From a virus (Duplodnaviria; Caudoviricetes): a DNA stretch of 64,000 nucleotides. Of this stretch, positions 1 to 64,000 are shown piece by piece. Below the pieces are notes generated by a model. It was not told the DNA's origin, did not search any database, and saw only the letters and a list, made by a program, of their open reading frames with translations. The translations under genes were made by a program, and so were the position numbers. The stretch spans positions 23,612 through 87,611 of IMG/VR virus record IMGVR_UViG_3300012016_000003; one strand, given 5' to 3'. Positions within the stretch are counted from its first letter, which is position 1; each line of letters opens with the position of its first letter.

Positions 1-195
1 GATAACGATGCTGAGGCAATGGAATTAATGGGGCTTATACTCACCGCAGCAGCCGATGAGAATGCAGATTTTTTCCTTTCAGCTTTAGACGAGGTTGTAA
101 ATTTTTGCAATGAATTAAAGCAAGATATAATTGATGAAAGTAAAAAAGTAGACTATGACACTCGAAGAATTTACGAAAATACCATTCCACTTTGA
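1..195 (+). CDS. Partial hypothetical protein, truncated by the window start
   Basis: Frame 1 is open from base 1 (DNDAEAMELMG...NTIPL) to TGA at 193-195. Confidence 0.5.
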   Translation, partial: DNDAEAMELMGLILTAAADENADFFLSALDEVVNFCNELKQDIIDESKKVDYDTRRIYENTIPL

Positions 196-359
196 ATGCC
201 ACCTATGCAAGTGATGATGGTCGGATTAAAATATGCGACCATGTTCCTTACAAAGATGGAGAACCAAAAGGCAAGTCATATAGGCATTATATGCTTGATG
301 GAAAGGTGTTTAAAAAGTGGGATAAGTTTGTTGAGGCATTAAAGGATTTTAAAATTTAA
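155..359 (+). pseudogene. Small phage gene broken by an internal frameshift
   Basis: ATG155 gives MTLEEFTKIPFHFECH then TGA. A second frame with no ATG start continues TYASDDGRIKICDHVPYKDGEPKGKSYRHYMLDGKVF...KI to TAA at 357-359. Confidence 0.4.
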
Positions 360-372
360 AATAGAAAACATT

Positions 373-663
373 ATGGAGTGTAAAGTAAGAAAGTACGTTA
401 AGAAACCCGTAGTAATTGAGGCAATACAGTGGGATGGCTTGAACTGGCAAGACATCACAAACTTTGCTGGCAATGCCGTGAAATTTGAAGAAGTGGTAGT
501 ACCAATATCCGAAAGTGCAAATGCCAGTCGTGTGGATTTAATCATTCATACTCTTGAAGGGGACATGACGGCAAGAAGAGGCGATTATATCATCAAAGGT
601 GTAAAGGGCGAGTTCTATCCTTGCAAGGCTGATATATTCGATGAAACATATCACGAGGTCTAA
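373..663 (+). CDS. Conserved small phage protein (KKPVVIEAIQW...GDYIIKGVKGEFYPCK type)
   Basis: 96-aa ORF with a motif pattern I recall as widespread in phages. Confidence 0.7.
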   Translation: MECKVRKYVKKPVVIEAIQWDGLNWQDITNFAGNAVKFEEVVVPISESANASRVDLIIHTLEGDMTARRGDYIIKGVKGEFYPCKADIFDETYHEV

Positions 664-665
664 AA

Positions 666-860
666 ATGACAAGAGAACAATTTGAAGAACTAAAGGTGGG
701 TGACAAGGTTATCCATGCTTTCGGAGGTATAGGTGTAGTCACCGAAAAGAGTGATAATGGATATGTAGTCAAAGACAAAGGATTTGATGCTGGAGATGGT
801 ATGTGCGAGGTTTCATTTGCATGGAATGAAGGCGAACCGATAAAAGATAAACAACAATGA
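666..860 (+). CDS. Hypothetical protein, possibly SH3/KOW-like (LKVGDKV)
   Basis: 64-aa ORF tightly packed between its neighbours. Confidence 0.65.
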   Translation: MTREQFEELKVGDKVIHAFGGIGVVTEKSDNGYVVKDKGFDAGDGMCEVSFAWNEGEPIKDKQQ

Positions 861-1297
861 AAACAAAAATCTTTGAATTTAACCCAATAATATATCCAAG
901 AAAACTTTGGATTACCTATGAGGCTACAAATGATGAGTTGAACGAAATGTTTCCATCGGGAGATGACGGAGGAAATAGGTTCAAGGATGAGCAAGGGTAT
1001 TACGGAATAACATACCGAACGGCGGACAAGAACAATCTTGGAGGTGTTCTTATAAGGTTCGAGAACAACAAGGAAGCCATGTCGCCTTGGAACATAACAC
1101 ACGAAGCCATCCATGCCGCTGGCGCAATATGCAAGTATGTAGGAATAGAACCAGACTTTGAAAATGACGAGGCATTCACATACCTTGCCACATGGATTGC
1201 AAAATGTTGTTGTGAGGTAAAAGACAACCATGTGGGAAATGATGACATTGATTATGATATGCTTGTAAAAGAAAAGAAAGTTGAAAGACTATGCTGA
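857..1297 (+). CDS. Putative zinc metallopeptidase-like protein
   Basis: HEAIH motif with a downstream Glu (DEAFTYL). ATGA overlap with the upstream gene. Confidence 0.6.
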   Translation: MKTKIFEFNPIIYPRKLWITYEATNDELNEMFPSGDDGGNRFKDEQGYYGITYRTADKNNLGGVLIRFENNKEAMSPWNITHEAIHAAGAICKYVGIEPDFENDEAFTYLATWIAKCCCEVKDNHVGNDDIDYDMLVKEKKVERLC

Positions 1298-1488
1298 CAA
1301 AACAAGACCTTGACGAATACACAAAGCCTAAACCAAAGGGCGAGGGGTTTGATGACAATGATACCAGTGGAAGATACATTTGCTACAACTGTGTGTTTAT
1401 GAACACAAGCCATAGCGAAATGGAATGGTGTGAAAATGATTCTTGCCGAAACCATGACAAGTTTGTGGAAAGGAAATACAAGAAATAG
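1291..1488 (+). CDS. Small Cys-rich hypothetical protein
   Basis: CYNC and CxxxxC motifs; overlaps the upstream stop. Confidence 0.55.
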   Translation: MLTKQDLDEYTKPKPKGEGFDDNDTSGRYICYNCVFMNTSHSEMEWCENDSCRNHDKFVERKYKK

Positions 1489-1588
1489 GCTATGGAAAGG
1501 AAAGACCGCCCGATTATTGTCAAACAATAATAGTGTTAGTTTAGTTTCAAAGGCGGTCTTCCCCATACCTACACAAAGCATAAAGGTT

Positions 1589-1774
1589 ATGCCATACAAA
1601 GACATAGAAAAAAGAAAGCAATGGGCGCATGAATACATCCGTAGGACTGATATTAAAATCAGGCGTTCTGCGATGAAAAACAAGAAATATGCCGAGGATG
1701 AGGAATACCGTGAAAAGATAAAGAAAACGGCACGGGAATGGCAACGAAAGAAAAGACAAGAAAAAAAGATGTAG
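1589..1774 (+). CDS. Basic helical protein (MPYKDIEKRKQW...), resembling the N-terminal helices of homing endonucleases without a nuclease domain
   Basis: Internal ATG1589 of ORF 1430..1774; very K/R/E-rich. Confidence 0.5.
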   Translation: MPYKDIEKRKQWAHEYIRRTDIKIRRSAMKNKKYAEDEEYREKIKKTAREWQRKKRQEKKM

Positions 1775-1897
1775 GGTTGGTGTAAGTGGTTGCATAGGCA
1801 GCAAGAAAGAGTTGTGGTGACTGCGCATATATCCACGTAAAGAAATCCTCTTTGGTAAGTCTGCAAGGAGTGGGGTTCAAATCCCCATACCCTACCC
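1771..1897 (+). ncRNA. tRNA-like element with an expanded (about 60 nt) anticodon domain
   Basis: D arm GTGT-AAGTGGTT-GCAT, T arm TGGGG-TTCAAAT-CCCCA, partial acceptor stem GTAGG/CCTAC and 3' CCA. The anticodon loop is replaced by a structured insert. Confidence 0.55.
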
Positions 1898-1923
1898 AAA
1901 ATGTGTTAAATGACTTTATTTGT

Positions 1924-1954
1924 TTTGCATATTTAAAAAATGTTGGTATATTTG
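1924..1954 (+). promoter_or_regulatory. Bacteroidota primary-sigma promoter
   Basis: TTTG (1924-27), 19-nt spacer, TATATTTG (1947-54). Confidence 0.75.
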
Positions 1955-1985
1955 CAAATGTTTACAAACTTAAACAATTAAGATT

Positions 1986-2516
1986 ATGGTTATTTTTGAA
2001 AAAGAAGTGCTGGCATACCTTAATCTGCCAAGCATACCTAAGAAAGAATGGGATGGCAAGAGCGCATTCGACAATGGTGTTGCAGTTGTTTCTTTGATGA
2101 CTGGGCACAAGGGATATGCCGTGGCTTCCTACAATCCAGAAAAAGGCGACATTAAGCCAAGAATAAAGAAAGTGTTTGGTAGCGAACCTTTCAGTGATGT
2201 TGAGAAGGTCTACCTAGTTCCCAACTATATGGAAACCGACATGACTGATGCAGACCTTGATGCCGAGTCAAAGAAAAAGGCTAATGAAATAATCAATGAG
2301 GCTGCGGAGATAGAGAACGAGGGAGTTGAACTTGAAACCCCTACGATGCCAGAAAATGAGTATCTCTTTGACTTTTTGCATAGTGATGAAGAAGCTATGG
2401 CATTCATCGAGGCTTACAACAAGAAAAACAAGATTAATGCTCGTGTTCCACAAAAGCATGATTCCATACTTATGCGTTTGGCGGTTATCTATGCAGATGA
2501 AAACAAGAAAAAATAA
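1986..2516 (+). CDS. Hypothetical protein
   Basis: 176-aa ORF directly after the promoter. Confidence 0.75.
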   Translation: MVIFEKEVLAYLNLPSIPKKEWDGKSAFDNGVAVVSLMTGHKGYAVASYNPEKGDIKPRIKKVFGSEPFSDVEKVYLVPNYMETDMTDADLDAESKKKANEIINEAAEIENEGVELETPTMPENEYLFDFLHSDEEAMAFIEAYNKKNKINARVPQKHDSILMRLAVIYADENKKK

Positions 2517-2530
2517 AGCATCATACCATT

Positions 2531-3217
2531 ATGAAACAGCAACAAAAGAAACTTTCAAATGCACAGCTTGAAAAGAGAATGCAAAGTGCTATAGTCCTAG
2601 TTCCAAAGGACAAGGACACAAAATCGGTGTACTTTGATGACAAGGGGTTGAGAATTACTGTAACAAGTGACTATGCAGTTATAGGAACTATGTTCCACCG
2701 CCATGTTTTCAATGCAATCACTGCAAGCGGTGCAAGCCGACCATACCTATACACAAAGAACTTTGTGGATATAGCACTTGCACATGACAATGATATTATT
2801 GTCAAGAATGAAAAGGGAGGTGTTGTACGTTCCTATGCCAGATTGTTTGATGTGTTAAGCAAGGAGGAAAACAAGATAAACTATAATCTGGCTTGGTTCT
2901 ATGACCTATGGCTGAACAATATCTTCCAGCCATTGTATAGCATTGGGGAAACCGAAAGCGAGGCATTCTTAGTCTATGAGCAATACTTGCACAATGTGGC
3001 TAGAAACCATATCGTGTTAAGCGAAAAGCCACAAGGTATGACTAATATCCAGTTCGTCAAGGAAACTATGGCAATGGTTGAAAAGTTCATTGATGGCATG
3101 AAGGAAAGCCAAATCTTCGAGCCTATGACCGATGAGGAAAGGGTAAAGGCAGAAGCCGATGCACTTAATGAGCAACAACAAGAAAAGTTTATGGAGGAAC
3201 AAGCCAATGCAAACTAA
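2531..3217 (+). CDS. Hypothetical protein
   Basis: 228-aa ORF, co-oriented with its neighbours. Confidence 0.75.
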   Translation: MKQQQKKLSNAQLEKRMQSAIVLVPKDKDTKSVYFDDKGLRITVTSDYAVIGTMFHRHVFNAITASGASRPYLYTKNFVDIALAHDNDIIVKNEKGGVVRSYARLFDVLSKEENKINYNLAWFYDLWLNNIFQPLYSIGETESEAFLVYEQYLHNVARNHIVLSEKPQGMTNIQFVKETMAMVEKFIDGMKESQIFEPMTDEERVKAEADALNEQQQEKFMEEQANAN

Positions 3218-3386
3218 TGAAAGCAAGGACATGGAATGGGTAAGCGTAAGTGAACTTGCTGAATTGTTGAATGTTTCCAAACAAACAATCTACAACTATA
3301 TCAGGCAAAATTTGTACGAAACAATGGAGTTCCGAAGAGGAAAGATGATTGGCATTCTTGTTAAAGTTCCTAAAGAGATAGAGTAA
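3207..3386 (+). CDS. Helix-turn-helix DNA-binding protein (excisionase/MerR-like)
   Basis: SVSELAELLNVSKQTIYNYIRQ HTH pattern; likely start at ATG3207. Confidence 0.7.
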   Translation: MQTNESKDMEWVSVSELAELLNVSKQTIYNYIRQNLYETMEFRRGKMIGILVKVPKEIE

Positions 3387-3614
3387 ATGGAAATGGAATT
3401 TATAAACAACAATGAAAATAAAGAATTGGTAACAGTTACAAAAAAAAGAATGGAGGAACTTTTGCAATACGAAAGATTTGCCATGTGGGTATTAAATGGT
3501 GTTATCATTTCTTCATTGCCAGATATAGAGTTGACAAGTGAAATATACAAAGATGCCCCAATAGAGGAAAAGAAAAAAGTCTTTGGGGAAATCCTTAGAG
3601 CATTTAATAGATAA
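3387..3614 (+). CDS. Hypothetical protein
   Basis: 75-aa ORF abutting the upstream stop. Confidence 0.6.
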   Translation: MEMEFINNNENKELVTVTKKRMEELLQYERFAMWVLNGVIISSLPDIELTSEIYKDAPIEEKKKVFGEILRAFNR

Positions 3615-3618
3615 GTCT

Positions 3619-3795
3619 ATGAAAAAATTTGTCATTACAATATCCCCATTGTTGTTATCTGCATTCGCACTTGTTTGGGCAAGTGAAGGTTTTTTGTTTG
3701 CCTTGGAAGGTTTGGGCATTACACTAGGTGCATCAGCCCTATGGATTGCATGGATAAACTTTGTAGACTATATAGACAACCATTTAAATGATTAG
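3619..3795 (+). CDS. Small two-TM membrane protein
   Basis: Two hydrophobic stretches; likely start at ATG3619. Confidence 0.55.
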   Translation: MKKFVITISPLLLSAFALVWASEGFLFALEGLGITLGASALWIAWINFVDYIDNHLND

Positions 3796-3798
3796 CCA

Positions 3799-3990
3799 AT
3801 GCCATCTCCAAAGCCGAAAATTAGGCGCAGAAAGGCGAAAAAGCGCAAGGGTAAGGTAGTTATCAAGGAACGTGTTAAATTGCGTTCTAAAGCCACTAAA
3901 AGGGCTAATAGGGATAGTTTGCAACGTATAGAGGCAAGACCACCAGCAGATGTTGCTCCAACATTTAGAATTAAGATAAGAAGGAAATGA
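3799..3990 (+). CDS. Very basic 63-aa protein
   Basis: 26 of 63 residues are K or R; ATGA overlap with the next gene. Confidence 0.6.
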   Translation: MPSPKPKIRRRKAKKRKGKVVIKERVKLRSKATKRANRDSLQRIEARPPADVAPTFRIKIRRK

Positions 3991-4406
3991 AAATTATACA
4001 TAATACAAGGGTTGCTTTAATTAGAATTGGGAAAGTGTTACCTTTTGTTATATGTTTTATTATCCTTGTTTCTTATGCTGAAAGTTGTATTGGGTTGTAT
4101 TGTCAAGACTTTGTATTGTATGATAATTATACTATAATAAAGAAACCTATAACATTCTTTATTGGTAATTATTTTGAATACAACTTACAAACTCTTATAG
4201 TACTAACAATAATAAGTATTGCCATTGAAACTTGCATCTATAATAAGATGGCTTGTGGGTATCTAGGCATAAACCTTGTAGAGAAATCCTACTTTAACTT
4301 TGAGATGGATGAGTGGCTTATCTATGCAATATGTTTGGTAAATATAGTAATAGCAAGCTATTTAACATTTAAAGGACTGGTTATTGTTACTAAAAGTAAA
4401 ATATAA
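3987..4406 (+). CDS. Multi-pass membrane protein
   Basis: Three to four hydrophobic segments. Confidence 0.65.
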   Translation: MKIIHNTRVALIRIGKVLPFVICFIILVSYAESCIGLYCQDFVLYDNYTIIKKPITFFIGNYFEYNLQTLIVLTIISIAIETCIYNKMACGYLGINLVEKSYFNFEMDEWLIYAICLVNIVIASYLTFKGLVIVTKSKI

Positions 4407-4678
4407 TGACACAAGAAGAAATAAAAGAAATCCTTTCCGTGCATGGTCTTGATGAAACACTCTTGTTTGAAGACCCATCCTATGAAACTGCATTCATAGG
4501 CATATCACACGATGACAAGGCGGTGTATGACTATGACAAGATGGTTGAATATCTGGTTGAAAAGGATGGCATAACGGAGGAAGAGGCAGCAGACTTTGTG
4601 TGTTACAACACTTTAAGGTCTTTGTCTTATTGTGAAAACTCGCCTATAGTTGTGTTTGACTATAACAAGTACTTTTAG
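4406..4678 (+). CDS. Hypothetical acidic protein
   Basis: 90-aa ORF with a TAATG overlap. Confidence 0.7.
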   Translation: MTQEEIKEILSVHGLDETLLFEDPSYETAFIGISHDDKAVYDYDKMVEYLVEKDGITEEEAADFVCYNTLRSLSYCENSPIVVFDYNKYF

Positions 4679-4711
4679 TATTTAATTTTTGCTAAAATTT
4701 CAATCCAAAGT

Positions 4712-4742
4712 TTTGCATATTGAAAATTAAGCACTAAATTTG
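4712..4742 (+). promoter_or_regulatory. Bacteroidota promoter for the tRNA cluster and clamp gene
   Basis: TTTG (4712-15), 19-nt spacer, TAAATTTG (4735-42). Confidence 0.75.
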
Positions 4743-4854
4743 CAAGTGTGTTTAAGGATGGATATTCATAGTTATTAGTTTTTTGGTTACAAAAGTTACT
4801 ACTAGGGTAAAAGGGAAGCCAAATCCTTGTGAAAGGCGGTAGGCTTCCAACATC

Positions 4855-4923
4855 ACGGCAGCAGTGTGAAAGTCGCATAGTGGGTTCATTGCCCAAAGGT
4901 GGGGTGCAAATCCCACTGCCGTA
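4855..4923 (+). ncRNA. Degenerate tRNA-Met(CAT)-like element with an initiator-type anticodon stem
   Basis: Perfect acceptor stem ACGGCAG/CTGCCGT and anticodon arm TGGG-TTCATTG-CCCA. The T loop reads TGCAAAT and the D loop lacks GG. Confidence 0.55.
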
Positions 4924-5038
4924 ACAAAGTTTTGCATACTTTTTGAATACTCATAGCTATTTATTTATTTAGGTCATGGATTGATTAGTTTGACACAATG
5001 AAAACCAAGGCGTTGGGAAACGTAGTAGGTTTTCACAT

Positions 5039-5110
5039 TGGGGCTTGGTATAGCGGTTCGTACACAAGATTTTGGCTCTTGTCAGGCATGTTCGACTCAT
5101 GCAGTCCCAA
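5039..5110 (+). tRNA. tRNA-Gln(TTG)
   Basis: Acceptor TGGGGCT/AGTCCCA (T1-A72), D arm GTAT/GTAC, anticodon arm CAAGA-TTTTGGC-TCTTG, T arm GCATG-TTCGACT-CATGC. No encoded CCA. Confidence 0.88.
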
Positions 5111-5155
5111 CAAGATACATATTTTTTTTGTTTAATCAATTTATAAGAGAAACTT

Positions 5156-6313
5156 ATGAAGATTATTAGATTTAATTCCGATGAACTTACTCCTTCACTG
5201 GCACTTGTAAGTTCAGTAGCACCCATCAAGAGTTCCTTGCCTATACTTAATGACGTAAGGATAGAAACAAAGCAAGGGCAAGAGGGTGGTGTGATTGTAG
5301 AACTAACCACAAGTGACGGGGAAACATGGCTGCAATGGCAGACACCTATTACGGAAGCCGAGGTTGGCATCTTGCTTTGCATCGAGGCAAAGGCATTGTT
5401 GCAGGCATTGAAAAACCTTAATGGAAAGACCATCACAATGAACATTGACGAGGAAAAGCACATTGTTGTATGCAAGTATGACAACGGAAAGTTCTCACTC
5501 CCCTATGAAAAGGCAGATGATTTCCCTACACCGTCAAGCAATATGGATGGGGCAAAGGAAATGAAGGTTGATGGCAAGCGAATACGCACGGCTATGGAAA
5601 GGACTGGCTTTGCATCATCAAGTGATGAACTTCGCCCAGTAATGACTGGTGTTCGATTTGAGTTCTTCAAGGACGGGATGGTTACGGTGGCTACGGATGG
5701 TCACAAGTTGGCAAAGTACAAAGACCTTACCATTACAAGCAATGAGGAAGAGATGTTTGGCTTTACAATGCCAAAAAGACCTTGTGGCACACTTATGAAC
5801 GTGTTGGCTAGCACCATAGACAGTAACATAGATGTTATGTTCAATGATAGATGCCTTGTGGTAACAAACACCCAGTTTAAGATGACCGCAAGACTCCTAG
5901 AGGGTCGCTACCCTAACTATGATGCCGTAATCCCAAAGACAAATGACAAGATTGTGAACATTGAAAAGGCTGCATTCATTACCGCCTTAAAACGTGTCCT
6001 CCCTATGGGTAGCCTTACATCGGAACTTGTGGCACTTACTTTCTACAATGGCGAAATGACCATTTCGGCAGAGGACTTTGAGTTTAGCAAGTCGGCAAGC
6101 GAGGTGGTAGGATGCGACTATAGCCCCGAACTTCCATCTTTCTCCATTGGTTTCAAGGGTAGTTCCTTGTTGCAGTTGTTGCAGAACATTGATTGTGATA
6201 CGGTAAAGATTTCACTTGCCGAGCCATCCCGTGCTGGTATCATTACCGAGGGCGAGGAAAACAACACCTATGACTACACATCATTGATTATGCCTATGCT
6301 TTTGGCTAACTAA
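5156..6313 (+). CDS. dnaN: DNA polymerase III beta sliding clamp
   Basis: 385 aa with ELRPVMTGV, VATDGHKLA, RLLEGRYPNYDAVIP and C-terminal LIMPM motifs. Confidence 0.93.
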   Translation: MKIIRFNSDELTPSLALVSSVAPIKSSLPILNDVRIETKQGQEGGVIVELTTSDGETWLQWQTPITEAEVGILLCIEAKALLQALKNLNGKTITMNIDEEKHIVVCKYDNGKFSLPYEKADDFPTPSSNMDGAKEMKVDGKRIRTAMERTGFASSSDELRPVMTGVRFEFFKDGMVTVATDGHKLAKYKDLTITSNEEEMFGFTMPKRPCGTLMNVLASTIDSNIDVMFNDRCLVVTNTQFKMTARLLEGRYPNYDAVIPKTNDKIVNIEKAAFITALKRVLPMGSLTSELVALTFYNGEMTISAEDFEFSKSASEVVGCDYSPELPSFSIGFKGSSLLQLLQNIDCDTVKISLAEPSRAGIITEGEENNTYDYTSLIMPMLLAN

Positions 6314-6328
6314 TAAAAACTATGACCT

Positions 6329-6775
6329 ATGTACGATAACTATAGCTATCCATGCGGAGCAGACACACCCGATGCTCCTTGGAATCAAGAAGATGTTCCT
6401 GAAAAGGAATTTGAAATACAAGTATCACAAACACTTGTCAAGACTTGTGATGTTATTACCGACAAATATATCCCAGGCCCGTCTGGAGTTGATTATGACT
6501 CCGATGATGAGGGTGGATGTGTTGCAATCGGTTGGAATGAACCAGATGACACAAGCGATGTGGATTGGGAGAAAGAGTTTTCCGAAAACTGGCACTACAC
6601 CCCATTGGAACTCATAAACAAGTTCAAGGAACACCTCGAAAGGGAATGGGATGCGATAAAGGATGTTGAAGATGCGAAAGATGCTGAAACAAGGAGAAAG
6701 AAACGTGAAATCAAGCATCTTATTGAAGAGTGCGAGGGATGGGAAAATGATGATACCGAATTTGAAGAAGTGTGA
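6329..6775 (+). CDS. Hypothetical acidic protein
   Basis: 148-aa ORF in the operon. Confidence 0.7.
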   Translation: MYDNYSYPCGADTPDAPWNQEDVPEKEFEIQVSQTLVKTCDVITDKYIPGPSGVDYDSDDEGGCVAIGWNEPDDTSDVDWEKEFSENWHYTPLELINKFKEHLEREWDAIKDVEDAKDAETRRKKREIKHLIEECEGWENDDTEFEEV

Positions 6776-6778
6776 TGA

Positions 6779-7210
6779 ATGAATGACTTTGGCGACTACA
6801 TAAACGGACACATACAAAGAAAGGCTGGTGGAAAATACGAGGGGCAAATCATCGTTGATGGCGTTGACTTGTCCCCCATTGAAGCCACCTATTTCACTAA
6901 AGACCACAAGAACTACCTTTGGATAAAGAGAAAGCCGATAATGGAGTTTGACATTGAAAGCGGCAGCTTTATCACAAGAAAAAGAAAGCCAGACTTTGAA
7001 TGCTACCTTGAAAAGCAAATCAATGGGAATGTTGTAGAATACAAGGGTGTGTTCACATTCCTACGCTTTCGGTATTCCATCATTGGTGTGTGGGATAAGA
7101 TTCTTGGCAAAGACCTCCAAAGGCTTAACCTCTATGTGGAAAGGCTTCCGTTGAAGGAGCAGACAATCCTAAAGGGTATTAACGAAAGGAAACGCAATAA
7201 TGGAGGATAG
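6779..7210 (+). CDS. Hypothetical protein
   Basis: 143-aa ORF in the operon. Confidence 0.7.
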   Translation: MNDFGDYINGHIQRKAGGKYEGQIIVDGVDLSPIEATYFTKDHKNYLWIKRKPIMEFDIESGSFITRKRKPDFECYLEKQINGNVVEYKGVFTFLRFRYSIIGVWDKILGKDLQRLNLYVERLPLKEQTILKGINERKRNNGG

Positions 7211-7682
7211 GGAAAAGGTTTTAATGGATTGGGATGCCTTGGATAACAAGGATATAGACGAGGTATGTAAGATATTGCAAAGGCATGAGATACGCATACA
7301 AGACTATCTTCTTGACCTTGTGGCATCATTGTGTAATGTAGACAAGTCAAAGGTAATAACCGAAACTAGGGATGTAAGCACCATTCATGCAAGGTGGTTC
7401 TTTTGGTATGCCTATAGGTATATGACCAATGAGCCTTTTGTCAAGATTGCAGAGTTCACATTGAGGTATGGCAGACGGTTTACCGAACAAAGCATATCAA
7501 ACAGCGTGAACAAGATGGCGAGGATGGTCACAAAGGAAACACTATGGGCAAAGCGTTGGGTTATCATCCGTAGGATTATAAAGCTGAGGGATGAAGTTCC
7601 CAATGGCATGGTTGAAGAACCTATAAGGGTTGTTGTTCATCATCCAAAGAATGTAGAAGTAAAACTTAAAATCGAACAATAG
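7200..7682 (+). CDS. Hypothetical protein, possibly with a DnaA C-terminal-like HTH
   Basis: TRDVSTIHARWFFWYAYR pattern. Confidence 0.55.
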   Translation: MEDREKVLMDWDALDNKDIDEVCKILQRHEIRIQDYLLDLVASLCNVDKSKVITETRDVSTIHARWFFWYAYRYMTNEPFVKIAEFTLRYGRRFTEQSISNSVNKMARMVTKETLWAKRWVIIRRIIKLRDEVPNGMVEEPIRVVVHHPKNVEVKLKIEQ

Positions 7683-7683
7683 T

Positions 7684-8097
7684 ATGATTTATGAAATTCA
7701 GGTACAATACACAACGATAGACCCTAAGAGCGGCAATGATAAGATTGCTAGGGAAAAGTATCTTGTGGAGAATGTGGAAACCTTTGCCGAAGCGGAAGCA
7801 AAGGGTTATGAATGGTGTGATGGGGAAACCAACTTGGATGTCATTGCAGTAAAGCGTTCCAAGGTTAAGGAAATCATCAACACAAGGCAAAGCAATGAGG
7901 ACTTGATTTGGATAGCCGAGATGCAAGACGTGTTCACTACCGATGACGGGGATGAGAAATACATTAAGTACAAGGTCATATTGTTTGCAAAGACAATAGC
8001 AAGTGCCCATGCAATAATGGAGAACTATATCAAGCAAGGCTACAATATGGAACTTATAGGAGTCAAGCTAACTGGTTTTGAAAATTTGTTGAAATAA
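7684..8097 (+). CDS. DUF4494-like protein (two-repeat Bacteroidota family)
   Basis: YLVENVETFAEAEA pattern with an internal duplication; family recalled. Confidence 0.65.
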   Translation: MIYEIQVQYTTIDPKSGNDKIAREKYLVENVETFAEAEAKGYEWCDGETNLDVIAVKRSKVKEIINTRQSNEDLIWIAEMQDVFTTDDGDEKYIKYKVILFAKTIASAHAIMENYIKQGYNMELIGVKLTGFENLLK

Positions 8098-8098
8098 G

Positions 8099-8626
8099 AT
8101 GGAAAGTAAGCTATATATTGGAATAGACGTAGGTAGCAAGGGCTTTATATCCATGCAAAAGGATGGCAAGTGGCAGTTCTTTTCCATTGAGGATAATGAC
8201 TTGTACCAACTTAGCCAGATAATGATGAATGCAAGGGCAGACAACTTGAACATTGCTTGCGTTATTGAGGATGTTCATCCAGTGTTCGGGAGTAGTGCAA
8301 AAGCAACCTTTGCATTTGGTTTTAATAAAGGGTATCTAATCGGCTTGCTAGCTGCAAACCACATACCCTATGTACTTGTTCAGCCAAAGGAGTGGCAGAA
8401 AGAAATGTGGGGAAATTCCGACATGGTTGTAACATACAAGGAAGTGGTGGTAAAGGGAAAGAAAATGACAAGGAAAGAGGTAAACACAAAGCAAACCTCA
8501 ATAAACTGTGCCAAAAGGCTTTTCCCTATGATGGACTTCCGTAAGTCGGAAAAGGCAAAGAAGGTGGATGATAACAAGGTCGACTCCGTACTGATGTGCG
8601 AGTACGCAAGAAGAAAAAACCTATAG
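8099..8626 (+). CDS. RuvC-like Holliday junction resolvase
   Basis: YIGIDVG, VIEDV, VQPKEWQK and DSVLMCEYA acidic-residue layout. Confidence 0.82.
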   Translation: MESKLYIGIDVGSKGFISMQKDGKWQFFSIEDNDLYQLSQIMMNARADNLNIACVIEDVHPVFGSSAKATFAFGFNKGYLIGLLAANHIPYVLVQPKEWQKEMWGNSDMVVTYKEVVVKGKKMTRKEVNTKQTSINCAKRLFPMMDFRKSEKAKKVDDNKVDSVLMCEYARRKNL

Positions 8627-8631
8627 GAACT

Positions 8632-9252
8632 ATGCTGAATTATCTTGATGCAAAGAACGTACTTTTTACACGTGGAATTACCTTTGACCTGAAACAATAC
8701 CTATTTGTTGCACAAGTGGTGTTGGGCGAGGACAAGGGTACTGCCTATGCCATGATATATGACCGTGAGAACTTTGTAAAGGAAACGGGTACGGAGGATG
8801 AACAAGAATACCTTTCAAAATTCATCAAGGATGCAGATGTGATGCTACAGCAACAAGAGTGTCAGCATCTAAGGGATTTTTTGGATGAGAACTACCAAAT
8901 GGATGTTCAGCAAAGTGCAAGTACATTGAAGGACTACAAGTTTACTGGTTCGGAGGTTCAGCAACTTTTGGCAAACCTTCTTCACAACCGTTCAAAGGAA
9001 CTTGACGATGCAAGTGTAAAGGATATTCTAAGCCTTATCAAGACAATGTATGAACAAGGTGCTCTTGATTCGGGCGACACGTTCCAGAAGCACTTCATAA
9101 CGGTAATGCCCAAGTTTAATGCCTTGTGCCCTGCTTGCAATCATGAGATGGATATTGTGATGGGTGTTGATTGCATTTGCCCACACTGCAAGCAGGTCTT
9201 TAAGTGGAGTGAACAAGAGAAAAGGTTCTACCCCCAACCATCCAAACTTTAG
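8632..9252 (+). CDS. Hypothetical protein with C-terminal zinc ribbon; weak candidate for terminase small subunit
   Basis: CPAC...CPHC motifs; likely start at ATG8632. The TerS idea is inference only. Confidence 0.6.
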   Translation: MLNYLDAKNVLFTRGITFDLKQYLFVAQVVLGEDKGTAYAMIYDRENFVKETGTEDEQEYLSKFIKDADVMLQQQECQHLRDFLDENYQMDVQQSASTLKDYKFTGSEVQQLLANLLHNRSKELDDASVKDILSLIKTMYEQGALDSGDTFQKHFITVMPKFNALCPACNHEMDIVMGVDCICPHCKQVFKWSEQEKRFYPQPSKL

Positions 9253-9257
9253 CACCT

Positions 9258-9497
9258 ATGGAAACCGTTTGGCATGACCTACGAAAGAAACCAAGACCAT
9301 ACGAATATCTGCTTGTTGAAACATACACCGAGCATTATCCGTATAGGGTTTGTTTCTACATCGAGGAAGGGTATTGGAGGGATGCGTACAAGACATCATA
9401 TTTCCATCCAAAGCCATATAAGTTGCAGCACCCTAATTGTGATGATGATTTTAGGGTAAAAAGATGGGCTTATATCAATGATATAAAGAACATATAA
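9258..9497 (+). CDS. DUF551-like small protein
   Basis: WHDLRKKP...VKRWAYI pattern. Confidence 0.6.
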   Translation: METVWHDLRKKPRPYEYLLVETYTEHYPYRVCFYIEEGYWRDAYKTSYFHPKPYKLQHPNCDDDFRVKRWAYINDIKNI

Positions 9498-9620
9498 CTT
9501 TACTTAATAAAGCAAATTGTTGTAGGAAAGCCACACAAAGCATTTTAAAGCTTATGGGTGACTTTTTATGTTCCTTCCCTTATAAGTTATCACACAAAGC
9601 AAAATAGCCCCTTAGAACGG

Positions 9621-10007
9621 CTAAAAACAAGGTGTTCCGATTTCCTCCACCGCAAGACGCATAAGTTCTCCATGCAAGTAAGCCGCTGGCTCTTGGTCAT
9701 AGGGCTCTCCATAGTAGTCTATGATTGCCGTTGTGGCATGGTAGAGTTCGTGGTTCAGGGAGTCCCAAAACTGGCTTGGAGATGTAGAATGCCCTATGTA
9801 TATTGATGTCATCTTTAGGTCATTGTTGGAAATAGCCATCCCCGTATTCGGCCCAGATAAAATCCACATTGCCTTGTTTATCTCACGTTCCCTCATCCCA
9901 AAGGATTTCATTACCGCAGCCATGTCATCCCAATCGGTCATGTCAAAGTCATAGTTGACCAAGACACCCCAATCATTGTGCCCGACCTTTAGATATTTTG
10001 TTACCAT
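9621..10007 (-). CDS. HExxH zinc metalloprotease-like protein, last gene of the module
   Basis: HELYH with EPAAYL; likely start ATG10007 overlaps the upstream stop. Confidence 0.65.
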   Translation of the reverse strand: MVTKYLKVGHNDWGVLVNYDFDMTDWDDMAAVMKSFGMREREINKAMWILSGPNTGMAISNNDLKMTSIYIGHSTSPSQFWDSLNHELYHATTAIIDYYGEPYDQEPAAYLHGELMRLAVEEIGTPCF

Positions 10008-10426
10008 GCCTTGTTTACCATTTGTTCCCAAAAAATTATAGTACCCTTTGCACTGCAATCCGCAAGGAATCGGCAAAAGACGATACCATCATACCCGTCT
10101 GGGTCACACAACACATCATAGATGTACTTTGCCATGTGTGCCTCATCCTCTATACTGCTTCCCCAAAAGTCAGCCTTTACCATGTTTGCCAAATACAAGG
10201 CATCATAGATATTGTTTGTTTCTATATTAACCTTGTGCTTTTCGAGCATGGTTTTTAGTTCATCAAGAGTTACTGGAGTTATCTTTTTCATCATGCCAGT
10301 AGTCTTGTCCTCACGTTTCATCTTTCCAACTGCAAATTCACAAAGGTTCTTGTTGAAGTGCATTCCATAATAGGAAAGATATTGTTCCATGTCCTCTGGA
10401 ACTAGATAGTTCAATAGATTATCCAT
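10001..10426 (-). CDS. Conserved helical protein (recalled as DUF7841-like)
   Basis: YLSYYGMHFNKNLCEFAV and YLANMVKADFWGSSIEDE motifs. Confidence 0.7.
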   Translation of the reverse strand: MDNLLNYLVPEDMEQYLSYYGMHFNKNLCEFAVGKMKREDKTTGMMKKITPVTLDELKTMLEKHKVNIETNNIYDALYLANMVKADFWGSSIEDEAHMAKYIYDVLCDPDGYDGIVFCRFLADCSAKGTIIFWEQMVNKAW

Positions 10427-10522
10427 ATTTTCTTTATTTTTTTTCTTGTTTAAGAATTAAGAATTAGGGGTGGAATGACCCTTTGTAGAAGAAAGCCACC
10501 CACCCCTTACCATGCCTAGCAA

Positions 10523-10780
10523 TTACATATATCGACCTCTGCTGTCACGTTGTCTGCGGAACTGTTCCTCATTCATTTCATCCTCGGAATCCTCCCATCC
10601 CTCACGATAGCCTTGACGATAGCCCTCACGGTACATTTCATCATCACGATAGCTTCCACCACTGTTTCCACCACGGTAATAGCCACCGCCACTACGCATT
10701 TGTGTTCTCATGGCACGCCTCATCTGCTGCTTGCTGCTGCCACCACTGCTTTCCTTGTCATCAATAAAGATATATCCCAT
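10523..10780 (-). CDS. Gly/Arg/Tyr-rich low-complexity protein
   Basis: RSGGGYYRGG and YREGYRQGYREG repeats. Confidence 0.7.
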   Translation of the reverse strand: MGYIFIDDKESSGGSSKQQMRRAMRTQMRSGGGYYRGGNSGGSYRDDEMYREGYRQGYREGWEDSEDEMNEEQFRRQRDSRGRYM

Positions 10781-10806
10781 AGTTGTTTGAGTTGTTTAGA
10801 CGGTTT

Positions 10807-11352
10807 CTAAATAGACGTTGAAGAAGGCGACCCATTCAAGGAACGTAGTATCGCCAGCATTTCTGCACTTTGGCTTTCCAAGGCAGAAAGTTTCGCCTCC
10901 GTTGCCTTTTGCTTTTCCTCCAATGATTGTATGGTTCTTGCCTGACGCTTGTTGTCGGCATATTGCGGGTTCAACACCTCAAGCATCTTTTCACTTTCCG
11001 AAATGACGCTCTTGTGGTATGGTATCTGGTCAAGTGCCTTCTTTGATGTCTGCAACATAGCATCAACGGCTTGCAGCATAGCTTCTCTGCTACCACTGAA
11101 TGTGTCATTGCCCTTTGCGGCTATCTCCACATTGACGGGTATCTCACTGAATGTTTCATCCTTGCCGTTGATTGTTGCCACCAAATCCACCACTTGCTGA
11201 ATAGGCATACCAGTCATAAGGTTCGGTGTTTGGGTTTGAAACTTTGCACGAGGCTGTGACTTTGACTTTACTACACCAACCTCAAGCACTGGCTTTTCCC
11301 CTTTTCGGAGTATGTAGAACGGATTGCCGTTCCCAAGACTATTAAAATCCAT
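10807..11352 (-). CDS. Hypothetical protein with C-terminal coiled coil
   Basis: 181 aa with a heptad-rich C-terminus. Confidence 0.75.
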   Translation of the reverse strand: MDFNSLGNGNPFYILRKGEKPVLEVGVVKSKSQPRAKFQTQTPNLMTGMPIQQVVDLVATINGKDETFSEIPVNVEIAAKGNDTFSGSREAMLQAVDAMLQTSKKALDQIPYHKSVISESEKMLEVLNPQYADNKRQARTIQSLEEKQKATEAKLSALESQSAEMLAILRSLNGSPSSTSI

Positions 11353-11364
11353 GTGTTTTACTTT

Positions 11365-11395
11365 TTTGTTAATTCACTTTTTTGTTGTATATTTG
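11365..11395 (+). promoter_or_regulatory. Bacteroidota promoter of the HNH cassette
   Basis: TTTG (11365-68), 19-nt spacer, TATATTTG (11388-95). Confidence 0.75.
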
Positions 11396-11398
11396 CAT

Positions 11399-11495
11399 TG
11401 GGAATAGTTCGGAGTTGCAAACCGAATGACAAGAGGTAAGTCAACACCTCTTTCCCGCTTTTTTCATCGTTGACATCATTATAAACAAAGTTGAC
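11399..11495 (+). ncRNA. Structured 5' leader (three-way junction with loop-pairing partners)
   Basis: P1 GGGA/TCCC, P2 TTCGG/CCGAA, P3 AAGAGGT/ACCTCTT; covaries with the copy at 47410. Confidence 0.6.
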
Positions 11496-11955
11496 AATGA
11501 CAAACGAGGAATTTATTGAGTTTATAAAACTCAAAGGCGAGAATTGGAAACCAGTTGAAGGATGGGAAGGGTGGTATTCTATATCTTCTTTTGGTCGTGT
11601 TGTTTCCTTGGAAAGAACAATACAATTAAAGAATGGAAAGAATTATCACATAAAACAAAAGCTACTAAAGCCTAATAAGACTATTCACAATGGAATATGG
11701 TATAATTATATATGCTTTCGCAAAAGTTGCAAAAAGTATGTATATGGAATACATAGGCTTGTTGCTGTTGCTTTTATCCCCAACCCAAATAATTACCCTG
11801 AAATTGACCATATAGATAGAAATGGGCTAAACAACCACATAAACAACCTACGATGGTGCAATCGCACTATGAACATGAGCAATAAAAACACAAAGCAAGC
11901 AGTAATTAATGCTCAACGTAAAAGGCGGCTGGCTGAATCTCTTGCCAATCAGTAA
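11491..11955 (+). mobile_element. NUMOD4-HNH homing endonuclease gene, antisense within the module
   Basis: ENWKPVEGWEGWYSISSFGRV (NUMOD4) and IHRLVA...DHIDRNGLNNHINNLRW (HNH_3). Confidence 0.88.
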
Positions 11956-11986
11956 GTCAAAGAACTATTCCCATTTGTTTGGGTTA

Positions 11987-12325
11987 TTAGACAGTTGTAC
12001 GTGACATTAGTTGCAATATGCCATCAAACCGATTGTTGAACACAAGGAAAACGCCAGTGCCACCAATCAAGTCTGCAACCGTAGCTGGAGTACCATCAAA
12101 GAGTGTTAATGCTCTTGTTGTTCCATTTAAGGTTATCGTGATTGGTAGTGTGGAAGTTGTTCCAGTGGGGATTGCATCGGAAAGCCGAACTGTAAAATAA
12201 CCTATCGGTTGTATTCTGCGAAACCCCAAAGCAATGTCAACTGACTCCGTTCCAACTGTCACATTTGTTGAAGGTAGGTAGGCTATACCACCTGCATTCG
12301 TTGTTATGTTGTTAAAACATCCCAT
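11987..12325 (-). CDS. Beta-rich hypothetical protein of the module
   Basis: 112 aa with alternating hydrophobic beta-strand patterns. Confidence 0.75.
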   Translation of the reverse strand: MGCFNNITTNAGGIAYLPSTNVTVGTESVDIALGFRRIQPIGYFTVRLSDAIPTGTTSTLPITITLNGTTRALTLFDGTPATVADLIGGTGVFLVFNNRFDGILQLMSRTTV

Positions 12326-12346
12326 ACAAAACCTCCTTTCGCCTAC

Positions 12347-13336
12347 TTAAAATACGATATTACCTCCGAACCCATTGCCACCGTACCATCCGTTATATCC
12401 ATTGGGGTAAAAACCACCACTTACATACGGTGTTGCGTTAAACACCTGCAAGTTTGGATATTGAACGCTAACAGTTTCGGGCATACGACACTTGATGTCA
12501 TCCACCTCGCGGGCGAGTGCGGAAATCTGACCGATAACGGGGGCAACTGCTTGCTGAACAACACCAGTGGTGAAGTTCTGGGACTTCAGTGTTGCTACCT
12601 CTGCCGTAAGAGCCGTAATCTCCCTATCCTTGCGGTTAGACTCCAACTGGTCTATCTTGTTGTCAAGAGCAAGATAGTTACGGTTCATCGTGTCAGTCAA
12701 TGCGTAAGTTTGTTGACAATCAGCCAACTGCTGTGCTGCACGTGTTGCGGTAATGTTGTCATTTACGCCGTTGATGCTGTTTTGGAGAGCATTTGTTTGT
12801 TGACAAAGAGCCAACTGATTGTCGCAGCAGCACTTCTGAATGATGCTTGCAAGGTTAGCATCACCTGCCTGTACTGCGTTAATCAGTTGCAAGGTTGACA
12901 TACCCTGTGCGTTTGCAATCTGATTGAGGGTGTTCTGTGCCGACTGAATACCTGCATTTGTTAAGTTGAAGTCCTGACCAAGCATTGTGCTCAATGTCTG
13001 GATTGCAGTTCTTGATGCCTCACCTTGGTTTGTGATTGCATTCATGATAAGTTCCCGACCCGAATCATTGGATAGCTGATTAGCCAAGAAAGCCGCACCA
13101 GAGTTTCCTCCGCCAAAGCCTCCATTGCCAAATCCACCACCGTTCCAGCCGAACATTGAAGCAATGATAGCAAGTCCAAACAAGTCAGCAATCCCGTTCA
13201 TTCCATAACCGAAACCGCCACCAAAGCCAAAACCATTACCCATACCGAAACCACCGATAGGGATAGAGAAAGGGATGTTACCAAGTCCACTATTGCCACC
13301 GCCATTATTGTCTGGTAACTGATAAATTTCTGCCAT
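12347..13336 (-). CDS. Gly-rich membrane/coiled-coil protein, first gene of the module
   Basis: G/F/N-rich N-terminus, TM-like IADLFGLAIIASMFGW, Q/N coiled coil with KCCC, and G/N/Y-rich tail. Confidence 0.8.
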   Translation of the reverse strand: MAEIYQLPDNNGGGNSGLGNIPFSIPIGGFGMGNGFGFGGGFGYGMNGIADLFGLAIIASMFGWNGGGFGNGGFGGGNSGAAFLANQLSNDSGRELIMNAITNQGEASRTAIQTLSTMLGQDFNLTNAGIQSAQNTLNQIANAQGMSTLQLINAVQAGDANLASIIQKCCCDNQLALCQQTNALQNSINGVNDNITATRAAQQLADCQQTYALTDTMNRNYLALDNKIDQLESNRKDREITALTAEVATLKSQNFTTGVVQQAVAPVIGQISALAREVDDIKCRMPETVSVQYPNLQVFNATPYVSGGFYPNGYNGWYGGNGFGGNIVF

Positions 13337-13535
13337 AATAATTTCTTTTGTTTTGAATTGTTTGAAAAAAAGTTTTTCTACTCACTTGTGTAACCGATTA
13401 CGCTTGTAAATGTATATTCAAAACAAATGAATTGCTAGCAATACTTATTTAAGTTCATTTCAAAGTTCTAATGAACTAATACACAAATAGTTACAAGGCT
13501 ATTTTATGGCAAGTTGATATTTTTTTTCAAAAAAC

Positions 13536-13570
13536 AAAAAAAAGATGGTAACATTACATTACCACCTTTT
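13536..13570 (-). terminator. Intrinsic terminator, possibly bidirectional
   Basis: AAAAGGTGGTAA-loop-TTACCATCTTTTTTTT on the minus strand. Confidence 0.65.
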
Positions 13571-13835
13571 CTTCTTAATTTTCATCTATAAACAACTTGT
13601 ATTCAACAAGTTATAGATTCTTGTCAAAATAAGCAAAAATTCTCATGCTTAATTTTCCCCAATTTATTTTTTTTCACTTTTTATAGTGCATAGAGGTTGA
13701 CCGTAATCATCCATTGCACTTTTTATCCATCCTAATTGTAGCGAAATCGCCATAATTAATCAAGGTCATCCCTCGGCACTCCCAAAAGTGTCATCAAGGG
13801 GTAGACGATGTATAGTAATATCCATTCCATAACTA

Positions 13836-16814
13836 TTACGAATTAGGTGTTGATTCCTCACTTGAATATGTTAGCCATGCGACCTTATTTGTAGCAGCAT
13901 TATACCTTCCATATCTAGGAATGTTAGTATATTCTCTTACGGTGCCACCCTTCCCATCTGGAATAAGATTATAAACAGCTGCATCAATGAATGTGAAATT
14001 AACACCGCAACATCCAAAATCTACTTGTTCGTAATCTATATCTCTAGCAGGAATATTTGAAGGAGGAACTGTGAATACAGTGTTATCAACAGGTAAAACT
14101 TTTTCTCTACTATTAAAATACATATGACATCCAACACTTTCGTAGTAACGTCCAGATGTTCCAGAAATTGAATGCACAAACGTATTCCCCCTTAATACAA
14201 CCATACTTTTAACTTGGTCGTCTGTGAGAATGACTTTATTCGCTGCTCCATTATCATTAGGATTAACTGTTCTTATGGCAAAATGTGAATAAGGGCGATA
14301 AGAATACCCCGATATTACAGTGTCGTTTACCATTATCCTATTATTGTATAAATACAACTTGAAATCCCAAGTTGCGCCATCTGCAAGTTGCACATCACCA
14401 GTACCACTTGTAACTATACTTGTCGGTGGTGCTATGGTAATAATTGCGCCAAGATAAGGTGGATAGGTGTAACCCTGCGGATAGGATATACCATCTTTCA
14501 CAGTCACTTCTGGGTCTGTAAAGGATGTATTATTGAAAGTACATCCTTCAAATGTAGCTGACTTGATGTTCCAAAAACTAAATGGTCCAGCATCAGTCAT
14601 ACCTACTTGATAACCAAATATATCAAACCAACAATTCCTGTATGTTACTGTACCTATACATGATGTCTTCCAAGGCAAGTCGCAAGTTTTGAAATGACAA
14701 TCCTCATAGATTACATCAGTTATTCCTCTTGTCTTTTGCGAATTATTAGTGGTAAATGTTACTAATTCGCAGTTATGGAACTTCATATAGCCGTAGCCAT
14801 TCACAACCCCGTCTACCTTAGTTCTGTCACCTACTTCCCAAACACCGCCTATATAGGTATCATAGGCTTCTACATTGCAATTCTCAACCAATGCTGGATT
14901 TATATATGCACCTATTGAAATCAGTTCATAGTAATGCCGTACTCGTGGGTTCAAGTATCGTAGCTGGGAATTGTAGAACCTTACTTTGTTGTAACTGTTT
15001 TCAAAGATGAATGACGTTGCCCTCAAGTCACAGTTATGCAATTCCAAGGCAGATAATGAATAATCATCATTGTCCCAATTAGCAGCAAGTCTTGAATATC
15101 CTCTATATACCACATTTTTCATAAACACATCCGAAGATACAATTATAGAGTCGTAAGTTTGGATGGTCTTGTCTACAAGTTCGATAGTCAAATCATAAAT
15201 AGCTATGGCACTGCAACCAAATAACCGACTCCAACTTGTTGGATACTTTTTATTTACCAACCGACCTGAACTTGGTCTATAAGTGTTATCTATTGTAAGT
15301 TTATTACCATTCCCATAAATGGTAAGTTTACGGGCGGGTTTATCTCTCACGGCTATCTCTCCGTGCTTGAAATCTACTTTATGGTTTTTACTTAAACTTA
15401 TTGCAGTACAAGAAAATAAAGAAGCATCTGGGTTTACTGTCATTGCCATCCAAATATCATCGAACCACACGTCCTTCATCACTTGGGAAAATGACTTGAT
15501 TATTTTCACATTCTCAAAGAATTGCACATCGGGACAATCAATAATGACTGGATTGCTTGTATCAATAGATGAATTACTAAAATCTATTGTTCCATTCTTA
15601 ATCTTACCTCCAGCATATTTAAGGACAACTCCATTGGCGGGCTTTATTGTGCCACCGTTCAAATCCATGTCATAGGCAATCTCATAGATTGTGTTTGGCG
15701 TGTTGAAAGCATCGGATGCAAGATAGTTTATCGGCAGACTTTCCGTTGTGTCGGTTTCCCATGTGTTTCCATTTCTTTTTATGTAATGGATAGTACCTTT
15801 ATCCATATAGGCAAATACCTTTCCATCTTCTACGCCAAAATTCACATCACTAGGCTTCTCTGCCCAGCCATCATAGTAGATGTCACTGAAAGCCCAACTT
15901 CCAGTATTCCATTGCCACTTAAAATAAACTTTATTTTGAGTTGTATTAAGCACAATAAATGGCGCAGACTTCCTGACACTCTTATACAATCTTGCTGGTT
16001 CGGAAGACGTTGCTGGCTTTGTGGCAAACGGGAATCTCTCTTCCTTTCCGTATTGCGACTTTCCACTTGGGTTTGTAGATGCATCGTATTCGGATGGGTT
16101 TCCCACAAAATACTCCGTAGCATAATCATACCCGTCTGGGTTAGAGTCCGATTTTGCAGAGGTTTTTTCAACTGATGTTCTTGTAACACTTTCAACGCCA
16201 TGTATCCATGTAACATTGGAGTAGGTCTTTACCACATCCTTTTGAACAAGGTTTAAAGGCACATGAGCATAGCCTTTGGATGAATTGGTGGTATCATGGT
16301 CACTTCCACCGCTACCACCTCCTTGTATCTGGATATTGCCTTCGCCCAGCAATGAATTTCCGTTTATGGTCTTGATGTTCGTTCCACTTTGCAAAGTTGC
16401 TTGCTTGCCATCCAAGGCTTGCTTGATGACCTTGTTTTGTACTGGGTTCGTACTAGTGGCACTCAATTCCGAGTCGACAGTATAACTTCCCTCACCACCT
16501 TCACCACTTGTCCTTCTTGTGGCTTCGCTCACGGGTACTAGCCTAAAGTTCAACAATGCAAGACTTTCTTGTCCGCTTGCCCCATAGTTCTTGTAAAGCA
16601 CAAGCCTATGAACACCAAGGGATTTTTGTTCTGATGCGTAGAACTTTGTGGTAACATAATCTCCATCCCTTGTGAACTCCATCGTCCTAGTAGTAGTACT
16701 TGAAGGATTCTCTGGGTCTGGCATCGTCATTACCAATGTAAGGTTTAAACCCTCCAAAGCCGTATCACTATGCAAGGTCAACGTGGCATTCTTGTTAATG
16801 GTTAATGTTAGCAT
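13836..16814 (-). CDS. Tail spike/fibre with probable parallel beta-helix (depolymerase-like)
   Basis: TLQSGTNIKTINGNSLLGEGNI phage-fibre motif; C-terminal half rich in short beta/Asn-ladder repeats. Confidence 0.65.
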   Translation of the reverse strand: MLTLTINKNATLTLHSDTALEGLNLTLVMTMPDPENPSSTTTRTMEFTRDGDYVTTKFYASEQKSLGVHRLVLYKNYGASGQESLALLNFRLVPVSEATRRTSGEGGEGSYTVDSELSATSTNPVQNKVIKQALDGKQATLQSGTNIKTINGNSLLGEGNIQIQGGGSGGSDHDTTNSSKGYAHVPLNLVQKDVVKTYSNVTWIHGVESVTRTSVEKTSAKSDSNPDGYDYATEYFVGNPSEYDASTNPSGKSQYGKEERFPFATKPATSSEPARLYKSVRKSAPFIVLNTTQNKVYFKWQWNTGSWAFSDIYYDGWAEKPSDVNFGVEDGKVFAYMDKGTIHYIKRNGNTWETDTTESLPINYLASDAFNTPNTIYEIAYDMDLNGGTIKPANGVVLKYAGGKIKNGTIDFSNSSIDTSNPVIIDCPDVQFFENVKIIKSFSQVMKDVWFDDIWMAMTVNPDASLFSCTAISLSKNHKVDFKHGEIAVRDKPARKLTIYGNGNKLTIDNTYRPSSGRLVNKKYPTSWSRLFGCSAIAIYDLTIELVDKTIQTYDSIIVSSDVFMKNVVYRGYSRLAANWDNDDYSLSALELHNCDLRATSFIFENSYNKVRFYNSQLRYLNPRVRHYYELISIGAYINPALVENCNVEAYDTYIGGVWEVGDRTKVDGVVNGYGYMKFHNCELVTFTTNNSQKTRGITDVIYEDCHFKTCDLPWKTSCIGTVTYRNCWFDIFGYQVGMTDAGPFSFWNIKSATFEGCTFNNTSFTDPEVTVKDGISYPQGYTYPPYLGAIITIAPPTSIVTSGTGDVQLADGATWDFKLYLYNNRIMVNDTVISGYSYRPYSHFAIRTVNPNDNGAANKVILTDDQVKSMVVLRGNTFVHSISGTSGRYYESVGCHMYFNSREKVLPVDNTVFTVPPSNIPARDIDYEQVDFGCCGVNFTFIDAAVYNLIPDGKGGTVREYTNIPRYGRYNAATNKVAWLTYSSEESTPNS

Positions 16815-16818
16815 TTCT

Positions 16819-17472
16819 CTAATTGTTTAAGTATTCCGTAGGGTCAAAGACTAACTTTTCTGGATAACCTTGAGTAAAGTCATAACCCATTATTTCTTCT
16901 TCACTATTTAACCCACTTATAGCCATCTTGTGAGTAGCCGTTACAATGGCACAAGCATCGGCATACCTTTGTATCTTCGCCAAGGCTATCTTTCCCTTTT
17001 CAATAGGGATATTGAGTATCATACCCAAGATAGGCACGATGATTGATGTTTCGCCAAGTAGTTCGGCAGCTTCAATACTTGCCTTGTAGGTGTTCCGTGT
17101 GTCCCTATCTATCCAAGTAAGTTGCTCTCCAACAAAAAAGCCGTTTACATCAATAGAGTTGTCATACTCCACAAGTTGCTTTAGCTTATCTTCTTTGTAT
17201 AGGTCTAGCATACTTGTAGGTTCTTCTTCGGGAATGTCCTCTGGTGTTTCGGCTTCCTCTTGCTCCCTTTCCCACCTTTCAAGTTCTGCAAGGTAGACCC
17301 CACGCATTTCCTCGGTAATCTCATACCAGTTATTCACGGAGTCATTCTTGCCAAGATAAAGCCTATTGGATATGATTCTATCACTTATAGGTACACTAGC
17401 CTTTTGCGTTATCCAATACCCCGTAGATGGGGTAAGGATTCTCAGTCCGTTATCTTTCTCTATCAGTTCCAT
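16819..17472 (-). CDS. Tail fibre assembly-type protein (DUF4376-like C-terminus)
   Basis: WIDRDTRNTY...IQRYADAC...YDFTQGYPEKL pattern; lies between fibre genes. Confidence 0.65.
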   Translation of the reverse strand: MELIEKDNGLRILTPSTGYWITQKASVPISDRIISNRLYLGKNDSVNNWYEITEEMRGVYLAELERWEREQEEAETPEDIPEEEPTSMLDLYKEDKLKQLVEYDNSIDVNGFFVGEQLTWIDRDTRNTYKASIEAAELLGETSIIVPILGMILNIPIEKGKIALAKIQRYADACAIVTATHKMAISGLNSEEEIMGYDFTQGYPEKLVFDPTEYLNN

Positions 17473-17476
17473 ATCT

Positions 17477-20400
17477 TTATGCTATTGTATATCCCTTTGC
17501 CGTTGCCAATGCAATGTCAGCCTCGGTCAATAAAGCCTTTGTAGCTGATGCAAATGTTATCGTATAGGTAGTACTACCTTCGGAATTGTCACCACATTCG
17601 TTAATCACATTTAATGCTGATTGTCTTGTAAGTTTTGATGCACTTGAACAAGTTATGTTACATTTACATCCCCTAAATCCACCAAAATCGGTAATGTTTG
17701 AAACTCCATAGTATTGCCCATTCAAAGTACAAGAAGTAGCATTTGGGCATATAATAACACCAACTTTTTTTAATTTAGTAGTACCAGTAAAATTGTTCAA
17801 TGTTGTTACTGCCCCATTGTAACTTGAAATGTCTATATTTCCAACTTCTGCCAGATTGGTGCATCCTTGAAAAAGGTAAAGATTTCCAAATACTCCTTTT
17901 GATGAATATGGAACTTCGGAAAAATCCAAATTACCGACTTTAGTTAAATTTGAGCAATAACCAAACATTCGATTAGCACCGTGGTCGCTCTGCGAACCAC
18001 CAATTTGCGCCTTCTTAACGAAAACATTTCCAATCTCGGTAAATCCAGTACCTCTAAACATTTCTGCTGCATTTGTGACATTTGTCAAGGAGTCGAGAAA
18101 GCTTTGTGATACGGAAGTTAATGCTGAACAACCATAAAACATATTTTTTGTAGTTGTAACCTTGCTGAAATCGGCATTAGAAGGAAATTCAATACTCGTT
18201 AATGCTGAACAACCATAAAACATTGATTGCATTGATGTGACCTTGCTGAAATTTATAGATTCCAAGAAACTGACATTATTTAAAGATGAACATCCTTGGA
18301 ATGTACTTGTTAAACCAGCAAAATTAGAAAAGTCGCTTTCTTGGTCAAAGGTTATTGTTTGCAATGATGAACAATTTTGAAAAGCACGAGCAAGTGATGT
18401 GCATGAACTTGTAACTTTTAATGGAGCAACTGTAGTTAAAGCCGTACAACCGTTGAACAAGTCATACGGAGCACCTTCTAGCAAGAAGTCGCCTTGCACA
18501 TTGAAGCTTACCAAAGACTTGCAGCCAGCAAATGTGTATTCATCATTTACAGTACAATTCTTGTTAAATGTAAGACTTGTAAGAGAAGAACAATTCCTAA
18601 ATGCTTCGGCATCTATTGTAACATCATTAACAAATGGGTTATTTATTATAAGCTTCGTGCATCCAGAGAAAGCACTCAAATAAATCCTAGTTGCATAACT
18701 TGGTTCTGCATTCACTAGTGCCGTACACCCTTGCAGGCATTGCCTACCATAAATAGTGACTGTAGATGGAATATCTAAAGTCACAAGAGCCGTACAACCG
18801 ATGAATGCAGTAGAACCAAATGTTGTTGGAGTAGACCCATTAAAATCAATGGTTGCAAGTGAAGTACAATGATAACAAAAACCTTGGCTAGCATTACCAA
18901 TCATTGATGGGTCAACTCCTATCACGCCAGTAAATGTACTTGGAAACTTAATTCTTGTTAGTTCAGTGCATCCAGTAAACACACCTCTTGTTTCTCCAAC
19001 CTCATTCGTGCATCGGTAGCTTACAAAGTACTCAAATTCATCAAATGAAGTTAGTGCAGTCTTGTTTTTTAGGTTTCCATTAAACCTTGTCACTTTAGCA
19101 GCCTCACGAGCGTAAAGTAGTGTTGCACTTTCGGACACTTTCAAGGTGTTATAGATAAAGCTTAACAAGCTTGCAAATCCAGCGTTTGTTTCGGCATTTA
19201 TAAGAAGCAAGTCATTAAGGTAGATACGCACCGTATTGGAAAATATGGTAGGGTCATCACTCAACCTTGCATAAACATCCGTATAGCCATAAGTACTATT
19301 TATTGGAGATACCACATTGTTTAGAATAGAAATCTTTTGGTTATCATACACATATTCCACAAATCTTGACTTTGTGTTCTTTGGCGGGTTGAGGGTATAG
19401 GAGAGGGTGCAGGTAGTACCTTTCTTGTAGTCTATGGCTTCATTGTCAACCACAAGGTTTTTTATCTGCAATATCCTAATCCTCGCAAGCGCAATTTCCC
19501 TAGTCACCCTAACCTGATTGTTCCAAGTTGATGTGGCAGTAACGGAAAAGTTTTCGGTAGTTCCATTCTTTGAGCCGCTAGGTTCAAAGTTTGCGAAGTC
19601 AAGTGTTGCCGTGTAGTCGGTTGTTCTAAGTGCTATCGCTGCTGGAATACTATCACTGCTCCACTTTACTGACTTGTAGGCAAGAGTGTTTGCACCTACC
19701 TCATAGGTTCTAGTGATACCAACGGCTTCATCCTCATAGATGGTTTCTATATCTTCTTTTCCAGTCAAAGTAAGTCCAATAGCGTCCTTGCTAGGGATAA
19801 CCGTCTGCCCAGACTTTATCGTAAGGTAAGGGAAGTATGCTTGGATGGCTTCTGCATAGCCACTGACAAGTGTTTCAAACTCTATCGTTCCACTTATGTA
19901 AGCCGTATCGCTTGTTTCCCTTCCTTGTGCATCAAGGGCATAGTAGTTCTTTTCGTTTGCATCGGCATCAAGACCTTTGGCTATTCTATAAAGCATCTCG
20001 GCAACTTGTCCGTTAGGGTCATCGGCACTAGTGACCGTTTCGTCAATATCAGTAATCCTTATGTATGTCAATGCGTTCTTTCCTTGCGTATCGTTGGAAT
20101 AGTAGATGTCCTTCAATATCTGGAAACTCCTTAACATTGAACAACCCTCAATATCAACACTCTTTACGTTTGGTGCGCAAGCCGTAACATCAAGGCTTGA
20201 AAGGAACTTTAGGTTCTTCAAGGAAAGGGCGGTCATTGTGGATGGCAAAGTCAATGTTTCAAGTTTAGAACCCTCGGCAAAGGTAAGACCAGCCACTTGT
20301 GTACCCGTAAGATAGACAGTCCGTATTCTAGGGCAATTACTCAAATCAAGAGAACCACTAAGGTTTGTGGCATTCCTTGCATCAATCAAGGTAAGTGAAG

Positions 20401-23400
20401 GGCAATTAGAGAATGTAAGCATAGCCACTCCATTTGACACCTTGGTTGCATCCTCATCACCAATCTTCAAGGTTTCAAGTCGCTTGCTTGAAATCTGCAA
20501 GTTTGTTGCACTTGACCTATCAATGTCAAATGCTGCAAGGTCGCCAATGGAACGGAAGTAATCGGCAGCCATAATATACACTGTTGTATTGTTACCACCG
20601 ATACCATCCATTGTTCCAACCTCGCCATCCCATGTGCGTGAAAAATACCTAACACCTTGACCAGAAAAGACGCAAGGGTACAAGTCCATTGCAGGTGTAA
20701 GGCTGAACCTTTGTGGATTTTGGGTACGGAATGCTATTCTACCGAGCGACACATCGGTATAGCTTGCAAACGGCCCGTAACGGAACTTACTCATGCAATA
20801 CACCAACCTTCTTTCCACCCAATACATCTCGCTCTCCAAGCTATCTCCGTGTGACTGTGCCGTAGGCAAAACATCCACATTGTATTGTCCTTGCAAGGTG
20901 GCATAGTAGGCATCCTCGTATGAATATCTTGCATCGTGGTTGTATGCGCCCTTTGAGAAGTAGTTTTGCGCCTTATTCCAATAGTATTCCTTGAAGAATG
21001 CCATAAGTTTATCGAACACACCACCTTCACTAGAGCCGCCAAGGGAAATCATCGCATCAAGAATATCCCTACCCATCTTCCTTATCTCATCCTCAAAGCA
21101 CTGGTCTACCAAAGTCCAAAAGGCACTATCCTCGCCCTTGAACACCCTAGCAACCTTATCCGAACTAGTCCAGTCCTTGAACTCAATGGAATACTTCTTT
21201 GCCGAGTTACCTTGGTTGTCAATATCAAAGATGGTATCAAGGTCATCTTGCCGCCATCTCCACTTGCCACCATCGGAAAGGCTCTTGAACTTGTAGGGGT
21301 AGGAGTTCTTTGCATGGTTATCAGTTGCACCGAACATCACAAGGAAGGTATGGCAAAACAAGGTATCATTCAAGTTCCAAGGGGAATCACTTGCCAGCAT
21401 AGCCGTTCTAAACCTACGTCTACGCATTTCACGCAAGTATTCATCCTTCTTTGCAAGCGCAAGGTCTTCAATGGTGCTTATGCTTAAAAGCCCCATAGTG
21501 GTAAGAATAGCCGCATCCAACTCATCCTCATTACCCATTGTTTCCACCTCCTTCAAGGAAAGGTATTGGTTCTTTTGCGTATCGGTGTTAAAGTCACCGA
21601 ACACACCGTATGTGGATAATCCAAGTTTCTTTAGGATATTCGCATTAAGGCTTGACGTGGTGGTCATATCAAGATTTTCAAGCACGTTCACACCCGATGC
21701 CTTGTAGCTATTGTCCTTTATGTCGAGGTAGTATAGGTTGTAGTCACCATCAAAGTAGAACTCATAGTATAGGAATGGTCTATCATCGTCATCCTCATTA
21801 GGGGTAGAACCGAAACCAGTAACATCGGAATTTATCTTTGTCAATGCAGCTGCTACCGTCTGCACACCGAACCTCGATGTGGTCAAACCCATAATGAAAG
21901 GAGAATTGAGGTAAGCCAACTCGTATGCAGGCTTGAACTCTTCGACCAACTTTGCCATTATTTCCGTACCATCCTCTTCGGTGTCTTTGCCATAGCAGTT
22001 ACCAACTTCCCATCCAGCTTCATACTCATCATTGTTTATTCTTATGGAAAGGCTCTCGGCATTGAACACCACGTCATTGTTCCAAGGGTAACGGAACACA
22101 GCAAGACGCTTATCATGGTCAAGACCTTCCATTGTTATCAATGATTTCTTTAGGTCTACATTGTTTATCTTGGCATTGTACTTGAACGTAGGCTTATCCC
22201 CTTTATCTGGACCGATTGTGAACAATCCTATAAACTCATACTTTTCATTACCAAGGTCATCGTATGTCCTTACAAATCCGTAGGCTGGGTATTGGAATAC
22301 AGCCGTTCTACCACCACCTTCGTTTGTACCCGCGCACATATCGTGAAGGTCATTGTAGGCACTTGTAGTACCCATCTTGTGTGATTGTTGGCTAGAGGCA
22401 TAGTTCTTCTTTGCCGTTATTCGCATTACGGGGGAATGAGTATCGCCATCAAACTTGACGGTTTTGGAAAGTGCGGCATTGCCCCAAGTACCCGTAGAAC
22501 GATTATAGCCATATTGAACATATACTTGCTTTTCATATTTTGAAGAGCCTACCTCGGTTGTGGTCTTGTCAATTCTGTCACGGAAGTTCCAACGGAAGTA
22601 GTTCATAGAGGTTGTACCTTGTCCCATGTGCTCCACGTCATTGATTTTCCAATCCCAAGTAGGATGAGCACCAAAGTGCATTTCAAGGTTTGCCCTACCG
22701 ACTTCCTTCTTAGTCCAGTCGGAATATGAAGGTATGGTAGGCTTTACCCAAGGCTTTATTGCCTTACCATCGGCATCTTCCTTGTAAATCATCTCCACAA
22801 TAAACCAGTTAGCCGTGGTGGATTGGATAACCTTTTCATAGCTTACATCACCATCCTCATTCATCACATCATTTTCCCTTGCGTTTGCAGCCCTCTTTTC
22901 CTCTATGGTGGGCAATGATGCTACATAGTTGGTTGTAGCCGCTAGGAAGCCAAATGCTTGGTTGTAGACCCTTATTCCGTACACATATAGGTTAGCCGAA
23001 TCGCTGCCCAAGATGATAGGTGCGCTAGTGATAAAGTTGTCATTCCCTTCAAGCGCGAACTCACACTTTATTGTTCCGTTCACGAAGATGTGGCAGAACC
23101 TTTTCCCCCAATTCTTGTAGTCTTGTGAGAACACGATGATTAGGTCTATGTCATCCTCATCTCCAGTATGGTAGCTCTGCACGTTGTCGAAAGTGCTCTT
23201 TCTTTGGCTTGAATGCACGCAAACCTCATCGGGTCTAATCCTTATTCCAGTAAAGTTGTCAGGGTTGTCTTGCGGCATTGAAGCGATGGTTATCACATTC
23301 TCGTTATAATTGGAAACAACGGATGTCTTGTAGTTTATCTCAATGGCTATGTAGTTGCTCGTTATATTCAAAGGCGCATAGTTTATCTGGCACTTTGAAC

Positions 23401-24730
23401 CTGCATTGATAGCCAAGCAACTTCTTCCGTTGTCATCAACAGTCCACCCGTCCATACCATCCACGAAAGCCATCTTAGTCCAAACGGCTTGAACATCGGT
23501 TGAGTCACTTGCATTCTTGATTACATCCCTATCGGCTTGCGCATTACTTCTTGTGGAAGGGTTCATGTAGAATACCGCTCCATTAGTAGCAGGAAAGCTT
23601 GCACTTGTATCTACAAGGAATGATGCCGAAGGGTGCGTATCTCCATAGGTTAGCATGGCTATAAGTGTAGGGCTCTCGGCATTTATATCCACATTAAAAT
23701 AAAGGCTGTTCTTTTGGCTTGCAGCCACATTGGAAAGCAAGGCATCATAGATAGGGTGTGAAACACCGCTATACGTTGCGCTTATGGTCTGCCGTACATT
23801 GCTTGTGGTAGATGTACCGCTCGTTGAGTTACCCCCATTGTAGATGGCATAGTCAAAGAGTCTGGCACTTGTTCCGTTGACAACTTGCGTACCCACATTG
23901 TTGATACAAACAAGTTGTGCCGTGGCAGCTTGTGAGGAAGCAACGCACATCACATTGTAGGCGTAGTGGGTAGACTCCAAAGTGCCGCTAGCCACCCATA
24001 TCTCAAACTTGTAGACTCCCGTTCCCGTAGTTGGAAAATCGGTAAGCACAAAGTAATAGCCACCATTGGCAAAGGTGGTAGTACCTATATTTACTGATGA
24101 TGTGTGGTCATAGGCAAGGTCGGCATTGGAAACACGGAGATAGACGGTCTTGTCAAGGTTGCCAGTGATGGCGAAAGCACCAAAGGAATAGCCGTTGGGG
24201 TTATCCACATAGGCATTTTCCCAAAGCACGTTTGATGGGGTCAAGGACATGGTGGTAAGCATTGCACTGCCCACCCAAGCATCCGTTGCACTCAATGCAG
24301 TTTCCGTGAACTTTACCCTTACGTTCCTTGCCGTAGTGGAAAGGTAGGACTTTATATCTACGGAGATTGAGCCGTTACCACTTACGGAGATGCCATCCAC
24401 AACCGTAACATAGTTGCCGTTTGCATCTGCCACCTCTACACTAGCCTTGTAGTTCGTATCTTGAACCACTTGACGTGAACCATCCACAAGAACCTTTGTG
24501 GTTGTTGCAGAAGCCTTTAGCAATGCCGTTGCATCGGAACGCTTGAAGTATAGGCTGCTACCGCTAGCCCCCTCGACACTTATCGTTACCACATAAGTAG
24601 CACCTTGAATGCCTGGGCTGCTGTTTACTGCACCGATGATTTCATCTATCTTTGCCGTGATGTCATTCATCTCGGCAGATTGTAGAACTTGCTCTTGTTC
24701 AAATGTCTTGTTTAATAAATCAATAGCCAT
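17477..24730 (-). CDS. Giant 2417-aa tail-associated protein: LamG-like, CotH-kinase-like, LRR, Ig-like and BspA-type LRR regions
   Basis: TDNHAKNSY...WRWRQDDLD (CotH-like), LDLSNCPRIRTVYLTGT LRRs, and AF.GC..L / MFYGCSAL repeats. Confidence 0.75.
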   Translation of the reverse strand: MAIDLLNKTFEQEQVLQSAEMNDITAKIDEIIGAVNSSPGIQGATYVVTISVEGASGSSLYFKRSDATALLKASATTTKVLVDGSRQVVQDTNYKASVEVADANGNYVTVVDGISVSGNGSISVDIKSYLSTTARNVRVKFTETALSATDAWVGSAMLTTMSLTPSNVLWENAYVDNPNGYSFGAFAITGNLDKTVYLRVSNADLAYDHTSSVNIGTTTFANGGYYFVLTDFPTTGTGVYKFEIWVASGTLESTHYAYNVMCVASSQAATAQLVCINNVGTQVVNGTSARLFDYAIYNGGNSTSGTSTTSNVRQTISATYSGVSHPIYDALLSNVAASQKNSLYFNVDINAESPTLIAMLTYGDTHPSASFLVDTSASFPATNGAVFYMNPSTRSNAQADRDVIKNASDSTDVQAVWTKMAFVDGMDGWTVDDNGRSCLAINAGSKCQINYAPLNITSNYIAIEINYKTSVVSNYNENVITIASMPQDNPDNFTGIRIRPDEVCVHSSQRKSTFDNVQSYHTGDEDDIDLIIVFSQDYKNWGKRFCHIFVNGTIKCEFALEGNDNFITSAPIILGSDSANLYVYGIRVYNQAFGFLAATTNYVASLPTIEEKRAANARENDVMNEDGDVSYEKVIQSTTANWFIVEMIYKEDADGKAIKPWVKPTIPSYSDWTKKEVGRANLEMHFGAHPTWDWKINDVEHMGQGTTSMNYFRWNFRDRIDKTTTEVGSSKYEKQVYVQYGYNRSTGTWGNAALSKTVKFDGDTHSPVMRITAKKNYASSQQSHKMGTTSAYNDLHDMCAGTNEGGGRTAVFQYPAYGFVRTYDDLGNEKYEFIGLFTIGPDKGDKPTFKYNAKINNVDLKKSLITMEGLDHDKRLAVFRYPWNNDVVFNAESLSIRINNDEYEAGWEVGNCYGKDTEEDGTEIMAKLVEEFKPAYELAYLNSPFIMGLTTSRFGVQTVAAALTKINSDVTGFGSTPNEDDDDRPFLYYEFYFDGDYNLYYLDIKDNSYKASGVNVLENLDMTTTSSLNANILKKLGLSTYGVFGDFNTDTQKNQYLSLKEVETMGNEDELDAAILTTMGLLSISTIEDLALAKKDEYLREMRRRRFRTAMLASDSPWNLNDTLFCHTFLVMFGATDNHAKNSYPYKFKSLSDGGKWRWRQDDLDTIFDIDNQGNSAKKYSIEFKDWTSSDKVARVFKGEDSAFWTLVDQCFEDEIRKMGRDILDAMISLGGSSEGGVFDKLMAFFKEYYWNKAQNYFSKGAYNHDARYSYEDAYYATLQGQYNVDVLPTAQSHGDSLESEMYWVERRLVYCMSKFRYGPFASYTDVSLGRIAFRTQNPQRFSLTPAMDLYPCVFSGQGVRYFSRTWDGEVGTMDGIGGNNTTVYIMAADYFRSIGDLAAFDIDRSSATNLQISSKRLETLKIGDEDATKVSNGVAMLTFSNCPSLTLIDARNATNLSGSLDLSNCPRIRTVYLTGTQVAGLTFAEGSKLETLTLPSTMTALSLKNLKFLSSLDVTACAPNVKSVDIEGCSMLRSFQILKDIYYSNDTQGKNALTYIRITDIDETVTSADDPNGQVAEMLYRIAKGLDADANEKNYYALDAQGRETSDTAYISGTIEFETLVSGYAEAIQAYFPYLTIKSGQTVIPSKDAIGLTLTGKEDIETIYEDEAVGITRTYEVGANTLAYKSVKWSSDSIPAAIALRTTDYTATLDFANFEPSGSKNGTTENFSVTATSTWNNQVRVTREIALARIRILQIKNLVVDNEAIDYKKGTTCTLSYTLNPPKNTKSRFVEYVYDNQKISILNNVVSPINSTYGYTDVYARLSDDPTIFSNTVRIYLNDLLLINAETNAGFASLLSFIYNTLKVSESATLLYAREAAKVTRFNGNLKNKTALTSFDEFEYFVSYRCTNEVGETRGVFTGCTELTRIKFPSTFTGVIGVDPSMIGNASQGFCYHCTSLATIDFNGSTPTTFGSTAFIGCTALVTLDIPSTVTIYGRQCLQGCTALVNAEPSYATRIYLSAFSGCTKLIINNPFVNDVTIDAEAFRNCSSLTSLTFNKNCTVNDEYTFAGCKSLVSFNVQGDFLLEGAPYDLFNGCTALTTVAPLKVTSSCTSLARAFQNCSSLQTITFDQESDFSNFAGLTSTFQGCSSLNNVSFLESINFSKVTSMQSMFYGCSALTSIEFPSNADFSKVTTTKNMFYGCSALTSVSQSFLDSLTNVTNAAEMFRGTGFTEIGNVFVKKAQIGGSQSDHGANRMFGYCSNLTKVGNLDFSEVPYSSKGVFGNLYLFQGCTNLAEVGNIDISSYNGAVTTLNNFTGTTKLKKVGVIICPNATSCTLNGQYYGVSNITDFGGFRGCKCNITCSSASKLTRQSALNVINECGDNSEGSTTYTITFASATKALLTEADIALATAKGYTIA
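18117..18280 (-). repeat. 81-nt tandem coding repeat (27-aa surface-protein repeat)
   Basis: gttaatgctgaacaaccataaaacat occurs at 18117 and 18198. Confidence 0.8.
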
Positions 24731-24731
24731 T

Positions 24732-24959
24732 CTATCCCAATGTGTTTATATCAAGTTTGCCAATATCAAGTATAAGATGACCCTCCAAGTCGCCACCGCC
24801 ATGAATATATCCGTACCCATCCTTTAGCCTAAGTACGTTCATTACGGTGTCCCAAGGGTCTTCAACAATGTTATTCCCCTCTCTAAGGACTTGCATTGAG
24901 GTGACGTGTATCAATCCGTCAACCTCGCTTGCCTTTGTGTTTATCTTTAGTACCCTCAT
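24732..24959 (-). CDS. Small hypothetical tail-region protein
   Basis: 75 aa; ATGA overlap with the upstream gene. Confidence 0.6.
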   Translation of the reverse strand: MRVLKINTKASEVDGLIHVTSMQVLREGNNIVEDPWDTVMNVLRLKDGYGYIHGGGDLEGHLILDIGKLDINTLG

Positions 24960-27900
24960 GCCAGTTGTTCCTCACTTTCATTATCCCATACCGTACCATC
25001 TATGCAAGCAAAGTACGCATCGGGAGCATCACAATAGCCATCATTGTAAAAACCGAAATGGTAGCCCTTGCGCATTTGTCCCGAACTATTCACAAACCTT
25101 GCATCCGTTTGTACGGTTGTTTCATAGGCTACATAGCCAGTAACGTGGTTTGCAGCTACGGTGGAATCGGTAGGCGACTCATTTTCATAGTTTCCATAGC
25201 AAGTCAAGCCATCATACTGCCGTATGGTTGATGGGTTGGTGCTATCGGCATGGAATACGGAAATCTGCCTTGCACTTGTAGTAGGCACTCTCGTTGCCCA
25301 TTGTCCGTTGCTAACCGTATTTGCCAAGGTTGAATAAGCCGTGGCACTTGAAACCACAACCACACCTTTAGAGCCAAGCGACTCCCAATAGTAGGCTAGT
25401 GTGTTTGTTATCACACCAGTTTCGGTTATGTACCAAGCCACCGAACCATCGGGGTTATAGTAGTATGTCCTCATGCCCGTAATCACACCGCTTGAATTGT
25501 AGATGAACACATCTTCCTTCATCTTTGTGCCATCGGGGTAGTAGTACACAACAGTTCCGTTTCCATTTCCATTGTACTTTGAAAGCACCCTCCCATTCAC
25601 ATCCGTAGCGATGACAGTTTGGGTAATCAATTCACTAGCCTTAATCATGTCGGTACGGATATACCCATTGCCATCTGCATCCTCTTGGATAATGGCTATG
25701 TCTTTAGGGTTGGTAGTGTTCCTATTACGGAAGAAGAACTTATCGGCATAGAAGTGAAACTCCCTTGCATCCCAATCAAAACCAGCTTCACGAAAGACTT
25801 GCTTATCCCCATCACTCATTCCGTTGGTGTAGCAGTCCTTCTTTGCCCAATGCGCTTCATTGAAAGTGCTACCATTGTTTGATGTGGTGGCAACCATGAT
25901 AGTGCCCTTTTCATACAAAGTGCCGTTCAAGGTTGTGTCTGCACTTAATATCCAAAGGTCATTCTTCCTATATAGGTAGCCATCATCAATGATTTCCCCG
26001 TCGGCATTCGTGCGCTTGTTCTCTGGTTTTGCAATGAATATGGTAGCCTTTCCATCCGTCTTGTCCGTAAGTTCTTCAAGGCTTATGGATGATTGAATCC
26101 ATTTCTCCCCATTCCAGTAGTAGCTTAGACCAGTGTCCTCATTAACCCAAATATCGCCCTTATGGTTGGCTTTCAATTCTGGAGTAGTCCAAGCAAGGCT
26201 AGGGTCTGCATCGGAAGTGGTAACAAAGCTTTCGGCTACACCATCAAGTTGTTCGGAAATTTCTTGCACGAAAGGAGTGTAGGTGTTCTCAATGAACACT
26301 TGCAATGCCTTTCCATCAGTGTATTTCAAGATGTCTACCCAATCGGTATCATAGAACCTATCCGTTCTAGTAGCAAGGGAAACAAGGATAGTTCCAGCCG
26401 TATAGGTCTTAGAGCCATCTTGATAATCTATCTTTACTGTATCATCCAAAATCCAAAAATCATGTGCATTGTATGGCACTGTAGGTGTACCATAGAATAT
26501 ACTAGCCTTTCTATCATACTTTTGCGTGAAAGGAGTAAGGTCTACACTACTTTCCACCCATTCCTCTCCATTCCACACACTAGAGGTTTTATCATTTGTG
26601 TTGTACCACAAATCTCCAACGTGTTCGCTAGGTTCAGTCCAACCCTCGCTTGGGTCATCGGCTTGGTAGTAGGAATCAGCTTTTCCATCCACTTGCCTTT
26701 GAACCTCGGTCTTGAATGTGTTGATAGCCGTTAAAGCATTTTGTATCTGGGTGGAATAGTTAGCCGCCAATGCCCAATCAGCAATGTTAAAGCTATCCCA
26801 AGAACCATTCCTAATACATACCAACAAGTCATTAGTATAGCTATTTTGGTACGTTGCTTTTACCCAAAGGTCATTCTTGGAGTAGTCACCACTTGTAGGG
26901 GTGTCAGTGCCGTAAGTGCCAGCAAAGCAACGTGCCTTTTCCCTAACTAGACGCAAAGACTCAATCAAGTACTGGTCGCTTACCTCTTGCCAAAAATATC
27001 CCGAAACGGGGTTATACTTGTATTCCCAAGCCAAACCATCTGCACTAAGGTAAATATCTCCAACGTGTTCATCCCTTACCTCATCGGTAGTCCATTCACT
27101 TTCGGGTTCACTATCGGCACTAGGCTCTCCGTATGTTTCACTTCGCCAAACGAGGAATGAACCATCGCTTTGGGATGCTATTTCCTCTATTACCTCATCA
27201 ATGGTCTTGTAGCTAACTTGACCATCCTTTCCAGTGTGTCTAAAGTCAAAGTGGTTGGCACGGATATTCAACCCGCCATCTTGGTCATACTTGATGTAGT
27301 TCGTTTGCAGCCTATCCCCAACGTACATATCGCCATAGACCACCATCTTCATCCTACCAGTAGTAGGGTCATACTCAAAGCTAGTGGCGTCCTTATCCAC
27401 AAGGGAATAGTCATTGATGCCGTGATATATCTTTATCGAAGGACTTGATGAGCCAGTAGATGAAATCTCTATGAAATTCTGCCTTGTCGCATCGGTCTTG
27501 TTACCTACAACAACAAGTACATCACCACGCTTAGGAATGCCCGAACCAGCATCGCAATCCTCGATAGACAAATCCACATAACCATTTTGGTAGTCCACAT
27601 TATCCACGGCACGCCAATAGTAGGTAGCTTGGTTCACGTTGAAGGTTTGGCATCTCGCAAGGTCGCCCACTTGCCAATCATTGATGTTTATCGTAGAATG
27701 ACCATCGGTCAAGTCTACATAGCACCTATAAACATCATCAAGAACCTCCACGTTGGAAATCGTAAGGTCTGCTGGGCTGACACCTATACTTCCACCCACA
27801 TGGTCCAACCTCTTTATAGCCAACTCTATGAAATAAGCCATCTTTCTAACCATAAGACGGTCTATCTCCAAGTAGGAATCGTTGGTGTTACCATATTTTC

Positions 27901-30103
27901 CCATGTGGTAGCCGCTTCCAAGTTCGCCACTTGAAAAGTTGTCACTACCAAAGCCATTCCTAAAGGTTGTTTCCTTGTCAAAGGTTATATAACCATAGGC
28001 AGTATCATTGTTTGTCTTTGAAAGTTTCTTTGCAAGTTCAGCCCATACATTCCTTGAATAGGTTTCACGGAGAATGGATATTACGGAAGAAAGCCTTTCA
28101 ACATCATCTACAACTTGCCCAATCTGGTTAAGGACAACCTCGATATTGTCGGTAAGTGTTATGTCATATTGTGGCAATACACCAGCACCATACTTGATAG
28201 TCAGTTGCTTTACATACAATTCAAGCGGTTGTGCCATGTTCCCAAATGCAAAGTGAACAATGGCATTAGGCTTTATTTGTGAAAGTATGTAAGTATGGGT
28301 TGCCAAGAAATACTCGTCAAACTTCAACGGATAGTCATAGTAATGCACATTGTTTTCAAGCATATATGACTTTGCAGCATCATCAAGTGCTTGCTCAGCA
28401 CCCGTGATGTATTCCACTGGCAAGGATATGCCAAGTACCACAAACTCATCGCCTTGCGTTGGAACTTGGTACACATTAGGCATTAGAGTGCCGAATGTTT
28501 CATTGTCCTTTTGAACTATAAGGCTTATTTGTGTCTGGCTGCTATCGGGATATTTCTCCCCATCCCTTACATGACCATCCCCACTAGTGGTGTGGATAAC
28601 TGGGTCGAACACACCATCGGAATTGTAAAAGTTTTTCTTATAGTCCTCCCAATCCACTTGAACATTGAACGTACAACCTATGCAAGCACCTGAACGCATA
28701 TTAATGCTCATCTGCTCCGTTATGGATGCACAAGCATAAATATCGAATGATAACAAAGGCAAATCCACCCTAAAGTAGCTTTGCAAGTAGTTCCCGTCAT
28801 CATCCATTGTGTCATCCCAAGCATCTGCTGGAGTAAGGTCTGCATTCAAAGGAACTGCACCTGCAATCTCCACACCACTGCCACTTGTATTCATTTCGGG
28901 CTTGATGTCCTCAAACTGGTGTATCTCATAGGAAGGTGCGGTTGTGTCTATGGCATTAGGGTATGGGTATTGCTCCGTAGGAACTGCATCGTAATAGTCT
29001 ATGATTTCCCCATTAGGGTTGTAGTTCGGGTTCAATGGGTTTACCTTTCTATCCACTGTTTCCCTATATACCGTAGGCATAAGGGTAGACCTTGTGAAAG
29101 GGTGCTTGATAAGCCTTACCTTTCTACCACCTACAATGCCATCGTAGATAGGATAGGAAACCGCTTGAACGCTTTTCCCATTAACGGTAATGGTTTGTAC
29201 CCCACTTGCATTATTAAGCGTGTAGTCCCATTCTTGGTTGCCTTGCCAAACAATTTGTGGATAGCCGTAAGGAATGTTACTTTCACTTCCATATCCACTT
29301 ATTCTTGTAACTATCTTGTTGTTCCTAGGTGTCCTAGAATTGTTCTTCAAGCCAACCCCTTTGCCCATCCTAAAGATGTAAGGCGTTGACTCATCCTCTT
29401 GTGTGTGGATTTCATTGCTAGGCAATCCAAGGACAACCTTAAACCTCTTGCCATCTGCATACCCTTGTTCGCCATTGCCTATAGCATCTATGACATAAGG
29501 AATCTCCCAAGTGTCATACCAAGTCTTCAAGGCATCTGCAATGGTGTTCTTGCTGAATGTAAGCACACCGCTCAACTGGGTGTCCTTATCCGTAGGAAAC
29601 CTTGAACTTTTTTCCACCATCCATTGCGTTCCTTGGAGGTTCTTGTTCAGCTTTGCTATATAGCCGTCAGGGTAGCCAATCCAAGAAAATTCCTTGTCTT
29701 GTGACAAGAACCTTTCCTCATTCTCCGTTACGGCTACATCAGTGAAAGGCAAGTTACCCAAGGCATACATGGGGTGGTAGAACACAAAGGAGTATTTTGT
29801 CATGCCCTTTAGTTCGGAATTGTCCGAAACCATACCCTCACGAACTATGGTAGGCGGGCTTACAAGAACATACCTCACGGCATCCTCATTCTCATCCTCT
29901 GGGTTTCTCTTGTAGATGATGTATTCCTTCATCGTCACATCAAGGGTGTTGTCCTTGTAGTACACATCGCCAGTAATCTTGTCACCAAGCGACATGACAA
30001 CACTATCCACAACGGCTTTCCTCAAGACAAGCCCGTGGAATGATGTGCCATCCTCATTGTATATCGGGAATGTTATGTTTCTGCCTAATTTCTCTTCAGC
30101 CAT
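24956..30103 (-). CDS. Tail tip / baseplate hub protein with internal repeats
   Basis: KNNSRTPRNNKIVTRISGYGSESNIPYGYP phage tail motif. Likely start is ATG30103, just after a promoter. Confidence 0.72.
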   Translation of the reverse strand: MAEEKLGRNITFPIYNEDGTSFHGLVLRKAVVDSVVMSLGDKITGDVYYKDNTLDVTMKEYIIYKRNPEDENEDAVRYVLVSPPTIVREGMVSDNSELKGMTKYSFVFYHPMYALGNLPFTDVAVTENEERFLSQDKEFSWIGYPDGYIAKLNKNLQGTQWMVEKSSRFPTDKDTQLSGVLTFSKNTIADALKTWYDTWEIPYVIDAIGNGEQGYADGKRFKVVLGLPSNEIHTQEDESTPYIFRMGKGVGLKNNSRTPRNNKIVTRISGYGSESNIPYGYPQIVWQGNQEWDYTLNNASGVQTITVNGKSVQAVSYPIYDGIVGGRKVRLIKHPFTRSTLMPTVYRETVDRKVNPLNPNYNPNGEIIDYYDAVPTEQYPYPNAIDTTAPSYEIHQFEDIKPEMNTSGSGVEIAGAVPLNADLTPADAWDDTMDDDGNYLQSYFRVDLPLLSFDIYACASITEQMSINMRSGACIGCTFNVQVDWEDYKKNFYNSDGVFDPVIHTTSGDGHVRDGEKYPDSSQTQISLIVQKDNETFGTLMPNVYQVPTQGDEFVVLGISLPVEYITGAEQALDDAAKSYMLENNVHYYDYPLKFDEYFLATHTYILSQIKPNAIVHFAFGNMAQPLELYVKQLTIKYGAGVLPQYDITLTDNIEVVLNQIGQVVDDVERLSSVISILRETYSRNVWAELAKKLSKTNNDTAYGYITFDKETTFRNGFGSDNFSSGELGSGYHMGKYGNTNDSYLEIDRLMVRKMAYFIELAIKRLDHVGGSIGVSPADLTISNVEVLDDVYRCYVDLTDGHSTININDWQVGDLARCQTFNVNQATYYWRAVDNVDYQNGYVDLSIEDCDAGSGIPKRGDVLVVVGNKTDATRQNFIEISSTGSSSPSIKIYHGINDYSLVDKDATSFEYDPTTGRMKMVVYGDMYVGDRLQTNYIKYDQDGGLNIRANHFDFRHTGKDGQVSYKTIDEVIEEIASQSDGSFLVWRSETYGEPSADSEPESEWTTDEVRDEHVGDIYLSADGLAWEYKYNPVSGYFWQEVSDQYLIESLRLVREKARCFAGTYGTDTPTSGDYSKNDLWVKATYQNSYTNDLLVCIRNGSWDSFNIADWALAANYSTQIQNALTAINTFKTEVQRQVDGKADSYYQADDPSEGWTEPSEHVGDLWYNTNDKTSSVWNGEEWVESSVDLTPFTQKYDRKASIFYGTPTVPYNAHDFWILDDTVKIDYQDGSKTYTAGTILVSLATRTDRFYDTDWVDILKYTDGKALQVFIENTYTPFVQEISEQLDGVAESFVTTSDADPSLAWTTPELKANHKGDIWVNEDTGLSYYWNGEKWIQSSISLEELTDKTDGKATIFIAKPENKRTNADGEIIDDGYLYRKNDLWILSADTTLNGTLYEKGTIMVATTSNNGSTFNEAHWAKKDCYTNGMSDGDKQVFREAGFDWDAREFHFYADKFFFRNRNTTNPKDIAIIQEDADGNGYIRTDMIKASELITQTVIATDVNGRVLSKYNGNGNGTVVYYYPDGTKMKEDVFIYNSSGVITGMRTYYYNPDGSVAWYITETGVITNTLAYYWESLGSKGVVVVSSATAYSTLANTVSNGQWATRVPTTSARQISVFHADSTNPSTIRQYDGLTCYGNYENESPTDSTVAANHVTGYVAYETTVQTDARFVNSSGQMRKGYHFGFYNDGYCDAPDAYFACIDGTVWDNESEEQLA

Positions 30104-30483
30104 CTTGTAAGTTTGATAAATACAAAGATAATACAAAGGATTGAAAGTAACAAGGAAAACTTGTAGATTTTGGGAACTCTTGTAACCTCCTTCACATTTT
30201 CCTTATATTCCACAACAATGCTGTCACGCCAGCAAGTGTCATGCCTTTCAACCACACGGTCACGCCACCTTGTCTTTTCTACATATTTAGTCCTCCATAT
30301 TGTGTCGCCCTTTGCAAGAACCTCCAAATATATACTATCCCTTGTGTTGTTTATCAAGGTGTCATGTATGGTGTTCGTTATATAGCGGTTTACATCTCGG
30401 TCACGATACTCAATCCTTGTCCTTGTGGCACAAGCGGCCAGTAAGAACAAGGAAAGAAAAGCTATAATGGTGGCATTCCTCAT
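30085..30483 (-). CDS. Lipoprotein, spanin-like lysis protein
   Basis: Signal peptide with lipobox LAAC, a C-terminal TM, and position after the lysin. Confidence 0.65.
   Translation of the reverse strand: MRNATIIAFLSLFLLAACATRTRIEYRDRDVNRYITNTIHDTLINNTRDSIYLEVLAKGDTIWRTKYVEKTRWRDRVVERHDTCWRDSIVVEYKENVKEVTRVPKIYKFSLLLSILCIIFVFIKLTRWLKRN
30123..30130 (-). promoter_or_regulatory. Bacteroidota -7 promoter element
   Basis: TATCTTTG on the minus strand, about 20 nt upstream of ATG30103. Confidence 0.55.
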
Positions 30484-30492
30484 GGTATCATA

Positions 30493-30645
30493 TTATTTTA
30501 TGGTTATATGCACACTTTCCCCACGTTTCTTTGCTGGGGTGAAGTATTTGTTCATTAGCATTATGAATGTGGTCTTTGATTCAGTAACCATGCCCTTTGT
30601 CGTGTTTTTTCCAACCAACAAACAACCTTCGGTATCGTCAATAAC
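30493..30645 (-). CDS. DUF5675-type lysin, 3' segment (VIDDTEGCLLVG...ITIK)
   Basis: Carries the DTEGC(L/I)LVG half of the HxGN-x3-DTxGC motif; lies within ORF 30493..30747. Confidence 0.8.
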   Translation of the reverse strand, partial: VIDDTEGCLLVGKNTTKGMVTESKTTFIMLMNKYFTPAKKRGESVHITIK

Positions 30646-31632
30646 CCTATTTATAGTATAGCTGCCATATTGTGCTTTGATACTATACTTTCCTCTTGGC
30701 AGTGAGATGCCATATTTACTTTCTAGTTCACTTCTGCTTATTTTCATTACGCATCTTTTTTATTTCACATATTGTTTTACCTAGAACAAGCATTTCATGG
30801 TATGAAAAGTTGTTACCTCTTGCGACATTGCAATCATAACAACAAACAACCACATTGTCTTTTGTATGACCTCTCGAATTGTCAATTCTATCAAGCCCAA
30901 GTCTTGTAGTGTCGCCACAATAATGGCATTTCCCATTCATTATTTTTTCTTGTAGCCATTGATTGTCTATATCACACTCAAACCCTTTCTTTTTGTCTTT
31001 AAGCCTATATTGAGAAAGCATTTTTGAAACTTTGTCTTTCCTTTTTTGCTCGCTAGACAATTCATTTATGTCGGTTATAACACCTGCAAGGTTCTTATTC
31101 TTTCCGAAAAGAATTTGTTCTATGGTATAGTTCTTTCCCTTAAAGAATCTTTGCCTTACGCCTTGGTAGTTTAAGTCATATTGCTCACACCATTCTACAA
31201 GGGTTTTAGTTTCTCCATTATAGGTTAGCTTAGCAAGCTTGCTAATGTTTTCAAGACCTTTCTCCACCCATTCACAATTATCCTTGCTATATGGCTTTGA
31301 TTTGTCCTTTCTGCATAGAATCATACCTTTAGACCAACCTGCGGAAGTGTCCTTGTCAAAGTTTTCAAAAAACTTCCACTCTTCGGGAAAACCTATAGAC
31401 TGCCCTTTCTTTGTATTAACAACGGAACGCCAAGAGTTGTATTTACTCCCTTTGCTCCTATCATAGCCTTTATAGTCAGCCCTTGATTTCCAAGATAAAG
31501 ACAAGGCTTGTGATTTCGTTAATCCTTCATACTTTTTTGCTGTCATATAACTTCTACATATTCTTCCGTTTGTAACAATGGCTTTCCGCTTGGAATGTTT
31601 AACCTTTTGTAAAATTCCTCATATCCAGCCCT
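30646..31632 (-). mobile_element. Intron-like insertion (984-987 nt) inside the lysin gene
   Basis: Separates the two halves of the lysin motif; AATAGGG direct repeat at both ends; contains an HNH ORF. Confidence 0.75.
30728..31546 (-). CDS. HNH (His-Me finger) homing endonuclease
   Basis: CHYCG...LDRIDNSRGHTKDNVVVCCYDCN at the C-terminus, a degenerate HNH-like N-terminal part, and an LTYNGETKTLVEW helix. Confidence 0.82.
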   Translation of the reverse strand: MTAKKYEGLTKSQALSLSWKSRADYKGYDRSKGSKYNSWRSVVNTKKGQSIGFPEEWKFFENFDKDTSAGWSKGMILCRKDKSKPYSKDNCEWVEKGLENISKLAKLTYNGETKTLVEWCEQYDLNYQGVRQRFFKGKNYTIEQILFGKNKNLAGVITDINELSSEQKRKDKVSKMLSQYRLKDKKKGFECDIDNQWLQEKIMNGKCHYCGDTTRLGLDRIDNSRGHTKDNVVVCCYDCNVARGNNFSYHEMLVLGKTICEIKKMRNENKQK

Positions 31633-31923
31633 ATTCCCGATATGGATTCTTACACCCTTGAAGTTAGGTACATTGTTTATCAAAGGCACACACCCCTTGC
31701 AAACCGTCTTGTAGGGTTCTTTTGCACCGAATCTTTGTGAATAGTTGTTCAACAAGACTTCATATCTGCCGCAAGGAATGGCAGTCTTTCCAGCCACTTT
31801 TGAACCACCGAAGTAAATCCTATCGTAGTCCTCAAGTACATCGCAAACATAGATGTTGTCTATATATAGCCTACCTATAGTATAAGTAGGCTTTCTTGCT
31901 ATACGTTTAAGTACGAGTTCCAT
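31633..31923 (-). CDS. DUF5675-type lysin, 5' segment (MELVLKRIA...RIHIGN)
   Basis: TIGRLYID, CDVLED, TAIPCGRY, VPNFKGVRIHIGN motifs; the frame reads on to TGA at 31543. Confidence 0.82.
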
Positions 31924-31925
31924 TC

Positions 31926-32297
31926 CTATTCCTCCTTTCCGTGTTTCTTGCTTTTGTTCGTCAAAGACTCAATCCTTCTTCCTTGTCTAGCCATCTCTTT
32001 CCTTATGTCAAGTATGGTGTTTTCAAGTTCGTTTATCTTTAGCCTAAGTTCACGGTTTTCCTTTCTTAGTTCCTCATTTTCCCTTCTTAGCAAGTCCCTA
32101 TCATTCCTTATGAACTCACAAGACTTTTCAAGGTCTGCTATGGTGTTTTGGTACACGTGTTGTTGTGCCTCCCACCCTACTGCTTCGGCTTGTGTCGCCT
32201 CACCCTCATTCTTACGTTTGTAGGCACGATAGGTAAAAAGCCATCCAGTGCCTAGAATGAGTGTTGCCATTGAAAGTATAAATTCCAACCATCCCAT
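31926..32297 (-). CDS. Holin-like protein (N-terminal TM plus coiled coil)
   Basis: Single TM followed by heptad repeats; first gene of the lysis cassette. Confidence 0.55.
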   Translation of the reverse strand: MGWLEFILSMATLILGTGWLFTYRAYKRKNEGEATQAEAVGWEAQQHVYQNTIADLEKSCEFIRNDRDLLRRENEELRKENRELRLKINELENTILDIRKEMARQGRRIESLTNKSKKHGKEE

Positions 32298-32317
32298 ATT
32301 TTTCCCTCCTATACTTT

Positions 32318-33841
32318 CTATGACATTCCAGTCTTTACTCGGTTATCAACTATCTCGTCACTTCGGTTTACACTTATATTGTTTGCCGTTTGTGCATTGC
32401 TTTCTATCTGGCTGGAGTCTAGAGGTATCAAAGCACCCCGTTCTTCCATGATACGCTCAACCTCATTAGGTGCTGCATCAGGTGACTTTTCAATGATTGT
32501 CTTCATAGACAGCCACTTGGCTTCCATTGAAAGGTTGGTAATCTTTGTATTGTTTGTTTCAAGTGACCAAGGAACAATCTTTGCACCTACACGCAACTTT
32601 GCATACTTGTTCATTCCGTTTGTTTCCAAGTCCAAACCCTCTTGGAACAAGTAGAACATATCATTGACGAACTTTTTCCAATCCATAGCCGATTGTGTTG
32701 CAAGTGCATAGTCATTAGACATGGCAAGCGCAATACCATTTCCGCCACTGTTTGTAGTGGTTATATCCTTCGGTGTGATGAACGATGTAGAACTGAAAAG
32801 AGAAATCTTTTCTTCCAATGTCTTGAGGTAGCCATCCATTGTCTGCGGCTCTGGGAACTGCAATACCTTTGCATCTTGCTTTCCGTTTGTTGTATCGCTT
32901 GAAAGGTTTATGATAAGTGTGGAACTGTCACGCTTGAAGCTGTCACTATCCATCTCACCCCAAAAGGCAAGTGCGAATGTACCGAACCTCTTCAATGCTA
33001 TTGCAGCAATGTTTGCCATAAGTTCCCACATCTCTATGCTTGTTTCGGCATACTCCCAAGCAACCTTTCCACGCTTTGTAAGCAAAGGACAGCGTGAAAA
33101 TCCGTGCAGTTCACTTGTAATCTCCCAACCAGTGCCGTTTGTTTCACTTTGCACAATCCTATAGTGCTTGCGCTTATCGTATGTGTCAATGACCGTCTTG
33201 TCATCAACTTGGTAAGCCAAGGAACGTGCAATCTCTATCCCATACTCATCATAGTTAGGGATTATTTGATACCCGTCCTCATAGCTGTAGCTTGTTACCA
33301 CACATTCATTTGCGCTATTGTCATAGCTGAAAAGAATGCCGCAGTTTCCCGTTTGCTTGCAGGCATTGATGGCACGTGCAAGCCAATAGTCCATATTGCG
33401 CCAAGCCCAAGCAGCCTTGGCTTCCTCAAAGGCTTTCATGCCGCCTTGCTCTACATCAGGTAGGCAAAGGTTAAACTCCAATGGGTTGTTTGTCAGTGAA
33501 CGCACATGGGCGGAGTGTATCAACTTTTGGAATGATGCGGTCTGGGTCAACTCAATCATCCCGCTTGGCATCTCACATCCGTCAAAACAAACCTTGATGT
33601 GCGGTATGGTCTTGTTCATTATGATGTGGTGCAAGCTAGGGTTGTATTCCGTAAGATAGGTGTCTTGCGAAATAGGGTGCAGTTCCAAATTGGTAAAGCC
33701 TACGTCAAGCATGGTGTTGCACAAGATACCATCCGACTCATACCCTTGTGGATTCTTGTGCCCCCCACGTGTGAAGGGTTTCATCTTCAAGAGCCTTGTA
33801 GGGTCACTTAGATACCAATTTATGTTCTTTTTCCTAATCAT
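32318..33841 (-). CDS. Portal protein
   Basis: 507 aa, directly after the terminase; SGNGIALAM and WSLETNN segments resemble SPP1-type portals. Confidence 0.7.
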   Translation of the reverse strand: MIRKKNINWYLSDPTRLLKMKPFTRGGHKNPQGYESDGILCNTMLDVGFTNLELHPISQDTYLTEYNPSLHHIIMNKTIPHIKVCFDGCEMPSGMIELTQTASFQKLIHSAHVRSLTNNPLEFNLCLPDVEQGGMKAFEEAKAAWAWRNMDYWLARAINACKQTGNCGILFSYDNSANECVVTSYSYEDGYQIIPNYDEYGIEIARSLAYQVDDKTVIDTYDKRKHYRIVQSETNGTGWEITSELHGFSRCPLLTKRGKVAWEYAETSIEMWELMANIAAIALKRFGTFALAFWGEMDSDSFKRDSSTLIINLSSDTTNGKQDAKVLQFPEPQTMDGYLKTLEEKISLFSSTSFITPKDITTTNSGGNGIALAMSNDYALATQSAMDWKKFVNDMFYLFQEGLDLETNGMNKYAKLRVGAKIVPWSLETNNTKITNLSMEAKWLSMKTIIEKSPDAAPNEVERIMEERGALIPLDSSQIESNAQTANNISVNRSDEIVDNRVKTGMS

Positions 33842-33848
33842 TTTTCTT

Positions 33849-35624
33849 TTATATGTTGCTTAATATGTTCAAAATGTCACTCGCATTGCGTATCTTCTTT
33901 ACACGATGTATTCTTGTGTCAACCATATCTTGACCACCGTTCACATTTAACAATACAAGCATGTCATCGGCTTGCACACGCTTTCGCATTATTCCAGCAT
34001 CCTCCTTTAGCATCCTATGGCAATCATAGATAAAGCCACCGCAGACAAGGATTATGTTATCCATAAGGTCGGGTGACATTCCCTTCAAAAGCTGCTTCAT
34101 CTTTTCCTTTGCCATCATCTCCAGCCTTCCATTTGGTGTCTTTGTGAACTGGAATATCTTGCTTTCAAAAATCATGTGCTTTAATATCGTTGTACCGCCT
34201 TGCCTTTTCATGTTCTTGTGGTTGTAGTGCATCTCTGCCAACCTCGGTTCATAGTGTATCAACCCCGATTGTATCATTTCCATAGCCACATGACCAGCCT
34301 CATCCTTCATTGTCTTAAACTGAGCCTTACCTCTATTTGATGGTGTAGTAGCACCACTGAAGTGCATCGCACGTGGGAAACAGTCACTCAAAAAGCCAAA
34401 TCCTTGAACATCCAAGACCATCTCTTTTTCTTGCAATCGGTGCTTGTCACGGAACTGCATAGCCATTATCACAGCATCACGGTTGTTATTGTGCATGGAG
34501 TATTTTATATCACGGCAAAGGAAACCATATCCAGACCAAAGTTCCCAATACTTGAATATGAGGTTGTCAAATCCAGTAGTAGCCATATCCATAGTCATGA
34601 ACCTCTTCAAAAGTTGGCTGTCATGGGGAACTTCACTAGGTCGGAACATTCGTTCTATATCCATAGTTGTAAGTTCCACATTGCTTAAATCTTCCTCTTC
34701 TTTTTCATCCTCAATGGAATAGTTCCAGTTCACTTGATATGCAGACGCTGCCGTAGCTGCATTTGCAGCAAGTCCTCGGTAGCTTTTGTTCTTTGCCAAC
34801 ATCTTCTTGTTGTCACGCACATCAAAGGTAAAGAATGCCATAGAAAGAATGAAGTCCTCATAGGACATATCGGGGTCTACACTCAAAAGGCTGTCTATAT
34901 GGTCTTTGCATTTCTCATAGACCTCCTTCTTTGTCCTTCCCCATACGGCTTTCTCGTAGTCACCGTTAGGCATGCAGAAGAACATGACAACGCCATCCAT
35001 AGACTTGTCTACAGTACCGTCATCATTTATCCATCCACCGCCATGTGCCCCTTTACCACACATTTTGCGCATAAAGCATTCACGCTCAGGGTTTTGTGCA
35101 AGGAATATCTGCGCCTTGCCCGATGTGTCACTACGAAGACGTGGGAAGAATGAGGAAATGGTGCGCCAAAGGAACTTGTTGCACTCATCAAATATAAGTT
35201 TCTTTGCTTGAAGACCCTTTGCAATCTTATCAATCACGATTGGGCTTTCATTGTCTAGCTGCTGGAACTTTATTTCCGAACCATTGTATAGCTTTAGACC
35301 CATATCCGTCTGGTTACGGATGATTTCGCCTATAGGGTCATGGGGCTGCCTTTTGATTGTTCGGTCTATCAAAGGGTACATTTTCTTTAGCGTATCGTTC
35401 ACTTTTCCAGCACCCCAGAAGTCACTCACGTTACGCATGAAGCAGACAATCTTTGCATTGTCATTGCCAGCCAAGTATTCAATAGGGGCATAGTATAGGG
35501 CTACGGACTTACCGCCACCAGTACCACCCGTGAAGCACACGATGTCGGCATTTGAACGGATAGCTAGCCTTTGGTTGCCATCCTCAAGCGGTGCTAACAC
35601 TATGTCATTCCTTTTCCTTGCCAT
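33849..35624 (-). CDS. terL: Terminase large subunit
   Basis: Walker A GGTGGGKS, Walker B LIFDE, coupling motif LAQNP, nuclease DMATTGFD and SPDLMD. Likely start ATG35624. Confidence 0.88.
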   Translation of the reverse strand: MARKRNDIVLAPLEDGNQRLAIRSNADIVCFTGGTGGGKSVALYYAPIEYLAGNDNAKIVCFMRNVSDFWGAGKVNDTLKKMYPLIDRTIKRQPHDPIGEIIRNQTDMGLKLYNGSEIKFQQLDNESPIVIDKIAKGLQAKKLIFDECNKFLWRTISSFFPRLRSDTSGKAQIFLAQNPERECFMRKMCGKGAHGGGWINDDGTVDKSMDGVVMFFCMPNGDYEKAVWGRTKKEVYEKCKDHIDSLLSVDPDMSYEDFILSMAFFTFDVRDNKKMLAKNKSYRGLAANAATAASAYQVNWNYSIEDEKEEEDLSNVELTTMDIERMFRPSEVPHDSQLLKRFMTMDMATTGFDNLIFKYWELWSGYGFLCRDIKYSMHNNNRDAVIMAMQFRDKHRLQEKEMVLDVQGFGFLSDCFPRAMHFSGATTPSNRGKAQFKTMKDEAGHVAMEMIQSGLIHYEPRLAEMHYNHKNMKRQGGTTILKHMIFESKIFQFTKTPNGRLEMMAKEKMKQLLKGMSPDLMDNIILVCGGFIYDCHRMLKEDAGIMRKRVQADDMLVLLNVNGGQDMVDTRIHRVKKIRNASDILNILSNI

Positions 35625-35670
35625 CCCTACCTTTGCATTAAAAACTCGGCTTATTAATAATTTCTTTTTG

Positions 35671-35700
35671 CAAAGATACACATTGAAAATGTGTTACAAA
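35671..35700 (-). promoter_or_regulatory. Promoter for the leftward late operon
   Basis: TTTG, 18-nt spacer, TATCTTTG on the minus strand. Confidence 0.65.
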
Positions 35701-35787
35701 TTCACACTATAATTAAATGTTGTTTCAAACAAGGTGTTTTAATCTATAGTTCACTTATTAAGTATTTTTATAGTTTTTCTTTATTGT

Positions 35788-35795
35788 TAAATTTG
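35788..35795 (+). promoter_or_regulatory. -7 element for the rightward head/tail operon
   Basis: TAAATTTG about 57 nt before the scaffold ATG. Confidence 0.55.
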
Positions 35796-35852
35796 TGCCC
35801 AAACAAAAAGAAATTTGTTTTAACAATTTTAAAAACTTAATAGTAGAAAACT

Positions 35853-36488
35853 ATGACAAAAGAAGAAGCTTTGCAGAAAGTAAATGACTATTGTAACGAG
35901 AAAAGTTACACTAATGCGACACTCACGGATGGGTTCAAGGAAAAGTTTGCCGAACATCTAGCCAAGCGTTATCCTGATGCAAGTGCAGATGATGAAACGG
36001 CTATCGGTGACATGAAGTTTGCACTTAATTCTGCTTTCAGTGGTGCAAGCCTTATCATTACCGAAAAGAACAACGCCTTTGCATCGAAAGAAAACGATTA
36101 CAAGAACCAAATCGCTGAGTTGAACAAGAAGATTGAGGGAAACGTGACCCCACCGCCAACACTTGAACTTCCAAAGGATGTGAAAGAAAAGCTTGAAAGA
36201 CTTGAACAGTTCCAGATTGCCGAGAACAAGCAGAAAAAATACACATCCGTAATGGAACTTGCAAAGAAAGGCGTAAGGGAAGACCTTTTGACAAGCTTTA
36301 CGGCTTTCGTGAAGGACTTTGACGTAGACCTCAACAAAGAGGATAAGGAACAAGCTGACAAGTGGGTGGAGAAATTCCAAGAGGTAATGAAACCTTCCTT
36401 TGGTAGTATCAAGCCTCTAGCACCACAGGCAACGCAGAAACGTGACGAAGAGTTTGTAAGTTCCTTGCCTAAAATAAAGGTACAATAA
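35853..36488 (+). CDS. Capsid scaffolding protein
   Basis: Charged helical/coiled-coil protein upstream of the capsid genes. Confidence 0.6.
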   Translation: MTKEEALQKVNDYCNEKSYTNATLTDGFKEKFAEHLAKRYPDASADDETAIGDMKFALNSAFSGASLIITEKNNAFASKENDYKNQIAELNKKIEGNVTPPPTLELPKDVKEKLERLEQFQIAENKQKKYTSVMELAKKGVREDLLTSFTAFVKDFDVDLNKEDKEQADKWVEKFQEVMKPSFGSIKPLAPQATQKRDEEFVSSLPKIKVQ

Positions 36489-36513
36489 CATTTAATAACT
36501 AAAAAGGAAAAAT

Positions 36514-37242
36514 ATGGTAACAAATCTTGCTTACTTTTTTGAAACCGCCAAGAAAGTGCGTGGCGGTAAGTGGGTTTGGGTAAAGGATAGCAACGGTGAG
36601 AACCGTAACAATATCCTCCTTGGCGGCACTATTGCCAACCCAAACAAGGGATTTGGTCATCTTTGGGCTGCACAGCTTATGCAATATACCCCAGGCCAGC
36701 CAATCCTGATTTTCCGTTCATTTGCGGTTTCTAAGGCTTCCGCAGCCAACGCAACTACTATTTACATCAAGGGTGACGGATATTCCGATGCGCCAGAGGT
36801 AGGTCAAATCATCATGATTGCACCAGACGCATTGACCGTGGAAACCGTAACGGCAGACACAACAACTGGTGCAGTAACCAAGACAGTGGCTGATTATACT
36901 GGTCAATCTGCAAAGATTACCAATGTGGTGTATAGCGAAGCTAACGAAGAGTTTACGGTCACTATCGACACTGCTATTGGCGAACTCACAACCGATTCAA
37001 TCCTTGTAGAAGCAAATGGCAGTGCAGCAAGCGCAACCGCAAAGGTTCTTTGCCCAAAGCCTAACATTTTCAATGAGGCAGACCGTGAGATGCTCCCGAC
37101 TGAGGGCTACGGCTTCCAAAATGCCAACTATAGCGTATCAGGAGTTTACAACAAGCAGGCTTGGATTGCACGCATGCAGCCACTGCCAAAGTATGTCCTT
37201 GCCTATAACCGTTCTCTTATTGACGGAATCTTTTGTATTTAA
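36514..37242 (+). CDS. Head decoration protein
   Basis: Thr/Ala/Val-rich; sits between scaffold and capsid. Confidence 0.55.
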   Translation: MVTNLAYFFETAKKVRGGKWVWVKDSNGENRNNILLGGTIANPNKGFGHLWAAQLMQYTPGQPILIFRSFAVSKASAANATTIYIKGDGYSDAPEVGQIIMIAPDALTVETVTADTTTGAVTKTVADYTGQSAKITNVVYSEANEEFTVTIDTAIGELTTDSILVEANGSAASATAKVLCPKPNIFNEADREMLPTEGYGFQNANYSVSGVYNKQAWIARMQPLPKYVLAYNRSLIDGIFCI

Positions 37243-37288
37243 TGGATAGCCAAGTACTAACAACGTAATAAAAGAAAGGAAATAAGAT

Positions 37289-38566
37289 ATGGCAAACGCA
37301 TTGAAATTCCAATTTACCCCTGATGAGGCAATCAACAAATTGTACCAAAGGGGCTTCATGGATGGAACTAACGTAGGTTTCCTCCAGTCTTTGATAGACA
37401 ACACCATCGAAATCGAAGAGAATGCCTTCTTCTGGCAAGACCACTTCCGTGTCGAGGGTAATGAATACGATATTGACCGCAGCGACTTGAAGAAGAACCC
37501 AGCTTGGACAGTAAAGCAACGTGTTGCACGCACCGTTCCTATGGCTGATGCAATGGCTCCGCTGAGTGAAACCATGCAGCTTGATGCTGAGGGCTTTGAA
37601 GAGAAGACTGGCTCTATCTACCAATATGGTAAGGGCTTGTTTGAAACCTCTATGTCAAAGCTTGAACTTGAAGCACGCCTTCGTGAACTCGGCCCAGACC
37701 AAAACCTTGTTGTAGGCTTTGTCCGTGGCGTTGCAGACCTTGTAAAGACACACAACCTCCGTATCTCTAACATGGCAGCTATGACTTTGAGCCGTGGTGG
37801 TGAGTATGGCAATACCATTGCAATCGCTAATGTAGCTGGAGGTACTGCAACCACACAAGGCTTCAGCGGTGTAACTGCAAACCAAAGTGCATACATCCCA
37901 GCAACCAACTACAAGCATGCTGGTGCAAAGGTATGGACTGATGCAACCGCAGACCTTCCAGAGCAGATGATGAAGATTGAGTATGACTTCAAGCAAGCCA
38001 ACAATCTTCCAGACACAATGGCATTTGAGTGGGATATTCCTTGGGATATGATGGTTACTGTTCTTATTAAGAACGCAGCATTCATCAAGGAAGTAAACCG
38101 CTACCTTGCACTTGGTGCTCCTGACAAGGTTATTATCGTGAACAACGGAACAAGCACTACCGATGTAGGTTCTATCACTGTAGACCAGTTGATTGCATAC
38201 AGCCGTTGGGAGTTGTCTAAGATTTCTCCTATCCGTATTGTTCGTGAACAGCAGACCGTACAAAATATCACTACCTACACAACCGTCAAGGGTTGGAAGC
38301 AAGGTGTGGCAGTTCTTCGCCCACTTGGATATGCTGGTGTATTGGTACACGCAAAGGTTGCTGATGTTGAGTTGATGCGCAGTGGTGAGGTTAATCGTGG
38401 TATTGACTTCTCTTTGGCAAAGGTTCAGGGCTTCTTGAACGTAATCAACAAGGTTACTCCAAACGGAATGCTGAAGTCCTACCATACCGATGTGATAGGT
38501 CGCTATGCAACCGTATTGAACGAAAGTAAGTATCACGTTATCGTAGACACTACTACCGCAGACTAA
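37289..38566 (+). CDS. Major capsid protein
   Basis: 425 aa, strong codon bias suggesting high expression, canonical position. Confidence 0.75.
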   Translation: MANALKFQFTPDEAINKLYQRGFMDGTNVGFLQSLIDNTIEIEENAFFWQDHFRVEGNEYDIDRSDLKKNPAWTVKQRVARTVPMADAMAPLSETMQLDAEGFEEKTGSIYQYGKGLFETSMSKLELEARLRELGPDQNLVVGFVRGVADLVKTHNLRISNMAAMTLSRGGEYGNTIAIANVAGGTATTQGFSGVTANQSAYIPATNYKHAGAKVWTDATADLPEQMMKIEYDFKQANNLPDTMAFEWDIPWDMMVTVLIKNAAFIKEVNRYLALGAPDKVIIVNNGTSTTDVGSITVDQLIAYSRWELSKISPIRIVREQQTVQNITTYTTVKGWKQGVAVLRPLGYAGVLVHAKVADVELMRSGEVNRGIDFSLAKVQGFLNVINKVTPNGMLKSYHTDVIGRYATVLNESKYHVIVDTTTAD

Positions 38567-38631
38567 TCTTGATAGATTTTGTGTATGTGTGAATGGTTTA
38601 CTTGATTTTTAGATAGAAAGGATTTTGTTAT

Positions 38632-39021
38632 ATGACCGTACTTGAATGGCTTGATTCATCAACGATGTATTCTTCTTTTACAACGAAGAACTTCATCAAG
38701 ATAGCAATGGATAGGGGTATAGACCCAGAAAGTGATGCCTATGCAGACATAACGGATAGGGAACGTGACCTTTTGACCGCAGACCTTATCTTTATGGCAG
38801 TGTTGCTACGCCCGTCAAACACCGCATCCTTGCAGCAAAGTCACAATGGTTTCCAAAAGACCATAGGTCAGGAGCAGGACTTCTATCAAGACGAGAAAAT
38901 CAAGTATGCCATCCGCATATACAAGAACTACAGTGACCCGAAAGGTGAGGAACTTGAAGAATACTTGAAAAATAGGAAAATCAAGTTCATAAGGATTGAA
39001 GATGAACTATGTGCAAGATAA
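38632..39021 (+). CDS. Head-tail connector (DUF6706-like)
   Basis: DLLTADL...SHNGFQKT pattern; position after the capsid. Confidence 0.6.
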   Translation: MTVLEWLDSSTMYSSFTTKNFIKIAMDRGIDPESDAYADITDRERDLLTADLIFMAVLLRPSNTASLQQSHNGFQKTIGQEQDFYQDEKIKYAIRIYKNYSDPKGEELEEYLKNRKIKFIRIEDELCAR

Positions 39022-39027
39022 AGGACT

Positions 39028-39363
39028 ATGGCACTGCACGATGGAATTTTGGAGTTCCCTTACAAGGGTGTAATTAGGAGAACCATCATTGAGGATGGCA
39101 AGGAAGACCAAGTTGTAGAAATCTACAACGGGGTTATGGATGAAACGATGAAGATGGACGATGAGGGACGTTCATTGCAGACTTCAGCCCATGTTGTTTC
39201 CATGCCATTGACAAAGGATAGTGACGGTAACTACATCATACCCATAAGGGGTGACAAGATTGAATTGTTTCGCTTTGGTCAAAGACTCTTGCTCACGGTT
39301 GACAATGCAGAACCTTCCCAACTTGACGGTATAAGCGTATATTGCAACCGCAACAAATGGTAA
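39028..39363 (+). CDS. Head closure protein
   Basis: Size and synteny. Confidence 0.5.
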   Translation: MALHDGILEFPYKGVIRRTIIEDGKEDQVVEIYNGVMDETMKMDDEGRSLQTSAHVVSMPLTKDSDGNYIIPIRGDKIELFRFGQRLLLTVDNAEPSQLDGISVYCNRNKW

Positions 39364-39373
39364 TAGGTATATT

Positions 39374-39916
39374 ATGGCTAACAAGGCAAATATAAAGTTC
39401 GATGATAAGTCATTAAGGAAAAACTTAATGAAAAACTATGAAACTATGCAAGCTGAACGCCTTGTTGCCTATGCCATTGAACAAATGAACCAGATGGGGA
39501 ACGAACTAAAGCAAAAGATGCTATACAAGCCTAGTGACCGAACACATAATATGCTAAACAGCTTGGTTTGGGCGGTGTATTATGACGGAAAGGAAAAGAG
39601 GCACGGGTTCTACCGAAAGTCGGCATCTACAAAGGGAGATTCCTATCTTCATGAGTTGGATGAAAATCCTATACCAGTGAACGGAAGGGAACTTGCAAAG
39701 CAGTTCTTGGCAACACACATACCTAGTGAAAAGGGATGGGAAATTGTTTGGGGCGTTCTTGTGCCATACTACGCATATTGGGAGGCAGGGCATGTGAATA
39801 TGTACCATTGGTCAAGGGTTAAGTTCGCAATGATGACGCAACACTATGACCAGATAAAGAACAAGCTTGGTTCTAAGGTTAATGTAACAATAGAAATATC
39901 AGTACCTAGATACTAG
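39374..39916 (+). CDS. Tail completion / neck protein
   Basis: DRTHNMLNSL and YYAYWE motifs resemble HK97 gp10-like proteins. Confidence 0.55.
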   Translation: MANKANIKFDDKSLRKNLMKNYETMQAERLVAYAIEQMNQMGNELKQKMLYKPSDRTHNMLNSLVWAVYYDGKEKRHGFYRKSASTKGDSYLHELDENPIPVNGRELAKQFLATHIPSEKGWEIVWGVLVPYYAYWEAGHVNMYHWSRVKFAMMTQHYDQIKNKLGSKVNVTIEISVPRY

Positions 39917-39917
39917 A

Positions 39918-40355
39918 ATGATAAACGATTCACGAATAGACATATACGAATATCTTACTAGCTTGATGAAGCAAGTAACGGATAATGTGTACCCTATGGG
40001 AGAACCGACCACAACAACGGAAAGTGATGTGGATAACGGCTTTATTGTAGTGCTTGTGGGTAGGCTTAATGATGATTCGGAGTTTACTTGTGAAACCTAC
40101 ATTTGGACTAGGTGCTATATTACGGCTTATGTGCCTAAGAAGAACCGAGGCATCCTAAACAATTCATTGTATAGGGAATATGAGGAAAGTATCAATGCCA
40201 TCATCAAGGCTGAACAAGAAAAGGAAGATGGCAGCAGGTACTTCATTGTTCCAGATACGGTTATTTCTATGGATGATGATGAAAAGACCCAAAAGAACAA
40301 CCAATACCACATCTTTACGAAATCTTTCATCGTGGGCACTGACTATCAAGAATAA
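39918..40355 (+). CDS. Tail terminator
   Basis: Size and synteny before the tail tube. Confidence 0.5.
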   Translation: MINDSRIDIYEYLTSLMKQVTDNVYPMGEPTTTTESDVDNGFIVVLVGRLNDDSEFTCETYIWTRCYITAYVPKKNRGILNNSLYREYEESINAIIKAEQEKEDGSRYFIVPDTVISMDDDEKTQKNNQYHIFTKSFIVGTDYQE

Positions 40356-40396
40356 AGAGATTATAAACAAATAAACAATAGAAAGGAAAATAGATT

Positions 40397-40906
40397 ATGG
40401 GAAAAACTACAGTTAAGGCTATCGCCCTAAAGTATGGCGACACCGCAGCAGCTACACCAGCTACCAAGTTGATGGGCGTATTGAGAGGATTGGCTATCGG
40501 TCAGGATGAACCAGATAGCACCGAAATCGAGGCTGAGTTCTATGACTCCCCATTCGACATCTTCTATGATGGCAACCCAGTAACACTGACCTTTGAGTTG
40601 GCTAACTACGAACTTTCCGAGTTGCCAGCATTGTTCGGTGGTACTTATGATGCAGATACCAACACCTATGAGGGTGCTGCAAACGCATTCACTAGTGAAC
40701 ACTCTTGGGAACTGGAGTTCCAGCGTGGTCATGCTTCATTGTATATCTACAAGGGCTTGACAGTTGGTACAATCAAGAAAGATGCCGATGGTGCATTGAA
40801 CTATTCAGTAACAATCACTGCATTGGTTTACACCGACACCAACAATGTTGACCACATGTATAAGATTAAGGGACGTGCGGCAACCACTACAACCACTAAT
40901 CCTTAA
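40397..40906 (+). CDS. Major tail tube protein
   Basis: 169 aa, beta-rich, high-expression codon bias, followed by a hairpin. Confidence 0.7.
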   Translation: MGKTTVKAIALKYGDTAAATPATKLMGVLRGLAIGQDEPDSTEIEAEFYDSPFDIFYDGNPVTLTFELANYELSELPALFGGTYDADTNTYEGAANAFTSEHSWELEFQRGHASLYIYKGLTVGTIKKDADGALNYSVTITALVYTDTNNVDHMYKIKGRAATTTTTNP

Positions 40907-40940
40907 TTAGAATAAAGGTTTAAGGCTATGTTTTCGTAAA

Positions 40941-40980
40941 CGTGGGGGTGCGTGAGGGTTTCATCCCTTATTGCACCCCT
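40941..40980 (+). terminator. Stem-loop after the tail tube gene
   Basis: GGGTGC-GTGAGGG...CCCTTATT-GCACCC. Confidence 0.5.
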
Positions 40981-41034
40981 TGTTTATGATATACAAGCCA
41001 AAAGGAAAAGTTTACGAAAACAAAAGAAACAAAG

Positions 41035-41662
41035 CATGAAAGAAAACAACAAGAATAAGACAAAGCCAAAGGATGAAGAACAAAAAGACGGGATAGAGGA
41101 TTTTCCTATAGACGTTAAGCGTGAACTTGTGGAAATCCTAAATGATTGCCCTTCACTTGTCCGCCTTGGAGATAAGGAATATAGGGTTGAGAATATGCGC
41201 TATTATTCCTTGTATCGCATTTGCAGGTTGGTTACGGATATGTATAAGGCTGATGAGGATTTAAGCGATGACAACAAGATTATCACTGCTCTATGCACCG
41301 ACCTTGATGCAATGTGTGAGATTGTTGGCATCATCCTTTGCAATCACTTGTTCACACCCGAAGGGGACAAGGTTCAAACCTTTGAGGAAATCCAGACAAG
41401 GAATGACTACTATGTAAGCGTGATGAAAGGAAAGGTCATGCAAAGTACATACGAGCCGAACCAATGGGCGGCTATAATAATCGGTGCTATAAAGTCTATT
41501 GACCTTTCAGGTTTTTTTTTACTCAAAAAATCGGTGAGTACGCTTACAAGTTCACTGCTGACGAGGAAGAAGAAATCAATGGAGATAGCATCACAATTTA
41601 TGGAAGCACTGTCATTGCAGACGCAGCCGACTTCCTCCGAGCATTCCCGCAATACCGACTAG
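41035..41662 (+). CDS. Tail assembly chaperone (0-frame product)
   Basis: Between tube and tape measure; likely start MKENNK at ATG41035; T9 slippery run at 41512-20. Confidence 0.7.
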
Positions 41663-41913
41663 ATGACTACCTTTTTAGGTTGAGCATTGCACAAATACAA
41701 TTCATGGCGGTAGACAACACGCACACCAAGTACTTGAAAGGTAGGGATAAGAAGGTTTGGACTACATACAAGGAGGCTTTGGAATCACAGCAAAAGTTGG
41801 ATAACTTTATGGCTGGTTTCGGCAAGTTCGATGACTTGAAAGAGGGCGAGGAAATAGACATCCCAGTCAAGCCAAAGAACAAGGACAAAATTATTGACAA
41901 GAAAACAAAATAA
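41512..41913 (+). CDS. Tail assembly chaperone -1 frame extension
   Basis: The -1 frame opens just before the T9 run and stays open to TAA at 41911-13 (FTQKIGEYAYKF...DAADFLRAFPQY...). Confidence 0.7.
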   Translation, partial: FFFTQKIGEYAYKFTADEEEEINGDSITIYGSTVIADAADFLRAFPQYRLDDYLFRLSIAQIQFMAVDNTHTKYLKGRDKKVWTTYKEALESQQKLDNFMAGFGKFDDLKEGEEIDIPVKPKNKDKIIDKKTK

Positions 41914-41922
41914 CACAAAGAT

Positions 41923-44900
41923 ATGGATGATGTTCTAATTGTTGGCAAACTTGATGATGGCGAATTAAGAAAGGCTATCGACTCGCTTGTTAATGACGTG
42001 GCTAACAAGTCTACTCAAATGGCACTTACCTTTGAACAAGCTATGGATAAGATGACCAATGCCATGAAAAACTTTGCCATTAGCCAAAATGTTAGCGTTG
42101 ACCTTATGCAAGAGGCTTGGAAGAAGATGTCGCAATCCTTTGATGCTATGGTAAAGGCGCAATCCTCTGGCACTGGAGGTTTTGGAGGAGGTGGAGGTGG
42201 AAGAAAAAAGTATGATGATGACACTATAGGCGCACTCAACGAACAAGTCAATCTTCAAAAACAAGTGGTGTTTGAGCAGCATCGAGGGACAGCAGAAGCA
42301 CAAGAGGCTGTAAACAAGCATAGGGAACTGCAAAGGCAATTTAAAGAGGAAACCACTGAAAGAAGAACACTTTCGGAAGTTATGGCAATGCAAGAAAAAA
42401 GCGTTGATGCCGTTGCCAAGAAAATGAAAGCATTGAAGAATGTTTCCGTTGACCCCAACAATACCATCGAGGTTAAGAAACTTGGCGATGAATACCAAAG
42501 GCTAAAAAGGCTTCAAGCGCAACTGTTAGGGCAAAGCATCCAACAAACAAAGTCAAACAACTATCTTGCCCAGTCATTCGGCTACATACGAAATCGTATA
42601 GTCTACGCCCTTACACTTGGTGCTATAACAAATTTCACAAAGCAAGTGTATGAAATCCGTGGTCAATATGAACTTCTGGAGCGTTCTTTAGGTGTGCTCA
42701 TAAATTCCTTTGAAAGAGGTTCAAAGATATTCCAAGAGTTGAACGCAATGTCTATAGAGTCACCGTTCACACTTATGGAGTTGGCTGGTGCTGCAAAACA
42801 ACTTACGGCATACAACTTTTCGGCAAAGGAGGTTGTTGACACTACAAGAAGGCTTGCAGACCTTTCCGCAGCATTGGGTGTACCAATGGAGCGACTGACA
42901 TACAACCTTGGGCAGATTAGGGCGCAAACGGTTCTTACGGCACGTGATGCCCGCGACTTTGCAAATGCTGGCTTACCAGTTGTAAAGTTGCTTTCCGACT
43001 ACTACACCGAACTTGAAGGTAAGGTTGTCAGCACTGGAGATGTGTATGACCGAATGAGCAAGAAGATGGTTTCCTACACTGATGTAATGACCGTCTTGAA
43101 CAAGGCTACCGATGAGGGTGGAAAGTTCTTTGATTTCCAAGCAAAGCAAGCCGAAACCCTACGTGTTCAAATGGCAAACCTTACACTTGCCTATAACAAT
43201 ATGCTTAATGAGGTTGGTAAGGCGAACCAAGGACTTTTAACAACGCCAGTAAAAGGCTTGAAGGTGTTGTTCCAAAATTGGGAGTCTATTGCACGTGTAA
43301 TCAAGAATTTAGGTTTATCATTCATATTCCTAAAAGCCACACAACTTGGCATGATGCCAGCATTCGGTGCATTGAATGCACACTTTGTTTCAACTGCACG
43401 TTTGGCGACTACATTAAGGGGTGTTGTTGTTTCACTCGGTTCTGCATTCAAGGCTCTATTTCTTAATCCTTGGACTTGGGTATTTGCTGGTATATTCGCA
43501 ATTACCGACCTTATAGGACAATCAAAAAGGGCAAGGGAAGAAGTTGCAGAGTTGAACCAAGAAATCAAGAAGGGTGCAGGAGAGGCTTCTAGTTCAAATA
43601 TAGAATACTTGATGAACAAGGGAAACCAAGCCACAAGAGAAGCAGCAGAAAAGGGCACACTTTCAGCAGAACAAGGGGAGAAAGCTTGGCAATCACTTGA
43701 AGAACAAATAAACACGTCTGCAATTTCAGCAAACAACCTTCTTGGGGAACTTTGGCAAATAGAAGATGTAAATGAACGTGTGGCAAAAGGCTTTGACTAT
43801 GTGGAAAGCATACAAAAGTCCCAAGCTGCATTGCAAGACCTAAAAGACAACACTATCAACGTCACACAAGACTACGGGTGGTTTGGCATATTTAGGGAAG
43901 GTCTAGTTAGCGACTTGAAAGATTACAAAGATGCTATAGCAGAATTTAACGAGCCTAACATCGAATCAATCAGTGCTTCGGCTATTAAAGATGCAGCTGA
44001 GTTCCGAAAAGAGCTTGATGTAACAGCTGAAAGCATTAACAATTTCTTGCAAATTCATGGAATAGAAGACCCAAAACAAGTAAGAGAAATACTTGAACGC
44101 ATCAAGATGCAAATAAAGATGCAAAATCCTGAGATAAAAGGGGAACTTGCACAGTTATTTGACATTGAACTAGACAAGAGGATGTACGAACTTACAAATG
44201 GCACTGTTGACAAGAATGAATCCTTGTGGAATATGTTTTTAGAAAGATTAGTAAGCCACTATCATTCTGCATTCGGAGATATAAATGAAGATTGGATTAG
44301 AAACTACAAAGAAGACCTATCCCCAGCACAACAAGAAGCCATTGATAAGAACTTAAAGTATTTCCAAGAAACTATGCCTTGGTATTACAAGGCCGTAGAG
44401 GGTATGGTTGCCGACGCAAGCAAGTTGCGCATAAATATCGGTTTGGCTTTCAATGTTCAAAGACTTACTGATTTACAAGACCAAGTAAATGAGAGAATAA
44501 AAAACGCATCTAAAGTACTTGACTTTGGAAATGCTTCTTTTCTACCGAACCAAAACGAGGATTTGCCAGAATGGGTTAAAAGGCAACAAGACGCAATAAA
44601 AAAATTGAAAGGAGATATTGAAACCTATTCTAAAGACAATAGTGCGTGGGCTAAACAAAGGATAGATGAAGCAAACACGGAAATCGGGCAACGGACAAAT
44701 CTTTTGGAATTGTTCGGTCAAACGGCAGAGGTTGCGAAAAAAACAACAACAAAACGGACTAGCACGGAAGATGTTCTTGGCAAGGCTTTGCAAAAAGAGG
44801 TTGAAATAATAACTAACATCCAAAAGAAATACAAGGACTATCAAAAGATAGGTGTTGATGCCCAAACCTCAATAACAAAGGCTACGGATGAATATGCAAG

Positions 44901-47364
44901 GACACTTGCAAGCACAAATGCTACATTGAACCAATATGGTATCAAGACAACCAAGAGTGGCAAGGAACTTGCAAATATGGACTTGCGTGACCTACGTTCT
45001 TACTATCAAGGCTTGCTTGCTATGGCTGCTGGATTAGGAAATGCAAAGGGTATAGAGGTTCTTGAAAAAGCCATATCAAACATCAATGAGGAAATCACAA
45101 AGGTAGACTACAAGAAGATTACCGATGGTTTAAATAACGAACTTGGCAAGTTGAAGGATGAATACGAGTTAGCCATTGAACTTGATGCAAATCCCGAACT
45201 CGGCAATATGTTTACCGATATGTTTGGCATAACGCCAGAAATGTTATCCGAAATGCCACACACGGTAGGACAACTTGTAGACAAATACCAAGATGAAATA
45301 GACAAACAACTAAAGGGTAAATTCAACACACCGTTTGACATTCTAAAGACCGACATAAACAAGTGGGTTAAAGATACTAACGTTGACCCCAATAGCGACC
45401 CTGTTAAGACCCTTACAAGTAAACAAAACGATGCAAGGGAAATGGTAAAGAAAACTTTTCTTGACACCCAAAAAATGATTGATGATTACATCAGTGAATA
45501 TGGCGACCAACAACAACAAATTGAAAAAATAGAAAAAGAAAAGAATAATGCCTTGCTACAGTTGAACAGTATCTACAATACCGAGGCTTTGAGGCAAACA
45601 AAAGAATACATCAATGCCAAGGAAGCAATAGAAAATGCAGCAAGGATAAAATCAGCAAAAGCGTCTTTTGATGCCCTAAAAAAGACAACCGACTATGAAA
45701 GATTCTTTAATGCCATTGATACATTAACATCAAAAGATGCACTCGCTATAAAGGCAAAAATAAAGCAAGGAATCATTCAGGCATTCAAAGATGGTGGTCT
45801 TACAGTATCGGAATTCAGAAGGGAAATAAAGGCACTTGAAAGTCAATTTGACAAGCTTACTGAATCATCTTCACTTTGGACTAATTACCTTAGTGGAGGC
45901 TTCGACAAACTTATTCAAAAAGCCAAAGAAACTGGTCAAGAGATTGAAGCCATTGGGGAAAGCATTTCTATAAAAGGTACTATTGATGATAAGGATAAGA
46001 ATTTCTTGCAGTCAATGGGCAGCATATTTAGCAATGGAAATGGTGGCGATATGGATTTTACATCGCTTATGAACAAGTTTGGAGGAAATATGAAAGGTCT
46101 TGGAGATGCCGTTAGCCAAGCAGGGCAAGGAATGCAACAAGGCGCAGGAGGATTTGCAAGTGCTGTAGCCGTAATAGACACGATTATCAAGAACGTACAC
46201 CAAACGGTTCAAGCAATCGGTTCTGTTATTGACGAACTTGATTCAGTTAGGAATGAAGACAGCAAGATAAGCAATGCCTATTGGGAAGGATTTAAGAAAT
46301 TCGACAATTATGCCATGTCTGGTTGGGAAAACCTAAAAAGTGGAAATGTGGCAGGTGCTATGGGAGATACCGTCAATAGCATCATTTCGGTATTCAATAC
46401 TTTCTCAAATGCAAAGAATGAAAAAATAAACAAGCAAATAAAAGAGTCCGAGCGCACCGTAAAAGACCTTGAAAATGCGTACAAGAACCTTTCTGCTGCC
46501 ATAGATGATTCTCTTGGAAATGCTGAAATAAAGGCACGTAGGGCAGCGGTAGAAAACAAAAAATTACAACTCGTCGAACTGGAAAGACAACTCCAACTGG
46601 AACAATCAAGAAGCAGTAAAAGACGGGATGAAGATAGAATTAAGGAATTACGAGGACAAATAACCGATGCAAGGAATGAAATCAAAGACCTCGCGGCAGA
46701 AATAACAAGCACATTATTAGGGAATGACATAAAATCGGCAGCAGAAGATTTTGTTAGTACTTGGGTAGCTGCTTGGCGACAAGGCGAAGATACAATGGAT
46801 GCTCTTAACAAGAAATTCGATGGCATGATAGACAATATGATTGCCAAATCTGTTGCATCATACCTTGTTTCAAAACGCCTCCAAAGAATCTTTGATACGG
46901 TCGATGAAATGACAAGTGAGAAATCAGAAGGTGGTGCTGAAATCACAATGAATGAATTAAAGCGGATAAAAAGCCTTATAGGTGACAAATCTATTGCAGA
47001 ACAAATCAATCAAGATTTGACAAACCTTTATGGAGCACTTGATATTGCTTATGGAGTCGATAGCGAGACAAACAAGAACTTGTCAGCTTTACAACAAGGC
47101 ATACAAGGCATTACCGAGGACACGGCTGGGGCAATAGAAGCCTATATGAACGGAATGTCGCAGCAAGTGTACCTACAAAGCGGTGTGCTTACCCAAATTC
47201 GTGACACAATACTAGGGTTTGAACTTGATGTGCAGCTTGGGGTATCTTCACAAATGTTACTACAGCTACAAAACAACTATATTGTTATGCAGTCAATACA
47301 GTCAATGATGGAGGGATGGACTACACCTAGTGGTCAAGGCATTAGGGTAGAACTTCTTAGTTAA
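41923..47364 (+). CDS. Tape measure protein
   Basis: 1813 aa, helical; SPFTLMELAGAAKQLTAY...LADLSAALG tape-measure motif. Confidence 0.9.
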   Translation: MDDVLIVGKLDDGELRKAIDSLVNDVANKSTQMALTFEQAMDKMTNAMKNFAISQNVSVDLMQEAWKKMSQSFDAMVKAQSSGTGGFGGGGGGRKKYDDDTIGALNEQVNLQKQVVFEQHRGTAEAQEAVNKHRELQRQFKEETTERRTLSEVMAMQEKSVDAVAKKMKALKNVSVDPNNTIEVKKLGDEYQRLKRLQAQLLGQSIQQTKSNNYLAQSFGYIRNRIVYALTLGAITNFTKQVYEIRGQYELLERSLGVLINSFERGSKIFQELNAMSIESPFTLMELAGAAKQLTAYNFSAKEVVDTTRRLADLSAALGVPMERLTYNLGQIRAQTVLTARDARDFANAGLPVVKLLSDYYTELEGKVVSTGDVYDRMSKKMVSYTDVMTVLNKATDEGGKFFDFQAKQAETLRVQMANLTLAYNNMLNEVGKANQGLLTTPVKGLKVLFQNWESIARVIKNLGLSFIFLKATQLGMMPAFGALNAHFVSTARLATTLRGVVVSLGSAFKALFLNPWTWVFAGIFAITDLIGQSKRAREEVAELNQEIKKGAGEASSSNIEYLMNKGNQATREAAEKGTLSAEQGEKAWQSLEEQINTSAISANNLLGELWQIEDVNERVAKGFDYVESIQKSQAALQDLKDNTINVTQDYGWFGIFREGLVSDLKDYKDAIAEFNEPNIESISASAIKDAAEFRKELDVTAESINNFLQIHGIEDPKQVREILERIKMQIKMQNPEIKGELAQLFDIELDKRMYELTNGTVDKNESLWNMFLERLVSHYHSAFGDINEDWIRNYKEDLSPAQQEAIDKNLKYFQETMPWYYKAVEGMVADASKLRINIGLAFNVQRLTDLQDQVNERIKNASKVLDFGNASFLPNQNEDLPEWVKRQQDAIKKLKGDIETYSKDNSAWAKQRIDEANTEIGQRTNLLELFGQTAEVAKKTTTKRTSTEDVLGKALQKEVEIITNIQKKYKDYQKIGVDAQTSITKATDEYARTLASTNATLNQYGIKTTKSGKELANMDLRDLRSYYQGLLAMAAGLGNAKGIEVLEKAISNINEEITKVDYKKITDGLNNELGKLKDEYELAIELDANPELGNMFTDMFGITPEMLSEMPHTVGQLVDKYQDEIDKQLKGKFNTPFDILKTDINKWVKDTNVDPNSDPVKTLTSKQNDAREMVKKTFLDTQKMIDDYISEYGDQQQQIEKIEKEKNNALLQLNSIYNTEALRQTKEYINAKEAIENAARIKSAKASFDALKKTTDYERFFNAIDTLTSKDALAIKAKIKQGIIQAFKDGGLTVSEFRREIKALESQFDKLTESSSLWTNYLSGGFDKLIQKAKETGQEIEAIGESISIKGTIDDKDKNFLQSMGSIFSNGNGGDMDFTSLMNKFGGNMKGLGDAVSQAGQGMQQGAGGFASAVAVIDTIIKNVHQTVQAIGSVIDELDSVRNEDSKISNAYWEGFKKFDNYAMSGWENLKSGNVAGAMGDTVNSIISVFNTFSNAKNEKINKQIKESERTVKDLENAYKNLSAAIDDSLGNAEIKARRAAVENKKLQLVELERQLQLEQSRSSKRRDEDRIKELRGQITDARNEIKDLAAEITSTLLGNDIKSAAEDFVSTWVAAWRQGEDTMDALNKKFDGMIDNMIAKSVASYLVSKRLQRIFDTVDEMTSEKSEGGAEITMNELKRIKSLIGDKSIAEQINQDLTNLYGALDIAYGVDSETNKNLSALQQGIQGITEDTAGAIEAYMNGMSQQVYLQSGVLTQIRDTILGFELDVQLGVSSQMLLQLQNNYIVMQSIQSMMEGWTTPSGQGIRVELLS

Positions 47365-47376
47365 ATACTTAAAAAA

Positions 47377-47408
47377 TTTGGAAACATTTAGTATTTTGTG
47401 TATCTTTG
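47377..47408 (+). promoter_or_regulatory. Bacteroidota promoter of the second HNH cassette
   Basis: TTTG (47377-80), 20-nt spacer, TATCTTTG (47401-08). Confidence 0.75.
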
Positions 47409-47409
47409 T

Positions 47410-47500
47410 AATAGGAATAGTCGGGTCTGGCCACCCGATGATAAGGGCGAAGCTTGCCCCGCCCTTTCCTATTTACATAGGGCAAGAATTAGAAAGGGTA
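47410..47500 (+). ncRNA. Structured 5' leader (three-way junction), same type as 11399
   Basis: P1 AATAGGA/TCCTATT, P2 TCGGG/CCCGA, P3 AAGGGCG/CGCCCTT; loop CTTGCCC pairs with downstream GGGCAAG. Confidence 0.65.
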
Positions 47501-47506
47501 AGTTTT

Positions 47507-48322
47507 ATGAAAAAGAAGACTTTAGAAGAAGTTTTGTTGTTATTCAACAAAACATGGGGGGATAGGTATAATTATAGACACATCACCCCACAAGCGTTTA
47601 AAGGGGCTTCCAAAGAAGTGCCAATAGAGTGTAACAAGCATGGCATTTTTTGGATGACACCATGCGACCATTACCACCATCATGGATGTCCTGATTGTGA
47701 CCATGAACGCAAAAAAGAACCAAAGTTTTATGAACGCAAACTACTGTTCGGTGTTGGGAAATTGGATGTTGATTATTCTATTAACACAAATGAACTTAGC
47801 AGAGAAGCTTATCGAGATTGGTATGAAATGCTAAAAAGGTGTTATAATGAGAACAATTTAAAACTATACCCAACGTACCGTGATTGTTATGTTTGTGAAG
47901 AATGGAAATGCTTCTCAAACTTTAAAAAATGGTTTGAAGATAATCACATTAGCGGATATTGCCTTGACAAAGATATACTCATAAAAGGGAATAAGAAATA
48001 TGCACCAGACACTTGTTGTTATATACCACAAGAGATAAACAAACTTTTATTAAACAAAAAAATGTGTAGGGGTAAATACCCTATTGGTGTTTACAAATCA
48101 ATAAGGAATGGTAAATATATATATTATTCTGCAAAATTTCATAAAAATGGAGAAGATGTAAATCTTGGCTATTACCCTACGCCACAAGATGCCTTTCAAG
48201 CATACAAGGCAGCAAAAGAATCACACATTCAAGATGTTGCAACTCTTTATTTTGAACAAGGTAAAATCACTAAAAAAGTATATAATGCGCTTTTAAATTA
48301 TGAAGTAGAAATAACGGACTAA
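47507..48322 (+). mobile_element. Free-standing HNH-type endonuclease with N-terminal zinc domain and C-terminal AP2-like domain
   Basis: IECNKHG...GCPDC, LDKDILIKGNKKYAPDTCCYIPQEIN and LGYYPTPQDAFQAY; likely start ATG47507. Confidence 0.75.
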
Positions 48323-48323
48323 T

Positions 48324-48923
48324 ATGGATGAACTTTTAGAATACAAAAAAAACTCTATACTTGGCAAAATAGGAGGTCAAAAGCTTTGCGATGAATATAG
48401 GAAAGCTTGGCAAACTTGTGGCAATAATAAAGAAAAGCTAGTAAGATTTGCCATGCAGCAACAAAGCATTCCACATCTTGTTACTGCATGCTACCAAGGT
48501 CTTGGTTTGACCAAAAACTATATCAAGGAAAACTTTAAAGATTATATCAACGGCTATATCGTCAAGAATGTTGAAGGTGTTGAAGGTTACACATACGGGC
48601 TTTATATTGACTGGAACTATAAAAAAGACTTAGATATAAAGACTGATGTTTCAAACATTATGTGGTGTATAGGCGTAAGGACTATAATACCTCAAACAAA
48701 ATGCCCTATCCTATACATAAGTAACAGTTCAACCATACACTTGGTAGGCGAAGGGTACAACAACCCGACAATCTACCTATTTGACGATAGCAAGGTAATC
48801 ATTGATGATATGGATGAGGTAAGCAAGGTAAGGGTCTACAAGTATGGCGAAAAGGCAAAGGTCGAAATAGGCAAGTATTGCCTTGGGGATGTGAAGGTAT
48901 TTGAAAAGGAACTTAGATTATAA
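48324..48923 (+). CDS. Hypothetical tail-region protein
   Basis: 199 aa; follows the tape measure and endonuclease. Confidence 0.7.
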   Translation: MDELLEYKKNSILGKIGGQKLCDEYRKAWQTCGNNKEKLVRFAMQQQSIPHLVTACYQGLGLTKNYIKENFKDYINGYIVKNVEGVEGYTYGLYIDWNYKKDLDIKTDVSNIMWCIGVRTIIPQTKCPILYISNSSTIHLVGEGYNNPTIYLFDDSKVIIDDMDEVSKVRVYKYGEKAKVEIGKYCLGDVKVFEKELRL

Positions 48924-48932
48924 TTTTGGAAA

Positions 48933-49418
48933 ATGGCACAAGATTTGAAGAACAAGTATTTCGTCAAGAAAAGAAGCAATGGGGAGTTTACCGATGTAAC
49001 CACATTGTTTGACGGATTGAGGATATTGAAGGTTGACGGGTTTCTTGCTAAGGGAAAGCCAGTGAACATATATACTGCACAATGGATAAACGAGCAAGAA
49101 GAGGATTTCCTGATAACAACAACGGATGAGAATGACAACCCAGTTGTGGTGCGTGAGAATGTGGACTTGGACATCACTTTCATTGTAAGGCAGAAATATG
49201 CAACGGGGCAGATTGATGTCCAGCAACAACATGACTTGTTCAGGGACTATATGACTGGGAGTGACGTGTGGATAAAGTCAGCCTATGTGGGCAACAAATA
49301 TGTTCACTGCATCTGCCTAAAGGAATACAAGCCCACAACCATAAAGCTGCAACGTGGGGATGATTCTTGGGTTATGGGAACTATAACCCTACACACGCTT
49401 GATGCACCGATATTGTAG
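48933..49418 (+). CDS. Distal tail (Dit)-like protein
   Basis: 161 aa, beta-rich; position after the tape measure. Confidence 0.55.
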   Translation: MAQDLKNKYFVKKRSNGEFTDVTTLFDGLRILKVDGFLAKGKPVNIYTAQWINEQEEDFLITTTDENDNPVVVRENVDLDITFIVRQKYATGQIDVQQQHDLFRDYMTGSDVWIKSAYVGNKYVHCICLKEYKPTTIKLQRGDDSWVMGTITLHTLDAPIL

Positions 49419-49440
49419 TGTTTTCTTTCATATATAAAAA

Positions 49441-49480
49441 GAAATGCCACTTGACCTTTGCTTGGGTTCGGTGGCATTTC
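49441..49480. terminator. Hairpin between convergent operons
   Basis: GAAATGCCAC...GTGGCATTTC 10-bp stem. Confidence 0.65.
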
Positions 49481-49527
49481 ACGTTAAACACTATATAAAT
49501 AATAACATGGAAAGAAACAATTCAAAG

Positions 49528-49911
49528 CTAGAAAATCCTCTTGTACCAAGGCTTCTTTTCCTTCAACCTGAACAATTCCTTGCTCAAGGCATCATTCCTT
49601 GTCTTTAAGATGTTCATTTCCTCAATGGACTTCTTCTGCTTATCCATCGAAGCCATGAAAGCACGTTCCGTATGGTAGAGCCTATCATTCAAGCCCTTTA
49701 CCATCTTTTCCAATTCCTCCACCTCACTTATCTTTCCCTCATATAGCACATCGCCCTCAAGGTCAAGACTCTTGTAGTGTTCCACACGTTCCTTTAAGGA
49801 ATTGTTTATACCACGTAGGGCTGCATTTTGCCTACGGAGGTACAATACCTCTTCTTCCAAAGTCATAGGTTCTTTTTCTTTTGCCATAATCCCTTTTATT
49901 TTATTGTTCAA
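49528..49911 (-). CDS. Coiled-coil hypothetical protein
   Basis: Heptad repeats and a KKPWYKRIF tail. Confidence 0.7.
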   Translation of the reverse strand: MNNKIKGIMAKEKEPMTLEEEVLYLRRQNAALRGINNSLKERVEHYKSLDLEGDVLYEGKISEVEELEKMVKGLNDRLYHTERAFMASMDKQKKSIEEMNILKTRNDALSKELFRLKEKKPWYKRIF

Positions 49912-50313
49912 CTAGAAATCTGGTTCATTGTAGCCATCCAAGTCAGGCGTTCCGCTGGAGTGCAGCAAGCTTTCCTTTACCATCCTTTGCTCTTGCTTTA
50001 CACTAGCCCTTGGATAGCTTGCTATGTTCAAGGTCTGCCCTATGAAGGAATATCCGTCAACCAAGGTTTCCTTTTCAATGGCATAGGGAAGTGCCTCGCC
50101 TTTCACGGTCACAAGCATCCCAGTGTTGAAGAACTTGTTTATGTAGTTGCGCAAGCCGTTCTTGAAGATGACTTTCCAAGAAAGGTACTTGTCATCCACA
50201 ATGTCCCCATTGGGTTTCTTGTACCCTTTCTTGTACTCATCTACAAAAACAAGTACGGCATCTGGGAGATACTTTATATTGTTTATGAAACCAGTAACTT
50301 GAATGTCTGCCAT
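49912..50313 (-). CDS. ssb: Single-stranded DNA-binding protein
   Basis: OB-fold pattern (GMLVTVKG) and acidic ...EPDF tail. Confidence 0.7.
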   Translation of the reverse strand: MADIQVTGFINNIKYLPDAVLVFVDEYKKGYKKPNGDIVDDKYLSWKVIFKNGLRNYINKFFNTGMLVTVKGEALPYAIEKETLVDGYSFIGQTLNIASYPRASVKQEQRMVKESLLHSSGTPDLDGYNEPDF

Positions 50314-50316
50314 CTC

Positions 50317-50538
50317 CTATTCCCCTTTCACTCCATATTCGGAATTGATAAGCATGTCAATGAAGTCCTTTGCCTTTTCCAAGTCTTCCTTGCCACCCTT
50401 TTCACGAAAACGTGTCACATATTTTACAACTGAGAACTGGCAAGCATCAAGCCTATTTCTCATGGCATATTCCACTGGGGTTATTGCCAATCCAAGATAG
50501 TGTGTGCCGCCAGTTTCCTGCTTATATACATCGCTCAT
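50317..50538 (-). CDS. DUF3310 / T7 gp1.7-like nucleotide kinase domain protein
   Basis: GGTHY...KYVTRFREKGGKEDLEKAKDFIDMLI. Confidence 0.8.
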   Translation of the reverse strand: MSDVYKQETGGTHYLGLAITPVEYAMRNRLDACQFSVVKYVTRFREKGGKEDLEKAKDFIDMLINSEYGVKGE

Positions 50539-51002
50539 TTCTTCTTTCCCTTTGACTTTTTAAGCACCTCATCAATGTCAAAAATTGAATCTAGGATTGC
50601 AAGGATGATGTTATCACTTGAATCCAAGTCCGCTTCCTTGCATATCTTTTCAATGGTGCGCTTCTTCTTTAGTGCAAGTGCAGACTCGGCAACGTGTATC
50701 ATGATGTCATTGAACTTTGTGCATACATCATCATCCTCATCTGCCAACGTGTGCATTATGGCATTCAAGAAGGAATTAGCAATACCTATGGTTTGTGCTT
50801 TTGCATCACTTGTGCAAGACTTGTGGAACACCGCACTATACAAGGCATCGCTCAATTCTTTCTGGTCGCCAGTAAAGCCAACGAAACCATTGTCACTATC
50901 CTTCTTTACATACAGCACAAGGCAAGTGTCGCCCTTCTTTGTGCATTCATCAACCAAGGCTTCCGCAGCCTTGCAATTCTTTACATTTTCTTTCATAATC
51001 AC
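50535..51002 (-). CDS. Hypothetical protein
   Basis: 155-aa ORF in the operon. Confidence 0.7.
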   Translation of the reverse strand: MIMKENVKNCKAAEALVDECTKKGDTCLVLYVKKDSDNGFVGFTGDQKELSDALYSAVFHKSCTSDAKAQTIGIANSFLNAIMHTLADEDDDVCTKFNDIMIHVAESALALKKKRTIEKICKEADLDSSDNIILAILDSIFDIDEVLKKSKGKKK

Positions 51003-51103
51003 TAAAAATTAAAATAAAATGGTTTAACACTAAGTTTTCGTTGTAAAGTTATCACTTAATTTTGAATATACAAACTTTGGCATAAATTTTAAATGTTTTT
51101 TAA

Positions 51104-51961
51104 CTATTTAAATTTAATGTTAAAATAATTTTCCAGAAATTCCTTACAATTTATTCCATTATCAAACAAGTTTTTTCCAAACATTTGTTGAAAACGAACA
51201 TTAGACCCTTCACAAAAAACATCAAAACAAAAAAACTCATATCCATCCTTGACAAGCTTAGCCATTTTGCTAAGTGGGTGAGTATCAATGTATTGCCCCC
51301 CCCCACGAACATATAATTTAACCATGTTTGGATGTTCTTTAAACTCTTTTAGCCTATTTTTGTGAGATGCTAAAGGGCAGCCAATACAACCAAGCCTACG
51401 TTCTACATGGAAATTACCTTCTACATCATAATAAAGTGGATGACACTTTATGTGTCTTTCCTCAATGAAATCAAAGACATCTTTTTTTGTCCACTCTAGA
51501 ATGGGGAAATACTGTCTTGTTTTTTCTTTCTTGTTGTAAACATAGCATTTCTCTGGCTCTTTATATAATGCTTTTCTTTTATAACTTTCATCAGCACGAA
51601 TGCCAAACACCATATAATCAGCAATGTAACGCTCTTTAAGTATTCGACAACAAAAACGCCTCTTTCTTGATGGGAATCCTTTTTCCTTTATTAGTTCTAA
51701 GAAAGTCTTTTGAGGTTTGTTAATTTCACATCCATTGTCAATAGCATGTCTAATTGTGCCAACTGGGTCAATGGTGGTAACTAAATGCACAGCCTTATAA
51801 GGAACTTTACTCATTTTTACAAGTTCAAGAATAACATCACTATCCTTCCCACCCGAATATCCTAGTGCTATTTCTCTTTGTCCATTCTTGTTGGCTATTT
51901 TACTTGCACTTTGTATTAACTTAATAGCACGGTCTATTTTCTTTTGTAATTCCTCTGCCAT
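51104..51961 (-). CDS. PAPS reductase family (PP-loop, Fe-S) protein
   Basis: YSGGKDS, RFCCRILKE, GIRADES and RLGCIGCP motifs. Confidence 0.85.
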   Translation of the reverse strand: MAEELQKKIDRAIKLIQSASKIANKNGQREIALGYSGGKDSDVILELVKMSKVPYKAVHLVTTIDPVGTIRHAIDNGCEINKPQKTFLELIKEKGFPSRKRRFCCRILKERYIADYMVFGIRADESYKRKALYKEPEKCYVYNKKEKTRQYFPILEWTKKDVFDFIEERHIKCHPLYYDVEGNFHVERRLGCIGCPLASHKNRLKEFKEHPNMVKLYVRGGGQYIDTHPLSKMAKLVKDGYEFFCFDVFCEGSNVRFQQMFGKNLFDNGINCKEFLENYFNIKFK

Positions 51962-51985
51962 AATATCTTTTATTAATTAGTTTAG

Positions 51986-54184
51986 TTAGAAAGGACAATC
52001 CTCGGATGGGGCACTGAAAGGCATATCACTTGTAGCATTGCTTTGATGAAAGCCCGTATTAGCCATTTCTTTGGCTTGTAAGCCACTTTCTTGCCCTTGG
52101 CGGTATTGTTGCCCACCATTGCCATAATCAAGCCCTATAGTGCCCTCTATTGGTTCTTGTTCCCATCCATATTGTATGTTTTCATTCTCATCATTCTTGA
52201 ACCTACGGCTTTCTATCTCATATTGCATGCCAACTAGGACATCAACAACGCCATACATTCGGTTCTTTGATATTTCAACCACATTGCCGAAACCTTGGAA
52301 CTGCTGTATGTACCCTTGCCCGTAGAACTCAGCACCAGCCTTGAAGAAATCCTGATTCACACGATGGCATATTAGTACATTGTCTACCACATTGGTAAGG
52401 TCACTAGTACCGCATATATCATTCTTTCTAAGGAATGCCATAGACTTCCTTGGATGGGCTACAAGGATGACATGAACATCGTTCTTCTTTGCAAAATCCT
52501 TAATCTGCAAAATCAGTTCCTTCTGCTTGCCGTTCTTGTCACCATCCAAAAGGTCAATATCCAAGGACATAAGGTTGTCAAGAATGAACATCTTCACGCC
52601 AACGGAAAGCAGTAGGGTCATATCATGGAATACCTCCTTCCACACCGAACCGTACTTGTTGTTGAAAATGAAGAACTTTCCTTCCATCCACTTGTCTATC
52701 CTTTCCCCGATATTGTTAGGCACATAGTACTTGCCATCGCCATAGGTGGAAAGGCGTAGGTTGTTCTTTCCCGCAGCCACCATCTGCACCCAAGCCTTTA
52801 GGATAGGCGGCTCAAACTCACCTGACCATAAGGCTACCTTTGCCCCTTGTTGCAAGAAATTGCACACCAAGGTATTTATGAAAGATGACTTTCCACTGGC
52901 ATTTCCTCCAGACATCAAAGTAACCTCACCCTCTGCAAGACCAAGCATAAGCCTATCCATCTGCGTTATGCCAGTCTTGTAACGTGGGATTGCTGAAAGG
53001 TCTACTTTCTTGATGTCCGACATGCAAAGCCATTTCTTGCCAAGTTCGGGCAACTCATCCTTTATCTCATACTTCGGCTTTTGTTGCTGAACATATTGCC
53101 TTTGCGCATACATCATGGCTTGCGGTACATACACTGGCTTATCATAGGCATCAGGCTCATACTTTAGCCTTACATCATGCCAAGTCTTCCCCTTGCAATG
53201 CGAATGGGTACAGTTGAAGGTAATCTTGCCTTGTGCATCAACAAACAACGCACTGTCCCATTTCTTCCTATCACTATGCTGGTCTATCCAAGGGCATTCC
53301 TCGAGTTCATACAACGTACTGTCCCCACTTCGCTTTTCCCTATACCTTATGCCATGTGCATTCAACCATCCAACAAGGTCAAAAGGTTGGTTGTTTGAAT
53401 AAGCCATCCTACGTTGTTGGTTCGGCAACACCCTAGGCTCTTCCTTTGGCAATAGGTCTGCCACCTTCCTAAACAAGGCATCATCATTTGGCGACATATC
53501 CAAAGGAACTTTGACTATCCTAGCCATTCGCCAAGGTCTTTCCTTACTATTAGCACCCTTCTTTGCCCATGTGCCTATCAGCTTGTCTATACGTGCTGGG
53601 TTGAATACCTTTTCGTCTATTTCCACGCCACCGTCACTGAACATCTTGCCTAAGGACTGCAAGAACCTCTTGACAAGTTCATTGTGCTCATCATCATTGG
53701 GCATATCGCAAGGCAGGTACAAGTGCCATCCGTTTCCACTCTTTGTAATCAATGGCTCTTTGAAACCCTCCTTAATCAAGTAGCGATACAAGTCAACGGC
53801 TTTGAGGTGTGCCCTTTCCATTTCCTCATCACTGGAACTTATGCCAGCGGCACGGTTAGGGTCTAGGTCTATAAGTATCATCCTCCTTCGGACAATATCG
53901 CCATCAGTTGTAGTGGACTTTGGCTTCTTTATGAATACATCCCTCTGCTCACGGCTATATAGGTCTTCATTTATCTTGTTCAACGTGAAGTAAGCCTGAA
54001 GGTTTCCATAGTATTGCGCATTGTTGGCATCCAAGAATGGTTCTAGGCTTGCTATAAGCATTTCTATATCGGTAAAATAGCCACTATAGGTATTCTTGCC
54101 CAAAAGCCGTATCTCAACCAATTCATAGTCTTGGTTGAACACTGACCACCATTGCCTTATTTGTTCTTTATCTATTTCGTACAT
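51986..54184 (-). CDS. Primase-helicase fusion (DnaB/T7 gp4-like C-terminal helicase)
   Basis: Walker A SGGNASGKS, ILDNLM and LVAHPRK; N-terminal IDLD/SGNGWH primase-like motifs. Confidence 0.85.
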   Translation of the reverse strand: MYEIDKEQIRQWWSVFNQDYELVEIRLLGKNTYSGYFTDIEMLIASLEPFLDANNAQYYGNLQAYFTLNKINEDLYSREQRDVFIKKPKSTTTDGDIVRRRMILIDLDPNRAAGISSSDEEMERAHLKAVDLYRYLIKEGFKEPLITKSGNGWHLYLPCDMPNDDEHNELVKRFLQSLGKMFSDGGVEIDEKVFNPARIDKLIGTWAKKGANSKERPWRMARIVKVPLDMSPNDDALFRKVADLLPKEEPRVLPNQQRRMAYSNNQPFDLVGWLNAHGIRYREKRSGDSTLYELEECPWIDQHSDRKKWDSALFVDAQGKITFNCTHSHCKGKTWHDVRLKYEPDAYDKPVYVPQAMMYAQRQYVQQQKPKYEIKDELPELGKKWLCMSDIKKVDLSAIPRYKTGITQMDRLMLGLAEGEVTLMSGGNASGKSSFINTLVCNFLQQGAKVALWSGEFEPPILKAWVQMVAAGKNNLRLSTYGDGKYYVPNNIGERIDKWMEGKFFIFNNKYGSVWKEVFHDMTLLLSVGVKMFILDNLMSLDIDLLDGDKNGKQKELILQIKDFAKKNDVHVILVAHPRKSMAFLRKNDICGTSDLTNVVDNVLICHRVNQDFFKAGAEFYGQGYIQQFQGFGNVVEISKNRMYGVVDVLVGMQYEIESRRFKNDENENIQYGWEQEPIEGTIGLDYGNGGQQYRQGQESGLQAKEMANTGFHQSNATSDMPFSAPSEDCPF

Positions 54185-54444
54185 AATTCGCTAATCTTTT
54201 CTTTGCCAATTATATCTGCAATAAGTTCTGCGCATGACTTGCAAAATATCCTATTCTTGTCACCCTTTACAATGCCAAGGTAAGTGTATTCATCAAGATT
54301 AAACTTGTGACCACAACGAAAGCAAGAATGTGGCGTATTACGCAACCCTTTCCGTCCTTCGACAAAGGTTTCAAATTTCAACAAACGTGCAATATCCGTT
54401 ACTACATATTTCCTTGTAAAATGTTTTTCTATAATGTAATCCAT
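54172..54444 (-). CDS. Small zinc-finger protein
   Basis: CFRC...CKSC. Confidence 0.65.
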   Translation of the reverse strand: MDYIIEKHFTRKYVVTDIARLLKFETFVEGRKGLRNTPHSCFRCGHKFNLDEYTYLGIVKGDKNRIFCKSCAELIADIIGKEKISELCTK

Positions 54445-54470
54445 GCTTTATATCTTATTTATAACGATTC

Positions 54471-55187
54471 CTAGAACAAACTTAATTGCGTTTCCTCGGT
54501 GCTAATCCGCTTCAAGGCAATCTTGTAGTATTCGGGATATAGTTCAAAACCGATATAGTGCCGCTGTTCCTTCATAGCGGCAACGGCTGTTGTACCGCTA
54601 CCCATAAACGGGTCTAGGACAATATCCCCTTCCTTTGAACTGTTCCGTATAAGCCTCCTGATGATTTCTACTGGCTTTATGGTAGGATGCCCCCATTTCT
54701 TCTTATCCTCGTGGTTTATATAGCCAACCTCATAGGTCTTTGCATCCTCATAGCTTTTAGGATGCGTGAAGCCGCCAGTGTGAAAGTATAGGCAGAACTC
54801 GGTGTCGCTAAGATATTTGTTGAAATAGGTCGGCAATGCGTTCTGCTTGTGCCAGCATATTATCTCATACTTGCATTTCATTCCTTCCACATAAGTCTTG
54901 AAATAGTCCGCTATCTGCGCCTTGTTGCACCAGAAATAGGCATTTATCCCACCTCCTTGCAGACGCTTTACCTCCCTTGCAAACGCCTCGATGTCATAAC
55001 CCATCCGCAATCCAGCATCATCAAGGCCCTCAAGGGATTTGTCGAGTTTCTTTACCTTGTTCACACTGCCACCTCCACTTTTGCTTACTATATAGGGCGG
55101 GTCGGTAACAATGAGATTAACACTACCGTCTGGTATTGACTTCATGCCTTCAAAACAATCGATGTTGTATATCTTATCCAATTCCAT
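54471..55187 (-). CDS. DNA amino-methyltransferase (N6-A/N4-C, beta class)
   Basis: TDPPY, HPTIKP and DPFMGSGTT motifs. Confidence 0.9.
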   Translation of the reverse strand: MELDKIYNIDCFEGMKSIPDGSVNLIVTDPPYIVSKSGGGSVNKVKKLDKSLEGLDDAGLRMGYDIEAFAREVKRLQGGGINAYFWCNKAQIADYFKTYVEGMKCKYEIICWHKQNALPTYFNKYLSDTEFCLYFHTGGFTHPKSYEDAKTYEVGYINHEDKKKWGHPTIKPVEIIRRLIRNSSKEGDIVLDPFMGSGTTAVAAMKEQRHYIGFELYPEYYKIALKRISTEETQLSLF

Positions 55188-55205
55188 ATAATATAAAAAA
55201 ATAAA

Positions 55206-55937
55206 TTAAAACAGCGTTAATTGCATACGTTCCCTTTGCAGCCTTTCGCAAGAAACGTCAAAATACTTCTTTTCCTTCTCTATACATACGAACCTTCTTC
55301 CAGTCTTGTATGCGGCTATCGCCAATGTTCCGCTACCGCAGAAAGGGTCTATGACGAGTTCGCCCTCTTTCGATGAAAGCATAACAAGCCGCTGGAAAAG
55401 TTCCACTGGCTTTGCCGTAGGGTGCAGCTTGTCCTTTTCGGTCGGGACGTGGATAACCTTGTTGTAGACCTCATTTGGGGTTATCTTGTTCAGCGCAGTG
55501 CCGAAATCGTATATACGGCATATATACTCGGCATTCGTGCTGAATCGGTTCTTGTTTATGACCGAAAGCGGCTTTTCCCAAGTAAGTATCTGGAAATGCA
55601 GCCCATTCTCACGTGCCCACATGCCATATATGGGAACTTGCGTGTCACTGCAACAAATATACATATTAGGTATCTTGAACTTTGGAAGAACCAAATCAAG
55701 AAATCGCCTAATATCCTCAACCCCGAACTTCGACATCTGGTTGTAAATCATATCCCCAGTATCGAATATGCTGCCCTTTCCAAGAAGGGTTCTAGTACCC
55801 ATCGCTGCACTTGTGTGCCAACGCCCGTTGTCGAACAAGTAAGGCGGGTCGGTGACCATCAGCGAAACGCTTTTGTCATCCAATTCGCCAATGAGTTCAA
55901 AGCAGTCGCCATTGTATATCTTGTCAAGTTCAATCAT
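55206..55937 (-). CDS. DNA amino-methyltransferase (N6-A/N4-C, beta class), second copy
   Basis: TDPPY, HPTAKP and DPFCGSGT motifs. Confidence 0.9.
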   Translation of the reverse strand: MIELDKIYNGDCFELIGELDDKSVSLMVTDPPYLFDNGRWHTSAAMGTRTLLGKGSIFDTGDMIYNQMSKFGVEDIRRFLDLVLPKFKIPNMYICCSDTQVPIYGMWARENGLHFQILTWEKPLSVINKNRFSTNAEYICRIYDFGTALNKITPNEVYNKVIHVPTEKDKLHPTAKPVELFQRLVMLSSKEGELVIDPFCGSGTLAIAAYKTGRRFVCIEKEKKYFDVSCERLQRERMQLTLF

Positions 55938-56571
55938 ACTTTTCCCATTTCATAGATTCACTATTCCAAGTTATAACGCCACGCCCGTTGTTAAGCTTTA
56001 TCAAAGCACCGTTGGGTCTTGACTCATCATCATACCCATCTGCAATAGGCTCATTCCTATCCCAATATCCAAGGTATATATAGCAGCCAAGCATTTCACT
56101 CCAGCATAATGCACCGTCACATATAGGCATATAGGTTTCCTCCTTGCCCTTTTCACGCTTGTCAGGGTCATACACAACCTTGTTGTCTGCATATACCACG
56201 GTCTTGAAAACCTTGTCACGCAAGTAACGCTCAAAATCCTTCTGGTACTGTATCTCACGGCTTGAAACATAAGCCTTGATGTGGGCTAGCACACCGCCCT
56301 TTTCCCTTTCGGAAAGCTTCTTCCAATACTCCAATGACTTTTTCTTGCTGCCCTTGCGCTTGTAGGCAACCCAGCACTCTTCAAAAAGTTCCTTGTTAGG
56401 CACTTGTGCCCTAAGATAGTCTACAATCTCTGCCATCTGGTCGAAGGATATGAAAAAATCTTCACTCACTTGCAACCTATCAACTGGCAACCCGCCAAAG
56501 TCTAGGTCTTTGCATTTTAGGATGGTTGCAATATGCTCTGCTTGCCCATCCGTAGTAACTTGTAATGCCAT
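55930..56571 (-). CDS. Hypothetical protein with replication-organiser-like middle domain
   Basis: FEECWVAYKRKGSKKKSLEYWKKL...QYQKDFERYL pattern. Confidence 0.6.
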   Translation of the reverse strand: MALQVTTDGQAEHIATILKCKDLDFGGLPVDRLQVSEDFFISFDQMAEIVDYLRAQVPNKELFEECWVAYKRKGSKKKSLEYWKKLSEREKGGVLAHIKAYVSSREIQYQKDFERYLRDKVFKTVVYADNKVVYDPDKREKGKEETYMPICDGALCWSEMLGCYIYLGYWDRNEPIADGYDDESRPNGALIKLNNGRGVITWNSESMKWEKYD

Positions 56572-56619
56572 ACTATTTGTGTACTTTAAATCGTTATGTG
56601 CCGTTTTATCTAAAAAATG

Positions 56620-56760
56620 GGCGAATGAAAGACGTACACAAAACTTTCACTTGCAGCCTTGCAAGTAGCTGGCTTGCTCACGCCCTACGGCTGCTTTTCT
56701 TCAAAAACCGCATCATCTACGGTTTCGTAACCTTTTCAACACATGGTTGATAGGCAAAAA
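56620..56760 (-). ncRNA. Structured intergenic RNA downstream of folE
   Basis: Several hairpins, including GCAGCC/GGCTGC enclosing GTAG/CTAC and GGC/GCC. Confidence 0.4.
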
Positions 56761-56773
56761 TAAAATACACAAA

Positions 56774-57358
56774 CTATTTGGCTTGGTCTATAAGCTTGTA
56801 GAACTCACTTCTTGTATCAGGATTTTCCTTAAACACACCAGACAAATGTGCCACTGTCATTGAACCATTATTCTTGACACCACGCATTGTCTTGCATAAG
56901 TGAGTGCCACGCATTACAATAGCCATGCCTTCAACTTGACCATCTAAGGCTTCAGTGAGCATCTTTACAATATCATGTGCCAGTCGTTCTTGCAGTTGTA
57001 ACCTTGCAGCACAATAATTGACAACTCTTGCTATCTTTGAGATACCAAGGATTCTTCCATCCTTTTTAGGTATATATGCAAAGTAGTACTTGCCAAAGAA
57101 AGGCATCATGTGATGTTCACACATGGAATAATAGTCGCCAGTATCAAAGACCATATCAGTAGACTCCATGTCGTTTGCAAATGTGGTTATCTTTGGCTTT
57201 TGTGATGGGTCATAACCACGGAAAATCTCGGCATACATACGCGCTATTCTATCAGGTGTGCCCACAAGACCTTCTCTATCTGGGTCTTCACCTATGGCAG
57301 TCAACAACATTCTTACCGCACGTTCAATATCTTTTGAGTTTGTAGTGACAGTTTCCAT
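56774..57358 (-). CDS. folE: GTP cyclohydrolase I
   Basis: REGLVGTPDRIARM, SMCEHHMMPF, GISKIAR, HLCKTMRGV. Confidence 0.95.
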   Translation of the reverse strand: METVTTNSKDIERAVRMLLTAIGEDPDREGLVGTPDRIARMYAEIFRGYDPSQKPKITTFANDMESTDMVFDTGDYYSMCEHHMMPFFGKYYFAYIPKKDGRILGISKIARVVNYCAARLQLQERLAHDIVKMLTEALDGQVEGMAIVMRGTHLCKTMRGVKNNGSMTVAHLSGVFKENPDTRSEFYKLIDQAK

Positions 57359-57897
57359 TTTGGGTTTTGTTTTATAAATTCAACACATTTATTTATAATC
57401 TCTTTGTTCTTGTATTCATCTCCAGTATCACAAGGTTGGATGTAATAATGTTTGGCAACTATACCAAAATCCGCGACTTTATGAACACCATCAAACACAA
57501 CCTTAACCTCACTAGCCTTATCTACTTTAGGCTCACCAGTAATACCAACAAATGGCTTTTTGGGACTTACTGTCAGCCAGTCCAAGTTAAAAGGAGGGTT
57601 GTGTGTCCCATTGCTCTCCATTGCCACATAATACCCATTCGAGTGTAACAAGTCAATTAGGTGTGTGCAGTCCTGAACAGTAGGTTCACCACCAGTTATG
57701 ACTACAAATTTACATTCATTGGAACATGACTTAACCTCGCAGATGATTTCATTATCGGTCATTTCATCATATCTTGAAAAGTCAGTGTCACAAAATGGAC
57801 ACTTGAGGTTGCAAATGGACAAGCGAATAAAAATGGCTGGAGTACCCGTATGATACCCTTCCCCTTGGATAGAGTAAAAAATTTCATTGACTTTCAT
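57313..57897 (-). CDS. queE: 7-carboxy-7-deazaguanine synthase (radical SAM)
   Basis: EIFYSIQGEG, CNLKCPFCD, ITGGEP, WLTVSPK. Confidence 0.93.
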   Translation of the reverse strand: MKVNEIFYSIQGEGYHTGTPAIFIRLSICNLKCPFCDTDFSRYDEMTDNEIICEVKSCSNECKFVVITGGEPTVQDCTHLIDLLHSNGYYVAMESNGTHNPPFNLDWLTVSPKKPFVGITGEPKVDKASEVKVVFDGVHKVADFGIVAKHYYIQPCDTGDEYKNKEIINKCVEFIKQNPKWKLSLQTQKILNVR

Positions 57898-57899
57898 AA

Positions 57900-58232
57900 C
57901 TAATCCTCCTCGTATATAGCTATGTTACCTTCACTTTCTTGCACACTTGCCTTGTAACATTGAGGTATCTGGTCAACAATCCACCTGGCAATGTTTTCGG
58001 CAGTAGGATTAAATGGAAGCAGCTCATTGAGGTTGCCATGGTCAAGATAACCATGAATCTTATCCTTTATATGTTTGAAATCTATGACCATACCATCTTG
58101 GTTCAATTCCTTTGCCTTGCAATATATAGTAATGTGCCAATTATGACCATGAAGGTTTTCACACTTACTCGTATAACTTAGATTGAGGTGATGACACGCT
58201 GCAATCTCTAATTTTTTGGAAATGTAATACAT
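57900..58232 (-). CDS. queD: 6-carboxytetrahydropterin synthase
   Basis: HHL...CENLHGHNW, IDF, LDH, PTAENIA. Confidence 0.93.
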   Translation of the reverse strand: MYYISKKLEIAACHHLNLSYTSKCENLHGHNWHITIYCKAKELNQDGMVIDFKHIKDKIHGYLDHGNLNELLPFNPTAENIARWIVDQIPQCYKASVQESEGNIAIYEED

Positions 58233-58651
58233 AGTTGTCTATCCTTTTTGTTTCTTAAAAATTTTAACTGTTTGCCAATTCCCATGCCTTCCATCGGAAT
58301 GGTATATTTTTTAAAATATCTTACAAGATATTTCCTATATACTGACCCTGCCAGAATCACAAATTCATCATTTGCAAAATCGCACCCTTTGTCTTGCAGG
58401 CTTTTCAACACACCTTTTGACCATTTTTCTTTTTCTTGTTGGCTTTTGGTAAGAAGGGTTTCATTATATGGCTCTATTTCTTCATTCTCTTCCAACAGTC
58501 CATATTTGGCAGAAAGAATGTAGATTTTGTCAGGGTTAAGGGATTTTGCATAAGAATACATTCCCTTAAATAGGCTTGAAACATACATATCCTTTGCCTT
58601 GCTTGCAATTCCAATTTTTTGTTTTACACAAGAAATCAATACTATCTTCAT
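58208..58651 (-). CDS. DUF6884-like protein
   Basis: LISCVKQK...AKDMYVSSLF...ILSAKYGLL...IEPYNETL; family recalled. Confidence 0.75.
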   Translation of the reverse strand: MKIVLISCVKQKIGIASKAKDMYVSSLFKGMYSYAKSLNPDKIYILSAKYGLLEENEEIEPYNETLLTKSQQEKEKWSKGVLKSLQDKGCDFANDEFVILAGSVYRKYLVRYFKKYTIPMEGMGIGKQLKFLRNKKDRQLCITFPKN

Positions 58652-59301
58652 GACTCATACTTTGTTGTGTCTATTATACCTGCATCATGTAATGCCTCTT
58701 TACGCTCAATACAAGTTCCACACTTTCCACAATGTCTTTCACCACCTTTGTAACAACTATATGTCTTTGAATAATCCAAGCCCAGATTCTTTCCTATCAT
58801 GGCTATTTGAGTCTTGGTGATTGAAGTATATGGTGCATATATTTTGACATTTTTATATGTGCCATACTCCATTGCCTTTGACATTGATTCAATAAATGCC
58901 GGACGACAATCTGGATAGATTGAATGGTCGCCTGAATGATTGGCAATGAGAACCTTTCCAAGTCCATTGCTTTCAGCTATGCCGCATGCTATGCTCAACA
59001 TTATCCCATTCCTAAATGGAACAACTGTAGATTTCATGTTTTCATCCTGATAGTGTCCATCTGGAACTGCTTCTGCCCCATCCAAAAGTGATGATTTGAA
59101 GTACTTTCCCATAAAATCAAGTGGGATGACAATATGTGCAATGTCAAGCTGTCGACAATGGTATTTTGCATATTCCAATTCCCTTTTGTTGTGATTGCTC
59201 CCATAGTCAAATGTGATGGCAAGAGCTATTTCATCTTTCTTGTCATATAGAAGTGTAACACTATCCATGCCACCACTTAAAATAATTACTGAATCTTTCA
59301 T
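58648..59301 (-). CDS. queC: 7-cyano-7-deazaguanine synthase
   Basis: SGGMDS, VPFRN, YPDCR, CGKCGTC. Confidence 0.95.
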   Translation of the reverse strand: MKDSVIILSGGMDSVTLLYDKKDEIALAITFDYGSNHNKRELEYAKYHCRQLDIAHIVIPLDFMGKYFKSSLLDGAEAVPDGHYQDENMKSTVVPFRNGIMLSIACGIAESNGLGKVLIANHSGDHSIYPDCRPAFIESMSKAMEYGTYKNVKIYAPYTSITKTQIAMIGKNLGLDYSKTYSCYKGGERHCGKCGTCIERKEALHDAGIIDTTKYES

Positions 59302-59316
59302 AATAATAAAAATTTA

Positions 59317-60189
59317 TTAGTTATACATCCATTTAAAATCTTGTTGACCACATATCTTTTGAGTCTTATGTTTCCACCATTCCAGATTTACACACATTGC
59401 ATTGGTTGGGATTTCCTTTCCACTCTTAATTGATTCATACCTTTCGCAACCTACCATTCTTTTTACTTTCTGCGTGTCAAGATTCTCAGTCCTATAAAAA
59501 TTGTCTATCTCTCCAAACCGTCTGGCAGACAACCATGTTATCGAATCACAACTTGTGCAGAAATTAAATTTTTTGATGTGTGCAAAGTCAGTAAAACCCA
59601 GCAGATGAATGTCTATGTCGGGGTTCTTGTTCTTTATGTATCTTGCAATAGGCAAGGCATAGTCCGACTTTCCCGCACTCCTTAGTTCTGGGAGTCCTAT
59701 TGCAATGTAACTGGAAAACTCAATCATCCTATCTAGTCCACTAAGCCCATCTTCCAAGTGCCACACGTTGATAATACGGTTATGGGGAAGGTCTGCCCTC
59801 ATTCTCTCTCTCAGCTTCCATGTTTCCTCTACACCTATAATTGCCTGGGCATCAACCTCCACACAAGTTATAGGGTTATTATGACCCAATGTCCACTCTA
59901 TGAGTGCATCATACCACTTAAATACAAGTTCAGGCTTTACTTTCCCTTTATATTTCCCAAATAACATACTGAACAATCCGCTATCCTGAATGACATGCTT
60001 CATGTTTGGTGCAAGAAAGTTTGGGACTTCATAGGAATCCTTATCTTTGGATATTTTCCTCTCTATAAACGGGAATGCTGAATATAGAGTGTAGTTTATG
60101 CCCATTTCATTAAGTATTCTTGCATCACTTATATTTTCACTTCCAGCGAAGTGGATTTTTATATTCTGCGGCAAATGTAACTGTTCCAT
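59317..60189 (-). CDS. DpdA/TGT-fold deazaguanine DNA transglycosylase-like protein, copy B
   Basis: QDSGLF, IHLLG and SCDSITW motifs inside the preQ0 cluster. Confidence 0.7.
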   Translation of the reverse strand: MEQLHLPQNIKIHFAGSENISDARILNEMGINYTLYSAFPFIERKISKDKDSYEVPNFLAPNMKHVIQDSGLFSMLFGKYKGKVKPELVFKWYDALIEWTLGHNNPITCVEVDAQAIIGVEETWKLRERMRADLPHNRIINVWHLEDGLSGLDRMIEFSSYIAIGLPELRSAGKSDYALPIARYIKNKNPDIDIHLLGFTDFAHIKKFNFCTSCDSITWLSARRFGEIDNFYRTENLDTQKVKRMVGCERYESIKSGKEIPTNAMCVNLEWWKHKTQKICGQQDFKWMYN

Positions 60190-60210
60190 ATATTATATAT
60201 TAAATAACTG

Positions 60211-61089
60211 TCAGTTTTTATAATCTTGATTCCCGGCATTTTTTTCATACAGCCTCTTTTCTTTCTCTATTGATGCGCAGGCTATCCTATTATTCTCTTC
60301 ATGGTCATAACTGTCACATATATTATTCCAGTGTTCAACTCCTATCATTTTGGCAATTTTGGGAGTGTCAAGGAATGAAACCTTTTCATATAACAAGTGC
60401 CCATATCTTATAGGATGAATCCAAAATGAACTGTCACTGCTTGTGCAACAATATCTGCATTTCCTTATCATATTGCTGTCAGTACAACCGAGCAAGTGAA
60501 TGTCAATCTGCGGCTTCTTCCTTTTGATATAATTTGCAAGAGGTGATACATAACCAAAAAATCCAAGACCCTTCAATTCTGGGACTCCTATGGCTATATA
60601 ATCTGCAAATTCTATAAGTCTATCCAACCCATACTGACCATCTTCCAAGTGCCAGACATTGATGATTCTATTGTCAGGCAGGTCATTCACCATCCTTTCC
60701 CTTAGATTCCAGACCTCATCGACTCCAATTATGGATTGTGCATCAACTTCCACACAAGTAACACCCTGTCCATGTCCAATAGTCCAATCAACAAGTGCAT
60801 CATACCACTTATAAACATCTTTCTTCTCAGCCTTCCCCTTAAAACTTCCAAATAGAAGGCTATATAAACCACTGTCTTGAATGACATGGTTAAAATTTTG
60901 GAACAAGAAAGATGGGACATCACTCATGTCTTGCTTGTTTTTCTTCCCATAGACTTTTTTAAAGATAAAAGGGAATGCAGAATATAGTGTATAGGAAATC
61001 CCCATTTCTTTCATGATAAGCGCATGGTGTCTATCTTCTGCACCCGCAAAATGAACCTTTATATTATCTGGCAAGTGAAGCTGTTCCAT
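60211..61089 (-). CDS. DpdA/TGT-fold deazaguanine DNA transglycosylase-like protein, copy A
   Basis: QDSGLY, IHLLG and SSDSSFW motifs; clear paralog of copy B. Confidence 0.7.
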   Translation of the reverse strand: MEQLHLPDNIKVHFAGAEDRHHALIMKEMGISYTLYSAFPFIFKKVYGKKNKQDMSDVPSFLFQNFNHVIQDSGLYSLLFGSFKGKAEKKDVYKWYDALVDWTIGHGQGVTCVEVDAQSIIGVDEVWNLRERMVNDLPDNRIINVWHLEDGQYGLDRLIEFADYIAIGVPELKGLGFFGYVSPLANYIKRKKPQIDIHLLGCTDSNMIRKCRYCCTSSDSSFWIHPIRYGHLLYEKVSFLDTPKIAKMIGVEHWNNICDSYDHEENNRIACASIEKEKRLYEKNAGNQDYKN

Positions 61090-61596
61090 CTATTCAAACA
61101 ATGACAACTGTTCATTTGATACAAATTCCTTATTACCAGACTTCTTAACCTTTGGTACAACATCATCCTTAAATAAGTCCTCAATTTTCAGTTCTTTCAC
61201 AAGGCATTCATGACCTCCCCACTTTCTTGGGTCAAAAGACAGTCTTTTTTGCATTGCCAAACACAATGTATCAGCATCCCAATCCAAGTTCTTCTCTTGG
61301 GCAAGGTTATCAACCAGTGCAAGTTCCAAGCCCTTTGTTTCATCTGCATCAACATCAGTCCTCTTGACTATGATTAATGTATCTCCATCAGTTTCAATGG
61401 TCAAAATCCTTTTCCCCAACTCCTTGGCGGCCTTGTAGACATCATTCCCTGATATTATAGTTCCATTTTTGTCTGCCAATATAGAACGGCCACACCCTAA
61501 TTCTTGCAAGGAATGTTTTATCAGGTCATAACCAAACCTTGTTCCCTTGTTGAATCTATTGTTATTTTGTTCCACTTTCAAATAAGAATACCCCAA
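61090..61596 (-). CDS. ParB-like N-terminal domain protein
   Basis: IKHSLQELGCGRSILADKNGTIISGN...ELALVDN; the TTG start is uncertain. Confidence 0.65.
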   Translation of the reverse strand: MGYSYLKVEQNNNRFNKGTRFGYDLIKHSLQELGCGRSILADKNGTIISGNDVYKAAKELGKRILTIETDGDTLIIVKRTDVDADETKGLELALVDNLAQEKNLDWDADTLCLAMQKRLSFDPRKWGGHECLVKELKIEDLFKDDVVPKVKKSGNKEFVSNEQLSLFE

Positions 61597-61672
61597 TCAA
61601 GTGGGATAGTGCGAGTATCACCAGCTTGAAAGGGGTTATAAATTTATTACATTTGCAGCCTCGCACGCTGCA
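61588..61672 (-). promoter_or_regulatory. Kissing-loop structured leader of the modification operon
   Basis: Loop GTGCGAG of the first hairpin is complementary to loop CTCGCAC of the second. Confidence 0.55.
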
Positions 61673-61688
61673 TTCAAATTCTATCTTG

Positions 61689-61719
61689 CAAAAATACTAA
61701 AGTTGTCTATATATGCAAA
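61689..61719 (-). promoter_or_regulatory. Bacteroidota promoter for the modification operon
   Basis: TTTG, 19-nt spacer, TATTTTTG on the minus strand. Confidence 0.7.
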
Positions 61720-61762
61720 GTTTTTTAGATATTTTTAAGTTAAAATATCTTTAATTGAACCA

Positions 61763-62103
61763 TCATTTCTTATTCCTATGCAACAATGCACCAACCTTGG
61801 AATAGATACCAACATGCCTCAATGTCTTCAACCTTTCAAAAGTACCATCATTGGTACACTGGCGATAGCTTTTGCCGATGACATTCGGAACATCCTTCCT
61901 TGCAAGCCTTTCATCATCAACACACCTTGAAAGCATCTCACCTCCTTCAAGGTAGCCTCACACTCACCCTTCTTGTTTGCACTTATAAGCCCATCCACAT
62001 CTATCCCATGCTTCCTTGCCATGTACCGCAACCTACCAAGATAGGCACGGCACAAGGCTTGAAGCGCACCATTAAAGCTTTTCCTCTTCATCTTTGCCAT
62101 CAT
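61763..62103 (-). pseudogene. Hypothetical gene with an apparent single-base frameshift near 61938
   Basis: ...EATLKEV in one frame continues as MLSRCVDDERLARKDVP...GIYSKVGALL in another. Confidence 0.5.
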
Positions 62104-62278
62104 CCTTCCAGTTCCAGCGACCAGTCATGATAAACTCAAAGACAGCCTCAGCGATAGGGTTGTAGTCCTCTATGTAGCTTCTTCCCGTCATAACGAAATA
62201 CATGGGTATGGCTATGAGGTCAACCCAAAAGACAAGAGCAACAGCAACAACAGCCAAGAATCTTCTTGCATACACCAT
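62072..62278 (-). CDS. Small membrane protein
   Basis: N-terminal hydrophobic helix. Confidence 0.6.
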   Translation of the reverse strand: MVYARRFLAVVAVALVFWVDLIAIPMYFVMTGRSYIEDYNPIAEAVFEFIMTGRWNWKDDGKDEEEKL

Positions 62279-62302
62279 AGTACATCATATTTTAGGGTTA
62301 GA

Positions 62303-62740
62303 CTAGAAAGGCAGGTCATCATTGTTTATTGGTGGAGGAACTGGGTCGCCATGCCTTAGCGCATGCTGAGGGTCTGGCATAGGACTGTCTTGCATTATTT
62401 GTGGAGGGTTCTGCACACGCTCTATCAACTGTTCCTCATTTACGCTTGCAACACGTGCCGTACCACCGTCAAGGCTCTGCGCACGCCAAGCACTCGCATC
62501 AGTAAACCACTTACCATTCCATTCACGGCTCTCTACATCGAAGGAAACAGTATAACTTCCACCGACAACAATGTTCATCATCTTGAACCTTTCCTCACCC
62601 ATGACCGAAAAGGCTACCTTCTTAGGGTACTGACCTAATGTTTCCCCAACAAAGATGTTCTTGACATAGGTTTCCCCATTCTTCTGGGATACGAACCTCT
62701 GCGCATCCAAAATCTTTAAAACTTTTACTTGTAAATCCAT
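62303..62740 (-). CDS. DUF3127-like OB-fold ssDNA-binding protein
   Basis: GQYPKKVAF...VSFDVESREWNGKWFT and a DDLPF tail. Confidence 0.8.
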   Translation of the reverse strand: MDLQVKVLKILDAQRFVSQKNGETYVKNIFVGETLGQYPKKVAFSVMGEERFKMMNIVVGGSYTVSFDVESREWNGKWFTDASAWRAQSLDGGTARVASVNEEQLIERVQNPPQIMQDSPMPDPQHALRHGDPVPPPINNDDLPF

Positions 62741-62755
62741 AAATCCAAAAAATTA

Positions 62756-62953
62756 TTATAAATTATTATTAAAATCCCACCAAGCCTTGTAGACCCTATC
62801 ATGCTGGTCTGCCGCAACCTTCCACACAACACCAGTGAAATGGATGCAAAAGTACTTGTCTTCAGCATTCGGGTGGTTTATCGCTATAATCTTACCCAAG
62901 TCAACCGTCACCTTGTGGCTCTGGTAAGTAAAAGTAAACAGTCTATTCTTCAT
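62756..62953 (-). CDS. Hypothetical protein
   Basis: 65-aa ORF in the operon. Confidence 0.6.
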   Translation of the reverse strand: MKNRLFTFTYQSHKVTVDLGKIIAINHPNAEDKYFCIHFTGVVWKVAADQHDRVYKAWWDFNNNL

Positions 62954-63065
62954 AATTATGCCGTTTTTGCCCGTTTATTTGCCATCTAAGCCACTTTTAC
63001 CCCAAGGGTGGATAAATTGCCCACCAAAGAAAAAATCGGGGCTTAGAAAGCATTTAAATGGTTTG

Positions 63066-63638
63066 TTAGTACTTTTTACCGTGCTTGTATGCACATCCTT
63101 CATTGTATTTCATCTTCAAATCTATGTGAGTGGCAAGGTCTACGCCAAGAAAAACAGCCCAGTGATGGATAAATCCAAGGATACTGCCGAAAAGTCCCTC
63201 CAGCTTAGCACCGTCATCCCCCTCATTATACATACACAACAACTGAACCAAGTGATAGGCTTGTTCCGTAAGCGTCATGTCACCGAAAAGCTTGCCCCAC
63301 TCCACTCGCATATCATCCCAGTCATCAAACGGAGGCACATAAGGCTTAATGCCAAAACAACCGCACATATCAAAAAGACGGATGCAGACATCTGCCAACT
63401 CATCCTCCATCGTGTCCTTTATGTGACATTTAAAGCCATCATCAAAAGCACGGTCGCTAAACTTAGAAAACAATTCAAAGCTGGCACGCCTAGACTTTCT
63501 ATCCGCTTCTACACACTCACCAACCTCGCCTACAACCAACATCATCTGGTGGCAAAAACTAGTCTTCTCTTCATGGAAACCATGCTCACAAGCAGTCTTG
63601 TACGCACGCTCAATAAATTCATCAATCCTTTCTAACAT
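63066..63638 (-). CDS. MazG-like nucleotide pyrophosphohydrolase
   Basis: MLVVGEVGECVEADRK, EDELADVCIRLFD and KMKYNE...HGKKY. Confidence 0.8.
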   Translation of the reverse strand: MLERIDEFIERAYKTACEHGFHEEKTSFCHQMMLVVGEVGECVEADRKSRRASFELFSKFSDRAFDDGFKCHIKDTMEDELADVCIRLFDMCGCFGIKPYVPPFDDWDDMRVEWGKLFGDMTLTEQAYHLVQLLCMYNEGDDGAKLEGLFGSILGFIHHWAVFLGVDLATHIDLKMKYNEGCAYKHGKKY

Positions 63639-63688
63639 AATACTAAAATTATAACATTAAAACTAGATTATATAACAATTCACGATTG

Positions 63689-63696
63689 CAAATATA
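63689..63696 (-). promoter_or_regulatory. -7 promoter element
   Basis: TATATTTG on the minus strand, about 50 nt upstream of the MazG-like ATG. Confidence 0.55.
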
Positions 63697-64000
63697 TAAC
63701 TTTATATCTAAAGTAAACACTATATAAAGACAACTTTTAATAAAATTTCACACTTATAAAGGTTTCTTTATATTTATAAAGTAAACTATTTTAAATAAGA
63801 TATACACTATAATATATACAGTATACTATCCTAAAATAATATACTATTATTAAAGTAAATCTTCATTAAGGTAAACTTATTACACACATGATTTTTTCAA
63901 AAATTTTTTTTCTTTTTTTTAAAAAATTTTCGATTTTTCGATTTTTAAAATTTTTATTTTTTTCTTTTTTTCGGAAATCAAGGTTTGCACCATATAGTTT

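Follow-up and report, generated by a model that had tools for sequence, protein, structure and literature searches.

Genes and transcription signals at the locus

The window, the whole 64-kb stretch of DNA that was analysed, is part of an 87.6-kb Bacteroidales phage. An ORF check of the window recovered six minus-strand genes (P1 to P6) exactly where the first-pass annotation had placed them (Table 1). The translational coupling claimed there for the last two genes was also confirmed, the P6 ATG overlapping the P5 stop by 7 nt. A NUMOD4/HNH homing endonuclease gene is inserted on the opposite strand between P2 and P3. This gene is a passenger rather than a cassette member, and HNH genes of other loci were found at the P2/P3 junction or at other junctions. 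It had gone unmentioned in the first-pass annotation.

Table 1. Features of the cassette and of the lysis genes in the window.
Feature	Position	Strand	Description
P6	9621-10007	-	128 aa; minimal HExxH...E zincin
P5	10001-10426	-	141 aa; DUF7841, phrog_38431
P4	10523-10780	-	85 aa
P3	10807-11352	-	181 aa; phrog_28898
NUMOD4/HNH homing endonuclease gene	11491-11955	+	Inserted between P2 and P3
P2	11987-12325	-	112 aa; phrog_31654
P1	12347-13336	-	329 aa; phrog_16490, no Pfam match
TTCATTTG	13424-13431	-	One mismatch to the Bacteroidota -7 box TAnnTTTG; 95 nt upstream of the P1 ATG
Terminator-like hairpin, then T-run	13536-13574	-	Between the 992-aa tail-fibre-like gene and P1
u-spanin-like protein	30085-30483		Lipobox and C-terminal TMD
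DUF5675 endolysin	30493-31923		

The terminator that had been said to separate the block from the tail genes corresponds to a hairpin with a T-run, and this terminator-like element would insulate the cassette from the upstream tail-fibre-like gene. The near match to the Bacteroidota -7 box upstream of P1 has exact counterparts in related loci, where TAnnTTTG was found within 260 nt upstream in 72 of 78 cases against a background of 10.5% per 260-nt window, with 58 occurrences at -80 to -61. Because a terminator lies upstream in the window and the box keeps a fixed distance in the relatives, the cassette is predicted to form its own transcription unit with its own promoter. No clear terminator was detected downstream of the cassette in the window. 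The cassette directly follows tail-fibre genes and lies 17 kb from the lysis genes, a set at 30085-32297 that encodes a TM/coiled-coil protein in addition to the endolysin and the u-spanin-like protein.

Predicted architecture of the cassette proteins

P1 begins with a conserved hydrophobic-x-hydrophobic-P-[DE]-N motif in which P8 is invariant. A greasy segment of 16 residues, IADLFGLAIIASMFGW, is located between a Gly/Phe-rich linker and a second Gly-rich linker, and was retained in the distant P1 homologue of the crAss-like phage cr4_1 as WWWIWIILIWFCW. The rod is low in charge, Q/N/A-rich and helical, with an invariant GQDFN and a near-invariant CCC; the rear half is mosaic, with an aromatic/Gly tail ending in a C-terminal Phe. 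The greasy segment passes only a 15-residue hydropathy window, and since it measures 12-16 residues and is flanked by no positive charges, we can only infer the membrane insertion and topology of P1. Neither a lipobox nor a signal peptide was found in any of P1 to P6, and P2 to P6 contain neither a signal peptide nor a TM segment. P1 and P2 have the lowest charge and the highest Q/N/S/T/G/A content among the window proteins; the giant tail proteins and the product of the tail-fibre-like gene are likewise low in charge, to a lesser degree.

P2, which is more strongly conserved than any other member (mean column identity 59%), was modelled as an all-beta bead (AF2 pLDDT 88). Among the solved-structure matches listed, the best was bead III of gp47, the Pa193 tail fibre (Z 5.3, with an rmsd of 3.0 across 86 residues; the next match had Z 3.1), and no BclA/C1q/TNF jelly-roll chain was among them. 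Trimeric beta beads make up the gp47-type tail fibres of Pa193 and PB1. Outside its own family, P2 matched many tail-fibre, receptor-binding and minor-tail proteins in BFVD (E 1e-4 to 1e-2), and the C-terminal tip of P0125, a tail-fibre-like protein with the phrog_9729 tail-fibre repeat, is P2-homologous and 54% identical. By fold and sequence, P2 is thus homologous to tail-fibre domains, and a virion-fibre reading therefore stays in play. The first-pass annotation had proposed a multi-component system, and the co-occurrence of its genes held (see below). A structural match to known virion proteins, which it had named as a ground for refutation, was partly found in P2.

The P3 model (AF2 pLDDT 85) consists of an N-terminal SH3/KOW-like beta barrel, similar to EF-P domain I (Z 6.5), followed by a helical hairpin and a long charged helix. 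The type of P3 tracks the P1 N-terminal motif, mean P3 identity being 66% where P1 has the EIYQ/S motif and 36% where it does not. In loci L013 and L020, identity to the window is 88-93% for the P1 body and only 28-31% for P3. This covariation, observed among related sequences that represent few independent events, may point to one assembly.

P4 starts with MGYI, followed by a short helix and a disordered tail rich in R/G/Y/D/E that ends in RGRYM; loci without a BLAST match hold a similar peptide of 70-135 aa in the P4 slot. P5 is helical, matches DUF7841 (PF25223) at 94 bits against a gathering cut-off of 25.2, and has Y16, D86, D108, D110 and W133 as invariant residues. Fused forms were found elsewhere: P2 and P3 are joined in P0122 and P0123, and in cr4_1 a P5-like domain carries a P4-like RG tail. 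These fusions argue that the parts belong to one physical assembly. A 294-aa DUF7841 protein with a P2-like fold points the same way.

In P6, the HExxH motif that the first-pass annotation had read as a protease and a downstream Glu (H86, E87, H90 and E106) are kept in all 53 homologues, W13 and G113 being the other invariant residues, and the zincin looks catalytically intact from its sequence. Matches to Peptidase_M78 (IrrE; best E 0.0034, 4 of 53 members) and SprT-like (best E 0.0079, 6 of 53) were below the Pfam gathering score. PF18818 (MPTase-PolyVal) was not among the families listed for P6 members; the P6 homologue of Bacteroides phage C3_41T2LP is annotated as a PolyVal metallopeptidase. 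Maturation of P1 by this protease, as put forward in the first-pass annotation, is hypothetical, and so are the roles it suggested in exclusion, envelope change, toxicity or condensates.

Conservation of the cassette across phages and its genomic context

The order P1-P2-P3-P4-P5-P6 was kept in about 140 of 156 related loci, which take in IMG/VR contigs, Bacteroidales genomes and MAGs, C3_41T2LP and crAss-like phages. The same order was recovered by tblastn in 68-76 of 80 IMG/VR loci and by profile HMMs in almost every one of 74 Bacteroidales genome/MAG loci, in the latter down to 22-35% P1 identity. The first-pass annotation had mentioned a similar order in Bacteroidales prophages, and the Bacteroidales loci bear this out. 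The recurrence is far beyond chance. The fixed-order co-occurrence in very different phages, together with the fusions of several members, upholds the notion of a multi-component system. In public metagenomes, the P1 family comprises 4,695 clusters at 90% identity. Gut and rumen phages with the genes in this order number in the thousands, and large rumen phages are among the carriers.

The carriers range from podovirus-like crAss phages to quite different large phages and prophages, and some relatives are on contigs that were (putatively) binned to Gram-positive MAGs. In cr116_1, the cassette sits between the lysis genes and the gp31/MCP homologues, and no cassette was found at the matching site of its relative crAss001; the cassette is therefore accessory. 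In C3_41T2LP, it comes after recombination genes. The absence from crAss001 and the separate lysis set of the window agree with the earlier view that the genes are not required to account for head, tail, lysis or replication. Judged from these comparisons of sequence, the six genes make up an accessory cassette that is self-contained and horizontally mobile.

In the TAG-recoded phages cr4_1 and cr272_1, the P1, P3 and P5 homologues contain in-frame TAG, as do the structural and lysis genes, which places the cassette in the late translation regime. Lysis genes were found among the three ORFs upstream of the cassette in 50 of the 156 loci and near it in each of the four crAss-like contexts examined. 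Directly upstream, 73 of 156 loci have a small HTH gene, which comes from four unrelated families; this window has none. P6 is missing from cr4_1, cr272_1 and cr1_1, three of the four crAss-like copies that were examined, so that neither gene is core. In 15 loci, a tyrosine integrase occurs within three ORFs downstream, placing the cassette at the prophage edge there. Searches of Pfam and PHROGs matched no cassette protein to a cell-wall hydrolase family and gave no member a virion annotation; PADLOC returned no defence match, only two chance-level ones (E 0.012 and 0.016).

Possible roles and related systems

The cassette seems to build one multiprotein rod-and-bead assembly late in infection. 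Tentatively, and at below even odds, we favour a late envelope-anchored complex that is not a core part of virion, lysis or replication. P1 would be a rod with a Cys triad whose greasy segment is most likely seated in the cytoplasmic membrane; P3 would probably dock on the proline motif at the extreme N-terminus of P1 and bear the P2 bead; the same complex would include P5 and the disordered P4, and the P6 zincin would probably process one of the parts. Such an assembly would most likely act at the infected cell's envelope when lysis is near, in the control of lysis or release or in the exclusion of other phages. The fixed gene order, the accessory status, the separate transcription unit, the late regime, the fusions, the P1/P3 link, the retained greasy segment, the lysis neighbours and the lack of export signals in P2 to P6 speak for this reading. 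Several observations weaken the envelope reading: the greasy segment is short and lacks flanking positive charges, P1 and P2 are low in charge and P2 is homologous to tail-fibre domains, the cassette of the window is distant from the lysis genes and directly behind tail-fibre genes, no defence family matches it, and the P1/P3 covariation reflects few independent events. The window also has a plausible full lysis set already; nothing is thus obviously missing, which counts against this reading.

Almost as likely, though again at below even odds, the cassette instead encodes an optional fibre or adhesin module of the virion, which would form in the cytoplasm and act outside the cell after lysis. 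P1 would then be a trimeric shaft with its greasy N-terminal part buried in the particle or the trimer core, P2 the bead or tip and P3 an adaptor, with P4 and P5 as assembly chaperones and P6 as a maturation protease. The fold of P2 as bead III, with a Z score well above that of the next match, its BFVD matches and the P2-homologous tip of P0125 relate the cassette to the gp47 bead fibres of Pa193/PB1 type and to side-fibre modules such as lambda stf-tfa. Like these, it has low charge, a mosaic shaft (frequent in fibres), accessory status, a place at the end of the late genes and mobility. The late translation regime is compatible with a fibre, tail-fibre genes directly precede the cassette in the window, and export signals are absent, as for cytoplasm-assembled parts. 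Unlike the gp47 and stf-tfa systems, however, the cassette has no recognisable virion-attachment domain, its rod combines a CCC with a greasy segment that Gly-rich linkers flank, and it encodes a zincin and a disordered RGY peptide. As a unit it is insulated, has its own promoter and in many loci an HTH gene as well, and none of its members has a virion annotation. Its movement between podovirus-like crAss phages and quite different ones makes attachment to such unlike particles questionable, and P2 shows conservation in place of the hypervariability that is usual in a receptor-binding tip. A protein of similar architecture, coliphage T5 T5.077, also sits among the T5 tRNA genes, outside the late structural region.

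A bolder reading, which we regard as unlikely, is an undescribed phage organelle made of a membrane-tethered Cys-triad rod, a tail-fibre-type bead and a low-complexity R/G/Y partner. If true, thousands of unrelated phages of the gut and rumen would build it late in infection, and T5 perhaps a reduced form of it, for a purpose outside the classical categories of head, tail, lysis, replication and defence, such as the organising or tethering of progeny at the membrane or the capture of envelope glycan precursors.

Moron-type cargo for superinfection exclusion, defence against phages or competitors, or proteolytic host takeover is improbable. The upstream HTH protein would here act as a regulator and the zincin as the effector, or as a regulator in the manner of ImmA/IrrE. 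The upstream terminator, the promoter-like box in relatives and the absence from crAss001 are moron traits, and the HTH genes, the downstream integrases and the accessory status fit as well. P6 resembles SprT-like, Peptidase_M78 (ImmA/IrrE) and MPTase-PolyVal proteins in its HExxH with downstream Glu, its size of about 130 aa and its phage-borne nature, consistent with the sub-threshold matches and the PolyVal annotation in C3_41T2LP; however, no P6 member reaches the gathering score and no paired repressor is conserved. Against such cargo, the cassette is present and TAG-recoded in virulent crAss-like phages, which argues against prophage or very early expression; it has no PADLOC family match, its P6 and HTH genes can be missing, and known exclusion genes do not resemble a fixed row of six genes with structural-looking products.

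The T4 holin T with RI/RIII, PBSX XhlA and crAss001 gp27-gp30 share several traits with the cassette, which is likewise late and in many loci, though not in this window, adjoins holin, endolysin or spanin genes: their lead protein joins a single hydrophobic segment to a long helical domain, as does P1, the other parts of the cassette lack export signals and are presumably cytoplasmic, and such modules likewise move between unrelated phages. A new lysis component, with P1 as a class-III-holin-like or spanin-like protein bridging the envelope from an N-terminal anchor in the inner membrane to an aromatic C-terminal tail in the outer membrane and P2 to P6 as cytoplasmic regulators (cf. T4 T with RI/RIII), would suit the P1 architecture, its conserved cysteines and C-terminal Phe, and the lysis genes nearby in about one-third of loci, but is very unlikely, as no member matches a lysis family, separate candidate lysis genes are present, a u-spanin-like lipoprotein with C-terminal TMD or a TM+DUF6808 protein already stands beside the endolysin in the window and many relatives, the six-gene cassette is dispensable in close relatives (crAss001 does without it) and contains a tail-fibre-type bead, and some relatives are on the putatively Gram-positive contigs.

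The cassette is among the most widespread dark-matter pieces of gut phage genomes, its members being without a characterised relative. Its role, once learned, would give phage biology a new functional module (whether a portable fibre, an envelope device with a part in lysis or release, or a novel one) and a large share of gut viromes a better annotation. It can be tested in the cultured carrier C3_41T2LP on Bacteroides uniformis and in the possible reduced analogue of T5. T5.077 follows a P1-like plan of Gly-rich linker, greasy segment (LFGAILIGALL), Gly-rich linker and low-charge Q/N/A rod, with a GQFDL motif and ECCCE that compare with GQDFN and CCC of P1. Sequence support is weak, the P1 HMM matching T5.077 at E 0.002 in a four-sequence search and phrog_8119 being matched by only 2 of 39 P1 members (E 5.7e-4). 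The T5.077-T5.079 unit differs from the cassette in having three genes, none of them a P2, P3, P5 or P6 homologue, and in its position outside the late genes. T5.077 stands downstream of the annotated promoter P12 and upstream of a bidirectional terminator, likewise annotated, and the T5 unit is insulated in this way like the cassette.

Occurrence and transcription of the cassette

The window spans bases 23612-87611 of a phage contig of 87.6 kb. The first-pass annotation had proposed that six co-oriented genes, here named P1 to P6, form a module of unknown function, and its coordinates for all six ORFs proved exact (table). Our analyses establish that this cassette is mobile, insulated, late and accessory, and indicate that it builds one rod-and-bead assembly.

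Scanning IMG/VR with P1 recovered 80 loci, which were searched by tblastn together with two crAss-like records (82 loci); homologues of P2 (80), P3 (76), P5 (73) and P6 (68) were detected in constant order. Where BLAST missed P4, its slot held a similar peptide of 70-135 aa: after an MGYI-type start and one short helix, the R/G/Y/M/D-rich tail closes with GRY. Scanning a single genome for each prokaryotic species added 74 loci, mostly in genomes or MAGs of Prevotella, Bacteroides, Parabacteroides, Alistipes, Muribaculaceae and Paludibacteraceae, and profile HMMs showed the same gene order in them even when P1 identity was 22-35%. The P1 family comprised 4,695 clusters at E ≤ 1e-3, with zero Pfam domains.

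The cassette was carried by crAss-like phages from two families and, after the RecT and RuvC genes, by the Bacteroides phage C3_41T2LP, whose host is B. uniformis MB20-41. In the crAss-like phage cr116_1 it is flanked by the lysis genes on one side and by the gp31/MCP homologues on the other; the corresponding place is empty in crAss001, a member of the same subfamily, from which we conclude that the cassette is accessory and mobile. A tyrosine integrase was encoded within three ORFs downstream in 15 of 156 loci. Nucleotide search of the phage collection returned no close relative of the window.

Coordinates of the cassette and of associated features (window positions unless a locus is named)
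Feature	Coordinates	Strand	Remarks
P1	12347-13336	minus	329 aa
P2	11987-12325	minus	
P3	10807-11352	minus	
P4	10523-10780	minus	85 aa
P5	10001-10426	minus	141 aa
P6	9621-10007	minus	128 aa
NUMOD4/HNH gene with own promoter	11365-11955	plus	Antisense insert between P2 and P3, within the 634-nt gap
Hairpin and T-run	13574-13536		18 pairs; between cassette and 992-aa gene
Replication genes	1-9252	plus	Include a RuvC-like resolvase; converge on late unit
Late unit	35624 down to 13836	minus	One long unit; in order: large terminase, SPP1-type portal, gp28-like protein, DUF5675 endolysin, 132-aa protein, then 1715/2417/217/992-aa proteins
One-TM/coiled-coil protein	31926-32297	minus	123 aa; N-terminal TM, then KRK and highly charged coiled coil
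DUF5675 endolysin	30493-31923	minus	Homologue of crAss001 gp30 L,D-carboxypeptidase
HNH endonuclease ORF in endolysin	30728-31546		Within the ~1-kb interruption
Endolysin C-terminal part	30493-30747		
U-spanin-like protein	30085-30483	minus	132 aa; signal peptide with lipobox LLAAC and C-terminal TMD; directly after endolysin
TM and DUF6808 protein, examples	L007:9147-9683; L013:9085-9630; L025:1046-1609		Related loci
T5.077-T5.079	L162:5065-6672		T5 tRNA region; three-gene insulated unit

From P1 to P5 the genes are separated by 21, 634, 26 and 96 nt, and P5 and P6 overlap by 7 nt. Upstream, a −7 box with one mismatch was found 95 nt 5′ of the P1 ATG. Among the 78 related loci with sufficient upstream sequence, 72 carried an exact TAnnTTTG in the 260 nt preceding P1 (background, 10.5% per 260-nt window), with 58 of the motif occurrences at −80 to −61. 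The promoter of the NUMOD4/HNH gene is the full consensus TTTG-N-TAtaTTTG and ends at 11395. HNH genes in related loci were likewise found at the P2/P3 junction or between P5 and P6. Directly upstream of the cassette, 73 of 156 loci encoded a 75-100-aa HTH-like protein from one of four unrelated families (HTH_23/ISL3-like, Bac_DnaA_C, Sigma70_r3 and HTH_17, all sub-threshold in Pfam); no such gene precedes the cassette in the window.

Protein features and signs of a common assembly

P1 begins with a conserved hydrophobic-x-hydrophobic-P-[DE]-N motif in which P8 is invariant. Behind it, a greasy segment of 16 residues is flanked by a Gly/Phe linker on its N-terminal side and by a further Gly linker on the other. 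The strongly conserved stretch 85-170 contains the triad C169-C171 and GQDFN, the latter invariant. The rear half comes in two or more interchanged versions, and Phe terminates the aromatic/Gly tail in >90% of sequences. Charged residues make up 10.6% of P1, the minimum of the window, and 10.7% of P2, the next lowest. The JGI name "cellobiose PTS IIA" of some homologues and the weak PTS_IIA/RHH_4 Pfam matches were rejected as sub-threshold helical noise.

Structures were predicted for P2 (pLDDT 88) and P3 (pLDDT 85). The P2 model is a beta sandwich, and its best solved match was chain 9b45_2 (residues 246-336; Z 5.3, rmsd 3.0 over 86 residues; next row, Z 3.1), a region described in the paper on that structure as bead III of the Pa193 tail fibre gp47. 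Beyond its own family in BFVD, the model matched tail-fibre, receptor-binding and minor-tail proteins. P0125, a tail-fibre-like ENA metagenome protein of 640 aa, has phrog_9729 tail-fibre repeats as well as repeated SGSYNDLxNKPTIP and SxADKxKLD motifs; it ends in a P2-homologous tip, with 54% identity over the final 65 residues. In the P3 model, long charged helices come after an SH3/KOW-like barrel that scored Z 6.5 against EF-P domain I. P5 is a DUF7841 protein, and in P6 the HExxH motif and a Glu that follows it by 16 residues are kept in 53/53 homologues; no curated zincin family was reached with P6.

Sequence searches of solved structures, with P1 and P6 as single queries and P2, P3, P5 and P6 as profiles, gave nothing below E 0.04, and Foldseek against the PDB gave no match for P2 or P3 at E ≤ 0.001. 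In the ESM Atlas, P2 retrieved only its own unnamed viral clusters and P5 nothing. For longer fused P5 forms there was one uninformative match. Literature searches on DUF7841, T5.077, crAss spanins and the C3_41T2LP proteome were without result.

Several gene fusions were detected. Two proteins, P0122 and P0123, are P2 and P3 fusions, and gp15 of the crAss-like phage cr4_1 joins a P5-like domain to a P4-like RG tail in an order reversed relative to the genes here, so that simple read-through does not account for it. One region of a 294-aa protein named as DUF7841-bearing has a P2-like fold. The type of P3 tracks the N-terminal motif of P1, despite the P1 body and P2 lying between them: in two related loci (L013 and L020) the N-terminal motif differs and P3 shares only 28-31% identity with that of the window, against 88-93% for the P1 body. 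This covariation suggests that the N-terminus of P1 may be bound by the P3 barrel.

Late translation regime and the probable lysis genes of the window

In two crAss-like phages, cr4_1 and cr272_1, TAG is a sense codon, and genes with in-frame TAGs in recoded phages belong to the late translation regime. The homologues of P1, P3 and P5 in these phages contain 1-7 in-frame TAGs, like structural and lysis genes, which places the cassette in that regime. In cr4_1, in-frame TAGs are absent from gp15, the annotated holin and the P2 homologue.

The window plausibly holds its own lysis set. Its 123-aa protein resembles crAss001 gp28, the "lysis regulatory protein/holin"; unlike that of an i-spanin, its coiled coil is cytoplasmic by the positive-inside rule. 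The endolysin is broken after "...RIHIGN" in a way that resembles an intron or the insertion of a homing endonuclease; Rfam gave no intron family for it, and the scan of 9200-33000 returned no family. Homologues of the u-spanin-like protein precede the cassette in 29 related loci. In 13 others the spanin slot holds a ~175-aa protein with an N-terminal TM and C-terminal DUF6808, ending in GYGY...F, possibly another type of lysis protein that spans the envelope. Lysis genes (u-spanin-like, TM and DUF6808, DUF5675 endolysin or four-TM holin-like) were present within three upstream ORFs in 50 of 156 loci.

Candidate roles of the assembly

We tentatively favour an envelope-anchored complex, given that the greasy segment is conserved, that the cassette is portable across very different virion types, has its own promoter and regulator and often adjoins lysis genes, and that a T5 analogue is located outside the structural genes. 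An accessory virion fibre is nearly as likely, as P2 is homologous to tail-fibre domains and both the P1/P2 composition and the mosaic rod are consistent with it. P1 as a core virion protein was rejected, since the cassette is accessory and absent from crAss001. Moron-type exclusion or defence appears improbable; PADLOC matched no defence model to the cassette. Least probable is a new lysis component, and neither a muralytic domain nor a lipobox was found in the cassette proteins. P1 as the phage spanin was dropped as the leading interpretation because a u-spanin-like gene with lipobox and TMD adjoins the endolysin and crAss001 lacks the cassette.

The T5 unit bearing on the envelope-anchored complex, T5.077-T5.079, is bounded by an annotated promoter and a bidirectional terminator and is possibly a reduced counterpart of the cassette. 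T5.077 shares the plan of P1 (Gly linker, greasy segment, Gly linker, low-charge rod) and carries GQFDL and ECCCE, a likeness with weak sequence support. The unit encodes a Gly-rich/greasy/CCC rod, a protein rich in Gln and a Cys-rich peptide of 64 aa with WF at its C-terminus.

Follow-up and report, generated by a model that had tools for sequence, protein, structure and literature searches.

A three-way-junction RNA leader in front of phage nuclease genes and its probable role as a translational switch

A stretch of 64 kb of phage DNA was analyzed, and this whole stretch is called the window below. It contains two HNH endonuclease genes, and an earlier sequence-only reading had proposed that the same structured leader RNA is located between a TAnnTTTG promoter and each of these genes. 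This raises the question whether the two elements are copies of one leader, and what such a leader could do to the genes that follow it.

Two leader copies in the window

Both proposed elements were recovered at their positions (Table 1), and a three-way junction is the minimum-free-energy fold of both, with z-scores of -2.1 for copy 1 and -2.6 for copy 2. Copy 1 by itself sufficed for a covariance model that retrieved copy 2 from the 64-kb window with 36 bits and an E value of 2e-8; it had no other match in the window, the next best score being 12 bits. Between the two copies both sides have changed in six of the 18 base pairs, and no pair is broken. Both promoters are of the Bacteroidota type, have the form TTTG-N19/20-TAnnTTTG and end 3 nt upstream of the respective model match, and the distance from the leader to the HNH gene is about 35 nt in both cases. 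The two HNH proteins have no detectable similarity, in agreement with the claim that they are unrelated. The two window elements are confirmed as genuine copies of a widespread leader family. A third copy is present in the same phage genome outside the window, and the three copies all differ from one another in the L2 palindrome and in the L3 word.

Table 1. Coordinates of the two leader copies, their promoters, their L3-complementary sites and the genes that follow them (window numbering)
Feature	Position	Strand	Description
Promoter, copy 1	11365-11395	+	TTTG 11365-11368, 19 nt, TATATTTG 11388-11395; Bacteroidota -33/-7 type; from sequence
Leader, copy 1	11399-11458	+	three-way junction; model R3 68.6 bits
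P1, copy 1	11399-11403 / 11453-11457	+	
P2, copy 1	11407-11412 / 11422-11427	+	
P3, copy 1	11431-11437 / 11446-11452	+	
Junction strands, copy 1		+	J1/2 AUA, J2/3 GAC
L2, copy 1		+	AGUUGCAAA; palindrome UUGCAA 11415-11420
L3, copy 1	11438-11445	+	AAGUCAAC
U-rich linker 3' of P1, copy 1	11459-11468	+	UUUUUUCAUC; from sequence
Site 1 (proposed decoy), copy 1	11469-11474	+	GUUGAC, perfect complement of L3 GUCAAC; duplex -8.7 kcal/mol
Site 2, copy 1	11490-11495	+	GUUGAC; end 1 nt upstream of ATG 11497
HNH homing endonuclease 1	11497-11955	+	NUMOD4 + HNH_3; antisense to neighbouring genes
Promoter-leader-HNH2 cassette, whole	47365-48323	+	absent from related phage G001
Promoter, copy 2	47377-47408	+	TTTG 47377-47380, 20 nt, TATCTTTG 47401-47408; from sequence
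Leader, copy 2	47412-47472	+	three-way junction; model R3 53.2 bits
P1, copy 2	47412-47416 / 47467-47471	+	
P2, copy 2	47420-47425 / 47434-47439	+	
P3, copy 2	47443-47449 / 47460-47466	+	
L2, copy 2		+	UCUGGCCA; palindrome UGGCCA 47428-47433
L3, copy 2	47450-47459	+	AAGCUUGCCC
Site 1, copy 2	47480-47486	+	GGGCAAG, perfect complement of L3 CUUGCCC; -13.3 kcal/mol
Site 2, copy 2	47496-47502	+	GGGUAAG; one G-U pair with L3; end 4 nt upstream of ATG 47507
HNH endonuclease 2	47507-48322	+	phrog_953 HNH endonuclease family match

The first cassette is syntenic in six related phages. For the second, comparison with the related phage G001 shows a clean insertion: in G001 the tape-measure gene is followed by 8 nt and then by the homologue of positions 48324-48923. 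An HNH2 paralogue in G001 is translationally coupled to its upstream gene and has no leader, and no leader was found at HNH2 relatives of 45% identity or less. A 12-nt inverted repeat (11399-11410 / 11962-11973) was discarded as a family feature, because it is present at copy 1 only.

Family, fold and loops of the leader

The search for further covarying homologs started with the single-sequence model of copy 1, which was then iterated to model R3. It yielded 74 aligned members, which fall into 39 clusters at 80% identity and come from IMG/VR phage contigs, from the cultured Parabacteroides phage PD491P1, where the leader occupies positions 21507-21562 of OP172815.1, and from a few bacterial genomes; the range is wider than Bacteroidota phages. 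By BLAST, the window leader had no match in the phage collection. A first pattern scan of viral contigs (GGAATAGT...ATGAYAAG) was rejected, because nearly all matches were due to chance and L081 alone was real. As proposed, the leader is portable and lies between a promoter and unrelated nuclease genes, i.e., of the NUMOD4/HNH_3, phrog_953 HNH, TnpB and TnsA-like types. The association with HNH genes was correct for most members, but it is not exclusive, since TnpB, TnsA-like nuclease and replication-initiator genes also follow the leader.

The sequence-only reading had recognized no named motif, and the comparison with Rfam 15 agreed. At the gathering score there was no match in the 64-kb window and at 11 further motif-bearing loci, riboswitch classes and self-cleaving ribozymes (hammerhead, twister, pistol, hatchet) included; moreover, junction strands of 3, 3 and 0 nt, as read from the sequence, are incompatible with a hammerhead core. 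At E values up to 10, each window leader gave unrelated chance matches only (snoRNAs, MicC, Termite-leu), and a C4, CI or IsrK family model was absent among them. In the literature searched, which does not extend to the tables of a catalogue with over 10,000 candidate viral RNAs without a name (PMC10690425), no description of the leader was found. The leader of about 58 nt apparently represents a widespread, undescribed family.

All three helices covary. In the alignment, which is fitted to the model, 95.2% of the cells are paired versus 73.6% in shuffles, and double changes occur in 14 of the 18 pairs. The covariation score of 0.561 compares with 0.18 in shuffles, none of 500 reached it, and sliding the partners reduced it to 0.06-0.10. 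G-U pairs outnumber A-C combinations 96 to 10 across the family, and therefore the fold is formed on the sense strand of the gene; an antisense-strand fold was rejected for this family. The helix sequences vary freely, whereas J1/2 is AUA in all 74 members and the GA of J2/3 is near-invariant; the AAG at the start of P3 is part of this conserved junction. A pyrimidine 3' strand runs unbroken through P1 and P3, which, as read from the alignment, form a 12-bp stack similar to the acceptor/T-arm minihelix of tRNA. Because the minimum-free-energy fold is the junction in just 73 of 96 sequences, the loops were read from the model alignment. In 55 of 73 members a TAnnTTTG element ends 2-9 nt upstream of the model match, and P1 begins at or directly beside the predicted transcription start. 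The linker that follows P1 has a median length of 9 nt and consists of 64% U and 1.6% G, and in 62 of 73 members at least five of the nine nucleotides after the G/C-rich P1 are U; a simple scan revealed no terminator after P1. A triple helix of this linker with the purine-rich P1/P3 stack was considered as a candidate structure; in a classical pseudoknot the strand is expected along the minor groove.

The loop L2 contains a 6-nt palindrome U-N4-A in 74 of 74 members, in five forms. It is also present in all 65 pattern-scan matches that were confirmed by the model, versus 56 of 94 chance matches. Orthologous leaders at one locus have four different palindromes, and 23 of the 74 members have the AU-only form UAAUUA, the duplex of which is very weak (-0.4 kcal/mol). 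L2 is thus a self-complementary loop that is kept through compensating changes, as is characteristic of kissing loops; the dimer itself is a prediction.

The loop L3 had been proposed to pair either with L2 or with a site near the start codon. The second half of this claim found strong support: the GUUGAC sites at 11469 and 11490 and GGGCAAG at 47480 are present, and covariation between L3 and such sites is very strong across the family. The second site of copy 2 (GGGUAAG) had been overlooked. In contrast, the pairing of L3 with L2 was not borne out, because family-wide the complementarity of L2 and L3 of the same leader is no greater than that of L2 and L3 from different leaders. Judged by complementarity, the true alternative partners of L3 are the two downstream direct repeats and not L2. 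At least two L3-complementary sites within 70 nt were found for 57 of 66 non-redundant leaders, versus 6.6% when L3 was taken from unrelated leaders, and this holds across 44 different L3 words. At one syntenic locus the orthologous leaders use two distinct L3 words, and the repeats match the word in each case. Site 1 is located about 9 nt 3' of P1. Site 2 adjoins or overlaps the start codon, and in 46 of 50 leaders it ends 0-6 nt upstream of it; in hosts that use Shine-Dalgarno sequences, site 2 is the Shine-Dalgarno sequence itself (L327, L237, L302). The mean duplex energies with L3 are -10.2 kcal/mol for site 1 and -9.9 kcal/mol for site 2, and where the two repeats differ at interior positions, wobble keeps the pairing in 16 of 26 cases. 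The accessibility of the two sites in nested ensembles is uninformative, because the pairings are pseudoknots. A few members have no repeats or a shortened P3 (L449, which precedes a terminase-like gene, L357/L315 and L306), and therefore the junction may have a function of its own.

A proposed switch and its alternatives

On self-promoted phage gene cassettes, the majority of which encode selfish nucleases, the leader probably acts as a translational switch with two pseudoknots. The two are mutually exclusive, because one L3 loop can hold one site only. With L3 bound to site 2, ribosome loading would be blocked (off), and with L3 bound to the decoy site 1, the start would be left free (on). 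The energies of the two pairings are near-equal, so the leader may be poised and could be tipped by a small input. Candidates for this input are the transcription order, binding of a factor to the conserved junction, and docking of another leader molecule via the palindromic L2. That the leader keeps the nucleases off, as the sequence-only reading proposed, is one candidate direction of control; the opposite direction is also conceivable, as a loop-to-RBS pseudoknot in the rep genes of IncB and IncI-alpha plasmids activates translation.

A more daring proposal, which we regard as rather doubtful, sees in the leader an RNA brake that addresses itself and senses dose. Another junction, on a different mRNA or on a short terminated RNA, would dock via a kissing loop of the palindromic L2, and its L3 would clamp the start site in trans, with the cis L3 on the decoy. 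Nuclease synthesis would then drop as the phage genome, and hence the leader, multiplies. The freely variable L2 palindrome and L3 word would give each cassette a private address and, if this is true, several nuclease cassettes, i.e., three in this genome, could coexist without cross-talk.

A related and possible, but not favoured, explanation is a dual role as small RNA and messenger, similar to IsrK, P1 C4 and P4 CI. Most transcripts would stop at the U tract after P1 and yield a three-way-junction RNA of 60-70 nt, which would dock on read-through mRNAs by L2-L2 kissing; its free L3 would cover the second repeat, the cis L3 would keep the first, and the output would fall (or rise) with leader dose. 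The order of promoter, structured RNA and U tract is indeed the layout of a small-RNA gene, and the invariable presence of the L2 palindrome, its exchange among orthologues at one locus and the different loops of the three genome copies fit such docking. There are precedents: short IsrK acts on the read-through form of its own mRNA, and P4 CI RNA has two pairing sites (PMC4825925). However, the terminator scan was negative, P1 has just five pairs and closes a branched structure, and the duplex of UAAUUA would be very weak. This explanation is compatible with the translational switch and would supply its trigger. It is less likely that the junction is an aptamer or a protein-binding platform, at which binding of a metabolite, or of a protein from the host or the phage, picks the pseudoknot, as in a riboswitch or a protein-operated switch. 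The constancy of AUA and GA amid variable helices and the members that keep the junction without repeats would agree with it, but the unpaired core comprises merely about 6-7 nt, there is no metabolic theme among the downstream genes, no common neighbouring protein was seen, and no Rfam riboswitch matched.

The two remaining explanations do without switching by RNA loops. A role solely as a 5' stabilizer or processing signal, by a 5'-terminal helix that counteracts 5'-end-dependent decay or by a self-cleaving or RNase-recognized structure, is quite improbable: P1 begins about 0-3 nt from the predicted transcription start and its stack with P3 has a continuous 3' strand, as such a role would predict, yet both the covariation of L3 with two start-site repeats and the L2 palindrome are left unexplained, and no ribozyme family matched. 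Least credible of all is an element at the DNA level, in which proteins bind the direct repeats together with the inverted copy that L3 provides, or bind the L2 palindrome, i.e., an autorepression operator or a homing/recombination site. In principle, an arrangement of two direct repeats and an inverted copy might be recognized in the DNA, and I-TevI acts on an operator to repress the promoter of its own gene (PMC2988022). Against this, the L3 words differ even where the adjacent HNH proteins are 79% identical, the layout is also found in front of unrelated proteins, the differences between the repeats are biased to G-U-compatible changes, the helices covary, with many G-U pairs, rather than conserve sequence, and the AG 5' of the L2 palindrome is strand-specific.

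Comparison with known systems and significance

The analogy to P1 C4 and P4 CI, drawn already by the sequence-only reading, is reasonable as a comparison of how the RNAs may work, with a leader-borne loop that pairs with sites of its own transcript. Like P1/P7 C4, P4 CI and Gifsy-1 IsrK (the Rfam C4 family), the leader is structured and opens a phage transcript, has a loop complementary to its own downstream sites and would control a harmful gene. IsrK occurs as a short RNA and also forms the leader of the mRNA that it targets, and in P4 the CI RNA has two pairing sites, seqA and seqC (PMC4825925). In contrast to this family, both sites of the leader are downstream, are direct repeats at the start codon and share one loop; the leader has a palindromic second loop and no match to the Rfam C4 model. 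For a short RNA released by processing or termination, the U-rich tract after P1 is the candidate feature.

Homing endonuclease genes of T-even phages (I-TevI, I-TevII, I-TevIII, segB and Aeh1 mobE) have hairpins that sequester the RBS; these form on long early transcripts only and are avoided by use of a late promoter within the hairpin (PMC2988022). The leader would likewise be a translational brake on homing endonuclease genes, with a predicted RNA pairing over the ribosome site. However, its promoter is located upstream of the whole structure and not inside it, and the start site would pair with a distant three-way-junction loop in competition with a decoy repeat, whereas the T-even hairpins are local.

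A further similarity exists to repA / repZ of IncB / IncI-alpha plasmids, where an upstream hairpin loop pairs beside the ribosome site of a dose-sensitive gene. That pseudoknot, studied by Asano and Mizobuchi and by Praszkier and Pittard, is reportedly activating, forms only if a leader peptide is translated, and is blocked by antisense RNA; the phage leader has no conserved leader peptide and has a second, decoy site. For L2, the dimerization initiation site of HIV-1, a kissing loop, is a known counterpart: both are loops of 8-9 nt, in which one or two purines are followed by a 6-nt palindrome that varies yet stays palindromic and frequently by a final A. However, many L2 palindromes are AU-rich and weak, L2 belongs to an mRNA leader and not to a viral genome, and its dimer is only predicted.

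The proposed RNA design is testable: for one loop, the start site and its decoy copy are near-equal as partners, and a second loop is palindromic in five forms. Parabacteroides phage PD491P1 on P. distasonis DA491 is a cultured phage-host pair with the leader. To our knowledge, few programmable parts for translation control exist for Bacteroidota, and due to its length of 58 nt and its freely exchangeable pairing words the leader is a candidate for such a part, Bacteroidota included. Phage genomes that carry homing endonucleases or TnpB have potentially harmful passengers, and as far as we know, restraint of the dose of such nucleases has been described mainly for the T4 family. In gut and environmental phages, unrelated nuclease families would share this leader as a portable control module.

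Two leader copies with the same fold

The sequence-only reading had seen one three-way-junction leader between a promoter and each of two unrelated HNH genes, and the positions of both leaders were borne out on re-reading the sequence. Each copy folds alone into the same junction of helices P1, P2 and P3 (-17.5 and -24.7 kcal/mol; z-scores -2.1 for copy 1 and -2.6 for copy 2, folded singly). A Bacteroidota-type promoter, TTTG-N19/20-TAnnTTTG, lies 3 nt upstream of each copy, and the HNH1 and HNH2 proteins have no detectable similarity. The stems indeed vary and keep pairing: between the copies, 6 of the 18 base pairs are changed on both sides, none is lost, and the junction strands AUA and GAY are unchanged. 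A covariance model from copy 1 only gave copy 2 a score of 36 bits (E 2e-8), with 12 bits for the runner-up across the 64-kb window. The pairing sites claimed for L3, the loop closing P3, are present near the starts, but the second site of copy 2 had been overlooked.

Features of the window and of the remaining virus record
Feature	Position	Strand	Description
Copy 1	11399-11458		leader before HNH1
HNH1	11497-11955	+	NUMOD4 + HNH_3 endonuclease, downstream of copy 1
Inverted repeat	11399-11410 / 11962-11973		perfect, 12 nt, flanking the HNH1 cassette
P3 + P1 helix	11431-11457, 47443-47471		12 bp, purine/pyrimidine; also in family alignment A5
Further ORF	30728-31546	-	272 aa
HNH2 cassette	47365-48323		missing in related phage G001
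Copy 2	47412-47472		leader before HNH2
Copy 2, second L3 site	47496-47502		GGGUAAG
HNH2	47507-48322	+	phrog_953-type HNH endonuclease, downstream of copy 2
Iteron-like repeats	G000:C1:12900-13120 (L406:400-620)		five direct repeats gttagaaatttaata, beyond the window
Third copy	G000:C1:13119-13185		leader, beyond the window

The inverted repeat brackets the HNH1 cassette and could thus allow the 5' strand of P1 to base-pair with the 3' end of the HNH1 mRNA. Copy 1 is alone in this among 73 family members; elsewhere 9-mers occurred at chance frequency.

The window belongs to a complete virus record of 87.6 kb, in which iterated models found the third copy. Downstream of this copy are a 182-aa ORF of unknown family and then an RNase H gene. 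The iteron-like repeats lie directly upstream of the promoter and leader of the third copy, and the region may be a replication origin plus initiator module. With the iterated model R3, the whole genome had three leaders only, and the further ORF in the table had no leader match.

A portable leader family

The leader was found upstream of 6/6 closest HNH1 relatives and, for a different HNH gene, at about 30 loci of its relatives. A protein-independent pattern scan gave 60 model-confirmed loci out of 79 checked, among the matches listed. A few bacterial assemblies carry the leader (Prevotella MAG, Gallibacterium melopsittaci, Eubacteriales MAG), and so does the cultured Parabacteroides phage PD491P1, ahead of an I-HmuI-like endonuclease gene. 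The aligned set had 74 members in 39 clusters at 80% identity.

The family has a conserved sense-strand junction. In the 74-member alignment, which was model-fitted and is therefore biased in favour of the structure, 95.2% of the cells were paired versus 73.6% in shuffles, and double-sided changes occurred at 14 of the 18 pairs. The covariation score was 0.561 versus 0.18 in shuffles, 0 of 500 of which reached 0.561. Despite the model-fitted alignment, a chance origin of this signal is unlikely because of the effect size and the controls with slid partners, which scored 0.06-0.10. G-U cells outnumbered A-C cells by 96 to 10 in the family alignment, which places the fold on the same strand as the gene that follows it.

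In the family, purines make up 83% of the 5' strand of P3, and P3 and P1 have one unbroken pyrimidine 3' strand. Next to this helix is a U/C-rich, G-poor linker (64% U and 1.6% G 3' of P1); the spacer between the two L3 sites is 49% A. Base triples or alternative pairing are candidate roles for the linker. A TAnnTTTG element ending 2-9 nt ahead of the model match is present in 55 of 73 members, and a TATAAT element in 6; as the promoter elements are just upstream of the match, P1 is predicted to form the 5' end of the RNA.

Sorted by the eight N-terminal residues of their proteins, the downstream genes formed 39 groups. I-HmuI-like NUMOD4/HNH_3 endonucleases are the majority, and the others include phrog_953/374 HNH, TnpB, a TnsA-like nuclease, a tyrosine integrase and O-like replication initiators. 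The proposed portable leader before unrelated HNH genes was thus confirmed, but it is not HNH-restricted.

TnpB genes with the promoter-leader unit were seen at L294:122-1348:- and about 11 similar loci (L290, L313, L318, L345 and others) on phage contigs of 48-96 kb. The proteins (404-409 aa) have OrfB_IS605 and Cas12f1-like TNB domains, and the leaders have the L3 word GUCAGUA and repeats UACUGGC. The leader thus serves RNA-guided nucleases as well.

At the HNH2 locus of G001, the homologue of 48324-48923 comes 8 nt after the tape-measure gene. An HNH2 paralogue lies at another G001 locus (L540:1640-1720:-), between homologues of 7248-7472 and 7711-7902. It starts 8 nt past the upstream gene, behind AAGGAG, and has no leader; thus, the leader tracks self-promoted cassettes, not the protein family.

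One loop with two targets, one with a palindrome

L3, a single loop, covaries with two partners, and the second of them is at the ribosome-loading site. Sites were defined by at least 6 bp, at most 1 G-U and at most 70 nt distance downstream. At least 2 such sites were found in 57 of 66 non-redundant leaders, versus 6.6% when L3 was swapped in from unrelated leaders. The leaders have 44 different L3 words, e.g., GUCAAC, CUUGCCC, AGCCGAU, UUCUGAGG, UGCAACC and UUAGCC, each with its own repeat pair. Site 1 starts at a median of 9 nt past the model match, and in 46 of 50 leaders site 2 ends 0-6 nt upstream of the start codon. The mean duplex energies are -10.2 (site 1) and -9.9 kcal/mol (site 2), and 16 of 26 differences between repeats within the paired stretch still pair by wobble. 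In TATAAT-promoter members using a Shine-Dalgarno sequence, site 2 is that sequence itself (UAGGAGG in L327, GGAGGCUAAU in L237, UGGAGA in L302). At the loci syntenic with HNH1 (L123-L128), the orthologous leaders differ in L2, with four palindromes, and in L3, where each of two words has repeats to match; this is compensatory change at one locus.

In the third copy, an AUG lies inside each L3 target repeat. At L449:5341-5403:+ (Candidatus Prevotella equi MAG), 13 nt upstream of a terminase-like ORF, the junction matched at 42.8 bits and the target repeats were absent; therefore, the junction may also act without repeats.

The alternative pairing of L3 with L2, the loop closing P2, did not hold up, as a leader's own L2 and L3 were no more complementary than cross pairs in the family. 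Instead, L2 has a 6-nt palindrome U-N4-A in 74 of 74 members (UAGCUA, UAAUUA, UGGCCA, UUGCAA, UCAUGA), usually with AG 5' of it. The two central letters, unconstrained in the pattern scans, were self-complementary in 65 of 65 confirmed versus 56 of 94 chance loci, among the matches listed. Central pairs are impossible inside one loop, which points to pairing between two molecules or to a symmetric DNA site. The predicted AU-only duplex has only -0.4 kcal/mol, which argues against a strong dimer.

Proposed mechanism and novelty

The pseudoknots of L3 with site 1 and site 2 would be mutually exclusive. L3 on site 1, the decoy, would be an anti-sequestor, and L3 on site 2 would hinder initiation, because base pairs that cover the region from -15 to +5 block the 30S subunit. 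T-even endonuclease hairpins are an instance of this (PMC2988022). The trigger could be kinetic, i.e., new transcripts would begin in the on state because site 1 is transcribed first, or a factor might bind to the invariant junction. By analogy with IncB and IncI-alpha plasmids, in which pseudoknots activate, control could also have the opposite sign. A further candidate trigger is a second leader molecule, either another mRNA or a short RNA with its 3' end at the U tract, which would dock via L2 and cover the free site. This would resemble IsrK, whose own read-through mRNA is its target, and the P4 CI RNA, which pairs with two sites (PMC4825925).

No Rfam 15 family matched in the window or 11 other leader loci, in agreement with the earlier statement that no named motif was recognised. 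The family was not described in the literature searched, and it may be among the unnamed candidates of PMC10690425. Taken together, an RNA leader controlling translation through start-site pairing is of a known kind, but this family, without Rfam model or description in that literature, is new, and so are two features: one loop has a choice between a target and a decoy copy of that target, and the second loop is always palindromic.

Follow-up and report, generated by a model that had tools for sequence, protein, structure and literature searches.

Homing endonucleases are thought to persist in essential genes because an intron or intein shelters them, and the few cases of genes in pieces have so far been put down to a fortunate break between domains. 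HNH introns interrupt the lysin genes of Staphylococcus phage K-like and Streptococcus thermophilus phages, and the multi-subunit lysin PlyC of streptococcal phage C1 is reportedly encoded in the gene order plyCB, lil, plyCA. The NrdA of Aeromonas phage Aeh1 is encoded by genes in pieces, with the HNH gene mobE lying between them (Friedrich et al. 2007; as covered in PMC2677866). Fractured genes, found mainly in phages, carry the halves of a split intein around a homing endonuclease gene (HEG) (Dassa et al. 2009, PMC2677866), and Aeromonas phage 25 and its relatives have a split gp43 DNA polymerase (Petrov and Karam, as presented in PMC2677866).

Here we describe a locus in a 64,000-nt stretch of Caudoviricetes DNA (the window), in which a DUF5675 (YkuD/C82-like) lysin gene is broken after the motif HxGN by a 987-nt insert. 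The evidence points to the only recognisable cell-wall enzyme of this gut phage having been repaired by two conserved peptides that arrive with the insert, not by RNA splicing. The features of the locus are as follows, the insert being referred to as the cassette and its two added peptides as the tail (N-extension) and the head (C-extension).

31926..32297, minus strand: upstream gene for a 123-aa holin-like or Rz-like protein with a coiled coil and an N-terminal transmembrane (TM) segment (weak PHROG matches)
31923..31543, minus strand: N piece ORF, 126 aa
31633..31923, minus strand: N piece core, DUF5675 residues 1-97, ending ...VRIHIGN (PF18925 positions 2-77)
31543..31632, minus strand: N-extension, cassette-encoded, 29 codons plus a TGA that overlaps the HNH ATG (ATGA)
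31546..30728, minus strand: HNH ORF, putative homing-endonuclease gene, 272 aa, its ATG within the ATGA that ends the N piece (PHROG and profile matches)
30747..30493, minus strand: C piece ORF, 84 aa, starting at an ATG 20 nt within the 3' end of the HNH ORF
30646..30747, minus strand: C-extension, cassette-encoded, 34 codons from its own ATG, starting 20 nt inside the HNH 3' end
30493..30645, minus strand: C piece core, DUF5675 residues 98-147 (VIDDTEGCLLVG...) plus stop (PF18925 positions 77-111)
30583..30645, minus strand: probable co-conversion tract, on the 3' side of the insert (mismatches against the empty allele L090)
30085..30483, minus strand: downstream gene for a 132-aa protein that has a lipobox (LLAAC) and, at its C terminus, a TM segment (read from the translation)

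Judged from the ORF layout, this is a case of genes in pieces: the original order is kept, a HEG lies between the pieces, each piece starts and stops on its own codons, and relatives carry intact alleles. As in Aeh1 nrdA, a free-standing HNH gene lies between the enzyme halves with order and orientation kept, relatives carry uninterrupted alleles, and the halves would be made as separate chains. Unlike in Aeh1, the host gene is an endolysin gene, the break falls between two catalytic residues, and the cassette adds to both ends conserved peptides that are under selection and travel together with the nuclease gene; for NrdA, experiments have shown that the pieces assemble, whereas here we infer it. 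The split gp43 is likewise an essential enzyme encoded as two cistrons, and the DNA inserted between them can contain a homing endonuclease gene, but its enzyme and nuclease families differ from those at this locus. PlyC resembles the present case in being a lysin of several subunits, with an HNH-like gene lying between its two genes; its subunits, however, are separate domains for binding and catalysis, whereas here a catalytic domain of ~147 aa is cut through its active site.

The break can be placed precisely. The N piece matches PF18925 (Pfam) over positions 2-77 (E 7e-17, 61.7 bits, against a gathering cut-off of 26.7) and the C piece over positions 77-111 (E 3e-5, 24.3 bits, which alone is slightly below that cut-off), so that the two matches abut exactly. 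The codon of the catalytic His94 of the N piece lies at 31644..31642 and that of the catalytic Cys42 of the C piece at 30624..30622, on the other side of the insert. Deletion of the 987 nt at 31632..30646 gives an in-frame 147-aa product that aligns without gaps to the intact 147-aa orthologues of five syntenic phages (L003-L007), and the intact relatives carry PF18925. The N piece core is 99% identical to one intact protein, P0122. H94 and C105 are invariant across 35 intact sequences, G41 and C42 are invariant among the aligned C pieces, and the catalytic His and Cys are invariant throughout the split pieces. An earlier note, made from the letters of this DNA, had described an endolysin split inside its catalytic motif on the minus strand, with a 147-aa product after removal of 987 nt, His and Cys on opposite sides of the insert, an ATGA overlap and a C-piece ATG at 30747 inside the HNH end; the ORF and codon coordinates bear out each of these points, and the alignment to intact homologues that it had proposed shows the product to be collinear with the L003-L007 orthologues and the gene to be uninterrupted in L090.

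The same note had named a DUF5675 / L,D-transpeptidase-like motif, with which both the PF18925 matches and structural comparison agree. The AF2 model of P0122 has a pLDDT of 96.3, and its 16 top structural matches in VIA-align are all peptidoglycan enzymes of the L,D-transpeptidase fold (Z 9.2-6.7, the next match being at Z 2.0), among them Pgp2 (6xj7; Z 9.2, rmsd 2.6, 106 aligned), Tlde1a (Z 8.4), DpaA (Z 7.5) and LdtMt2/Ldt_fm (Z ~7). Foldseek against the PDB returned nothing at E<=0.001 (E-values 0.18-1.3), and the fold assignment is therefore based on the VIA-align comparison. On these models the lysin is predicted to have a YkuD / L,D-transpeptidase-like (MEROPS C82-like) fold with a conserved His...Cys pair. 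A lysin role of DUF5675 has been proposed from structure comparison (bioRxiv 10.64898/2026.04.11.717860), and no published activity assay for any DUF5675 protein was found in the literature. When the N piece was modelled alone, the core fold was kept (pLDDT ~88-92) and the 29-aa tail had a low pLDDT of 35-47, which suggests that the tail does not dock in cis.

The surroundings of the gene are those of a lysis cassette, as the earlier note had read them: the lysin gene lies between a gene for a TM/coiled-coil protein and one for a lipoprotein with a C-terminal TM segment. The weak PHROG matches of the upstream 123-aa protein are to holin and Rz-like spanin families. Another phage contig (L026) has a GH24 lysozyme (PF00959, E 4e-40) in the same slot, after a TM/coiled-coil protein that is 59% identical to the 123-aa protein here. 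The downstream 132-aa protein has no Pfam or PHROG family match; its lipobox and TM segment make it a candidate unimolecular spanin, and its position is kept in L004-L007, L086 and L090. Among 121 other ORFs of >=60 aa in the complete 87.6-kb record (CheckV 100%), no lysin family was detected with Pfam, and six-frame searches for PF00959, PF01510 and PF08291 returned nothing; as far as can be tested, the claim that no other lysin is visible thus holds. The positional evidence argues for a putative endolysin role of the split DUF5675 gene. Many ORFs of the genome are without annotation, and a lysin of an unrecognised type among them is possible.

All 987 nt of the insert are covered by the three overlapping ORFs. 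The 272-aa ORF matches PHROG HNH and endonuclease VII families (E 8e-20 to 4e-14), and a profile built from 31 homologues matches PacI (3ldy, E 7e-8) and the HNH protein 4h9d (E 6e-5); against Pfam PF01844 alone the match is weak (E 0.34). The columns CxxC...D..N..H..N..CxxC(N) are invariant among the homologues. With the motif present, the ORF is identified by sequence as an HNH homing endonuclease with putative cleavage activity. Both flanks of the nuclease ORF encode conserved peptides. The tail (consensus YAGYETFYKK..I.K.K..L.TEEYVEVV) is kept in 15 N pieces, with A99, E102, K106 and K114 invariant, and the head (consensus MKIS+.EL..KYGIDLP.GKY.I...G..Y.I.TV) is kept in nine aligned C pieces; both are absent from the empty allele L090. 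Mean pairwise differences at codon positions 1/2/3 are 0.37/0.30/0.56 for the tail and 0.27/0.29/0.64 for the head, so that the third position varies ~1.5-1.9x and 2.2-2.4x as much as positions 1 and 2, respectively. The pN/pS ratios, which are rough because pS is near saturation, are 0.50 for the tail, 0.36 for the head, 0.27 for the HNH ORF, 0.40 for the N piece core and 0.39 for the C piece core. Both added peptides are under protein-level selection, with constraint like that on the enzyme cores. No Bacteroidota-type promoter motif (TAnnTTTG with an upstream TTTG) was found within the insert, which is weakly consistent with co-transcription.

The possibility that the peptides arose by duplication, the tail mimicking the C-terminal helix/strand of the family and the head its N-terminal strands, was examined with hhalign. 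For the tail this found no support (E 0.28, with the alignment on a different region), and the match of the head to the IPxGxY strand of the DUF5675 family (E 0.015 over 11 columns) is only a hint.

Filled and empty sites of the cassette were both recovered. L090, a phage contig 97-98% identical to the window, has an uninterrupted lysin gene and represents the empty site; homology between the two stops at 31634/31633 and picks up at 30636. In the 3' flank there are 21 mismatches in 46 nt (L090 2809-2854) followed by near identity, against 0 mismatches in the final ~98 nt of the 5' flank before the insert. A second pair, L025 (filled) and L003 (empty), is asymmetric in the same way, its tract covering ~78 nt of the 3' flank against ~18 nt of the 5' flank. 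Co-conversion of the flanks, combined with the presence of filled and empty alleles in near-identical genomes, is the signature of homing, and on the comparison with L090 the insertion into this phage lineage is recent. A 7-nt direct repeat, AATAGGG, occurs at both insert ends in the window, and deletion between its copies would take out 984 nt and add one residue; the repeat is taken as chance because it is missing in L025, L086, L087 and L088.

The arrangement is not confined to one phage. The three-ORF layout, with the ATGA overlap and the C-piece start inside the HNH end, recurs in L025, L086, L087, L088, L089, L028, L036, L030 and L037, among which HNH identity is 45-75%. These HNH relatives were found by an alignment-based scan of viral contigs; a single-sequence search found none. 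N and C pieces occur together in all eight loci in which both sides are visible, and across phages the split pieces are only 31-79% identical. A profile search recovered stand-alone C pieces with the head in at least 39 clusters at 50% identity, counting those that start at profile position 1, or ~50 with probable extras. In addition, three single-chain proteins, P0262 (on four contigs), P0365 (on five) and P0319, lack the HNH and carry tail and head as an in-frame segment that lies after HxGN and before the Cys motif, which is DTxGC except in P0319 (DIRGC). An ESM Atlas search with the tail-plus-head region of P0262 was uninformative (best score 0.78), and a PDB sequence search with P0262 gave spurious TPR matches only.

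The earlier note had held that function must be restored either by RNA splicing or by genes in pieces. The conserved added peptides favour the latter, whereas intron hallmarks were missing for the former, and we regard it as very unlikely that the 987-nt insert is a self-splicing intron (of group I or a similar type) which carries the HNH ORF and whose spliced mRNA would yield the 147-aa lysin. Removal is exactly in frame and restores collinearity, and group I introns that carry HNH genes are familiar from lysin genes; the lysin introns of Staphylococcus phage K (lysK) and S. thermophilus phages likewise place an HNH insert at a conserved catalytic-site sequence. Unlike those, however, this insert shows no ribozyme core, splice-site rules or non-coding sequence, and the flanks of its HNH ORF encode conserved peptides: the three ORFs, all under protein-level selection, leave no room for a non-coding core. 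Rfam gave no group I or group II match at E<=10 in the window and eight related loci, with covariance models that are less sensitive when a large ORF sits in a loop. RNAalifold left the 5' junction unpaired and found no structure beyond a 5-bp hairpin, fold z-scores were mostly -1.4 to +0.4 (one of ten at -2.8), and end-pairing duplex energies were no better than those of shuffles (z -0.6 to +0.6). Taken by itself, the window fits the splice-site rules, with T as the last exon base and G as the last base of the insert. Across eight loci the last exon base is T in four and C in four, and the last base of the insert is T, C, C and A in L025, L086, L087 and L088, so in most relatives the rules (U at -1, terminal G) are broken. 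The HNH-less derivatives, moreover, retain the supposedly intronic peptides in frame. Splicing at the protein level fares still worse. Tail and head could be a very small, atypical split intein that joins the halves by protein trans-splicing, and the layout of host N part plus added peptide, free-standing HEG, and added peptide plus host C part is that of fractured genes, for which related loci without the HEG also exist; the residue after GN is, in addition, often Cys, Ser or Thr in intact alleles. The peptides, however, total 63-65 aa, half the intein size and against ~125-135 aa for a Hint fold, match none of the Hint or intein families of Pfam at E<=1, and are devoid of splicing motifs: where an intein would have a conserved Cys or Ser, the tail begins with R, Y, D, K or F, no terminal Asn or His-Asn is conserved (the junction residue is R in the window), and neither peptide has a conserved His, Cys or Asn. 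The outcome is likely a non-covalent complex, unlike the ligated protein of fractured genes, and we consider trans-splicing extremely improbable.

The remaining alternatives concern the fate of the pieces themselves. The insertion may have inactivated the lysin gene, leaving the pieces as remnants while an unrecognised enzyme encoded elsewhere carries out lysis; the separation of His from Cys, the numerous unannotated ORFs in the genome and the recent date of the insertion in this lineage all fit such a loss. Against it, both pieces are open and keep their catalytic residues under like constraint across phages that are 31-79% identical, the arrangement has diversified into dozens of clusters, the lysin families searched for were not found elsewhere in the complete genome, and a dead gene would not explain purifying selection on the cassette peptides; we judge inactivation unlikely. 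It is also conceivable, if somewhat less credible, that each piece folds alone, the added peptide replacing the missing half, and that the pieces act separately or only one of them matters. The weak resemblance of the head to the IPxGxY strand would suit this, but the tail lacks similarity to the C-terminal helix/strand and, in the model of the N piece by itself, has very low confidence, the two catalytic residues would still sit on separate chains, and the two pieces co-occur wherever both sides of a locus can be seen.

We therefore favour, as the probable explanation, an endolysin of two subunits, encoded by genes in pieces, in which cassette-carried peptides hold the halves together, with putative association and activity. 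A mobile cassette, in which 29 codons precede and 34 codons follow an HNH homing-endonuclease gene, would have homed into the DUF5675 endolysin gene between the His (HxGN) and the Cys (DTxGC), and the gene would remain unrepaired at the RNA level. Overlapping, translationally coupled ORFs would instead yield the N half with its 29-aa tail, the nuclease, and the C half with its 34-aa head. Tail and head may then bind each other as a docking module of ~65 aa, and the halves may reassemble into an active two-subunit YkuD-like peptidoglycan peptidase; the physical association of the pieces, their catalytic activity and the lysin role are what we infer from the features described above. More tentatively, and with the balance slightly against it at present, the cassette peptides could be a portable, self-associating docking domain of ~65 aa, a non-splicing counterpart of a split intein. 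Such a domain would have evolved with, or been captured by, the homing endonuclease, letting it enter an essential late gene at the catalytic centre while the phage survives; where the nuclease gene is later lost, the docking domain would remain as an in-frame insertion, as in P0262, P0365 and P0319.

For phage annotation, the ~126-aa and 84-aa fragments labelled 'hypothetical' or 'DUF5675' in many gut-phage genomes should be read jointly as one lysin. Although the break described here runs through the active site of an enzyme that has a single domain of 147 aa, the arrangement is widespread and has diversified. Should the peptides dock, the two small proteins would offer a simple system for studying split-enzyme reassembly, and a portable docking domain, if borne out, would provide a natural split-protein or compact heterodimerisation tag. 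If the peptides do form a docking module, harmlessness at the protein level would travel with the nuclease, and a portable docking domain would constitute a third route, beside introns and inteins, by which a homing endonuclease can become harmless to its host gene.

Three overlapping ORFs fill positions 31923..30493 on the minus strand of the window:

31923..31543, minus strand: N piece of the DUF5675 lysin, 126-aa ORF, overlapping the HNH ATG through its terminal ATGA
31546..30728, minus strand: HNH ORF, 272 aa, with its own ATG within the ATGA closing the 126-aa ORF
30747..30493, minus strand: C piece of the lysin, 84-aa ORF, with its ATG 20 nt inside the HNH 3′ end

Pfam DUF5675 positions 2-77 matched the 126-aa ORF and positions 77-111 the 84-aa ORF. 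Deletion of 31632..30646 (987 nt) yielded a 147-aa protein that aligned without gaps with the intact 147-aa proteins of five syntenic phages (L003-L007), whose gene order is portal, TM/coiled-coil protein, DUF5675, lipoprotein and tail fibre. ORF layout, Pfam halves and gapless alignment thus bear out in every detail the earlier note's description of a DUF5675 lysin split by an HNH insert, with overlapping ORFs and 987 nt removable in frame. The catalytic His and Cys were invariant across all split pieces. One C-piece lineage (L028:2237-2674, P0245, P0247, P0248, P0253) has a C-terminal extension of ~60 aa, Pro/Val-rich and ending in a hydrophobic segment, which may anchor the small subunit to the membrane or wall. 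In another split locus, the lysin is preceded, at a distance of a few hundred bases, by a tRNA gene (L036:672-742; Rfam 52.6 bits). In another phage, the DUF5675 gene at L009:2530-3100 (IMGVR_UViG_3300035520_000009) carries a TAG codon in frame, right at the x of DTxGC (...HVGNSASDT*GCLLVGKN...), and then stays in frame to its normal end; instead of being broken, this late gene may use a recoded TAG (code 15-like).

The full IMG/VR record, which includes the window, is 87,611 bp long and rated 100% complete. We called 124 ORFs of at least 60 aa on it. In a Pfam scan, the 121 that lie outside the split locus matched replication, recombination, methylase, 7-deazaguanine, portal, terminase and tape-measure families, and none matched lysozyme, amidase, M15, M23, CHAP, NlpC/P60 or transglycosylase. 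Six-frame searches for PF00959, PF01510 and PF08291 were negative. The predicted fold of an intact orthologue, P0122, reached pLDDT 96, and its 16 best structural matches were L,D-transpeptidase-fold peptidoglycan enzymes throughout (Pgp2, Z 9.2; Tlde1a, 8.4; DpaA, 7.5; LdtMt2/Ldt_fm, ~7), with the 17th dropping to Z 2.0 and with Foldseek E-values that are weak by themselves. A 2026 preprint independently classified DUF5675 as a "C82-like" lysin domain by structure comparison (bioRxiv 10.64898/2026.04.11.717860). In the related locus L026, a GH24 lysozyme occupies the DUF5675 slot, behind a 59%-identical TM/coiled-coil protein and ahead of an HNH homologue, and in L033 an M15 peptidase adjoins another HNH homologue. 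Given the genome-wide negatives, the structural matches, the preprint and these neighbours, "only recognisable endolysin" is a fair label for this putative lysin.

A Logan contig from a 97-98% identical phage (L090) carries the uninterrupted 147-aa gene. Homology to the window stops at 31634/31633 and restarts at 30636, with 997 bases in place of ten in L090. The 46 nt directly 3′ of the insert hold 21 mismatches, after which the two sequences are nearly identical; on the 5′ side, the final ~98 nt contain no mismatch. L025 and L003, again a filled and an empty allele, showed the same asymmetry, with divergence over ~78 nt 3′ and ~18 nt 5′ of the insert. By sequence comparison, this flank asymmetry is the signature of homing with co-conversion and marks the insert as a recently mobile cassette; it also suggests that the nuclease cuts 3′ of the insertion point and that the donor flank shields the filled allele from re-cleavage.

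The HNH homologues (177 proteins) occupy several positions relative to lysins: inside DUF5675 at the same site (window, L025, L086-L089, L028, L036, L030, L037), directly upstream of intact DUF5675 (L024, bajarodcaudo virus 1, PQ006092; L029), upstream with internal stops in both ORFs (L027), directly downstream of intact DUF5675 (L031, L032, L034, L035) and beside other lysins (L026, L033). In the last two, the homologue immediately follows the GH24 lysozyme (L026:1020-2316, 69% identical) or the M15 peptidase (L033:998-2325, 44% identical), so the nuclease family tracks lysis cassettes generally, beyond DUF5675. At L024:2384-3761 and in L029 it overlaps the intact gene from the upstream side, and part of its N-terminal extension may be a duplicate of the lysin 5′ end. 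At L037:1489-2315 the HNH ORF is broken into two frames, yet the N and C pieces on either side of it remain open and hardly differ from the L030 pieces. Either the nuclease is decaying beside a split lysin that is being maintained, or the assembly is in error. Additional HNH-type genes (window 11491-11955 and 47378-48322; one ORF in positions 1-23611 of the full record, ahead of the window) indicate that the phage hosts several homing-endonuclease-like genes; Pfam found NUMOD4/HNH_3 in one ORF of the middle ORF set and HNH_3 in the ORF ahead of the window. Elsewhere, matches to QueC, QueD-like PTPS, radical SAM (QueE-like), GTP cyclohydrolase I and DUF6884 at window 56774-61596 indicate a 7-deazaguanine DNA-modification cluster.

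Two repair routes had been proposed for the split gene, RNA splicing and a genes-in-pieces enzyme, and only the latter gained support. No group I or II intron matched in Rfam at E<=10 in the window and eight loci with the same insert. For the 5′ junction RNAalifold predicted 0 pairs, and for the joined junction alignment a lone 5-bp hairpin; single sequences gave fold z-scores that were mostly within noise (1 of 10 at -2.8), and the insert ends paired no better than shuffles. Half of the loci have C as the last exon base, and the window alone has G as the last insert base. Since all 987 nt are assigned to the three ORFs, no non-coding stretch is left for a ribozyme. The Rfam negatives, lack of a conserved fold, splice-base mismatch and full coding make an intron very unlikely. 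The genes-in-pieces route is favoured by the fused forms and by conservation, as protein, of two cassette-encoded peptides: a tail of 29 residues after HxGN closing the N piece (consensus YAGYETFYKK..I.K.K..L.TEEYVEVV) and a head of 34-36 residues before DDTxGC opening the C piece (MKIS+.EL..KYGIDLP.GKY.I...G..Y.I.TV). Both recur in phages whose HNH proteins are just 50-75% identical, with a shorter, divergent pair in the L030/L037 lineage. Mean pairwise differences by codon position were 0.37/0.30/0.56 for the tail and 0.27/0.29/0.64 for the head (five gap-free loci). Across six loci, pN/pS was 0.50 for the tail, 0.36 for the head, 0.40 and 0.39 for the two enzyme cores and 0.27 for HNH, so the added peptides are constrained as strongly as the enzyme itself. 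A C-piece profile searched against 1.84 billion representatives recovered at least 39 stand-alone C pieces with the head (~50 including probable extras); among the 120 clusters closest to the N piece, 13 were N pieces with the tail and 102 were intact.

Single-chain representatives without the HNH gene (P0262, 215 aa; P0365, 199 aa; P0319, 185 aa) carry tail and head in frame between HxGN and the Cys motif, which is DTxGC in the first two and DIRGC in P0319. P0262 and P0365 were each found on several phage-like contigs. Pfam DUF5675 matched on both sides, with no match in the intervening 51-61 residues. Either a split gene may have lost its nuclease gene, or an insertion domain may already have existed when a nuclease entered it; with both origins, the two peptides can lie together inside an enzyme that presumably works, between its halves, as a docking module requires and as would be senseless for intron sequence. 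The "fractured genes" of Dassa et al. (PMC2677866) have a layout equal to that of the split lysin. A split intein was rejected here: tail and head total 63-65 aa with no Hint match, and they lack a conserved N-terminal Cys/Ser, a terminal Asn or any conserved His. Each peptide might instead substitute structural elements of the absent half, of which there is a hint for the head but no support for the tail.

Under the docking reading, a single late transcript would bear three translationally coupled ORFs, and the lack of a Bacteroidota-type promoter motif within the insert is weakly consistent with this. Their products would be the tail-bearing N half, the nuclease and the head-bearing C half; tail and head would associate, bringing His94 to the Cys loop in a two-subunit YkuD-like endolysin. 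When the N piece was modelled alone, its core kept the fold (pLDDT ~90) and the tail was unplaced (35-47), which is weakly consistent with a peptide requiring a partner.

Genes broken by free-standing homing endonucleases (Aeh1 nrdA/mobE, gp43 splits) are already known, and so are fractured genes with split inteins (PMC2677866). Four points are new in comparison: the host gene is a putative endolysin whose two catalytic residues fall on opposite sides of the break, the element bears conserved non-intein peptides at both broken ends, fused derivatives retain these peptides, and the arrangement has radiated widely among gut-type phages.
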